A stretch of DNA of 45,537 bases, filler included, from Jimgerdemannia flammicorona (taxonomy: Eukaryota), in NCBI GenBank assembly GCA_003990765.1. It is 2 parts of 2 records of this genome, joined end to end, with 100 filler letters (N's around TTAATTAATTAA, not from the genome) between each part and the next. Parts side by side here need not be neighbours in the genome. Positions count along the whole stretch, not along the records: positions 1 to 22,720 come from RBNJ01001218.1; positions 22,821 to 45,537 come from RBNJ01001219.1. One strand, written 5' to 3'. Within the stretch, counting starts at the first letter, position 1. Each line of letters starts with the position of its first letter. The position numbers and the translations under genes were made by a program. The notes under the pieces were generated by a model. The model saw nothing but the letters and a program-made list of their open reading frames with translations, searched no databases and was not told the origin of the DNA. This document shows positions 1 through 45,537 of the stretch, piece by piece.

Positions 1-90
1 TTGAGAGGTCTTTACTCTCTCTACTTCATTCCCTTACTCTCTATTTCTTGTAGCTCATCTTCTACATATCTCACTACTTGAAAAGGCCCC

Positions 91-335
91 TTTTATTTTT
101 ATTTTATTTAATAGATTATATATCATGTCTGGCTATCTGTCTTGATAATTATATCTCCCTTTTATTTTTATTTTATTTAATAAATTATTTTTATATCTAG
201 CTATCTGTCTTAATAATTATATCTAACTTTTATTTTCATTTTATTTAATAGATTATATTTTATATCTGGCTATCTGTCTCAATGATTATATCTTCCTTTT
301 ATTATTTTATTTGATGGGTTATATGTCATATCTAG
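91..335. repeat. AT-rich degenerate tandem repeat, ~69-bp unit, ~3.5 copies
   Basis: Unit TTTTATTTTTATTTTATTTAATAGATTATA..TCTGGCTATCTGTCT..AATTATATCT recurs at ~91, 160, 228 and 297, and is cut by the family A LTR at 336. Confidence 0.85.
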
Positions 336-1663
336 TATGATAAGTAAATAGAATAATATAGCCAAATAATGTGAGTTCTTAGCATAATATAGTTACTTAT
401 ATACATTATACTTATAATTAGCCAGGATACTGAATCAAGGTTGTTTATCTATATCCAGTGGATACACTTATATTCTGCAGATATACTTATGTCTTACAGA
501 TATACTTATATCCTGTAGACACATTCATATCTTAAGGATATACCCAAACATTACTAGAGATACATAGTAAATCTATAATTATTTAGATAGTAACCAGATA
601 GCAACCATAATATATAAAATACCCCAGAGATAAGAGTGAATAAACCTCAGTCCAAATTAAAGTACAAATTAAAGAATTTTCTAAAGATTGAGCATTGGTC
701 TCCTTTTCCTACTTTGGTCCACTTTCTGATACAAAGCCTTAGTTTGCTTACTAGATAAGCCTGAAGATTTATTACCAAGTTTGAGTGAAGAACTTCACTA
801 CCTTTTAAAGAGAAATCTATTGCTTAAGAAATAAGTCACTATGTTTTAATTTGCTTACCAGATAAGTCTGAAGAGAAACTCACATTCTCAGAGAGCTCTT
901 AAGGAATCTTACTACAAGCTAGTCTCTTGATACAACTTTGTAGTAATTCATTTATACAAATGAAGCCAGTCTTTGATGTAACTTTACTAAGAAGAGAACC
1001 TTTCCCAGTAAGCTGCTGATTCAGAAAGAATCCACCACCAGCTTTTATTCTCAGAAGAGCTGATTCAGAAAGAATCTGCAACATCTGAGTTATCTGAGTT
1101 ATCCATATCACCTAAGTTATTCATCTGTTCTCAGTAAGAAGAATCCATACTATCCTTTATTCCCAGTGAGCCAATTTAGAAAGAATCCATGTCATCTAAG
1201 TTATTCAAGTTATTTGAATTATCTGTATTATCTGAGTTATTATTCAAGAAGCATGCTGATTCAGGAGAATCCACACCCAAATCAAGTTATCTGCCAGATT
1301 ACCAGATTGTACTGTATAAGAAATCTACTTGCACTATACAAGATCATCATACAGAAATCACATACTTTTAGAGATCATCATACTATATAGAGATTACCTG
1401 TCACTCAAGAAGAAATAATGCTAAATTACTAGTCTGCTATATATATACAAATCACCACTATACCCAGAGAACTATCTCAATAAGAAAATTGCCAGAATTG
1501 CTTGTAAATATCCAGCTTTGACTATTATACTACCAAATACTAACAAGGATATCAGAAATCTTAAAATATTTTATTACTTTTTAACAAAGTAACTGGGAGC
1601 TCAAGCCAAACTACATCAACTTCCAATCTTATAATTTGCCTCTATTGAGCTAGGCATGTTACA
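336..1663 (+). repeat. 5' LTR of family A (~1.33 kb)
   Basis: Starts TATGAT (decayed TGTGAT) and ends CATGTTACA. Matches the LTR at 35459-37855 (-). TATA-like ATATATAAAAT at ~610. Confidence 0.8.
451..544. repeat. 19-bp tandem repeat x5 in LTR U3
   Basis: ATATCCAGTGGATACACTT, ATATTCTGCAGATATACTT, ATGTCTTACAGATATACTT, ATATCCTGTAGACACATTC, ATATCTTAAGGATATACC. Confidence 0.8.
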
Positions 1664-1683
1664 TTTAGGGGCTCAACTGAGAA
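1664..1683 (+). promoter_or_regulatory. Primer-binding site, tRNA-Pro-like
   Basis: TTTAGGGGCTCAACTGAGA directly follows the LTR end and resembles the tRNA-Pro PBS TGGGGGCTCG.CCGGGA after transitions. Confidence 0.6.
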
Positions 1684-1698
1684 GATTTCAAAATTGAC

Positions 1699-4600
1699 AT
1701 GACTTTTTAGCTCATAAGAACTTACAGCCAAACTGGATATATTTGATACAATATCAATCTTTGCCACTACAGGAGAACCAGTCATCATCAGTATTTAGAC
1801 AGAAAGAGAAGTAATTACCTCAAGACTTACCAATTATATAGTATTAGAAGGATCTTAACCAGAAGTCAGCATAGCTCAAAATCCTCAATCAGATCAACCA
1901 AACAATATAGGCAGCCTTGCTGGACACTTTGAAGAACTTGTATAAGAACTAGAAGACCTCATTATATAAGCCCAGCATCTAGCAGCCAGACACTCCAGAG
2001 AGGTTCCACTAGTCTCACCTATTGAATCCTTATTACCAGCCCTTACAGAATTAGAAGTAGCTTCTTCAAGAATATCTAGACTCATCTCACTTCATCTGAG
2101 ATCCATAATATTATCTCAAGATACCTAAGCACCCCCATTTCCAATAATAGTTCAGAAAGTGAATCAGAGTCAGAATCTGAATCAGAATCCAGATCAAAAT
2201 AAGAATCAGAAGAAAGTGATAATGAAATGACCACTTTCTTACCAACCTTTGCAGAATATCCAGAGGAAGACTCTAGAGAATTCCTTGATGGAATTGAGAG
2301 AATTGTAGCCCTGAGGAATCTCTCAGATAAAAGAAAAATTATCATCTATAAGGCCCAGCTCAGAGAACCAGCTAGAGGAATTTTTTACCAAATAGCAAAT
2401 AATCTACACTTAGAACTAGCAGTACAAATATAAGCAGCAGCATCTTATGAGCTAAAATACATAACCATGGTCTACTGGCTTATTGAAAAATATGTAAGAA
2501 ATGAAACCCACTACAAGGCTTAAGAATTCATTATGAGGATGAAGATGAATCTTAGAGAATTGCTCAGAGCATTCTTTATAAGAATTCAGAAGAGAATGTA
2601 TGCAGCCAGGTTCAATAGCACCAACTAAGACATCATAGATCCAATGATCATTATGAATGAAATTCTCCCAAACATTACTCAGTATATCTATATTCTAGAT
2701 ATCAGAAGGTCTGAAGAATAAGTAGATATAGTCCAAGGATTCTTTGATGTCAGACAAGGAACTACCTGGAGTAACCATGATAAGAAGAATAATAAAGAAG
2801 ATATCCTGGTCAAAGCCCTACAAGGACTCCTTCAAGAACAGAAGAGATCTAAAGAAAGAAGACTAGCTAAAGAAGGAAAGAAAGATAGGAGTAAAATTCA
2901 AGACCTCAGTTCCAAGTTGAACTGATTAGTTGGACAAATAAAAAAACTCACCATATGTGAAAATCTGAGCTATCAAGACAACAAAGAATACCCACCACAG
3001 AGGAGCCAAGGTTACTCACTCAGAAATAATAGGAATTACCAGCAAGAAGAAAGAAGATACTCTATCTGAGATAGAGTCCAAGTCCAATACTCTACTGTAG
3101 ACAATTCAGATACTATACCACTGAATGTGACAACAGAAGAAGTGACTGAAGGGACTCAGAACCATCAAACCAAAGAAATGAAACCTAGTATAAGAAGACT
3201 AAAGCCCATCCTGTTGGAGATTTTGAAGAAGAAAGCAATAGTGAAGACTACAATAACCTAGACTTGTATCCAACCAAAGTCACTACCCAAAAGATAGTTT
3301 ACCCAGCAGAGAAAAGGAAGAGACCTGTAGGAAGGTCATTCAGAAATATCAGCAAAAGAATCCAAAAAGAAAACAAAGAACATAAAGAGGAGTAAGTAGA
3401 AATATCCCCTGACTCCTTTACCTTTTGTCTCTAAGACAAATGAGCTGTCCCCAGAAGATGAGGAAATGGAATAAGAAGAACAGGAACCTACTGCCTCAAA
3501 GCCCAAGAAGAAGTACACCCTAAAGACCATGCTCAGAGATATCTACAATAAAGTCTGGCAAAAGATTCAAGAAGTCAAGATGGAAGTTCTCTCTTACAGT
3601 TTCTGTAACTGATACTAGCTGGAGTCCAAAATAAATTGCTGAGGACCACCAGGTCTAGCACTGGCTGAGTTTCAATCCTACAGTAAGAGTCAGCTCCCAT
3701 CCCTATCCAAGCTGCAAAGAGATATGTCAGCACTTACCTATATGGAGATATTGGAGGACAAAAAGTGAAAATTCTCTTAGACATAGGAGTAGCTGTCTGT
3801 GTCATTACCAAATAATTCCTGGATACCCTCTAATGGCCCATTGATGGACCATCCAATCTCAGCATTATAATAGCAGATGGAGCTCAAACTCAACTCCTTA
3901 AAGAAGTATGAAACATTACCATCTCCCTTGAACACATTCAGTTCTCCATTCCGAAGGCTGTTGTTACTGAAGCTGTCACCTATGATATGATTCTTGGCAC
4001 TAACTAGATGAAGAAAATGAATGCAGTTATTGATATCAGTCAAAATGTACTCAAGTTTAACTATCTAGGCAAAAAGTACAGAGTTAAGATGATCAGCTAT
4101 GAGTAATTAAAGAAGAAGAAGAAGTACTATTCAGAAAGAATATGCTAGTAGTGAAGAGTCTACTACTGAAGAGAAAGAAGAATCTGAAGATGGAAATGAT
4201 CTCAGACTCAATCCTTGAATCAACCTGGTATATAACAGATCAGAGGACAATGTGTGGGCCAAGAACACCATCTCTATCACCATTGGAGCCATTTTAGGAG
4301 AAATTAAAGGATGCCTTACCTGCCTCAAGAGACACAAGTGCTCTGAGTACTCCTCCAAGATCATTGAGATAAGGAATTTGCCTAGCACAGCTTGCCCTAA
4401 GTGCAGAAGAAAGAAGAAGAAATACAGACATATTTCAGAGACACCTATAACCAAAGCTGCAGAAGTACAAGTAATCTGGAGTCAAGAATTATCTGAGAAA
4501 AAAGAAACCCCTGAACAAGAAGTTCCTGAACAAGAAGAACCTAAAGAGAAAGAAGTTTTCAAACTCATTTTCTGGGATAACCCTTGCTGGACACCAACTG

Positions 4601-5445
4601 AAGATAATGACCCCTGGAATGTTGAAGAAGAACTCAGCATAATCTCTATTATTCCAAAATAAGAAACATGCTAAGAAAGGACTTTTTGGCTAGGAAGATA
4701 TCTATATCAAATAGTCTTTTACTCACTCCAAGACTACTGCTATCAGTGCTATCTACTAGTTAATAAGAAAGACAAAGACCCTGAAGATTGGAACCCCCAA
4801 CTATAGTTGCACAATCAACCACCTTCTAAGAAGTCACTACTAAGTTGCAAAGCTAATTTAGAGGATAAGGTCTCTTTACCTGAACAGAAGTATATCTCTT
4901 GGCCACTCTTTCTCCAACTTATGACCAAGATAGATACTGATTTCTAAGACAACAAAAGATCAATAACCAGGAATAGTATTTTTGAACAATGGGATATTGT
5001 AATCATAGAAGACACTCAGACTGCTGAGACTACAGACATTAGAAGATTCACCTCAGCCAGGATGTTGCAATCCACACCTTGAAGAGAGGAGATAACAGAG
5101 GTCAGATCTGAAAAAGCTGGACCAAGAAGCTAGGAAGAAGGACCCTCAAGATCTATAATTTAGGAGAAGATATCCTAACTTTCATCAGATATATAACTCA
5201 TCAAGAATGGATAGAAGATGTCACCAACTTCATGAAAGCCCTAGACCCTATAGAGAAAAGAGGAATCAATTATCTCTGAGACCTCTCTATTAGAGCCAGA
5301 TGACTATACCTCAACCTCAGAGTCTGGAGACTCTCTGCTAGTAGAGCTTCAGCCCAAGGACAGTCTGAACTCAGCAGAGATCTTATCTAGTATGTCATGC
5401 TACATCCTAAGGCCAAACCCCCAACCAAAGCTCACCAAGAGGATG
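1699..5445 (+). pseudogene. Decayed gag-protease polyprotein of family A
   Basis: Gag-like PTFAEYPEEDSREFLDGIERIV (2227-2433), decayed zinc knuckle at ~3085-3130, aspartyl protease at ~3720-4100, many transition-derived stops. Confidence 0.8.
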
Positions 5446-7085
5446 AGTATTTGGGATTGAGTGGAAAGTTGGAACATTTGCAGATAATATAGTAGTTAGC
5501 CTGGGTTTGATCACTGATATCGAGGTGCTTAAGGAGATAGTTGAGTAGTATGAGATACACTCTGGGGCTAAACTCAATTAACACAAGTGTGAGATAATAG
5601 TGTTGGGCAATGGTCTGGTAGAAGGGGATATCATTGGAACAATTATCTCTGCTGAGAAGATGGTATAATATCTGGGCATCTATCTTTTAGTATATGGGTC
5701 AGTCCTACCAAGACCTTGGTGAGAACAGCAGGTTGCAATTTGAGAGAAGGCCCTGCAGAGTTGGAAAGGCTGCCATCTGTCTCTAGCAGGATATGTTTTG
5801 ATTCTAAATGTCTACTGGCTACTGAAGTTATGATATTTGGCTTACTATCTGGACTTCTCAGTCTGAGTGATAAAGAGATTATTGAAACTAGTCAAGGAGT
5901 GGATTTGGGCTGGTAGAAGAAGTCAGATTAGCTGGGAAATCTTGTCTTTGCCAGTGGCTAGAGGGGGCCTTGGGCTAGTTGACTTTCTGAAGAGGCTGTA
6001 TTGTCTAAGAGTATGGTGGCTGAAGAGAGCTATAGAGCTGAGGAGTGGTAGCTGGGTTCTTCTGATAAAGAGGGTCTGAGAGATGAGGTCTTTGCTAAGA
6101 GGCTCTATAGGGGATCTACTGTCCTTGGTGGGGCTTCAGAATATGGGGTATATGTGGTATAAGAGTTTCTGATAGAGAGTAGTAGATAGTATATATTGTA
6201 TTAGAATTTGCTAGAGAGGAGATAAAGGAGAGATACCTTGGGATCTAGCAATATGGAGATGGGACCAAGTACTATTGGAGAGTGTCCTCCTAATTGATTT
6301 TAATATTAGTAATGGGGTCAAGTGCCAGAGAGGGGTTAGGACAGGATTTGTGGCCTGGTGGATGGCAGTTGGCAGGTATTGGAGAGGAGTGGGACTGTAA
6401 TGGGGTCTGGGTCTGAAGTGCTGAGATAAGGCAGTAGCTGTTACTGAAGTACTGGATGGTCTAGTGGTGTATACTGCAGAGGAATATCATGCTCAACTTT
6501 TACTCAGACCACCTTATTAAGGAGAGTAGCTTTAACTGTAAGAAGTACTACAATGTTGAACAGGAAGAGGGATCTGTGCAGATATCAGAACATTGACTGA
6601 GAGAGTATAAGGTACTTAGTGACTTTTGAATAGCAGTTGGGAATTGATTAGGTATTGTATATAGGGGGGATGATGAGAGAGATTGGTGGGAGGATTTGAG
6701 GAATAGATTGGTAGGGGGGGTTGAGAAGAAGTGGCTTACTGTAGGTTGGATATTGGTTATATAGATGGGGCTGGCAGGGTACTGGTTGTTTGTTTTTGAG
6801 GAGGAGAGGCAGCCAGGCTTAGGGGTATGACTGTTGAGATGAGAAGGATTGATGGAGGACATTTTGATAGACTGGTGGCTAGGTTGGGGTTGGCAGAGTG
6901 GTCAGCAGCATTGTTTGGTAGAAAAAATCTGTAGGCAGAGTAGAGGGAGAATTGGGGTAGTGGGTGATAAGGTGGTTTTCAAATGTGAAAGAGTGGGAGG
7001 AGCTCCCCTATAGAGATTAGGTAGTGGGAGGAGAAACTGTACTTATATCAATAGACTGGTAATAAATGGCAAAGTCTAAGTGATA
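5446..7085 (+). mobile_element. 5'-truncated L1/Tx1-like LINE (3' part of ORF2)
   Basis: RT motif WKVGTFADNIVV, SWEILSLPVARGGLGL, decayed C-terminal zinc knuckle at ~6535-6630, ORF2 stop at ~7079, AATAAA at 7061. Homologous to 25000-25930 (-). Confidence 0.85.
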
Positions 7086-7366
7086 AAATATAGATTAGCC
7101 TCATATAACATGACTGTAAACTGACTCAGCAGTCAAATGATCTCTTGATATATCAGATCACACTTATACTATATGACTGTATTCTGACTCAGCAAGGTAC
7201 TAAGTGCTATATCTATATTCAGCATAGTCTAGATAGCCCCCTATTAGTATAAATATTCTCTCTCCTAGACCTCAGAATCTCAGACTTGAACAGATAAAAA
7301 TACAACTTTTGAACACTTCTCCACAATATTCTTTCACACAACTACTCCTAATATAGCAATATCATA
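7086..7366 (+). repeat. Putative distal remnant of the family B 5' LTR
   Basis: TATAAATA at ~7248, end ATATCATA (decayed ..CA) followed by PBS-like AATAGTGAATAAACC. No matching second copy is visible in the window. Confidence 0.4.
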
Positions 7367-7484
7367 AATAGTGAATAAACCTATTTAATAACCCACAAAT
7401 TACTCTTAAGTAAATCTACTCTCTATTATGTCCCACTCCTAACTATATTATGAAATTTCCTAATTGAGTATTGTCTGCAGTAAT

Positions 7485-9700
7485 ATGCCAATTCAACTAA
7501 ACTGGTCTTAGTTTCTTAAACTTTCAGAAATATGAAAAATCCTGAACATCCAGAACTAGTCTGAAAAAGAACTTTGATTGAGATATCAATCTGATCTAGA
7601 AATCAATAAGTATAGAGAATATACTCTATATAAAATTGATCTTGACCTTAGTCTTCCAGAATATTCAGAACTTTCAGAAAACTCTTTCAGAACTACATAA
7701 CAGTTACCCTAATAAGTAATCCTCTTACAACTTAGTAGTAGCAGTTTACAATCCAATTTCACTTCAAGATATTTTCTCACCCCACTACAAACCTCTATAA
7801 GAATTTCTACAAGTTAGTATAAAGCCCAACCTCTGAACTAGAATTTATTCTGAACTATCTGACAATCTGGAGAGAATTGAATCTAACATATAAGGACAAT
7901 TTGACCTTCATATCTATAACAAGTGGAATAGACTTTATCAATAAAAAGAAGTACTCCAATTAAATCAGCAGATAGGTGAAACTCTATATACCAAACTCCT
8001 TACTCTACACTCTACAAGTCAAGATAAAGAAGGTCTTATAAAAGCCTTCTTTGTTCTTCTCAACAAGAGTTTTGTCAGCTTCACAAATCTGAGCAACCTA
8101 GGACAACCAGTAGCTGTCTTTCTAGCCTTAGTTTCTCATAAAGCCCAAGCCTCTGTAGCCAAGTAGCTCAACTCTACTGACTTTCACTGCACAAGGACCA
8201 AGACTGCCTTATACTACTACTTTCAGAATTGCAAGGCCCACCATATTTTTAAAGAAGAAGCAAGAGAAACTCTTCATCAATAACCTAACCCTGAACCAGA
8301 AGTAGGCTTAGCTATAACTCTACCTAAAATCAAAATTAATACTGAAATAGAACTGGACTTTGAATTAAGCCTATCTGATATCTGATATACAACTGATTCT
8401 ATCTACTTTGATACCAAGCAAACCCAATTACATAGAGACCAAAGCCAAGAGAAGGAGGAGTATCTTAGTGAATTCAATTCCAGATATACTACTGAAGGAG
8501 ATACATCTCCATTAGGAAAAAATATACCTATATAGCAACAGACAGCTATTCATCAAGCCCTTACTTCAGACTCACAACAGTTACTCTAGCAACTTATACA
8601 GACTCAAAAAACACTATCATATTCTGCACCAGTATCTCAAGTTATACTAGTAACACTACTATCAGTAGTCTAACTGTCTCTAGTAAATAATATGGCAAAT
8701 CAACATATTCTAGACCTTATAGCCCAAATAGTCATAATGGTAGCAACCATTACTATCTTAGCTAAACAGATCTGACCAATAAAAAATCTGAGCCTACTTA
8801 CCTTCAATGGTACTGCACAAGAAGTCCAAAGCTTCATTAGTATAGTTGATATCAATTTCAAAGCCAACTAATAGACCAATGAATGAGTTGCTGACCACCT
8901 TCTAACAAACACTCAAGACCACACTCTGGAACAACTCTTTACTACTACTACAGTCTATGTTTGTCAAGTTGTTATATTCTTCTGAGGACCTGCTAAAGAA
9001 TGGTGGTAAACTCTTCTTAAAAAACCCCTCATATAGGACACCCAACCTATAGTTATTGCCCAAAATGCAGCAAATAATGCCCTAGGATATAGAGCCTATC
9101 CTATAGCCCCTGGACTCAAATAACTCATAATTGCTCAATATTACAGTGAAATAATGATTACTAAATCTCAAGTTAAACTCTACAACCTCAAATTTAATAT
9201 ATATAGTAAGGAGAAATTCAAACTCTTCTATATAAAACTCAAGTCACTCCTGAACACCATTGGTCTAGGATATATTGCCAATGATGAAGCACAAAATAGT
9301 ACAAGAGTAAACTATTTATTCAATATACTATCCAAATGGCTTACAAGAAAAATCTGAGAATAAGGATGCCTAGTTGGTTGTAATTACTAACAATGGTACC
9401 TAGTAAGAATCAAGACTATAGTCATGTAAATTCTAACAGCCAGACCAATTCTGCCTCAAAGACAATTTAACAATAAGGAAAAAACTTGGACTAAGAAAGA
9501 AGAACCCAAGTATGAAACATTCTGAGCTCCCTCTATATCTACTTTTTGGACACCTTGAAATCCTGAACCTACCCAGCCAAGTATCTTTAAGAAACTCATT
9601 GAAGGAGAAAGAAATGAACTTCATAGAAGCAGAGCATACTTCTATTACTGAAAGATGGGATATATGGCCAGTGTCTACCCCAACTGAAAATTCTGAACAG
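7485..9700 (+). pseudogene. gag: Decayed long gag region of family B
   Basis: Gag-like TFNGTAQEVQSFI at ~8800 and decayed CCHC knuckle YFYY*KMGYMASVYP at ~9637-9681. Start is approximate. Confidence 0.6.
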
Positions 9701-9754
9701 CAACAGGAGCAACTGTTACTACTCTGTACTACCTAAACAATCTGATTACCAAAA

Positions 9755-10165
9755 CACTGAACTTTATTAAGTTAAAACAAACTACCAAGACCCTAACCAA
9801 AGAAAGTCAAAAAAGCAGTTAGATACAATCTATATATAGTCAAAGAAGCTATAGTTTCTAACTGAGAAGTTAAGCAAGTCTATATAGGAATCAGCATCCA
9901 AATTTCTGAAAGATATATTAGAAGGATATGCTATTACAGTAATCTAGCACTGAAAGAACTCTCAGTAGAAAGAGAAGTTATTGATGAAGATTATATAGGC
10001 AAAATCATTGTCCTCATCTGAAACCATGGTTGAATACTCTTCAAGATCTCTATTGATTTCTGTATTGCTCAGATCCTACTCAAGAAAATTGAGTCAACCC
10101 TCATGTCAAAGAAGTCTCTGAACTACTGTCTACTATCCAAGGATCCAAAGGATTTGGTTCATCAA
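9755..10165 (+). pseudogene. dut: dUTPase domain of family B
   Basis: Decayed motifs RYNL (GYDL), SNLA (SGLA), VIDEDYIGKI, IAQI and C-terminal KGFGSS. Confidence 0.85.
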
Positions 10166-10389
10166 ATAAGACTCTAGTTCAATCTACCATAAGTAAGGAA
10201 GAACAATTCTATAAGAAAATTAAAGATGGTTATGTACCAAGTGGCTAATACCCCTATAGTATTAGAATATACTCTTTTTGAATAATTGATGATTACTTCT
10301 CTTATGTCAATGAACTGGCCCAAAGAAGAACCAATAGAAGAAAAGCTCCTATAACCAAAATTACTAGCATTAGATCAAACAAACTACTT

Positions 10390-13129
10390 ATACTTCAAGC
10401 TTTTATCAATTGAGCACTTGTCAAGATCATGATAGATAGTGGTATCTCAGGCAACTTTATCAATAAAGAAATAGCCAACAGACTCAAGGTTCTGACCTCT
10501 CTGGTACAACAAACTCAAGCAGTTGCCACAGCTAATAGAATCTCACATATTATTAGCAAGAAAGTCTATAATCTACTCTTTCAAATTGGTAACTACTGAG
10601 TATATATTATACTTCAGATTATACCACTTCCTGATAATGAAATTATCCTTGGGACCTCATGGTTAAAATAAGAGAACCTTATGATTAATTGGATAAATTA
10701 TTCTCTGCTCATCAAGAAAAGACACTATAACTTCAAACTATAAGATAAAAAAGACCCACTCAGTTCTAGTAATTCTAGACCAAAGGTCACTCATATTAAT
10801 AAGCTATAACTCAAGAAGTTAGTCAAGAAATACCCTCTCTTTGCTATCTTTATCTGTCCATCAAAAAGAGAATCTGAAAACCTAGAAGAAGACTTTTTCA
10901 AAGTTAATAGCCATATTAGACTACTACTCCAGAAATTCTGAGATATATTTCCAAAGAAACTCCCAAAAAGTCTATCACCTAAATGAGCAGTAGACCATAT
11001 CAAGATCATCTCAGATACCAAGCCAGTCTTTAAGTCAATCTACTATATATCTCTAAGAGAAATCAATACACTTAAGAAAGAGATTGAAAAACTCTTAGAA
11101 TAAGGATTTATTAGATCTAATATATTACTCTATAATATACTAGTTCTTTTTGTTGTCAAGAAAGAAGAAAATCTGTAAATATATATTAATTATTGAGACC
11201 TCAATAAACAGACTATTAAGAACTATTGCCCACTATCTTGAATCAATGATATATTTGATAGACTTACCAATCCATAATTTATGAGCTCTTTTGACCTATG
11301 AAATGATTACTAACAAATTGCTATAAAAGAAGAAGACATCTACAAGACAGCCTTCTGAACTCACTATAGATATTTTAAGTTCTTAATTATACTCTTTGGC
11401 TTAACTAATGCTTCTACAACTTTTCAGACACTGATAAATACTATTCTGTACCTATACCTGGATAAATTTATTATTGTCTGTATTGATAACATCCTGGTCT
11501 TCAGCAAAATTCTGAAGAAACATCTCAAATATCTTGAACTAGTACTACTGAAACTCTGAGAAAATAGACTCTTTGCAAAACTCAGTAAATGCAAATTTTT
11601 TCTGAAGGAAATTCAATTTTTTAAATATTGTCATATCAAATAGAATCAAAGTAGACTCCAGCAAAATCTCTATAATTAAGAATTAGCCTAGACTAAAGAA
11701 GCTGAAAGACCTTCAGTCATTCTTAGGACTAGTAAACTATTACTAATAATTTATTACAAACTTTGCCAAGATCACTACTATTCTTACCTAAATAACTAAG
11801 TACAGCAAGAAAGAAGAATAGCTCTGGACCACAAAATAAGAAAAAGACTTCAACAACCTTATAAATTGGGGATCTGAACAAGATACAGTCTTTTAAGTAC
11901 TAAAAGATGTCTTGATAACCACTCTAGTACTCCAAGCAGCAAACTCTACCCTATCTTATGAAGTTACTACTGATGTCTCTGACCTAGCTCTTAGAGCAGT
12001 ACTCATGCAATAAGGACACTCTGTGGCCTATCATTCTCAAAAGTTCAATGATGCTAAAATCAAATATACAATCTATAAGAAGAAAATGTTAGCCATTATA
12101 GACACTCTGATCAAATAGCAGCCCAATCTCAAAGGAGCACACTTCACTATATTGACAGACCACAAATCATTAGTCAACATCAAGGCCCAGGCTACTCTTT
12201 CCCAAAAGCAAGCCAGATAGATGAAAGTCCTCACCAACTTTGACTACAAAATCCAGTATCACTCTAGTAAGGAAAATATTATTACTGATACAATCTCCAG
12301 ACCACTAATTGAAGAAGTTATCCAAACTCTCACCTTAGTTATCAACTCTATCATAGAACAAATTGTCACAGCATATGCTAATGATAAAGAAGCTCAAGCA
12401 CTTTGAGAAATTCTGAATAGTGATGATATTGACAAGAATACTTAGTATCATTAATACTAACTGAAGGACAATACCATCTACTATAAGAACAGATTGTATA
12501 TTTCTAACAATTGAGACCTCCAAAGGACCATTCTATTCAAATGTTATAATACTTCTATAGTTAGATATTTAGGATTTGATAAATGCTATGAAGTTATTTT
12601 TTAATACTTCAATTGGTCTCATATGGCTGATTAGCTAAAGATCTATATTACTTTCTGTGATATGTACTTACTAATGTAATAAGTTCTCAACACTAGTAAA
12701 ACCTAGTCTACTCCACCCTATTCTATCTACTAATTGAGAATAAATTTCTATGGACTTTATTGTATAACTACTCTGAACCAAGAATGAGAAAGATACAATT
12801 GTTATATTTATGGACTATCTCAGCAAACAAGCATACTTTGTGCCTACTACTACTACTGCAATAGCACCAGATATGTATAGCCATACTCTTGTTTGACAAC
12901 ATCTTTTGCTATTATGGTCTCTCTAAGATTATTATTAGTAATTAAGACCTAAAATTCACCAGTCACTTTGGAAAGCCCTCCATATACACCTTGGAATAAA
13001 ACTTATACTATTTATAGCCTTTTACTCTAAAACTGACAGCCAAACTGAAAGAATGAATCAAACTCTAGAACAAATACTAAAGAACTATATTTTCTATAGA
13101 TAAGATGATTGGTATGAATATCTTACTAT
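10390..13129 (+). pseudogene. pol: Protease, RT, RNase H and integrase 5' part of family B
   Basis: VKIMIDSGISGNFI; LFGLTNASTTFQ; VCIDNILVFS; VTTDVSDLALRAVL; ILTDHKSL; ISMDFIV; TDSQTERMNQTLEQ. Confidence 0.9.
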
Positions 13130-13533
13130 TGTAACATTTTAGTATAGTTTATTTCTTTTCCTTATCTTTCTTCAATATTCTATGATCTTCTGGTACTTTC
13201 TGAATGCTTAGAAATCCTTTCTTGGTACCGAGCATTAACTAGTACTTATTTAGTTAGTCACTGAATGTCCTGGAAACTTGTAGAACTTTATTTGTCATTA
13301 TTTGTCATCTTTGCCAAGAACTTTCCTCTTGGTATTTTCCTTTGATTTCTCAGATCCTTCCAGATCCTTCTTTCAGATCTTGTATAAATATTCCCTTTGT
13401 TCTCATGAATAAAGCCTCAGAATATTTTCTCTCAGAAATCCTTCGAAGAATACTTAAATTCTTAGTATCTCTTCGAGCTACTTAAGACCACCAGACTTAG
13501 TCACTTTCTTATTTAGAAACTAGAACTGTTACA
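13130..13533 (+). repeat. 5' LTR of element C
   Basis: TGTAAC...GTTACA with internal TATAAATA and AATAAA; ~95% identical to 18766-19169. Confidence 0.97.
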
Positions 13534-13550
13534 CTTGATAGCAGTGGTGA
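13534..13550 (+). promoter_or_regulatory. PBS, initiator tRNA-Met-like
   Basis: CTTGATAGCAG here and CTTGGTAGCAG in copy 2 (44390); TGGTAGCAG is complementary to the 3' end of many tRNA-iMet. Confidence 0.65.
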
Positions 13551-13601
13551 AGTTACACCTAGTCTTATCAAGACACCTCTCAAGATATCAGTTACAACAC
13601 T

Positions 13602-14633
13602 ATGAAGGACAACAGGTGGAACCCTTCATATAGTATCTATGGTCCAGACAATGCCTCATACAATCAGTACAATCAGCAAGAAGAAGAGGAATAGCAAAAC
13701 CCTACTCAGTCGAATGGGGCCATCAAGAGTCTTTTGTAGACTACATTAGCTCAGATTGCTCAACTTCAAGAATACATAGAAAGAAAGGAAAACAAGGCCC
13801 CTGCTCATACCTCTGCACCTCCACCAACATCAATACATCCAACAGCAGTCACTATCAAGCCTCAGAAGCCCAACACCTTTGATGGTCAAAGAGGAAGACT
13901 ATCTACCAATACCTGGCTTTTCCAATTGGAGCAATATGGAGAACTGACCAATTTGGAAGAAGCAACACTAGTCCAATTTGCCACCACACTCCTCCAAGAG
14001 AATGCTGCAATCTGGTAGCAAAATCATGTCCAGAATACCAGATTCTCTGGCTGAATCAAGACCTGGGGTGAATTCTCTGATGCTATTCAAGGCCAATTCA
14101 AACCAGTCAACAGCACCAAGGCCACACAAGACCATCTGGCAAATGTCAAACAACTCAAGTCTGTATAAGTATACAATGCACAATTCCTGTCAATTCTGCT
14201 AGAATTATCACATGTCACTGAAGACGAGAAGGTCAACAAGTACATCTGAGGTCTGAAAGGTCAAACCCGAGTTCGTGTTGAACTAGAAGAATCCAAGGAC
14301 CTAGATACAGCAATGAAAATTGCTGATAGGTTTGATGTCATCACCTATGGTCATTGCTTTGAATAGAAGAGACCACCTTTCAACAACAACAACCACAGAA
14401 GGGAGGAACCCAAAGTCAGAACTGTTGGACCTGCCCCTATAGACCTAGACACCATTGACAAGAGCAAGAAAGGCAAGCTTATACCCAAGGAAAAGGAGTG
14501 TCTCAAGAAGGCTGGAACCTGCTTCTTTTGCCATCAGCCTGGTCACATTGTAACCAAATGTCCCAAGAAAACCGCAGAATCAAAGAGGATTCTGGTCCTG
14601 TCCAAAGACACTCAAGGTCAACCAGTTGAATAA
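13602..14633 (+). pseudogene. gag: gag of element C
   Basis: KPQKPNTFDG, WLFQLEQY, capsid-like helices and intact CCHC knuckle CFFCHQPGHIVTKC at ~14520-14561. Confidence 0.9.
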
Positions 14634-15055
14634 GAAGTTGTACTCAATTTCATGCAAGTCAACCCCAAGGCCCAGATCCCCCAAGCACAGTCAGAAGGAG
14701 CCATTAGTTTGGACCTTCAAGCAGTACAACAAGTTACTATTCCAGCACATGAAAGAAGGCTCATTCCAACTGGCCTTTCAGTCGAAATCCCCAAGGAACA
14801 TTATGCAAGAATTGCACTAAGATCTGGCCTTAGTTTCAAGTACTCATTAGATGTTGGTGCTAGAGTCATTGACCCTGACTTCTGAGGTAAAATGCAAGTC
14901 CTGCTTGTTAACCACAAGAACCAACCATACACTATCAATGAAGGAGACAGAATTGTGCAACTCATTCTGAAATGAGCCACTCTACCAGTCATCAAAGAAG
15001 TCACCAAGCTGTCTCCAACTAAGTGAGATCAGAAAGACTTTGGTAGTACTGATAA
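14634..15055 (+). pseudogene. dut: dUTPase domain of element C, between gag and protease
   Basis: All five motif regions: AISLDL, IALRSGLS, VIDPDF*GKMQVLLVN, GDRIVQLI, KDFGST. Confidence 0.95.
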
Positions 15056-18000
15056 AGTTGCAAGCATAGCTAAGAACTGAGCCAATTCAATGCTCATTTC
15101 CAAAGGTCTAGTCAAGGGACAAGAACTAGATGTTCTTATAGACAGTGGAGCTGTTGGGAACTTCATCAATAAGAACCTCATTGATAAGCTCAAGATTCTC
15201 ACCAAACTAGCTGGTAAGAATGGTAGAGTTGTCACTGCAGATGGCACTATCTTACCAATTGACTCAATTGCTACTAAACTTCCCCTCAAGATCCAGAAGT
15301 ATTGGGAACATTTAGATTTCGAGGTAGCACCACTAGGAGACCATGATCTGATCCTAGGCAAACCCTGGCTTACATGGCACAACCCTCAGATTGATTGGAC
15401 CAAGAATGAAGTCACCTTGATTCAGGATGGAGCCAATATTACCATCAAGCTCAACAAGACTCAGACAAGAACCCCAATTGCTACTCTTTCAGCAATTCAG
15501 TTCAAGAAGGCCCTTAAGAAAGCTACCTGTGCCTTTGTGGCACTGATCTGACCAAAGAAAGAAGACAAGAAGCTATCAATTAGTGAAAGCATCAAGTTAC
15601 TGCTGAACAAGTACAAGGATGTCTTCCCAGACAAACTACCTGGTCTACCACCTTCAAGAGACCATGACCACGAAATCAAGTTGGTACCTGATGCAGCTAT
15701 ACCTAAGAAGAAAATGTACCACATGTCTCCACTCGAAATTGAAGCAGTCAAGAAGGAACTCAATGAACTCATCGAGTGAGGAGCCATTCAGCCAAGCAAG
15801 TCACCCTTTGGTTCCCCAGTCCTATTTGTCAAGAAAAAGGATAATACTCTGCAAATGTGTATAGACTACCATGCACTCAACAAGATCACAGTCAAGAACT
15901 ACTATCTGCTACTGCTCATAGATCAAATCTTTAATGCTCTTATGTAAGAATGCCAAGTACTTCACCAAGATTGATCTCACCTCTGGGTATCACCAAATTC
16001 GAATCAAGCCAGAAGACATACCCAAGACTGCCTTCATGACACCCTTTAGACTCTACGACTTTCTAGTCATGGCCTTTGGTCTCACCAATGTGCCAGCAAT
16101 CTTTCAAGATCTCATATAAACTGTCTTCAAGGATCAGCTCTATATCTTCATACTTGTATATATTGATGACATCCTGATCTTCAGTAGCACTGAAGAAGAA
16201 CACCTCAAGTACATCAAACAAGTCCTCAAGATCCTCTGTGAGAACAAGCTCTATGCAAAGCTCAAGAAATGTGAATTTTTCAAGAATCAAGTTGAATACC
16301 TTGGACACATTATATCAGCCAAAAGAATTCAAGTAGACCCAAGGAAAATACAAGCCATTGAACAGTGGCCTGTACCAGCAAACCTCACTGAACTCAGGTC
16401 CTTTCTTGGTCTGGCTGGATACTACCATCGATTTGTCAAGAACTTCTCTAGTATCGCAGAATCTTTGACAAATCTCCTGTGAAAGGAACCAAACTCTGAC
16501 CTCTATGTCCTCTACATCTGAGATGCTTTCTATCAACAAGCTTTTCAAGAACTCAAGAACTGCCTGACTCATGCACCTGTCCTTAGAAATATAGACCCAA
16601 ACTTGAAGTTCATAGTCACTACAGATACATCTAACTTTGCCATTGGTGCAGTCATTTCTCAAGATGATGGTCAAGGACACTGACCTATTGCCTTTGAGTC
16701 AAGAAAATTGTCCCCAGCAGAACAAAAGCTGGCTACTCATGAAAAGGAACTCCTGGCAATCATACATGTCCTCAAGACCTGGTGACACTATCTAGAAGGA
16801 GTTGAGTTCAATGTGATCACTAATTACAGATCCCTTCAGTATATCAACACTTAACCAACCCTCTCTTGCCAACAAGCCAAGTGGAGTCAACTGCTTCAGA
16901 CCTTTACCCCAAACATTATCTATAAGTCTGGCAAAACTCTAGTTGTATCAGATGCACTTTCAAGGAGACCTGATCTTACTGTAATTTTACAAGTCACCAT
17001 GGTACCTGAATTCCTCAACCAGATCAAGAGGCATATGAACAAGACTCTCTGGTTCTACAAAGGAATACCAAGGAATTCAAGGAAAAGTACACCATCAAGG
17101 ACAACCTCATGTACTATCAAGACAAAGTATATATTTCTGCCAACCCTGAACTACAGTATAAGATTCTTCATGAACACTATGACTCCTCACTAGCTGGCCA
17201 CCTTGGAACTGAGAAGACTATCAAGAATATCCAATGAGACTACTACTGGCCAAACATGCTCAAGGAAATCAAGAAGTATGTCCAAAGCTATGATCTTTGC
17301 TAAAGAAACAAGTCAAGCAATCAAGCATCTGCCAGTCTTCTACAACCCTTGTCAATTCTGACCAAGAAGTTCGAACAAGTCACAATGGACTTCATTGTGC
17401 AACTCCCATAAACCAAAACAGGCTATGATGCTATTGTTGTGTTTGTGGACTGTCTCACCAAGATTACAATTGCCAAACCAACTACAACTAATGCCACTAC
17501 CCCAGAAATTGCAAGAATCTTCTTCAAGACTGTCTTTCGCCATTATGGACTTCTCCAAGTAATTATCAATGACCATGACCCCAAGTTCACAAGCCACTTC
17601 TGGCAAGCACTCTTCAAGACCCTTGGAACCCAAATTGCTATGTTCACTGCCTTTCACCCTCAAACTGATGGACAGACCAAGCGAATGAACAGAACACTTG
17701 AACAAATGCTCAGAAACTATATATCTTATGAGCAAGATGATTGGGACCACTATCTGACCTATACTGAGTTTGCCTACAACAATGCCAACCAATCATCAAC
17801 TGGTCTTTCCCCATTTCAGCTACTTCATGGTCAAAATCCCAAGACCCCTGCAAGCCTAGTCTCATTCCAGCAATCCAGTTACACACAAGTTCCCACAGTC
17901 CAGAACCTTATCAACAAAATGGATTTCCTTCTCAAGATCACCACTATGAACCTGCAAAAGGCTCAGCAATATCAAGCTAAGTATGTAGATAAGAAGCGGC

Positions 18001-18436
18001 GAGATGTCATATACAACATTAGTGATATGGTTTTACTCAAAGCCAACAACATCAAGACTCAATCTCAAGTCAACTGCCAGTCAGCCAAATTCCAGCCTAA
18101 GTACCTTAGACCCTTCAAGATCACTGAGCAAATATCTACCTGGTCTTACCATCTCAACTTGTCAACAACTATACATATACACCCAGTATTCCATGTATCA
18201 CAACTCAAGGCCTGGAACCAGTCACCCTCATACTCTGGCCGAATTCCAACACCATCAGCACCAGTCATAGTTGAAGACCACATCAAGTATGAAGTCAAGA
18301 AAATTTTAGACAAGCGAGTCTGATACCATCACACAGAATATCTAGTCAAGTGGATGGGTTACCCTGAATATGATGCCACCTGGAAACCTACCACCAATCT
18401 CAAGAACTCCTAAGATCTCATCCAAGAGTTCAAGTA
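15056..18436 (+). pseudogene. pol: Protease-RT-RNase H-integrase-chromodomain of element C
   Basis: [61 protein letters not shown]; chromodomain YEVKKILDKR..EYLVKWMGYPEYDATW at ~18288-18436. Confidence 0.95.
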
Positions 18437-18752
18437 AAAAGGAACTCATTGACTACCCATGAGGTTCTTCCCTTGGATAGTAGATGACCTACTGTGCTAA
18501 TCAGGCACATTATGCATTGGAGCTCTCTAAGGGATACAGTATCAGAAGCAAGAGATATAGGAAAACCCTATAAATCCTGCAACCAATGAGGTTTGAACCA
18601 GTTCTCATCCGATCAAGATGATACTTTGGCCCTTACCTTATACAAGGACAGCCAATCCTTACCAATGAGTTGATATATTTAATTTGAAGTTTCTTTTAGT
18701 CTTATTGTTTATTATATATAACTTTGAGAATTCAACAAGGATGTTGATTCTT

Positions 18753-18765
18753 AAGGAGGGGGAGA
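18753..18765 (+). promoter_or_regulatory. Polypurine tract of element C
   Basis: AAGGAGGGGGAGA immediately before the 3' LTR. Confidence 0.9.
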
Positions 18766-19169
18766 TGTAACATTTTAGCATAGTTTATTTCTTTTCCTTG
18801 TCTTTCTTCAATATTCTATGACCTTCCGGTACTTTCCGAATGCTTAGAAATCCTTTCTTGGTGCTGAGCATTAACTAGTACTTATTTAGTTAGTCACTGA
18901 ATGTCCTGGAAACTTGTAGAACTTTATTTGTCATCATTTGTCATCTTTGCCAAGAACTTTCCTCTTGGCATTTTCCTTTGATTTCTCAGATCCTTCTGGA
19001 TCCTTCTTTCAGATCTTGTATAAATATCTCCTTTGTTCTCATGAATAAAGCCTCAGAATATTTTCTCTCAGAAATCCTTTGAAGAACACTTGAATTCTTA
19101 GTATCTCTTCAAGCTACTTAAGACCACCAGACTTAGTTGCTTCCTTATTTAGAAACTAGAACCATTACA
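18766..19169 (+). repeat. 3' LTR of element C
   Basis: Direct repeat of 13130-13533, followed by the ACTAT TSD. Confidence 0.97.
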
Positions 19170-19855
19170 ACTATAGTCAAGTTTATCTATAATAACAGTA
19201 AGCAAGCTTCTCTTAGAATGATCCTGTTCTTTACCAATATAGGACAAAACCTGAACACCTCTCTGATACTTATCTGAACTACTGATAAATTCTCTACTAT
19301 TGAAGCTATTGAAGAATTTCTGCTCTAAATATATAATTTAAGTCAGATTGCAATTGAGAATTTATTCTGAGCTCAAAAACAACAGTTACAGTATATCAAC
19401 CAGCACTACTGAGAAGAAACTTTTGATATTAGAGAAAAAGTTCTACTAGATATCTGAGGATACTAAGTTGACAACCTCAAGCACAGACTATCTATAAAGC
19501 TGAATAGTAAATTTATTAGACCATTTGAAGTCATTGTACAAGTCTCTCTAATCTTCTATAAATTGATACTACCAGATACTATTAAGATTTACCCAGTCTT
19601 CAATATCCAATATCTCAAGTAATATAATAAAAATGATGATGAGCTATTCCTGAATCAAACTGCAAAACTGCCTGCACCTATCATTATTAATGACCAAGAA
19701 GAATATAAAGTTGAACAAATCCTCAACAAATGTAGCCACAAGAACCATTCCAAATATCTTGTCAAATAGAAAGGTTAACTAATCTATGATGTAATATGGG
19801 AACTCAAGACCAACCTCCAGGATGTCACCAACTTAGTTCAAGAATATAATTCTTG
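19170..19855 (+). pseudogene. pol: Integrase C-terminus (GPF/Y region) and chromodomain of family B
   Basis: KLNSKFIRPFEVI, IYPVFNI, EEYKVEQILNK..KYLVK*KG..DVIWE. Confidence 0.9.
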
Positions 19856-20295
19856 AATAACTGAAATCTAAATACTCTAATACCTATTAGTTATATACTA
19901 TATATTACTCCTCCTAAATATCAAGTACCTTTATAATTATTATAAATAAAATCAAGAACTCAGTAAGATAAAACAAGAGAATACTAACTCTCTAAAAAAA
20001 ATAGCAAAACTAAAAGTCAGCCTATTCTCCCTATATCACTGATGAGAAATGAGGTATAGACATTTAAGAAGATTCCTTAGAGGAAATTCCCCAGTAGTAA
20101 ATGATATCAGAATTACTTTCAGCATATAACATTAAATATATGACCCTTTAATATGTGAATCTAATATATTAGATAACTATACTATGAGCATACTACTTTC
20201 TGAAAAAAAATGAAAGTTACTAAACTTTTGACCATCTAAATAGTATAACAATACTAGACCAAAATTAGAAGACTTTGACAAAGATGTCAAAAGCT

Positions 20296-20308
20296 AAGAA
20301 GGGGAGAG
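20296..20308 (+). promoter_or_regulatory. Polypurine tract of family B
   Basis: AAGAAGGGGAGAG followed by T and TGTAAG at 20310; same context as in element C. Confidence 0.85.
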
Positions 20309-20309
20309 T

Positions 20310-21589
20310 TGTAAGTGCACAACCTCTAAGCCACCAAAATCACATATTATTCCCAGAACAAATCTGGAAATCATATGTAAGATTATGAAGCTAAGTCAAA
20401 CTAAAGTTATAGTATTTATAAAGCTGAGTCAACTTGAAGTTACAGAATATAAGATTTATATAAATAAAATCTTATCAATTAAAACCAAATATATATATAC
20501 CCAGTACTCAGATACATCAAAATAGAGAACTATAACAAACTAAACAAATAATCCCAATTCTTAAATATATATACAAATATGACTACCAAGATCTATAACT
20601 GCATCCATGCTAATATTTGGAATATCATTGTCAACTGAGCCACACTCCCTCTGCTCCTCATGAATATCCATAGCCTAGTATCTCTTTACTTCATAGAAGT
20701 CTGATGAAATGTCCTGAACATACTTAGCAAGATCTACCAAATTGGACAAATCTCAAACTACTATTAGATCAGCCACCTTCTAGAAGATATGATTGAACAT
20801 TACTATGATATAGATATTATCCAGATGTCTCAATACCAGAAACTCATCATCTGCAAACACTAAGAACTTTTTTATGAGTACAGCACCTTTATTCCCTACC
20901 TCTGAGTTACTATCACTGAAATAATTGCCACTCTGTCCTATGACCAAATCAATAATATGATATAAAAACTTAATTATAAGTATATTGAATACATTCAAAC
21001 TACAGACAGAACCTTTCCACACTCTGATGACTATATCCTACAAATACCTTAAGTCAGATATACTATGAAGGATGTTTATGATATAATCTGGTTTAATAAT
21101 AATGAAGTAAAAGATAATGATCCCTCTGATACTGACATGACCTTCAGCCAAGAATCTCTGCCAACCTTGATAACTCTGCCAACCCTATTGATAAACTTAC
21201 AATAGTTCATAATCACTTATGAGACCTATTGAGAAAATAGCCACTAGTATAAATACCAACCTATATTTATCTCCAATTACTTTAACTATAATGAAGAGAT
21301 TGGAGAACACAATCTGTACCTCCAGACAACTCTTGAGATTAAACCTACAACTTCACTACCTAAGTATAAGTAATATAAAGAACAACTGCCAGCATACTAC
21401 AACTCTATAACTCATAGTACTGTCACCTATAAAAGATATGCAGACAGCAAATCTAATAAAAGTGAAGATGATATATCTCTCCTTTACTTACTAACTCCTT
21501 ACCTAGCATATGAGACAGATGATGCTATCTTATAGGATAGTAATGAAGTTCTAATATATTATTATCTTAGCAAATAGAGAAAAGTAATC

Positions 21590-21591
<2 letters not shown>
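20310..21591 (+). repeat. Start of a long 3' LTR of family B, cut by a retroposon
   Basis: Begins TGT right after the PPT; a second copy begins at the same boundary at ~34527. Confidence 0.65.

Positions 21592-21592
<1 letters not shown>
20579..21592 (+). pseudogene. Decayed ORF of unknown product (at least 337 codons) downstream of the family B PPT
   Basis: One frame from ATG (MTTKIYNCIHANIWNIIVN...) with about 14 stops. A TAG here aligns with CAA in the 34.8-35.3 kb copy, and several differences are synonymous. Confidence 0.55.
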
Positions 21593-21628
<36 letters not shown>

Positions 21629-22593
21629 GACTCATGTCCCACAGAATTTTATTAGAAGGGAACCTAAACTATATAGGCCAAAACCCTCCCCCATTACCCA
21701 CCAAGCACTGCCCTCCCATTAACTTAGGCTAGCTATTATCCAGCAGCTTGATCATACCAGGCATAGCAGGGCCTGCACCTCATTCTGTATATCATGCTCT
21801 CCCTACTATCAGAGGAAACCCAACCATATACCAATGACCAAAAGTGTATACCTGAGAATCTAACATATGTACAAGGCCATGCCTGAGCCAAATAGAATAG
21901 CCCCTGCCACCTCAAAGAGAATGACAGGCAAAGACAAACTCTCATCAAAGCACAACATGGTGGATAGGGCCTGGTTCTCCCAGTCGAGATGAGTAAAGAA
22001 CTTATATATGAGGCAGGAGGAAACCTCCAATACCCCACTACTCAAGCCTACAGGCTTTGATTACATTGTTATATCAGCTCTCGGTTTCAGTTGAGTGTAG
22101 TCAAGATGCCTGAAATAGGTAGTCTTGGGCCCCCTGACCCCTCCTGATGACTGGGGCCCAACCTCGCTGACTGCTAAAAGAAGCCGAGAGTGATACCTAC
22201 TACCTAACTATGCTGCACCAATCAAAAGACCCCACCGAAGCAGCATCTGCCCCAGCCCTGACAACTACCCCCAGCCTGATACCCTACTGGTTCACTATTA
22301 TCGCCCTTCCTCTTATCTGTAATGGCCATCTCCCCTCCCATCCCAACAACACCTGAAAAGCAGTCACCTACACCAGAACTACACTTGCTGGGAAGCTCGC
22401 CAAAGTCAGAGGACCCTACCACAGACACTGAAGACCTACAGGTAATCTACACTGAGCACTTGATGCCCAAGGTCAGCTGACTACCTATATAGCCTGAGAT
22501 ACACTGAGACACTACCTTGTTGGTGATAGCAAAAGGAAGAAGGTGCCACACTAAAACAGATATACTCTAGATATAGCTAAAGACACCAGAAAC
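21592..22593 (-). mobile_element. Polyadenylated non-LTR retroposon, 3' part (copy 1)
   Basis: 33-nt poly(T) at 21592-21624; body is the reverse complement homolog of ~36255-37230. Confidence 0.85.
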
Positions 22594-22720
22594 TAGTGCT
22601 CCTAACGAGTCAATTTAATCCGGATTGGATTCGGATTGATTCGGATTGAATCCCATCCGGATCAACTCGGATGGGATTCGAATCCCATCCGGATGGATTC
22701 GAATCGGATTCGAATCGGAT
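22594..22720. mobile_element. Probable DNA transposon terminus (hAT-like) with CGGAT/ATCCG subterminal repeats
   Basis: Abrupt junction starting TAGTGCTC, then dense GATTCGGAT/ATCCGGAT motifs in both orientations with CpG intact; runs into the gap. Confidence 0.45.
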
Positions 22721-22820
22721 NNNNNNNNNNNNNNNNNNNNNNNNNNNNNNNNNNNNNNNNNNNNTTAATTAATTAANNNNNNNNNNNNNNNNNNNNNNNN
22801 NNNNNNNNNNNNNNNNNNNN
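22721..22820. other. Artificial assembly spacer (N44-TTAATTAATTAA-N44)
   Basis: Exactly 100 bp with a six-frame stop linker in the middle. Confidence 0.97.
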
Positions 22821-22980
22821 CATACCACACATCCTGCAATAGGAAGAGATCTGCCTCCAGACCCTTCAACCAGCTAAAAATGTTTCTACGCCGTTTTGCC
22901 CCCCTTAGCCCATTGACGTTCAAAGAAAAGATTCTAGTTGTACTGTTTATATTGAATAATGTTGGTAGGGATATCACAAT

Positions 22981-23440
22981 CTAGAACTCCATGCTTCTCC
23001 TGTCCCCCTCCAGATCTCTGCACCGCTCAGCCTCCAACTCGTCCTCCATCACCTCCTGCGCATCCAGTGCCTCCAAGATTTCCTGGCACTCTGCTCCATC
23101 AACTACTTCGAATTCGGTCCGATACTCCCTGCACACTACTCCCCACTTCTCCAACCCTTTCTTCGAGCTCCACAGATAAGCTGCTTGATCATTCGCAATC
23201 ACTCGAAGTTCCTCCTCTCGCTGATCATCGACTTGATACTCCACCGACTCCAGGAGCACTGCCAGAATTTCATTCCGGACCTTCTTTGGCACCTCCTCAC
23301 CACGCAGAATTTCCTCCCAGTGCCTATCACTCATAACCCGGAAGTCCTCACCCCCCAGCTCCTCAGCTGCCACCCCTCCAGAGTCTTCTACAGCTACTTC
23401 TCCTCCTCTACCACTGCCTCGGTGCTCTGGGCACTCCCTT
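22981..23440 (-). CDS. Acidic helical ORF (~130-150 aa) between LINE ORF1 and ORF2
   Basis: Open frame overlapping the ORF1 end in another frame; protein conserved with 28052-28480 (LESVEYQVDDQREEELR). Confidence 0.55.
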
Positions 23441-24899
23441 CCCCCTCAACCACTGGGTCCACCAATGCGATCCTCCTTCCTGACTCATCCCACTCCTCCT
23501 CCAGGACATCAAGAAGCTCCTCCTCACCTCCGATACCTCCCGGGACCCCGTACTGTGTCTGTGCTTCTACGCTCATCTCAGCATCCTCCACCACGCTGCC
23601 CTGCCCTCCTTCCCCATGGACCTCTTGGGCCACCCTTTGATCCACTCTGGGCTCCCCAGCCCAGTCACTTTCCCTCGATCCTACTCCACTTCCTCCCTCT
23701 CCACCTTCCACCGCGCCTCCTCCCAATTTCTCCAGCAGCTCCTTCTGAATACGCCTCCCCTGCATCTTCTCCCAAGTTCCCCGATCCATCCTGATCTTCT
23801 TCCCTTCTACAATTTCCACCACCGTCTTGGCCTCATACTCCTTCCAAGCCAATCATCTCCTCTCGACAGCTCCCGTCAGATCCTCAAGAGCCTCCAGCAA
23901 ATCCTCCTCTTCCTTCAGCGTCCCTTTCACCCGAGAGACCCTGCACTCAACTGGTCCCCACTTCAGCGTCGCCGGCCAGTCCCTCGCCTTCCCTGTGTTC
24001 TCCTGACCAAACAAGCATACTCTTACATCAACGTCTCCAGTCCTAAGTTCCGTACCCTCCCAGACTTTGAACCCGATATCGATGACATCCCCATACTCCT
24101 TGACCACCTCTACAATCAACTCCCTAGCCCTCTCCCACGACACTGTAGGAAGATTCAGCACCGTCAACTGCACCACTCTCGGGTCCCAGCACATTCACCT
24201 CACCATAGGAACTACCACTCCACCCACTACTACCCCTTTCTCCATAGCCTCCAGCATCGACACCTCTTCTTCAAACCCAACCTCAATCCCTTCCTTCCCC
24301 TTCATGAACTTGACCATAGCTGCCCCCTTCACCTCCTGTGCCACCAGCCCCAGAATCATCCTCGCAGTCACTGCCAAGCCTTGGAAACACAATGTGACCG
24401 CAAATTCTGACCTCGACTTTTTGAGTAATGGTGCCGACACCATGCCTGTCACTCCATCAGCCAGGTCCCCGGGCCTCGTGCCCTCCTTCTGTCCGGATCT
24501 GCCAACCACCGTCACATCTGGATTTTTTTCCAGATTCCCCGTCACAGCCCCATCAGCAGTCATATCTCCAACCCCTACTCCCCCTCCCCCCATACCGACT
24601 GAGGCTCCCATGGGGGATCCTCCCTGCCCTCCTTCTGAACCCGGCATCGCCTTCCCCAGTCCCAACCAACCATCCAGCCCTGTGGCCATCTTCCCCATCC
24701 TGACCTTGTCGGCAAAGGTCGCCCTCCCCCCACCTCTCTGCCTCAGTCCACCTCTCCCTCCACCTCCAGCGCCACCGCCCACCACAGATGGCCCTGGCAT
24801 CCCCAAACCATCTCCTCATTTCCTTCCAACCTGCTGCCAGTCGAAGGCACAGCTGCCCCCCTGGCCGACCTGCCCACCAGTTTGCTCATTGCTCGCCAT
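23394..24899 (-). pseudogene. LINE ORF1 (Gly-rich N-terminus, RRM-like middle, acidic tail)
   Basis: Single frame from ATG 24899 through track ORFs 24195-24806, 23853-24194 and 23394-23852, broken only by TGA stops; ATFADKV and VKEYGDVIDI..RTGDVDVRV motifs. Confidence 0.8.
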
Positions 24900-24981
24900 G
24901 TTGATAGTAGCTTTTCACCAAAAACTTCGCAGAAAGTGTTGTCCAAATCTTGTGTCACCAGAATGTTACCGGTGAAAGGCC

Positions 24982-27900
24982 CTCCAGTCCTACTCCTCAC
25001 TAATACCAACTCTCTTCCAGGCTTCAGGCCAAAGATCTCCACTCAAACTCCACAAACACTCCATACTATTACCAAGCTGAAAGTTCTCCACCAAAGCACC
25101 ATCTAGCAGTAGCCTGTCCCATTGCCACATCTGTGGTCTCCAATCCTCCTCTCCTTCATCACCCCTCTACCAAAGGCCAATTCTCCTAGCCCCATCCACC
25201 ACCCCCCACCAAAAACTCTTATACTGCATCCTCCTGCTCCCATCCATGGCCACCATCACAAGCAGGTCACCAGAGGCTCCATGGGGGGAATACCAGGCCT
25301 CCCACACCCTCTGCATAAGTGGCACCCACTCCTGACCCCTCAGCTTGCTCACCCTCCTCAGCCACCAGGCCCTCAAGCAATGAAGCCATTTGTGAAGGTC
25401 CACTAAACCCAGTTCACCTCTTTCCACAGGTAGGGTAAGAACCTCCCAGCCTATCTTACTCTGCTGCTCTCCCCAGATCCATGATCTCACCATCTTTAAC
25501 AGCCCCTTGACCACCCAAGCTGGGAAGTCCAGATATTATCTCACATATCACAGCTTTGGCATCCAATACACATTCAGCACCATCACTCTTCCTGTCAAGG
25601 ATATATGTCAACCACCCCAATGCAGAAGTACATTTCCCCACTCTAGAAGTCGTTGGTCCCACCATGTATAGGAGAGAAGTGACCCAAACACTGAGAAGTA
25701 GATCCCCAAGTAACACACTGGCTCTTCTGCTGGCACCACCATTCCAATCATGTTGCCACCAACAATTCCACCACCTAGCACCAGAGTCTTGCATTTGTGC
25801 CATTTAAGTTTAGCACCAGATCCTCTCTCATACCATTCAACAGACCTTTGTAACTCCCCCACATCTGCCAACGAGCCCAGTCCAACCACCATATCATCTG
25901 CAAAGGCCCCCACCTTCCAATTTATCTCTAGAATGTCCTAACCCCCAATTCGATGCCAGATCCTATCCAGTAGGGGCTCCAGGGAGAGGGCATATAAGAT
26001 GGGTAACAGAGGGTCCCCTTGTGGCACCCCATGACCAAGAGGAAAGGCTACCCCGCTGTGGCTATTGACTACTAAGGCTGCCTGACCTTTTTCCAAAAGA
26101 TCAATCAATGACCTGCAGAACCCTGGGGGAATACCAATCCATTTCAATACTCCTTCTAGCCAGATCCTCCTCACTCTATCATATACCTTCTCCTGATCCA
26201 AAAAGACCAATTGGCCTCCACTCCTGTAGTCTGAGCTCCTTCAATCACACCATATACCCAAGATGTCCCATTACGGATCAACCAACCACTGACAAATCCT
26301 TATTGCTCCACACCAAGCATTTGCTGAGCAATTCCCTGCAGCCTCAACACCAATATCTTGGTCACTAGCTTGCAGTCCATGTCAAGCAGCATGATTGGCT
26401 GCCAGTTCTTCCGATCTTCCCATCTCCCCTTATCCTTATAGAGCAAAGAGACCAGCCCTAGGTACTGACCCCCAATCCAAGTTCCTGACCAAAGAACCTC
26501 TCTACACATATCCATCATTTCCACCAATATGTATCTCTCTCACCCCAGCCATCTTCTTCCAAAAGTCCCAGGGAAGACCATCCTCCCCCAGAGCCATCCC
26601 CTTACCATTAGAGCCAAAACCTTGCATATTTCATCTCTACTCACCAGGTCCCCCAAAGACCCCAGGCCCATAGCAGGGTCCAGATACCAATCCCCCAGCT
26701 GTCTCTCAATGGTCAAAGCATCCTCCCCCCCTTCCTCCTCACTCCACAGATCCTCCAAATGAGTTCTCAGCAATCCTAGAATTGCTGGAGTCCCCACCAC
26801 CATCTCTCCATCCACAATCCACACCCAGTATGCCATCCCACTGCTGCTTTATTTCTCATGCTTGTAACATCTGCAATAAAAACCTAGTAGGCCTTTCTCC
26901 CTCCTCAAGCCCCTACCATCACAGCCATGCCACCATCCCCTTCAGTCTAACTTTCTTCTCTATTCATAACACTTCCTTAAGCTCCACCACTTCCTTCTGG
27001 ATCCTCACAATATGCTGGTCATTTACCTCCCAATCCTCTGGCACCTCTGCCCATCTCCCCATGACTGCCACTAATTGCTGCGAGGCCCATAGTACCCTCC
27101 GCTGTCACTGGGCACATCTTCCTTTCTCTGCTTCCCTCCAGTACTCAGTACTCACCTTCAGCCTCCTCCAGTAGTCCCCTATCACCAGGCCCCGGTCCTG
27201 CTACCTCCCAATATTCCCAATAACCTTCTTTTCTCAGTCTGCCCACATAACCCCATCCTCCAACAAAGAAGCATTGAGTCGCCAATGTCCAGGCCCATCT
27301 CCACTTCCCCCAAACCTCCCCCCTCCTAACAGACCCCAGTGATCTGACCACAGACACCAAACCTCCTCTAGTATTGTCCAGACATCCTCTCTCCAGCAAT
27401 CCACTGTCAATATCCAGTCAATTCTTGAGTCCAGCCCTGCTGCCCAGTGAGTATAAATGCGATGATTATTCCAAAACCATCTCCCTGAATCAACCAAAGA
27501 ACTCAGCCTCTCCACCTCCAACCAGTCATCCAATCTACCACTCTAGCTCCTCATTCCTCTCCCTCTATCTGTCCTGTCCTTCTCCTAATTCCATACCATA
27601 TTGAAGTCACCCTCCAGGCAGTCCAACCCAATCTTGCCCAAGACACTCATCTCTTTCAAACTGCTAATCCAATCTACTCATTCTCTTCTCTCTGCTGGAC
27701 AGCAACACAACCCCACTATCAATGGGCTCCATCCAGGCCTCTTCCACACTCCTCACACCAACTGAGACCCCCAATGTCCAATGTCCCCAATGCCCCCCAT
27801 CCCTTTTTGAACAAGGATACCCACTCTCCCCATCCATACCACAGCCCCCCCCCATTCCCTAGTCTAATTCTGTAAGTCCACATCCTCTTCATAATGAACA

Positions 27901-28019
27901 TCCTGCAGCAAGAAGAGTTCTGTATCCAGTCCCTTTAGCTATCCAAATATGTACCTCCTCCTAGCCACTCACCATAACTCATTTACATTCAAAGAGAATA
28001 TTCTAGTTGTACTATTTAT
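24982..28019 (-). pseudogene. LINE ORF2 (AP endonuclease and reverse transcriptase)
   Basis: Track ORFs 27234-27533, 26300-26527, 25938-26210, 25608-25913 and 25167-25514 carry consecutive motifs. Confidence 0.93.
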
Positions 28020-30050
28020 ATTGAAAAATTGTTTGAATTTGAGATCTCAGCCTAGTATTCCATGCTCATCTCATCCCCAGCCAGATCCAGGCACCTCTCA
28101 GCTTCCAAGTCACCCTCTGCAACAGCCTGAGCATCCAATGCCTCTAAGATTTCCTGACATTCCACCCCATCCACCACCTCCATCTCCGACCAGTAGTCAG
28201 TGCAGACCACCCTCCACTTTTCCAATCTCTTCCTCAAGCCCCACAAGTACACTGGGTGGTCATTCACAATCCCCCTAAGTTCCTTCTCTCTCTGATCATC
28301 AACTTGGTATTCAATGGACTCCAAAAAGAACTACCAGGATCTCATTCCTCACCTTCCTCAGTACCTCCTCACCTTAAAGGATTTCCTCTCAATGCCTCTC
28401 TTCTATAACCCAGAAGTCCTCTCTCTCCAGCTCCTCCACTGCTACCCCCTTCAGAGTCTTCTACAGCCACTTCTCCTCATCCACTGCCTCTGCCACACTC
28501 TGGGCAACCTGACCACCCCCCACCTTGGGGTCCACCAATACACTCCTCCTCACTGACTCATTCCACTCCTCATCTAGTATATCCAGCAAATCCTCCTCCC
28601 CCTCTGCCCCATCTGGGATACTATACTGAGGGTGCACTCCATTGCTCATTTCCACATTGACCTCCACACTGTCTACCCTCTCCTTTCTCAATCCATCCTG
28701 TGCCCCACCTTGGGCCATCCTGCTTCCCCCTGTCCAGGCACTCTTCTGTGATCCCACTTTCCCATCCCCTATGCTGCTGTCCACTCCACTGTCTCCCAAC
28801 TTTGCCAGTAGCTTCTTCTGGATTCTCCTCCTCTGTATCTTCGCCCAGGTCACCTGATCCATCCTGACCCTCTTTCTATCAACTACTTCTACCACTGTCC
28901 TGGCCTCATACTCCTTCCAAGCCAATCTCCTCCTCTTGACCACTCCTTCCAGGTCCTCCAAAGTCTCAAGCAAGTCTTCCTCCTTCCAGAGTCCTCTTCA
29001 CCCTCATGACCTTATACTCCACCAGTCTCCACTTCAGAGCTGCTGGCCAGTCCCTTGTCTTCCCCATGTTCTCTTTTCCAGTCAGCCTCACCTGGACATT
29101 AACATCACCAGTCCAAAGCTCTGTACCCTCCCAGACCTTGAACCCAATATCCACAATCTCCCCATACTCCTTGACTGCCTCCACAATCAACTCCCTAGCC
29201 CTCTCCCTTGACACCATAGGCAAATCCAACACCATCAACTGCACCACTCAGAGGTCCCAGTATATACATCTGGCCATAGGGACCACAACTCTGCCCACTA
29301 TCACCCCCTTCTCCATAGCTACCAGCAATACTTCTTCTTCCTTGAACCCTACCTTGACCCCTTCTTTCATCTTCAAAAACTTCACTGACACTGCCCCTTT
29401 CGTCTTCTGCACCACCAGCCTCAAGATCACTCTTGCAGTTACTGCCAAGTCTCTGAAACACATTGTGATAGCAAATTTGGACCTTGATTTCTTGAGTAAT
29501 GGTGCCGATACCATGCCTGTCACCCCATCTGCCAGATTCCTGGGCCTCATGCCCACCCCCTGTCCTGAACCAGTAACTGCTGTCACATCTGGATTTTTTG
29601 CCAGATCTCCAGTCACAGCCCCATCAACAATCACATCTCCAGCCCCTACTCACCCCCCTCCCCTACCACTGGACACTCCTCTGAGCACTCCTCCCTATCC
29701 CCCAGCAGCAGCTGTCGACACCTTTCCCAGGCCCAGCCAACTATCCAGACTAGAGACCATTTTCCCCATCTTGACTGTATCAGCAAAGATCAACCTCTCT
29801 TATCCTCTCTGCCTCAGGCCACCCCTCCCTCTACCACCAGAGCCTTGGCCAGCCATCGAGGCCCCTGGCATCTCCAAACCATCTCCCCTCCTTCCTACTT
29901 GCTGCCAGCCAAAGGCACCACTGCTCCCCTGGCCAGAATGCTCACCAGATCAATTGTTGCCATCCGTGTTGATAGTCATCTATCACCAAAAACATTGTTA
30001 AAAGTGTTGTCTGAGTCTTGTGTCACCTGAATGTTACCAGTGCAAGGTAC
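24982..30050 (-). mobile_element. L1/Tx1-like LINE with intact 5' end, decayed; 3' end replaced by a younger LINE
   Basis: ORF1 at ~28461-29963; ORF2 with APE motifs SRIDWIL and SDH, RT motifs FLDQEKVYDRV, GVPQGDPL and GAFADD, then LPVERGELGL. Confidence 0.93.
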
Positions 30051-31000
30051 CATATATGAGAGCTATTTATTATATTAATAATAGAGTTCTTATATATATC
30101 AATATATTACTCAAAATCATTAAAGAAAGTAATGATTAAATTATTAGAGATATATCTATAGAATACTGGTAGTCTCATTTCTATCTTATCTAGATATCTT
30201 GATTCAGTTTGAAAGAGTTTGCATGGTAGTCGTTATTTGTCATTTAGTATAAAAGTGAGAAATTTACCTTAAATAGCCAGCTAATAAATATCAAGTTATA
30301 TGTACTAGAGTAGATATGTATTCTTAAATATATAGCAGATTTCTTTATCTTAAATACTTAATCTTCTTTAACTCTTCAGAGTTCTCAGAGTATATATAGA
30401 ATGGATAAGTTTGAAGTATATCTGTCTATAAACTTACATACTGGTTCTCTTGTCTCTTTATTTTAAAATATTTTAATATGAGATTACTTTACCTTAGATA
30501 CTAAAGATATTTATATCAATTTACTAGCTATATATTGGCTAAGTTAAGAAATTCTTTTTCTATTCTATATAATCTATATAATTGTGAGTTTTATACAAAT
30601 TGTATAACTGTGAGATCAAGTAACTACAAACTATAATTCTATATTATATTGAGAATTGAATTTATATGCTATAATCAAATATCTATTTCCTGATTACTTC
30701 TAATTTATATCAATTATCACAATATAAAAATATAAATAACTTCTTCTGACTCACTATATTAACTAAGTATTCTTCACTGAAATATTTAAAATATTGATAT
30801 TATTACTTAAGTAATTCTGAAAAATAATATAATTTCTGATATTTTATAATATAAAAATATATTGGCATTATAAATAAGAGATAGGAAATCAGTTTTGATT
30901 ACTTACAATTTAACTTTATGAGACCACTTATTTAATATTGTATTTTTCACTTTTAACTTTTCTTAAATATTGTAAGATCTTGTATAAATATTCAATGATC
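30051..31000. other. Very AT-rich, CpG-poor relic sequence, probably an old decayed repeat
   Basis: Composition only; no motif recognised. Confidence 0.4.
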
Positions 31001-31109
31001 TTGCAAATAGTTAGCTTTTAGATCCTCACTGTTATGGGTGCAAGCAAATCTATTGTTAGACAGACTTTGACCAATACCCAGCACATACAACAACAACAAT
31101 TCAACTGCT

Positions 31110-31600
31110 TACCTTCTTTGCTTCCAGCTCTTCCCGATCATCTTCCTTGCCTTCCTCCTCGGTAGGGGTTTTGCACCTGAAGGCATGCCTTGAGCCCCCA
31201 TACCAGCATCGGGTTCCCGCTGCCATCTCTACGCCAATGTCGACAACGTTCCCAATTTCGGCCCTCCCGGCTTGGGAACAAGTTCCAATCCTTAGCCCTT
31301 ATTTCCGCGGAAACAATATGAAAGAGAGGTACGGCAGATTTATGCATTACAACTATACGAATTACCTAAAAACTGATACCGGATAACCAACATATTCTGG
31401 AAATTCTTGATGCTCTAGAATAACGTTTTCGACCTTACGTGAAGGTTCGCCAGCTTCATCCAGGATCCGGAGGTATACTTTATATGTGAGTGGGGTTGAG
31501 CAGAAGAATAATGAGTGAATAGATAATGATGTGATTGAAATTTGTGCAGGAATTTCGGTGACCACCAAGTTCATACCAGTTATCGGATGCACTTTATCAT
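31110..31600 (-). other. Possible exons of an unidentified host gene or pseudogene
   Basis: Protein-like KVYLRILDEAGEPSRKVENVILEHQEFPEYVGYPVSVF and ..TPTEEEGKEDDREELEAKK, each followed by a GTAA donor-like site; CpG intact. Confidence 0.35.
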
Positions 31601-31799
31601 CTACCTCTTAAGCAGTATGGTTAGAGCCGCATTTTCCATTTGGACCGCCTTCGACTTCCGCACAACCCATCCTTTCCCTTTGGCTCCCTTGAGGAGAGGC
31701 CCCTGGTATTTAATACGAAATAGCTATACATTACGAACTATACGGGATCCAGGTTACTCAGAATCATCGATACGAGACAATCCTATAATATTAAAACCA

Positions 31800-32320
31800 C
31801 CTGAGACAAATGTACAAGTCAATCCCCTAATTTTAAAATGACCTTGTGCATTGGGGATCCGGGATTTCTGCGACTGGGATCGCATCTCGAGCCGATAGAT
31901 ATTCCTTCCGACTCGGACGAGATTGAAAGATGTTGTCCACAGCCTTAAATTTCTTCCACAATGCAGGTATTCCTTGTAATTTGGGTCATCGTTGCGCGGC
32001 TCCTTCCAAGGCCTGGACCCAGTAACCAACTCGAAAAGAATATTCCGAGAGCCCATATGCCACTGGAAAACGCTCCCCAGTTTTCAGGCTCGTCGGAAAG
32101 TATTTCCGGCTTATGTAGAGCTAAGAGCTGCCATTATAACTTGACGCAGGGTGGAGCGCAGATCCTTGGACACACGGTCCATAACAAGCATGATCCGATG
32201 ATCGTCCTCAATCGCGCTGAGGATCCTTCGCCCGGACATGAGATAGTTGCGTCCAATCTCTGCACGGAGGTCCCTTAGTTCCTTAAAATATTTTATCAAA
32301 TTTGCACTATATAATTGAGC
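31800..32320 (-). pseudogene. Ser/Thr protein kinase-like fragment
   Basis: IEDDHRIMLVMDRVSKDL (subdomain V-like) and ILFELVTGSRPWKEPRNDDPNYKEYL (IX-X-like). HRD, DFG and APE motifs not found; in-frame stops present. Confidence 0.55.
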
Positions 32321-32718
32321 TTGGATTTATAACAATAAAAAAAAAAAAAAAGAGAGGAGAGCGGAGTTTGAGCGTGTCCTGACAAATTCCATCACATATA
32401 AATTTGAGAAGTAGTGGAGAGATCGTTTGTGATACATTTTCGTCTGCTTTGAAAATGACAAGTGAGTACCATGCGATCAAAAAAATATTTAACTGAGCTT
32501 GAATTTTGGAAGAAGACAACGTTATCCGAAAACGTCGACTGTTGTTTTGCCAAATTAACCATGTAAAACGCGTTCAAATTTGCTAATAATATGTATGACC
32601 CTCAAGGTTTCTTTTTACTGATCGTCATAAGACAATAATGAGGTTTATAAGATACCAGCAGGTTTCATCAACATCTATGACCAATTTCAACCATATTTGT
32701 AATCGAATTAGATACCCT

Positions 32719-32980
32719 AATGTCCAGTGTCCAAAGTACCGTACCACCCTCCTATCACTATTTACTTCATAACAATACCTATGTCCAGTGTCCTACGCCA
32801 CCCTCCCATTCTATTTACATCATAACAATACCAATGTCCAGCATGCCACACCACCCTCCCATTCTATTTACATCATAGCAATAACAGTGTCACGTATCAC
32901 CCTCCCAATCCTATATACATTGTAACTATATCAGGATATAGTATCCGGCGCCACCTCTCCATTTCAATTTACATAATCCC
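32719..32980. repeat. ~53-bp degenerate tandem repeat x5
   Basis: Unit ATGTCCAG..CCACCCTCCCATTCTATTTACATCATAACAATACC. Confidence 0.85.
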
Positions 32981-33222
32981 AACCTTCCGCCTTCGCCACT
33001 ACCCAACCAGTTCACCTAGCGACGGCCTTTTCCCCTGCGCCACCTTCAAGAATACGAAGAAAGGAACTCGAGAAAGCATATTGTGAGAATGGTGAACGAT
33101 TTGCAAAATTCTAAACCCCCTTGCCTTCCTCCCTCGTTCCATCCGCCACCCCTAAATGCAAACTCAACAAAATAATTAAAATGCCGAAAAATTCCAACAC
33201 ACACGGCTTACTTACACATGTC

Positions 33223-33496
33223 CTTGGCCCCATGGAGGGTAGTCGATATTCAATGAAGCTGGGGAGCGTGACTTGGCTATAGCAGACACTAGGCAAACTG
33301 GTGCCATGGAACACCCCTTGTGCTTGTGCACCCCAAATATTTTAAATGTCGGGGAGGTCCGACACACCTTGTTTGCCTGCGTACACCCACGCACAATGAC
33401 GTTTCGCTCGTAGTGCTTGGCCCCATGGAGGGTAGTCGATATGCGATGAAGCTGGGGAGCGGGACTTGGCTACAGGAATACTGGGCAAACCGGTGC
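33223..33496. repeat. ~82-bp direct repeat pair, 193 bp apart
   Basis: CTTGGCCCCATGGAGGGTAGTCGATAT..ATGAAGCTGGGGAGCG.GACTTGGCTA at 33223 and 33416. Confidence 0.9.
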
Positions 33497-34526
33497 TCTT
33501 TCAAAGGGTGTATCCACTTTGCTCGACGAGGTGGTTCTTGAAGGCGTAAAGGCGGGTTTACAAGCCTTAATTATTATTTTCTTTTGCTGAAGTGGTCACG
33601 TGCCTTTTCAAAGTCACCAACACGTCATCATCGTATCAATACTGACAGAGAGGTATAGATGACGGATACATTTATAGAAGTGGGGCCTCAAACCGGAACA
33701 GTTTTCTCAGGAAGCTTGGTGGGAACGATATTTACATCTAGAGTTGAAAACTGATGCAACCTTGCAACTCCACAGACAATCTTTCAAACAATAAGAATAA
33801 TTATTTCAATGCCACAACATATTAAAAGTAGTGCCGCGGGTATTTTCCTCACAGCTATCATAAACATTCGTCGTTCTTTATTCGCAGTACAATAAGTGAC
33901 AATGCCATTTTCATTTAGATCGAACTGGGAATAGAGCGGCGACTTTTAAGGGTAACTGATAATTAGTGACGTCAGCACTAATGCAGTATTTATTTAAGCC
34001 ACAATTACTAAACATTTCCGCACGAGAAATCCCGGATAATCCAAATAGGAAATGCAGACAAAAACAAATAAATATGAAGCCCTATATCTGGAGGCATTTA
34101 TCAGTCTGAAAATCACTTTCAGTATTTCAAATAATATATAAAGGAGAAATATATCAAAAAGAATACTAAGTACTAATATGAGATATTAGTTAAATATATT
34201 ATTCATATTTTGCCTTTGAAAGGTACTTTGTTATTAAATCCACTAATTCTAGCCATATATGTAGTACCATTTTTATATATTTATATAAAAATTAAAACTA
34301 TAAATCAATTTATTATATATTATTATAATATATATGTATTTTTTTTCTTTTTTTTGGTTTCTTTATATCTATTATTCTATCTCTTTATTACTATTCTCTT
34401 TGTTAACTTTTTTATCATTCTCTACTATAATTATATAATAATTAATTATAAAAATATTTATTAAAAATATACTATTAATATTCTATTATTAATATTCTTA
34501 TATTTATTTTTATTTTTTTAATTATA

Positions 34527-35345
34527 TATATATATATAATCTCTAAGCTATTAAAATTATATAATATCTCAGAACAATCCAGAAATCATATATAAGATCA
34601 TAAAGCTAAGTTAGTTCAAAATCATGAAATACAAGATTATAAAGCTGAGTCAGTTTGAATTTAAGAAATATAAAACTTACAAAAATAGAATCTTACTAAT
34701 CAAGATTGAGGACATATATATATATTAGATATATATATATACTATATACTGAAACAGAGAATTATAATAAATAACAACCATATCTCCCAAATATATCCTC
34801 TATCATAACTACTGAAATCTATAACTATATCTGTATTAATATTTGGAATATTATTATTAACTATATTATAGTATCTCTATCTCTCAAGAATATCTAAAGT
34901 TTTGATCTCTTCTACTGATCCATAGAATCAGACAAATCTCAAGCTACTATCAAATTAGCTATCTTCTTAAAGATATAGTTAATCAATACTATAATTTAGA
35001 TATTACTAAAATATCTTAATATTAGAAAACTATTATATATAAATACTGAGAACTCTTTTATAAGAATAATATCTTTATTCTCTGCCTTTAAGTTACTATC
35101 ACCAAAATGATTATCACACTGACCTATAGCCAAATTGATAATATATATAGTATAAGAACTAAATCAGAAATATATTAAGTATGTCCAAACTACTGACAGA
35201 TCCTTTTTGCATCTAGATGACCATATTCTGCATATGCCTTAAGTTAGATATACTATAAAGAACATTTATAATATAATTTAGTTTAATAATAATAAAGCAA
35301 ATGACAATAATCTCTCTAATATAAAGATGTCCTCTAGCTATAGTA
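34527..35345 (+). repeat. Second, more decayed copy of the family B LTR start and its ORF
   Basis: Aligns to 20310-~21150 (CTCTAAGC, ATAAAGCTGAGTCA, AATATTTGGAATA, GACAAATCTCAA, GTTACTATCAC). Confidence 0.85.
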
Positions 35346-36061
35346 TATTTTAAAACTAAATCAATGTTTTAATAAATTTTATATTTTAATTATTTAAGTA
35401 AAAATACTCTATATAAATATATTTTATATTATATATTATAGTTTTATTTTAGAGATATTATAACATGCCTGGCTCAATGGAGGCAAATTACAAGGTTTGG
35501 GGTTGATGTAGTTTGGCTTGAGCCCACAGTTACTTTGTCAAAAGCAACAAAATGTTCTAAGATTCCTGAGGTCCTTGTTGGTGTTTGGTGGTATAATAGT
35601 CAAGCTGGATATCTGTAAGTGATTTTCTTATTGGGAAGATTCTCTAGGGATTGTGGTGATTTGTGTCTTTTCATCTTAGGTCAACTAGGAATGGTAGAAT
35701 TTCGTATATAGTGTGACGACCTTTATGTGTGACAGTCTGGTAATTTAGTGGTTCTCCCTCTTGGGTAGTAGTGATCTCTGCATGATGGTCTCTGTATAGC
35801 ATGATGATTTCCAAAAGTATGTAATTTCTGGCAGGATGATTTTGGTGGACTTCTTGATTTGATACAGGTTTTCCAAAAGTGGCAGGCTTCTTGAATATCA
35901 TGGATTCTTCTTACTGGGAATTATACTGGCAGCAGATACCTTAATAACTCAGGTTCACTGAGAACAGTGGATAACTTCAGATGTCACAGATTTTTCCTGA
36001 ATCAGCTTCAACTGAGAATACTACTCAGATTCTTGGCAAGTTATGTTAAAGACTGGCTTCA

Positions 36062-37254
36062 CGGCTCCTTTCTCCACTACCTTACCAGTCACAAGGTTTG
36101 GTAGGTGACCTTCCAAGTCCCCTTTCCCCTAATATTACCCTCTCTACCTCGGGTTGGTTTGCTGTGCCTGCAGAGGCATGGTGAGAGGAGAGCAATGGTG
36201 ATGAGTTGCCTCTTTATCAGTGTTGGATCAGTGCTTCCACCACTTTTTCACAGATTCTGGTGCCTTCAGCTACATCTGGAGTGTACCTGTTTTGGTGTGG
36301 TACCTTCTTCCTTTTGCTGTCACCAATAAGGAGTTGTCTCAGTATATCTCAGGCTATGTAGAGAGTCAGCCGACCTTGGGCATCAAGTACTCAGTATAGG
36401 TTACCTGCAGGTCCTCGGTGCCTGTGGTGGGGCCCTCTGGCTTTGGCGAGCTTACCGGCAAGTGCGGTTCTGGTATAGGTGACTGTTTTTCAGGTGATGT
36501 TGGAATGGGAGGGGAGATGGCCATCACAGATAGGAGGAAGGGTGATTACAGTGAACCAGTAGGGTGCCAGTCTGGGGGCAGTCATTGGGGCTGGGGCAGG
36601 TGCTGCTTCAGTGGGGCCTTTTGATTGGTGCAGTGCAGTTAGGTGGTAGGTGTCACTCTCGGCTTCTTTTGGCGATTCGTGGGGTTGGGCCCCGGTCATC
36701 AGGGGGGGTCAGGGGGCCCAAGGCTACCCATTTCAGGCATCTTGGCTGCACTCAACTGGAACCGGGAGCTGATACAGCAATGTGATCAAGGCCTGCAGGC
36801 TTGAGTAGTGGGGTATTGGGGGTCTCCTCCCACCTCACATGTAAGTTCTCTACTCACCTCGACTGGGAGAACCAGGCCCTACCCACCATATTGTGCTTTG
36901 ATGAGGGTTTTTTCTTTGCCTGTCATTCTCTTTGGGGTGGCAGGGGCTATTCTATTCAGCTTGGGCATGGCCTTGTATATACATTGGGTTCATGGGCATA
37001 CACTTTTGGTCATTGGCATATGGCTGAGTTTCCCCTGGTGGTAGGGAGAGCATAGTGTGCAGAATGAGGTGTGGGCTACTTTGCCCTGCTGCGTCTGGCA
37101 TGGTCGAGCTGCTGGACAATAGCTAGCCTAGGTTAATGGGGGGGCAGTGCTTGATGGATGGTTGGGGAGGGTTTTGGCCTATATAGTCTAGGTTCTCTTC
37201 CAATAAAAATCTGCAGGACATAGAGTCTGTAAAACAAAAAAAAAACAAAAAATC
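36062..37254 (+). mobile_element. Polyadenylated non-LTR retroposon (copy 2) with TSD
   Basis: AAAGACTGGCTTCA at 36048-36061 and 37255-37268 (single copy in the empty LTR at ~961-974), AATAAA at 37202, A-rich tail at 37231-37252. Confidence 0.92.
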
Positions 37255-37672
37255 AAAGACTGGCTTCATTGGTATGGAGTTATGTTATAGACTAGCTCTA
37301 CTCTGAAGTTGTGTCAGAAAGACTGACTTGTAGCAAGAAAGTTGGGTTCTCTGGGAATGCGGTGAATGACTTGAAAATGGTGAATAACATAAATTCTTCC
37401 TGAATCAGCAAAGTTCTTGAAAATGGTGGCTTATTCCTTAAGTGGCAGATTACTCAAAAGGCAGTGAAGTTCTTCCTTGAACTTGGCAGTAAGTCTTCAG
37501 GCTTCATATTGGAAAGTAAACTAGAGTGAAAAGGGAACCAATGCTCAATCTTTAAAGGCTTCTTTGGTATTTGTATTTCAGACTGAGGTTTATTCACTCT
37601 TGTCTCTGGGGTATTTTATATATTGTGGTTGCTATCTGGTTGCTATCTGACTAACTATAGAATGCTATTTAT

Positions 37673-37731
37673 AGGGTGACATTCACTGTAAGGGTGACAG
37701 CTACTATCAGGGTGACAGCCACTATCAGGGT
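37673..37731. repeat. 18-bp tandem repeat x3.3 in LTR U3
   Basis: AGGGTGACA at 37673, 37691 and 37709; AGGGT at 37727. Confidence 0.85.
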
Positions 37732-38399
37732 TTTTCCTTTCTTTAGCTATCTGGGTTATTTATACATTTTCTGCAGTAATAGTTGCTGGTTACTATGCTA
37801 ATGTTCACATCACCTGGTTGGGTTTCGAGATTGCTATGTTTTGCAGTTTATCACATCAGCCCCCACTGAAGAATAGTCTGTCCAAGACAGTTCTTCAGTC
37901 ATTATCCCAATAAGCATAAGCTACTTCTGCATCTATGCCTGTTCTATCATCTTCATTGTTCATATCTGGATCACTCTATTCTTGCTCTGGTTCTTCTTCT
38001 TGTTCTTCAGGAAACAGGATGTCTACTTGTTGATGAATACTCTGAAAGGTGGTCTCATTCATCTGATGAATATCATTGAGGTGGAAGTGAGACTGCACCA
38101 GGGCTCTAATATTTCGTTTATACTGGGTGTAGATTCATTTGACAGTTCTTGCTTCTCTGAGAGTAATTCTGGCTGGGCTCCTTATGTAAGGTTATTCTGT
38201 CAATAGTTGTCCAATATTGTAGAAGGCTTGTAGATAGTGGATCTGAAGCAACCTCTGGGCAATAGTAAGGTTCTCTTGATGCTTCTGGATCAATTGTATG
38301 GGAGTTCCTTTAAGTTGATGAAACTGGGACAGGGGAATTGGCAGGGCTTGGAAAGAGCTGAGGATAAGGGTTTGGAGACATTGATCTATCCTCTGAGTT

Positions 38400-40860
38400 A
38401 TGGTTTGTGCAGGTATATCTTGAGGTGATTTATGTGGACTAGAGTTCTCAAGACATGTCCATCCATGCTTCTTATATAGATGCTGGTTCCTCTAATATTA
38501 TATACAAAGTATAGTTCTTTCCATTTGGGCTTCAGTTTGTCAGCAAAGTTTGTTTTATTCATACTTCTCCAAACTAGTACTTGATCACCAATCTTGATCT
38601 TCTGATCCTTCTGTTTCTAGTCATAGTACTTCTTTTGTCTTTCTTGGGCTTTAGTAATCTGGACTCGGGCCTGATTATGTAACTGTTCTGTCTTCTTGAG
38701 GAGGTCCCCAAGATTCTCATGGTCAGCAGTTCTGGTTTTCTTGGCAAACATCATTTCAAATGGCTTTTGTTTGGTGGAGGCAGCAGGGGTGTTCTGAATT
38801 TTCCATAGGATCTCAGGTAAGCAGAGGTCCCAATTGGTAGCATTGACTTGGGCAAGTCCATTCTTGATGATCTGGTTCATCTTTCCATCATGCCATTGGT
38901 CTGGGGGTGGTATGATGTTGTCTGTTTGAGATGTATCTTGTGAATTCAGGCATAACTTGTGATTATGTTGTTGACAAATTCTGTGCCTTGGTCAGAGATG
39001 AGTACTTCTGGGGGTCCATATCTGAGTGTGAGTTCATGGAGAACACCTACAATAGTTAAGGTATGTGCAATTTCCATTGGGAAAGCCTCAGGCCACTTGG
39101 TCAGATGTTCTACAAATACAAGGATATATTTGTTTCTTCTTGGTGTAACTGGTAGAGGTCTAATTACATCTACTCTCTATCTTTGAAAGATGTAAGTGGG
39201 TGGGGGAATCAGTTGCAGAGGGGCTTGATAGTTCTTCTTTCCTTGGTACTTCTGGCAGGTGTCACATTACTGAATAATGTCTCAGACTTGGGTTCTGAGG
39301 TAGGGCCAATGTTGATATTATTTTTGAATCTTATCTTCTGTGCTTATCTGTCCTTAGTTGGCTTTCTGATGTTCTTGTCAGATGAGATCTTCTTGTTCCT
39401 TGATGGTCTGAGGAGCTTCCTTTAGAGTATAGTTCCTCAGAACACCCTTCTTCTGGTTCATTGGGGCTGGTGAGAAAGTACATCAACATTGTTGTGGGCT
39501 TTCTCTGCTTTGTGAATAATGGTGATTTTGTAATCCTGAAGGATAAGGATCCAGCAGGCTAGAATTCTAGTGGGTTCCTTGCAGTTGAATAACCATTTGA
39601 GGGCTACATGGTCTGTGATCAGGGTGAATCTTTTTCCAATGAGGTAATGCTTAAACAGAGGGACCACCTATATGACTGTAAGGCATTTCAGTTTGATGCT
39701 ACCATAGTTCATCTGCTGCTGATTAGTAGCTCTGCTTGCATAAGATATCATATGGTACTATTGATCAGATCCTTCTTGGGCCAGAACTGCCCCAAGGCCA
39801 TCTTTAGAAGCATCTGTATACAAGATAAATTGCTTCTATAGATTGAGGCACACAAGGATTGGTGCTCTAGTCATGCAGTTCTTGAGTTCTCTGAAGGCTT
39901 TTTCCTGTGTTTCCATCCATTTAAATTGCACTCCTTTCTTGAGAAGGATATGGATTGGAGTAGTGATTTGGGCAAAGTCTCTGATAAATCTTCTATAGTA
40001 GGATACTAGCATCAGGAATAATAGTATTTCCTTTGGGGTTTTTGGTACTGGCCAATTGTTGATCTTTATCTTCTTTGAGTCTACATGAGTTCCTTCTTTT
40101 GAAACTATAAATCCAAGAAATTCAAGTTTCTGTTTTCCAAAGTAGTATTTCTTTGCATTCAGTCTCAAGTAGTTCTTGCAGGTGAGTTTGAAGAATTTCT
40201 CTAGGTGGTACAGGTGTTCCTCAAAATTAGCTGAATAGATGTTGGAATCATCCATGTATACAATCAAGCAGTGTTGGATCAAGGGGGCATAGACTGAATT
40301 CATCATCCTCTGGAAGGTGGGGGGTGTATTGCAAAGTCCAAAGGGCATTCAGAGGTATTCAAATAGTTTTCTTAGAGCAAGGAAGGCTGTATTTTGAATG
40401 TCCTTGGGGTCCATGGGGATCTCATGGAATCCTGTGAAGAGGTCCATACTGCTGAAGTATCTGGCATCTTGTAACTAATCTAAGAGGTTGTCAATTCTGG
40501 GCAGAGAATAGGCATCCTTTTCGGTAACTGAATTGAGTTTCCTATAATCCATGCAGAGTCTCCATCCTCCTTTCTTTGGTACAATAAGTATAGGGCTGGC
40601 CCAGGGGCTGGTAGAGGGTCAGATGACCCCATTGTCTAAAAGTTCTTGAATGTGCTCCTTTTTGAATGTTTTCAAGTGATGGGGTATTCTATAGGGTTTC
40701 TATCAGATGGGTATTGCATTTTCTGTATTTATACTGTGGTGATATAATGGATTGTATGGCAGGTTGCCATAATCAGTGGTGAAGATATCTTGATATTTGT
40801 TGAGAAGTTCTACTAGTTGTTGCTGTTGTTGAGGTGTCAATTCTTCTCCAATGTTGGTGG
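38400..40860 (-). pseudogene. pol: RT-RNase H-integrase of family A
   Basis: Track ORFs 39836-40348, 39458-39667 and 38617-38880 plus connecting motifs. Confidence 0.93.
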
Positions 40861-41279
40861 AAGGCTTTACTGTCTCCTGGGTTGCAGAGGGGCCTTTCCT
40901 TTCTTCTGAGACCTTTTGCCATTTCCCAATAGGTTTAGTTCATAAATTTCTCTATGAGTTCGGTTGAGAAAAGGTACCAGATGTCCAATGATGGTTCCTT
41001 TTGGCAGAATAATGGTCTCTGAACTTTGGTTGGTGGCTTGTGAGTGTACTGGATTTATCTTGTTGGGGAATGTATGTCCCTCTATATCCAGGTGTGGGAT
41101 ATCTTCCTTGGGTTCAAAGAAAAGATTCCTGGGGTTGGGTGGTGCAAAGATTTCGAAGGTAGTTTGTTCTCCAGGCTCCAGGATAAGATTCTTATACAAT
41201 CTGACTGATTGCTGGTATACTTGCTGGGGAGTATTCCTCTTGAGGTAGTTGACTTGAAGGAGATGTACTTCCTTTCTCT

Positions 41280-41680
41280 CTAAACTTCTGAATCCCTTGG
41301 CTTGTCTTGTTCCTTCAGTTAGTTCAGAGATTCTTGCAACTGTGGGGTCTTGACCTTCATGAAGACTGCTTGGACAATCTTTTGTCCTCTAATGATTCAG
41401 TGTCATTCTGTACTGCTGTTGTAAGATAATCTTGATTTTGCCTATATATTCTGGGTCGATGATTCCTCCTTCCACAGTTATTCCTTATCTGGCAAGTCTG
41501 GACCTTGAGGTCAGTTGGATGTAAGATCCTTGGGGTGGCTGCATGGCTAATCCAGTTCTGATCAAGAAAGTTTTTCCAGGTTAAATAGATTCATCCTCCA
41601 GACTGTGAAGATCATACCCTATATCTTCTGGGTGGGCTTTGGTTAGAGGTTTGGCCCTGGGATGTAGCAGAGTATACTGG
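41280..41680 (-). pseudogene. dut: dUTPase domain of family A, between protease and RT
   Basis: LLHPRAKPLTKAHPEDIGYDL, RTGLA, SRSRLA, GGIIDPEYIGKI, KGFRS. Confidence 0.9.
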
Positions 41681-42959
41681 GTAATGTCCTTGCTGAGTTC
41701 AGGCTGTTCTAGAGCTAAGGCTCCACTAGCAGAGAGCCTCCAGGCTCTGAGGTTGAGGTTTGGCCATCTGGCTCCAGTAGAGGGGTCTCAGAGATAGTTA
41801 ATTCCCCTTCTTCCTGTAGAGTCTAAGGCTTCCATGAAGTTAGTGGCATCTTCTGCCCATTCTTGGCAGATTGCATGTCTGATGAGAGCTAGGATATCTT
41901 CTCCCAGATCATAGATCTTGAGGATTCTTCTTCCTGGCTTCTTGGTTTGGCTTTTTTGGATCTGGTCTCTGTGGTCTCCTCTCTTTAAAGTATAGACTGC
42001 AACATCATGACTGAGGTGAATCTTCTGATGTCTGTAGTCTCAGCAGTCAGGGTATCTCTCATGGTTGCAATATCCCATTGCTCGGAAATGGTGTTCCTGG
42101 CTGTTGATCTCTTGTTGATTTGGGAATCAGTATCTATCTTGATCATAGATGGATGGAAGAGTAGACAAGGGATATATTTTTGTCTGGGTGAAGAAGTCTT
42201 ACCCCCTGAATCAGCATTGCAATTTAGTGGTGACTTCTTGAAAGATAGTAGACTGTGCAAGTGTGTTTGGGGGTTCTGGTCGCTGGGGTCTCTATCTCTC
42301 CTGTTGATCTAGTAAATGGCATTGATAGCAGTAGTCTCAGGGAGAGTAGAAGACCATTTGGTGTGGACATCTTCCTAGCCAAAAAGCTTTTTATTGGTGA
42401 CTTTTTTTCTTAAGAATAATGGTGATTGTACTGGGTCCTTCTTCTGTATTCCAAGGATCATTGTCTTCAGGCAGTGTCCAGTGAGGGTCATCCCAGGGAA
42501 TGAGTTCAGGGACCTCCTCTTCTTCAGGTGCTTCTTGTTCAGGAACTTCTTGGTTAGAAGTTTCTTCTTCCTCAAATGATTCTTGTCCCCAAATTGCTTG
42601 CACTTCTGCAGCTTTAGTTGCAGGTGTTTCTGGAACATGTCTGCATTTCTTCTTCTTCCTTCTGCACTCTGGGCAGGCTATGCCAGGCGATTTTCTTGTT
42701 TCCATGATCTTGGAGGAATGCTTGGGACACTTGTGTCTCTTGAGGCAAATAGGGCATTCTTTGATTTCTCCTGCAATAGCTCCAATGGTGATAGGAATGG
42801 TATTCTTGGCCCGCACATTGTCTTCTGGTCTGTAATCTACCAGGTTAATTCAGGGATTGAGTCTGGGATCATTTCTATCTTCGGATTCTTCTTCCTCTTC
42901 TGTAATAGACTCCTCACTGCTGGCATATTCTTCCTGAATAGTGACCTTCTTCTACTTTT

Positions 42960-43340
42960 TTGATTGTTCATAGCTAGTTATCTTAACTTTGTACTTTTTG
43001 CCTTGGTAGTCAAACTTGAGTACCTGTTGACTGATGTCAATAACTGTATTCATTTCCTTCATCCAGTTGGTGCCAAGAATCATGTCATAGATGATAGCTT
43101 CAGTGACAACAGCTTTTGGGATGGAGAACTGAATGTGTCTCAAGGAGATGGTAATATTTCATACTTCTCCAAGAGGTTGAGTTTGGGCTCCATCTGCCAC
43201 TATGATGCTAAGGTTGGATGGTCCATCAATGGGCCATTGGAGGGTGTCCAGGAACCATTTGGCAATGACACAGATAGCTGCTCCTGTATCTATGAGAATC
43301 TTCACCTTTTGTCCTCCAATATCTCTATATAAGTAGGTGC
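42960..43340 (-). pseudogene. Retropepsin protease of family A
   Basis: KVKILIDTGAAICVI and YDMILGTNWM. Confidence 0.9.
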
Positions 43341-44019
43341 TGATATGTCTTTCTGCAGCCTGAATAGGAATGGAAGCTGGTTTTTGCTGTAGGATGGGAA
43401 CTCGGCCAGTGGTAGACCTGGTGGTTCTCAGCAATTTGTTTCAGACTCCAGCTGGTGTCAGTTGCAGGAACTGCAGGAGGGGGACTTCCATCTTGGCCTC
43501 TTAAATCTTCTGCCAGGCTTTATTGTAGATATCTCTAGGCATGGTCTTCAGGGTGTACTTCTTCTTGGGCTTTGGAGCAACAGGTTCAAATTCTTTTTGT
43601 TCCATTTCTTCATCTTCCGGTGGCAACTCATTTGTCTTGAGAACAAATGGAGAGGGGGTTCGGGGAGGTGTTTCTACCTGCTCCTCTTCATGTTCTTCGT
43701 CCTCCTCTTGGATAATTCTTCTGCTGATGTTCCTGGATGGCCTTCCTACAAGTCTCTTCCTCTTCTCTGCTGGGTAGACTGTTTTTCAAGTGGTAACTTT
43801 GGTGGAGTATAAGTCTAGGTCACTGTAGTCTTCACTATTGCTGGCTTCCTCAAAATCTTCAACAGGATGAGCTTCAGTCCTTTTGTACTGAGTCTCATTC
43901 CCTTGGTTTGGTGGTTCTGAGTCCCTTCAGTCATTTCTTTTATTGTCACATTTAGTGGCATAGTGTCTGAATTGTCCACAGTAAAAGCATTGGACTTGGG
44001 CTCTGTCTTGGACAGAGTA

Positions 44020-44389
44020 TGTAACATTTCAATATTCTACGACCTTCCAGTACTTTCTGAATGCTTAGAAATTCTTTCTTAACACTGAGCATTAACTAGT
44101 ACTTATTTAGTTAGTCACTGAATGTTCTGGAAACTTGTAGAACTTTATTTATCATCATTTGTCATCTTTGCTGAGAACTTTCCTCTTGGCATTTTCCTTT
44201 GATTTCTCAGATCCTTCCAGATCCTTCTTTTAGATCTTATATAAATACTCCCTTTGTTCTCATGAATAAAGTCTTGGAATATTTTCTCTTAGAAATCCTT
44301 CAAGAACACTTGAATTCTTAGTATCTCTTTGAGCTACTTTGGACTGCCAGAATTAGTCGCTTCCTCACTTAGAAACTAGAACCGTTACA
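44020..44389 (+). repeat. 5' LTR of family C copy 2 with a ~33-bp deletion near its start
   Basis: TGTAACATTTCAATATTC...GTTACA, compared with 13130-13533. Confidence 0.93.
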
Positions 44390-45511
44390 CTTGGTAGCAG
44401 CAGTTAAGTTACACCTAGCCTTATCAAGACACCTCTCAAGATATCAGTCACAACACTATGGAGGACAATGGGTAGAACCCTTCATACAGTACCTACAGTC
44501 CAGGCAATGCCTAATACAATCAGTACAATCAGCAAGAAGAAGAGGAACAGCAAAACCCTACTCAGTCGAATGGGGCCATTGAGAGTCTTTTGCAGACTAC
44601 ATTAGCTCAGATTGCTCAACTTCAAGAACACATAGAAAGAAAGGAAAGCAAGGCCCCTGCTAATACCTCCACACCTCCACTAATATCAATACATCCAACA
44701 GTAGTCACTATCAAGCCTCAGAAGCCCAACACCTTTGATGGTCAAAGAGGAGGACTGTTGGCTACTGATGCCTGGCATTTCCAATTGGAGCAATATGGAG
44801 AACTGACCAATTTGGAAGAAACAACACTAGTCCAATTTGCTGCCACACTCCTCCAAGGGAATGCTGCAATCTGGTGGCGAAATCATGTCCAGAATACCAG
44901 ATTCTCTGGCTGAATCAAGACCTGGGGCGAATTCTCTGATGTTATTCAAGGCCAATTCAAACCAGTCAATAGCACCAAGTCTGCGTGAGACAGTCTGGCA
45001 AATGTCAAACAACTCAAGTCTGTGCAAGCATATAATATACAATTCCTATCAATCCTGCTAGAATTACCACATGTCACTGAAGATGAGAAGGTTGACAAGT
45101 ACATCTGAGGCCTGAAAGGTCAAACCCGAGTTCATGTTGAACTAGAAGAACTCAAGGACCTAGATACAGCAATGAAAATTGCTGATAGGTTTGATATCAT
45201 CACCTATGGTCACTGCTTTGAACAGAAGAGACCTCCTTTCAACAACAATAACCACAGAAGGGAGGAACTCAAAGTCAGAACTGTTAGACCTGCCCCCATG
45301 GACCTAGATACCATTGACAAGAGCAAGAAAGGCAAGCTTACACCTGAGGAAAAGGAGCACCTCAAGAAGGCTTGAGCCTGCTTCTTTTGCCATCAGCCTG
45401 ATCACATTACAACCAAATATCCCAAGAAAACTGCGGAACTGAAGAGGATCCTGGTCCTGTCCAAAGACACTCAAGGTCAACCAGTTGAATAAGAAGTTGT
45501 ACTCAATTTCA
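44020..45511 (+). mobile_element. Family C copy 2 (5' LTR, PBS, gag from ATG 44458), inserted in family A gag
   Basis: Highly similar to 13130-14652; opposite orientation to its host element. Confidence 0.95.
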
Positions 45512-45537
45512 TTTTTTTTTTTTTTTTTTTTTTTTTT
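45512..45537 (-). other. Poly(T): probable tail of another retroposon inserted at the element C dUTPase start
   Basis: Homology to copy 1 (TTCATGCAA) stops abruptly at a T run that reaches the window end. Confidence 0.55.

Follow-up and report, generated by a model that had tools for sequence, protein, structure and literature searches.

Decayed Ty3/Gypsy retrotransposons with dUTPase domains in two polyprotein positions in Jimgerdemannia flammicorona

The window analysed here is a 45,537-nucleotide stretch of Jimgerdemannia flammicorona DNA, made of parts of two records joined end to end with 100 filler letters between them. It holds the remains of Ty3/Gypsy elements that we call A, B and C, together with second copies of A and C. 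Element C (13130..19169, plus strand) is a complete but dead Gypsy element of the chromovirus type, recognised from its LTRs, target duplication and Pfam domains. Its LTRs (13130-13533 and 18766-19169) are 94.6% identical over 404 bases in a self-blastn comparison. The element begins and ends with TG...CA, and a 5 bp target duplication, ACTAT, can be read directly on both sides. A single frame carries the gag, dUTPase, protease (PR), integrase (IN) zinc, rve, SH3 and chromo domains (Pfam), and the reverse transcriptase (RT) lies in a different frame at 15922-16977 (tblastn), giving the order CCHC-dUTPase-PR-RT-RH-IN-chromo. The chromodomain (E 4.8e-13) marks C as a chromovirus. Its dUTPase (14607..15086, plus strand) lies between the CCHC knuckle (14520-14561) and the protease (15072-15425), has five in-frame stops in 160 codons, and is 84% identical to P0167, an intact metagenome protein. 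A second family C copy, C2 (44028..45512, plus strand), comprises the LTR and the gag region as far as the knuckle, with 91% identity to C 13171-14653. It leaves the window right at the start of the dUTPase, where 45298-45507 matches residues 1-70 of P0167 (tblastn).

Element C is a nested insertion within the integrase of element B. The 5′ part of B (8101..13129, plus strand; GC 0.33), identified by Pfam and by tblastn against C, runs from a decayed gag to the integrase cut by C. It contains a knuckle remnant (9631-9690), the dUTPase (9803..10203), the protease (10351-10719), RT (11206-11619) and RH (11867-12241), all on the plus strand. Past the insertion, the 3′ part (19170..19853, plus strand; Pfam) supplies the integrase SH3 domain at 19482-19625 (SH3_Tf2-1, E 7.6e-10) and a chromodomain at 19704-19853 (Chromo, E 2.7e-06), by which B too is a chromovirus. 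The order is thus CCHC remnant-dUTPase-PR-RT-RH-IN-chromo. The main part of the B dUTPase spans 9803-10099, with the motif-5 end in a second frame (10084-10203), so the domain contains one frameshift, in addition to three stops in one piece and one in the other.

The coding part of element A (38904..44020, minus strand) was delimited by Pfam domains in three frames and by tblastn to P0162, an intact relative that it matches in a single HSP (44019-40870, 62% over 1080 residues). Reading along the minus strand, we find a CCHC knuckle (43989-43948), the protease (43320-43057), and a spacer of about 470 residues rich in Cys and His, with a Cys-rich motif at 42756-42664. The dUTPase (41260..41700) ends the first ORF, gag-PR-spacer-dUTPase, upstream of the RT frame. 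RT (40582-40103) with RH (39919-39530), and then IN (39401-38904), follow in further −1 frames. ORF1 has 18 stops in 1050 codons, and the dUTPase has three in 147 codons. A minus-strand translation begun at exactly 41680 is out of frame, a trivial matter. Pfam found no chromodomain in the three frames, and the integrase ORF of a metagenomic relative of A, locus L001, likewise ends without one. The 5′ gag part is absent beyond 44020, where C2 begins. A 3′ flank (36252..37252, minus strand) matches a plus-strand repeat at 21604-22594 (85% over 1001 bases, self-blastn) and is probably part of the LTR of A. Candidate LTR pieces from self-blastn are all that represent the LTRs of A and B; an LTR pair and target duplication were read for C. 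A truncated second family A copy, A2 (2227..5462, plus strand; self-blastn, tblastn), retains gag, protease and spacer, with 81% DNA identity to A over 3057-5444 and a match to P0162 residues 1-1097 (tblastn). It is broken off about 55 codons into the dUTPase, leaving a stub at about 5298-5462. Eight retroelement or dUTPase proteins used as tblastn queries found no match in the intervals 5463-8100, 20300-22720, 22829-30047 and 30048-36250.

The identity of the three domains rests on two profile searches. Pfam hmmscan, run on translations with stops read as X, placed all three above the 22-bit cut-off of PF00692 (dUTPase): B with E 1.3e-13 and 51.2 bits over profile positions 8-113 of 129, C with E 6.5e-28 and 97.5 bits over 2-128, and A with E 2.6e-13 and 50.3 bits over 6-81. 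Whole-element translations gave the same family membership. At the A site, PF00692 appeared in one of three minus-strand frames, and Pfam detected no families in the other two. A second search compared six frames of the whole window with a dUTPase profile built from database proteins, and recovered exactly three loci: C with a score of 184.4, B as two pieces in two frames, and A over profile positions 21-169 in one frame. An extra weak piece lay in another A frame (41423-41307, i-E 0.008). The first-pass annotation, made from motifs seen in the sequence, had assigned a dUTPase to each element; the profiles bear this out, and its coordinates differ from the profile loci by about 50 bases at most.

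Homotrimeric dUTPases share five conserved motifs, including an Asp/Tyr-containing motif 3, whose first Asp has a catalytic role, and a C-terminal GFGS motif 5. All five are kept in intact relatives of the C type (P0167, P0193) and of the A type (P0152, P0162, P0191, P0194). Among the window copies, the motifs of C are recognisable, the second half of A is partly decayed, and B is heavily decayed. None of the window dUTPases has an open reading frame for an active enzyme. Every dUTPase copy is dead, with three to five stops each, and the mutation spectrum consists almost purely of transitions with a CpA bias: all 22 differences between the C LTRs, 120 of 130 between C and C2, and 396 of 450 between A2 and A. 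The damage, which changes C to T on two strands with a CpA bias and separates the genomic copies, looks like RIP. Because all window copies are broken, function is inferred here from relatives only.

A, B and C represent distinct families, as had been proposed. All share the Gypsy order PR-RT-RH-IN (Pfam; tblastn for RT of C), and self-blastn of the window gave no DNA match between A and B or between A and C, and a single 385-base stretch at 67% between B and C. Pol identity is 33-49% between B and C and 22-38% between A and C. The two polyprotein positions also stand: the dUTPase precedes the protease in B and C, and lies between protease and RT in A. We therefore consider that the window probably represents three distinct dead Ty3/Gypsy families, each with an inherited homotrimer-type dUTPase domain, and that it is a further example of a published fungal pattern.

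In sequence, both dUTPase types resemble trimeric dUTPases of solved structure: the C type matches 3so2 (E 2.7e-36) and the A type 2okd (E 1.5e-22). Matches to homotrimeric enzymes of known structure (3so2, 2okd, 2hqu, yeast 3p48 and FIV 1f7d) span the whole domain. Unlike those enzymes, the window domain forms part of a retroelement polyprotein. The final Gly of motif 5 is missing from both types, and the A type has Gly for the second Asp of motif 3 (IDPGYTGE, versus IDPD(F/Y)RGE in the C type). The intact A and C types are 32% identical to each other, whereas many other dUTPases share 44-52% identity with the C type. Close relatives of the window dUTPases are short fragments, and relatives of the same architecture occur in many unrelated environmental sequences. 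One of ten metagenome loci (L001) is a family A element; the other nine have the dUTPase domain only, and the polyproteins P0162 and P0168 as tblastn queries matched no retroelement gene in them. A word-based search for C-like polyproteins around a dUTPase returned a single protein, P0001, which pairs a Copia-type RT with a dUTPase.

To place these domains we rely on a careful tree of 73 rows and 142 columns, in which intact relatives represent family A, the window copy of A and the B domain being left out. The B dUTPase is too decayed to place: it is 30-41% identical to everything (blastp), and in a quick tree of 155 rows it joined a random row on an end branch of 3.66. The backbone of the careful tree is poorly settled, with 26 of its 70 inner branches open, and the sister pairs named here have moderate support, not starred. 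The sister of family C is P0016, a fragment of an element in which dUTPase precedes PR (91/84); that of family A is P0202, with the same order of dUTPase and PR (88/90). In the quick tree, a 7-row clade (SH-aLRT 96) had united A and C with P0016, P0030 and P0050; the careful tree, with its better sampling, did not confirm this special kinship of the A and C domains.

Where the domains came from bears on an earlier suggestion that dUTPases had been captured or exchanged repeatedly. If capture from the host is meant as a recent event, the trees lend it no support. The A and C dUTPases are nearest to other retroelement-borne dUTPases, and P0024 (Laetiporus sulphureus), which alone among the rows is a named cellular dUTPase of a fungus, lies elsewhere in the careful tree. 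A and C thus appear to belong to lineages carried by other retroelements, and recent host capture is not supported among rows that include two named cellular eukaryotic enzymes, P0024 and P0186, and not J. flammicorona's own dUTPase. Separate captures of the A and B/C types from genes of cells or viruses, as Novikova et al. (2010; PMC2864245) hold, are plausible, at somewhat less than even chances. That account, as far as its description goes, states independent acquisition from different sources. The differing polyprotein positions of A and C, their low mutual identity and unlike motif 3, and their separation in the careful tree all point the same way. Further, forcing the 12 PR-then-dUTPase rows among the database elements into one clade against 17 other labelled rows was rejected (AU p 0.019, lnL 46.3 lower), and these rows grouped together in 0 of 200 bootstrap trees; that p value is, however, close to 0.05 and comes from a test made after the trees had been viewed. 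Against separate captures, an exclusive clade of the A and C families is not rejected (AU p 0.32), and the quick tree united them. Since both families have retroelement dUTPases as their closest relatives, the trees point to no donor. The earlier interpretation as a whole is borne out only in part.

The same unrejected clade, like the quick-tree grouping, would fit one old acquisition in a Gypsy ancestor, with the domain later relocated in the polyprotein or exchanged between co-resident elements by recombination. We regard this as possible but rather doubtful. In its favour, family A, with protease then dUTPase, not only has P0202 as its sister but adjoins a dUTPase-then-PR clade of P0195, P0189 and P0192 (82/55), and motif 3 has the YTGE form in every one of them. 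However, that form is also found in the widespread 140-residue P0206 group, and the grouping of A with C was lost with better sampling and a careful search. A bolder reading, less probable than not, sees the dUTPase as a module that moves among retroelements. In this view, the A type may derive from the lineage of before-PR elements (P0202, P0195, P0189, P0192), having changed place or recombined from one co-resident Gypsy lineage into another instead of being acquired afresh from hosts, in company with the reorganised three ORFs of family A (gag-PR-dUTPase, RT-RH and IN).

What the domain might do can be approached by analogy. Retroviral dUTPase is reported to lower the uracil and G-to-A load and to be required in non-dividing cells (PMC4531489). 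By comparison with retroviruses, the dUTPase of active relatives would travel with Gag-Pol into the particle and hydrolyse dUTP there, so that reverse transcriptase would add little uracil to cDNA. The benefit would presumably be greatest in cells with low dUTPase of their own. In family A, the domain closes the gag-protease-spacer ORF and is followed by a −1 shift into RT. The first-pass annotation went further, and read the domains as a counter-defence for which high dUTP, or restriction of cDNA by uracil excision, would have selected in this host. The general retroviral precedent (PMC4531489) speaks for this reading, which we judge improbable. Relatives of the same architecture are found in many unrelated environmental sequences, so this genome is not exceptional in having the trait. 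Nothing in the window favours uracil pressure; the copies were instead destroyed by C-to-T-type mutation, a RIP-like process acting on DNA repeats that a dUTPase is unable to counter.

Neither the variable position of the dUTPase nor the idea of its independent acquisition is new, both having been published. According to PMC2864245 (2010), several Gypsy families of one fungus carry the domain before PR, between PR and RT, or after IN, and independent acquisition of Gypsy dUTPases was already proposed there. The dUTPase-bearing Gypsy and chromovirus elements it describes include PosPlaTy3-3, -4 and -5 of Postia placenta, elements of Phanerochaete chrysosporium, and Tmt1 of Tuber. Compared by description only, the before-PR position of these Postia placenta-type elements corresponds to B and C, and the PR-RT position to A. 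The after-integrase position is absent from the window but present in the database relatives P0104 and P0149. Family A differs from the elements as described there in its three separate frames and its Cys/His spacer.

The order gag-dUTPase-PR of B and C resembles that of betaretroviruses, as had been remarked at the outset. In those viruses the order is likewise nucleocapsid knuckle-dUTPase-protease, and the enzyme is described as part of the Gag-Pro precursor (PMC4531489). The same source describes a trans-frame NC-dUTPase made by a gag/pro frameshift, whereas C has knuckle, dUTPase and protease in one frame. B and C, moreover, lack env and are chromodomain retrotransposons rather than retroviruses, so that the likeness lies in domain order only. 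The PR-RT position of A has its own parallels in three LTR lineages of bdelloid rotifers, Juno, Vesta and TelKA, where the dUTPase also lies between PR and RT; this likeness too is by description only (PMC5408684). As described there, Juno has an extra zinc knuckle beside its dUTPase. The rotifer hosts are animals, and A is distinguished from these elements by its Cys-rich motif upstream of the dUTPase and by a dUTPase that ends an ORF before a −1 shift.

These observations add three families, and their intact environmental relatives, to the known dUTPase-bearing Gypsy elements. They also show the two architectures known from the literature side by side, and nested one within another, in a single genome with RIP-like scars. 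A broader question concerns the frequent retention of a dUTPase by fungal retroelements and its possible movement from one element to another.

All three Gypsy families in the window, A, B and C, carry a recognisable dUTPase, as the first-pass annotation had proposed. Each domain matches Pfam PF00692 above its cut-off of 22 bits (E values of 2.6e-13 for A, 1.3e-13 for B and 6.5e-28 for C). A dUTPase profile made from database proteins, run over six frames of the whole window, placed these domains at 41700-41260 (minus strand) in A, 9803-10099 (plus strand) in B and 14607-15086 (plus strand) in C. The final motif of B is displaced to another frame (10084-10203), and another frame of A gives a weak profile match at 41423-41307 (i-E 0.008). 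Translation of the originally annotated stretches revealed a recognisable dUTPase in B and in C, with that of A in a neighbouring frame. Comparisons of DNA and Pol protein agree that the families are distinct. Self-blastn detected no DNA similarity between A and either B or C, and only one 385-base stretch (67%) between B and C. At the Pol protein level, B and C share 33-49% identity, and A and C share 22-38%.

The anatomy of the elements bears out the two claimed polyprotein positions, with dUTPase before protease (PR) in B and C, and after PR but before reverse transcriptase (RT) in A. C is a complete element located within the B integrase (IN). Its LTRs (13130-13533 and 18766-19169, plus strand; 94.6% identity) have TG...CA ends, and ACTAT flanks the element on both sides. 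A single frame encodes gag, a CCHC knuckle (14520-14561, plus strand), dUTPase, PR, the IN zinc domain, rve, SH3 and a chromodomain; RT lies in a separate frame, reached via two decay shifts. B comprises a knuckle remnant, dUTPase, PR, RT and RNase H (RH), with SH3 and a chromodomain past the C insertion. A, on the minus strand, runs CCHC, PR, a spacer of ~470 residues, dUTPase, RT, RH and IN, and no chromodomain was found in it. Its spacer has a Cys-rich motif at 42756-42664 (minus strand); Cys/His-rich motifs (CxxC...CxxC and others) occur in this spacer of family A, in the window and in the database protein P0162.

Self-blastn returned 13 repeat pairs in the window. Families A and C are each present a second time: A2 (2227-5462, plus strand) is truncated ~55 codons into the dUTPase, and C2 (44028-45512, plus strand) exits the window at the dUTPase start. 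Two 2.1-kb direct repeats (22829-24979 and 27898-30047; 73% identity) lie in a block of ~50% GC with strong C-over-G skew and no tblastn match to the retroelement proteins used. N runs at 22721-22764 and 22777-22820 are two short gaps bounding this block.

The window copies are all dead. Stops interrupt 3 of 147 dUTPase codons in A, 5 of 160 in C and 3 of 99 in B, which has one further stop and a frameshift; A ORF1 contains 18 stops. Transitions, present on both strands and biased towards CpA, account for nearly every difference between copies: 22 of 22 differences between the C LTRs (13 of the 22 in CpA context), 120 of 130 between C and C2 (77 of 120), 396 of 450 between A2 and A (173 of 396), and 124 of 140 between 21604-22594 and the A flank at 36252-37252 (66 of 124). 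B has a GC content of 33%. This pattern, from which we take the name, looks like repeat-induced point mutation (RIP).

Intact relatives exist among database proteins. A full HMMER search with the C dUTPase domain retrieved 23119 proteins at E <= 1e-3, including P0005, at 88% identity. Of the 70 top matches scanned with Pfam, 11 have domains of retroelement or plant-pararetrovirus type, and every arrangement is represented: PR then dUTPase (P0042, P0054, P0056, P0058, P0136), dUTPase then RT (P0048), RT with dUTPase further on (P0097), SH3-chromo then dUTPase (P0104, P0149), a viral movement protein domain then dUTPase (P0077), and RVT_3 (P0018). A motif scan of 292 stored proteins found dUTPase before PR in 7 and PR before dUTPase in 12. 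Tandem dUTPases, two or three per protein, are common in the top matches (for example P0002-P0004, nematode P0181 and P0182, Salix P0178), and P0001 joins a dUTPase to a Copia-type RT. For family C, P0167 retains every motif intact. For family A, P0152, in a cluster of 19, is 57% identical to the window spacer-plus-dUTPase, and P0162 is an uninterrupted 1343-residue gag-CCHC-PR-spacer-dUTPase ORF aligned to window A in one HSP (1080 residues, 62%). In sequence searches, A-type and C-type dUTPases both match solved trimeric dUTPases.

Family A is read in three frames (gag-PR-dUTPase, RT-RH, then IN), a layout common to window A and its metagenome relative L001 (62% alike), with the ORF1 stop at an identical place. 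The RT frame is -1, and the ORF1 overlap (window ~40925-40867, minus strand; L001 1310-1382) starts with G GGA AAT in the window and G GGA AAC in L001, a slippery-type heptamer by sequence. The IN frame is a further -1 (junction at window ~39465-39450, minus strand; L001 2770-2795), from a conserved CCCAATGAACC, and the IN ATG overlaps the TGA stop of RT-RH. L001 has a single in-frame stop within the dUTPase (849-851), where stored proteins of its cluster read through.

The annotation had further proposed repeated capture or exchange. A quick tree of 155 domains placed A, C, P0016, P0030 and P0050 in one 7-row clade (SH-aLRT 96), with B on a branch of 3.66. A careful tree with added sampling (73 rows, 142 columns; window domains of A and B omitted) grouped C with P0016 (dUTPase then PR; 91/84) and A with P0202 (dUTPase then PR; 88/90), with P0195, P0189 and P0192 adjacent, on an unresolved backbone. 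Motif 3 reads YTGE in the A group and its neighbours and (F/Y)RGE in C, and intact A and C domains share 32% identity. The last Gly of motif 5, GFGS(T/S)G, is replaced by D, N, S or E in 50 of 256 aligned database domains, among them those of families A and C, and at least 10 rows in which PR adjoins dUTPase (P0016, P0054, P0058, P0136, P0189, P0192, P0195, P0202, P0235, P0278).

A single A plus C clade was not rejected (AU p 0.32). A clade of the 12 PR-then-dUTPase rows against the 17 other labelled rows was rejected (p 0.019), and these 12 grouped together in 0 of 200 bootstrap trees. It follows from these trees that dUTPase position or domain has changed hands more than once across all retroelements; the three window families may go back to one acquisition or to several. 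Recent host capture is not indicated by the dUTPase tree, in which P0024, the sole named fungal cellular enzyme among the rows, is sister to neither the A nor the C family.

Varying dUTPase positions in fungal Gypsy families are already reported: in Postia placenta families the dUTPase sits between PR and RT or at one end of Pol (N- or C-terminus), these domains seem independently acquired, and the same paper cites earlier dUTPase elements of Phanerochaete and Tuber (PMC2864245). Three rotifer lineages carry dUTPase between PR and RT (PMC5408684), and betaretroviral dUTPase has been likened to that of fungal chromoviruses (PMC2774666). Host defence had been suggested as the driver; nothing in the window analysis ties these dUTPases to it. 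By analogy with retroviral dUTPases, we infer a uracil-limiting role, in which an element dUTPase would hold dUTP low around reverse transcription; this would limit uracil in cDNA, mattering most in non-dividing cells (PMC4531489).

Follow-up and report, generated by a model that had tools for sequence, protein, structure and literature searches.

Remains of a probable orphan accessory gene in the putative long terminal repeat of a dead dUTPase-bearing chromovirus

Long terminal repeats (LTRs) of retrotransposons are usually viewed as short regions with control functions and no coding capacity, and they are masked by annotation pipelines. The locus considered here raises the question whether such a repeat of a chromovirus may carry a protein-coding gene. 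It lies in a stretch of 45,537 nucleotides from Jimgerdemannia flammicorona, further referred to as the window. In the original prediction, a long ORF of no recognized type was placed behind the hairpin, the polypurine tract (PPT) and the TG that follow the internal part of a chromovirus, that is, inside its LTR, and a second copy of the same segment was reported.

The window contains decayed retroelements nested in one another, and the coordinates of the relevant features are listed in Table 1. The insert ttaattaattaa in the assembly joint resembles a linker of artificial origin that has stops in all six frames and joins contigs; hence the window does not represent uninterrupted genomic sequence. 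The first contig ends at 22720, approximately 1.1 kb past position 21592, where the segment in question is cut. CpG-rich palindromic repeats of the ggattcgaatcc type are found just before the joint (22610–22720), and an AT-rich unit of 68–69 bp is repeated three times in tandem at 88–335.

Table 1. Features of the chromovirus locus and of the sequences around it, with positions counted along the window.
Feature	Coordinates	Strand	Basis
Stretch of 281 nt before the internal region of element B, with tataaata near 7250	7086–7366	+	abrupt switch from G-rich DNA at 7085/7086
Element B, internal part 1, decayed	7367–13129	+	Pfam on X-masked frames
Element B, dUTPase	9800–10114	+	Pfam PF00692, E = 5e-12; position between gag and protease
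Element B, aspartic protease	10351–10719	+	Pfam on X-masked frames
Element B, reverse transcriptase (RVT_1)	11206–11619	+	Pfam on X-masked frames
Element B, RNase H (RT_RNaseH)	11867–12241	+	Pfam on X-masked frames
Element B, integrase zinc-binding region (Integrase_H2C2)	about 12512–12664	+	Pfam, weak, E = 0.0036
Element A, nested younger Ty3/gypsy element interrupting the integrase of B	13130–19169	+	LTRs 13130–13533 and 18766–19169
Element B, internal part 2 (C-terminal end of integrase and untranslated tail of about 400 nt)	19170–20289	+	Pfam
Element B, SH3_Tf2-1 (E = 2.7e-10) and Chromo (E = 2e-6)	19482–19853	+	Pfam
Hairpin, arms tttgaca/tgtcaaa	20273–20290	+	read from sequence
Polypurine tract aaagctaagaaggggagag	20290–20308	+	read from sequence
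Initial part (about 1.28 kb) of the putative 3' LTR of element B, starting with TGTAAG, right end lost	20310–21591	+	TG after PPT; start shared with copy 2
Decayed orphan ORF, codons 1 to about 338 of an estimated 362, 14 stops	20579–21591	+	phmmer, stop deficit, dN/dS
Poly(A)-ended repeat (on the plus strand, a 33-nt T run at 21592–21624, then the body)	21592–22594	−	
Assembly joint (44 N, ttaattaattaa, 44 N); right side is another contig	22721–22820		
Copy 2 of the segment, partial, more decayed, GC 23%	34527 to about 35340	+	alignment; right end lost
ORF remnant of copy 2, starting with ATA	34805 to about 35340	+	alignment

The element that precedes the segment, further referred to as element B, has in Pfam searches the pol order of Ty3/gypsy chromoviruses, i.e. 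protease, reverse transcriptase, RNase H and integrase with a C-terminal chromodomain, and a dUTPase ahead of the protease. The stop density in its known pol domains is 2.4–4.3%. Before the gag-like motifs of B, about 400 codons in the frame of 7369 (approximately 7600–8780, plus strand) contain about 4% stops, as in the coding parts. This stretch matched no family in the Pfam search; gag may be considerably extended at its N-terminus by it, or the stretch may represent one more 5' ORF.

The integrase frame of B picks up again at 19170, directly after element A. The two LTRs of element A are 94.6% identical, have the ends TGTAAC...TTACA and are flanked on both sides by the 5-bp target duplication ACTAT. 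The best named relative of its integrase region comes from Paraglomus occultum (52% identity), and the next named ones, from an alga, an ascomycete and a grass, are 33–37% identical; by this comparison, a fungal host close to the glomeromycetes is likely. The PF00692 dUTPase domain was also observed in metagenomic chromovirus polyproteins akin to the integrase of element A (P0008, P0046, P0052, P0053 and P0060). Further copies resembling element A are present in the window: 3057–5444 corresponds to 41623–44020 on the opposite strand, and 13171–14653 corresponds to 44028–45512. These copies meet head-to-head near 44020–44028, as might result from inversion or from the insertion of one element into another.

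Two marks of an LTR start were considered at the distal end of element B. The first one is TG immediately after the polypurine tract. Positions 20290–20315 read aaagctaagaaggggagag t TGTAAG, with TG at 20310, one base past the PPT, and the hairpin, the PPT and the TG are all present in the order originally described. The second mark is a terminus that recurs with unrelated flanks, and it is provided by copy 2, whose first base, 34527, corresponds to 20310. BLAST aligned 20321–21131 with 34538–35321 (68.3% identity over 833 columns, E = 1e-81). A purine/pyrimidine alignment across the junction, which tolerates transitions, places the start of the homology between the copies exactly at 20310/34527; upstream of these positions the alignment score is 90 vs the shuffle mean of 89. 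The original prediction that the second copy starts at the same boundary without a PPT was borne out: copy 2 is preceded by T-rich DNA and has upstream of it neither a purine tract nor internal sequence of B. Since the homology starts at this base and copy 2 follows T-rich DNA without a purine tract, the base after the PPT is a recurrent terminus of a mobile unit. Besides, the first bases of the segment, TGTAAG, are similar to the TGTAAC at the start of the element A LTR. The PPT–TG junction after a chromodomain integrase and the identical first base of copy 2 thus support the start of an LTR at this segment, and, judging from these sequence features, it is likely that the gene sits inside the LTR.

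We consider it improbable that the gene is real but internal, i.e. that it is an additional sense ORF (aORF) located between pol and the true 3' LTR, the tract at 20290–20308 being a chance or secondary one and the real PPT having been lost beyond 21592. The cut of the 3' end of the element at 21592 and the lack of an LTR pair with this segment in the window agree with such an arrangement, as does the location between pol and the 3' LTR, where additional ORFs have been described most often according to passages of one review (PMC7264820). It would nevertheless require that the boundary of the homology to copy 2 falls exactly after the purine tract by chance, to within a few bases over more than 1 kb, and it is also opposed by the TGTAAG start resembling that of the element A LTR.

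Next to these features at the left end of the putative LTR, the other ends were searched for. Most of the 5' LTR of B is absent, and its 3' LTR breaks off at 21592. Neither copy of the segment extends to the LTR 3' end, the junction with the primer-binding site or a target duplication. On the 5' side of B, self-BLAST and nhmmer found no copy of 20310–21592, and thus no two direct LTRs with this segment were seen around the element. The stretch 7086–7366 may be the far end of the B 5' LTR. It showed no similarity to either LTR copy or to the rest of the window by BLAST, nhmmer or purine/pyrimidine alignment, and none to the element A LTR. In comparisons of this stretch with the right flank of copy 2, with 30048–31100 and with 21593–22720, the scores were close to those of shuffles (shuffles against the right flank of copy 2). 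Inspection by eye identified no primer-binding site. Since 7086–7366 has neither similarity to nor overlap with either copy, the single LTR of more than 1.3 kb that was suggested to hold both pieces is at present conjectural.

The right-hand truncation coincides with the poly(A)-ended repeat. Its other copy, located on the opposite strand at 37263–36252, is 85% identical and also begins at a T-rich run, and the flanks of the two copies are unrelated. No Pfam domain was found in the 3' kilobase of this repeat, which is probably a non-LTR retroposon inserted into the LTR of B.

The second contig contains direct repeats 22829–24979 and 27898–30047 (2.15 kb, 73% identical, spacing 5.07 kb) within a very C-rich stretch (22829–30047) with a GC skew of about −0.5. 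We considered them as a second LTR pair carrying an ORF and rejected this possibility: Pfam matched nothing on the plus strand and RVT_1 on the minus strand, and the repeats have no similarity to the open relatives of the ORF described below (P0002 and P0003). RVT_1 is located between the repeats, at approximately 25698–26210 of the minus strand. Rather than an LTR pair, they resemble a non-LTR element present in two incomplete copies in tandem. A G-rich relative was observed on the other strand at 5462–6082.

The proposed ORF starts with the ATG at 20579, 269 nt into the segment, in agreement with the approximately 270 bp stated originally. These 269 nt contain several TATA-like runs, which are common in DNA as AT-rich as this. 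The frame, claimed to be open for at least 337 codons, is in fact closed: under the standard code it contains 14 stops in 338 codons (5 TGA, 5 TAG and 4 TAA). It is depleted of stops all the same. The other two sense frames contain 24 and 47 stops, and the antisense frames 13, 31 and 35, the count of 13 belonging to the exact antisense frame. In dinucleotide-preserving shuffles, 29.7 ± 5.0 stops are expected in one frame vs the 14 observed; 14 or fewer were reached in 0.05% of 2000 shuffles (p about 0.0005), and 13 or fewer in the best of six frames, in 0.2%. The resulting stop density of 4.1% is on par with that of the pol domains of B itself.

The protein databases were searched with phmmer exhaustively (1.84 billion representatives of approximately 15 billion proteins). 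Four hits were obtained, of which two are convincing. P0003 (128 aa, JGI) is open, aligns to residues 1–128 of the query with 64% identity (E = 7.8e-45) and has the same initiator methionine. P0002 (247 aa, ENA), open as well, aligns to residues 116–334 with 52% identity (E = 1.1e-61) and extends 28 residues beyond. They come from environmental assemblies of different sources, each being a fragment encoded on a short contig of 1180 bp (P0003) or 998 bp (P0002). They overlap by 14 residues and differ there, and therefore originate from different copies; combined, they imply a full-length protein of about 362 residues. P0004 and P0005, the remaining hits, were discarded as relatives: these are tandem-repeat proteins with scores summed over the repeats, and Pfam assigned to them only scattered sub-threshold families. 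A search for homologous proteins with the X-masked translation yielded nothing in the range of 185–592 aa, and the same search with P0002 yielded only P0002 itself. Scans of metagenomes, genome contigs and viral contigs for the DNA context of P0002 and P0003 found nothing.

Comparison with the relatives clarifies how the frame was closed. Thirteen of the 14 stops face arginine (4), glutamine (5) or tryptophan (4) in the relatives, and the fourteenth faces asparagine. Codons of these three amino acids become stops by a single C>T or G>A change. A single C>T or G>A in the window accounts for 94 of the 154 mismatches to the relatives, vs 18 for a change in the opposite direction and 21 for one transversion. 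An alternative genetic code was considered and rejected, given that TGA, TAG and TAA all occur and that all stops but one are opposite to these three amino acids. The mixture of stop types and the residues facing them fit decay rather than recoding.

The CpG observed/expected ratio is 0.0 in element B and its LTR copies (7086–13129, 19170–21592 and 34527–35345), 0.11 in element A, 0.23 in the stretch 22829–30047 and 0.33 in 21593–22720, and the differences between the two copies of the segment are dominated by C>T and G>A. The loss of CpG and the prevalence of transitions point to decay of a methylation-type or RIP-like nature, the extent of which grows with age.

This shared state bears on a further explanation, in which the segment does not belong to B but is a mobile unit of its own, or a host gene picked up by transduction, that landed both beside the PPT of B and at 34527. 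Such an origin, which we regard as quite unlikely, would accommodate the presence of B sequence next to only one of the two copies of the segment, the loss of the right-hand ends in both copies and a protein unlike any retroelement protein. It is opposed by the need for the insertion to hit the exact PPT–LTR junction, with the start of B's own LTR falling beyond the lost right end, and by the decay state of the segment, which is that of B (the same complete lack of CpG and an equal stop density) and not that of element A. As for copy 2, a solo LTR or a remnant of a 5' LTR explains it equally well as an independent mobile unit.

Copy 2 contains the same ORF in a more damaged form. In tblastn searches it was matched by P0003 (E = 1.4e-19) and P0002 (E = 2e-11). 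A 40-nt deletion and a 4-nt insertion both shift the frame, and 9 stops are found in 175 aligned codons. According to the original prediction, copy 2 carries the ORF with synonymous differences and with CAA opposite a TAG. The latter part stands, as CAA faces TAG at codon 63, and 27 of the 175 codons differ synonymously; 78, however, differ non-synonymously, and the ORF of copy 2 is frameshifted. Four stops (codons 95, 109, 129 and 158) are common to both copies, which calls for parallel hits at hypermutable CGA/CAA codons or for a common ancestor that was already damaged. The gene of the segment is dead in both copies present in the window.

The differences between the two copies were analysed for protein-level constraint. 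They affect 51 of 176 first, 30 of 175 second and 66 of 176 third codon positions. The Nei–Gojobori dN/dS is 0.28 (164 codons, bootstrap interval 0.15–0.44), a rough estimate, given that stop codons were dropped from the NG86 calculation and the spectrum is transition-heavy, so that the "neutral" baseline is nearer to 0.7–0.9 than to 1. This is the lowest value of the six frames; the shifted sense frames yield 0.68 and 0.77, and the antisense frames, which are partly correlated with the sense frame, 0.41, 0.91 and 0.37. The antisense values of 0.37–0.41 count against the reading as a gene, as does the similarly low number of stops in the exact antisense frame. A dN/dS of about 1 had been named in advance as an outcome that would speak against a gene, and even the rough estimate obtained lies well away from it. 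Both open relatives and a dN/dS well under that of the control frames were thus found. The pattern of substitutions indicates that the window copies diverged under constraint on the protein and that decay came afterwards.

The predicted protein was compared with known families and folds. With E-values up to 1, Pfam recognized no family, MMTV Sag included, in the six frames of the window segment, in P0002 or in P0003. The profile search against PDB gave no sequence match, and ESM Atlas provided no usable neighbour; in line with the original description of the ORF as unknown, these searches assigned to it no known family and no fold. The AlphaFold model of the head (first 128 residues) consists of five helices (pLDDT 52, pTM 0.46, low confidence), whereas the tail (247 residues) was modelled with pLDDT 35, and the Atlas model has pLDDT 0.39. 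P0002 has a pI of 4.05 and contains 46 acidic vs 10 basic residues; D, P, Y, T, E and Q are abundant in it. The models would thus describe, with low confidence, a helical head of about 125 residues followed by a very acidic tail (about 240 residues) in which Tyr, Pro and Asp abound and which may be disordered, given its very low model confidence. No late-domain (PPxY, P[TS]AP, YPxL) or zinc-knuckle (CCHC) motifs and no basic runs were found in P0002 or P0003.

The protein without a family or a confident fold, the frame closed 14 times and the antisense frame equally poor in stops (13) are what could be expected if there had never been a gene, that is, if a non-coding LTR were short of stops by chance and the "proteins" in the databases were spurious ORF calls on related non-coding repeats. 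Several observations make this highly improbable: the relatives are open over 247 and 128 codons in the sense frame (E = 1e-61 and 8e-45), 13 of the 14 stops are on arginine, glutamine or tryptophan, the differences between the copies have codon-position periodicity with a dN/dS of 0.28, the lowest of the six frames, and so low a number of stops has p of about 0.0005 in the shuffles. It is very likely that this is a real gene in decay. A fuller statement we hold to be fairly probable: the 3' LTR of a dUTPase-bearing chromovirus, now dead, would begin with the 1.28 kb of 20310–21592, and this segment would contain what is left of a real accessory gene with about 362 codons.

Among the systems described in the literature, the layout closest to that proposed for this gene is the sag gene of mouse mammary tumour virus (MMTV), presented as the "LTR ORF" in U3 of the viral LTR in the part of the literature considered (e.g. 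passages of PMC2118998). The analogy depends on the placement of the present gene in U3, which would follow from the TG directly after the PPT and from the same first base of copy 2 next to which no internal sequence occurs. Like sag, the gene would be a sense ORF of approximately 320–360 codons in a long U3, duplicated with the LTR and located at the 3' end of the genomic RNA. It differs from sag in having no sequence relation to it, as neither the frames nor the open relatives match it in Pfam, in the fungus-like host and in belonging to a Ty3/gypsy chromovirus instead of a retrovirus. In addition, the protein is acidic, its model is of low confidence and no membrane anchor was noticed. In the sag layout, the ORF is enclosed between the start of the LTR and the TATA/R region; here the ORF starts 269 nt after the putative LTR start, and its end and the promoter/R region lie outside the copy present in the window.

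Additional ORFs of plant LTR retrotransposons form the second point of comparison. These are extra sense ORFs between pol and the 3' LTR, as described in passages of a review by Vicient and Casacuberta (2020, PMC7264820). As there, the present ORF is an extra sense ORF past pol that is family-specific, obscure in function and conserved across copies. Unlike the aORFs of these passages, which are located before the PPT, its ATG lies 269 nt past the PPT–TG junction (20308/20310). In the text of the review covered by a term search, the phrases "in the LTR", "within the LTR" and "inside the LTR" are absent.

The third system is crapaud of Podospora, which, according to passages of PMC10787394, is a chromodomain Ty3/gypsy element with non-coding LTRs of 339–443 bp and a U3 that varies between subfamilies. 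Element B shares with it the Ty3/gypsy type and the chromodomain integrase. Compared with the LTR lengths given in these passages, the LTR of B would be at least about 1.4 kb long and coding; B also carries a dUTPase. In full-text searches of open-access papers, we found no description of an LTR-internal gene for any fungal LTR retrotransposon. Judged by its sequence, the gene is previously undescribed and in no known family.

The following scheme would account for these data. The gene would have been located in U3 of the LTR; a live element would then carry two copies of it, and every solo LTR, one. The 14 stops arose from arginine, glutamine and tryptophan codons through C>T and G>A transitions, accompanied by the total loss of CpG, and the poly(A)-ended insertion took away approximately the last 25 codons. 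Expression would most likely have proceeded via one of two routes. The gene may have had its own promoter in the first 269 nt, with transcripts ending at the poly(A) signal of the LTR, or it may have been the 3'-terminal ORF of a subgenomic or spliced RNA of the element, as in MMTV sag. Our best guess about the function, a pure conjecture, is an accessory factor serving the element, e.g. one that cooperates with the proteins of the particle or of integration, or one that counteracts silencing by the host. It is a more doubtful proposal that every LTR and solo LTR of this chromovirus lineage was a complete gene cassette with its own promoter in the first 270 nt, an acidic accessory ORF of 362 codons and a poly(A) signal. 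If it were true, fungal "complex retrotransposons" would scatter functional copies of an accessory gene, possibly of an anti-silencing factor, in the course of recombination to solo LTRs.

Should the presence of a selected gene inside a chromovirus LTR be true, such elements would possess accessory functions of the retroviral style that have been overlooked so far. Each insertion would double the dose of the gene, and the gene would persist in solo LTRs. The orphan protein family would then provide a means of testing how retroelements respond to heavy methylation-type decay in this genome.
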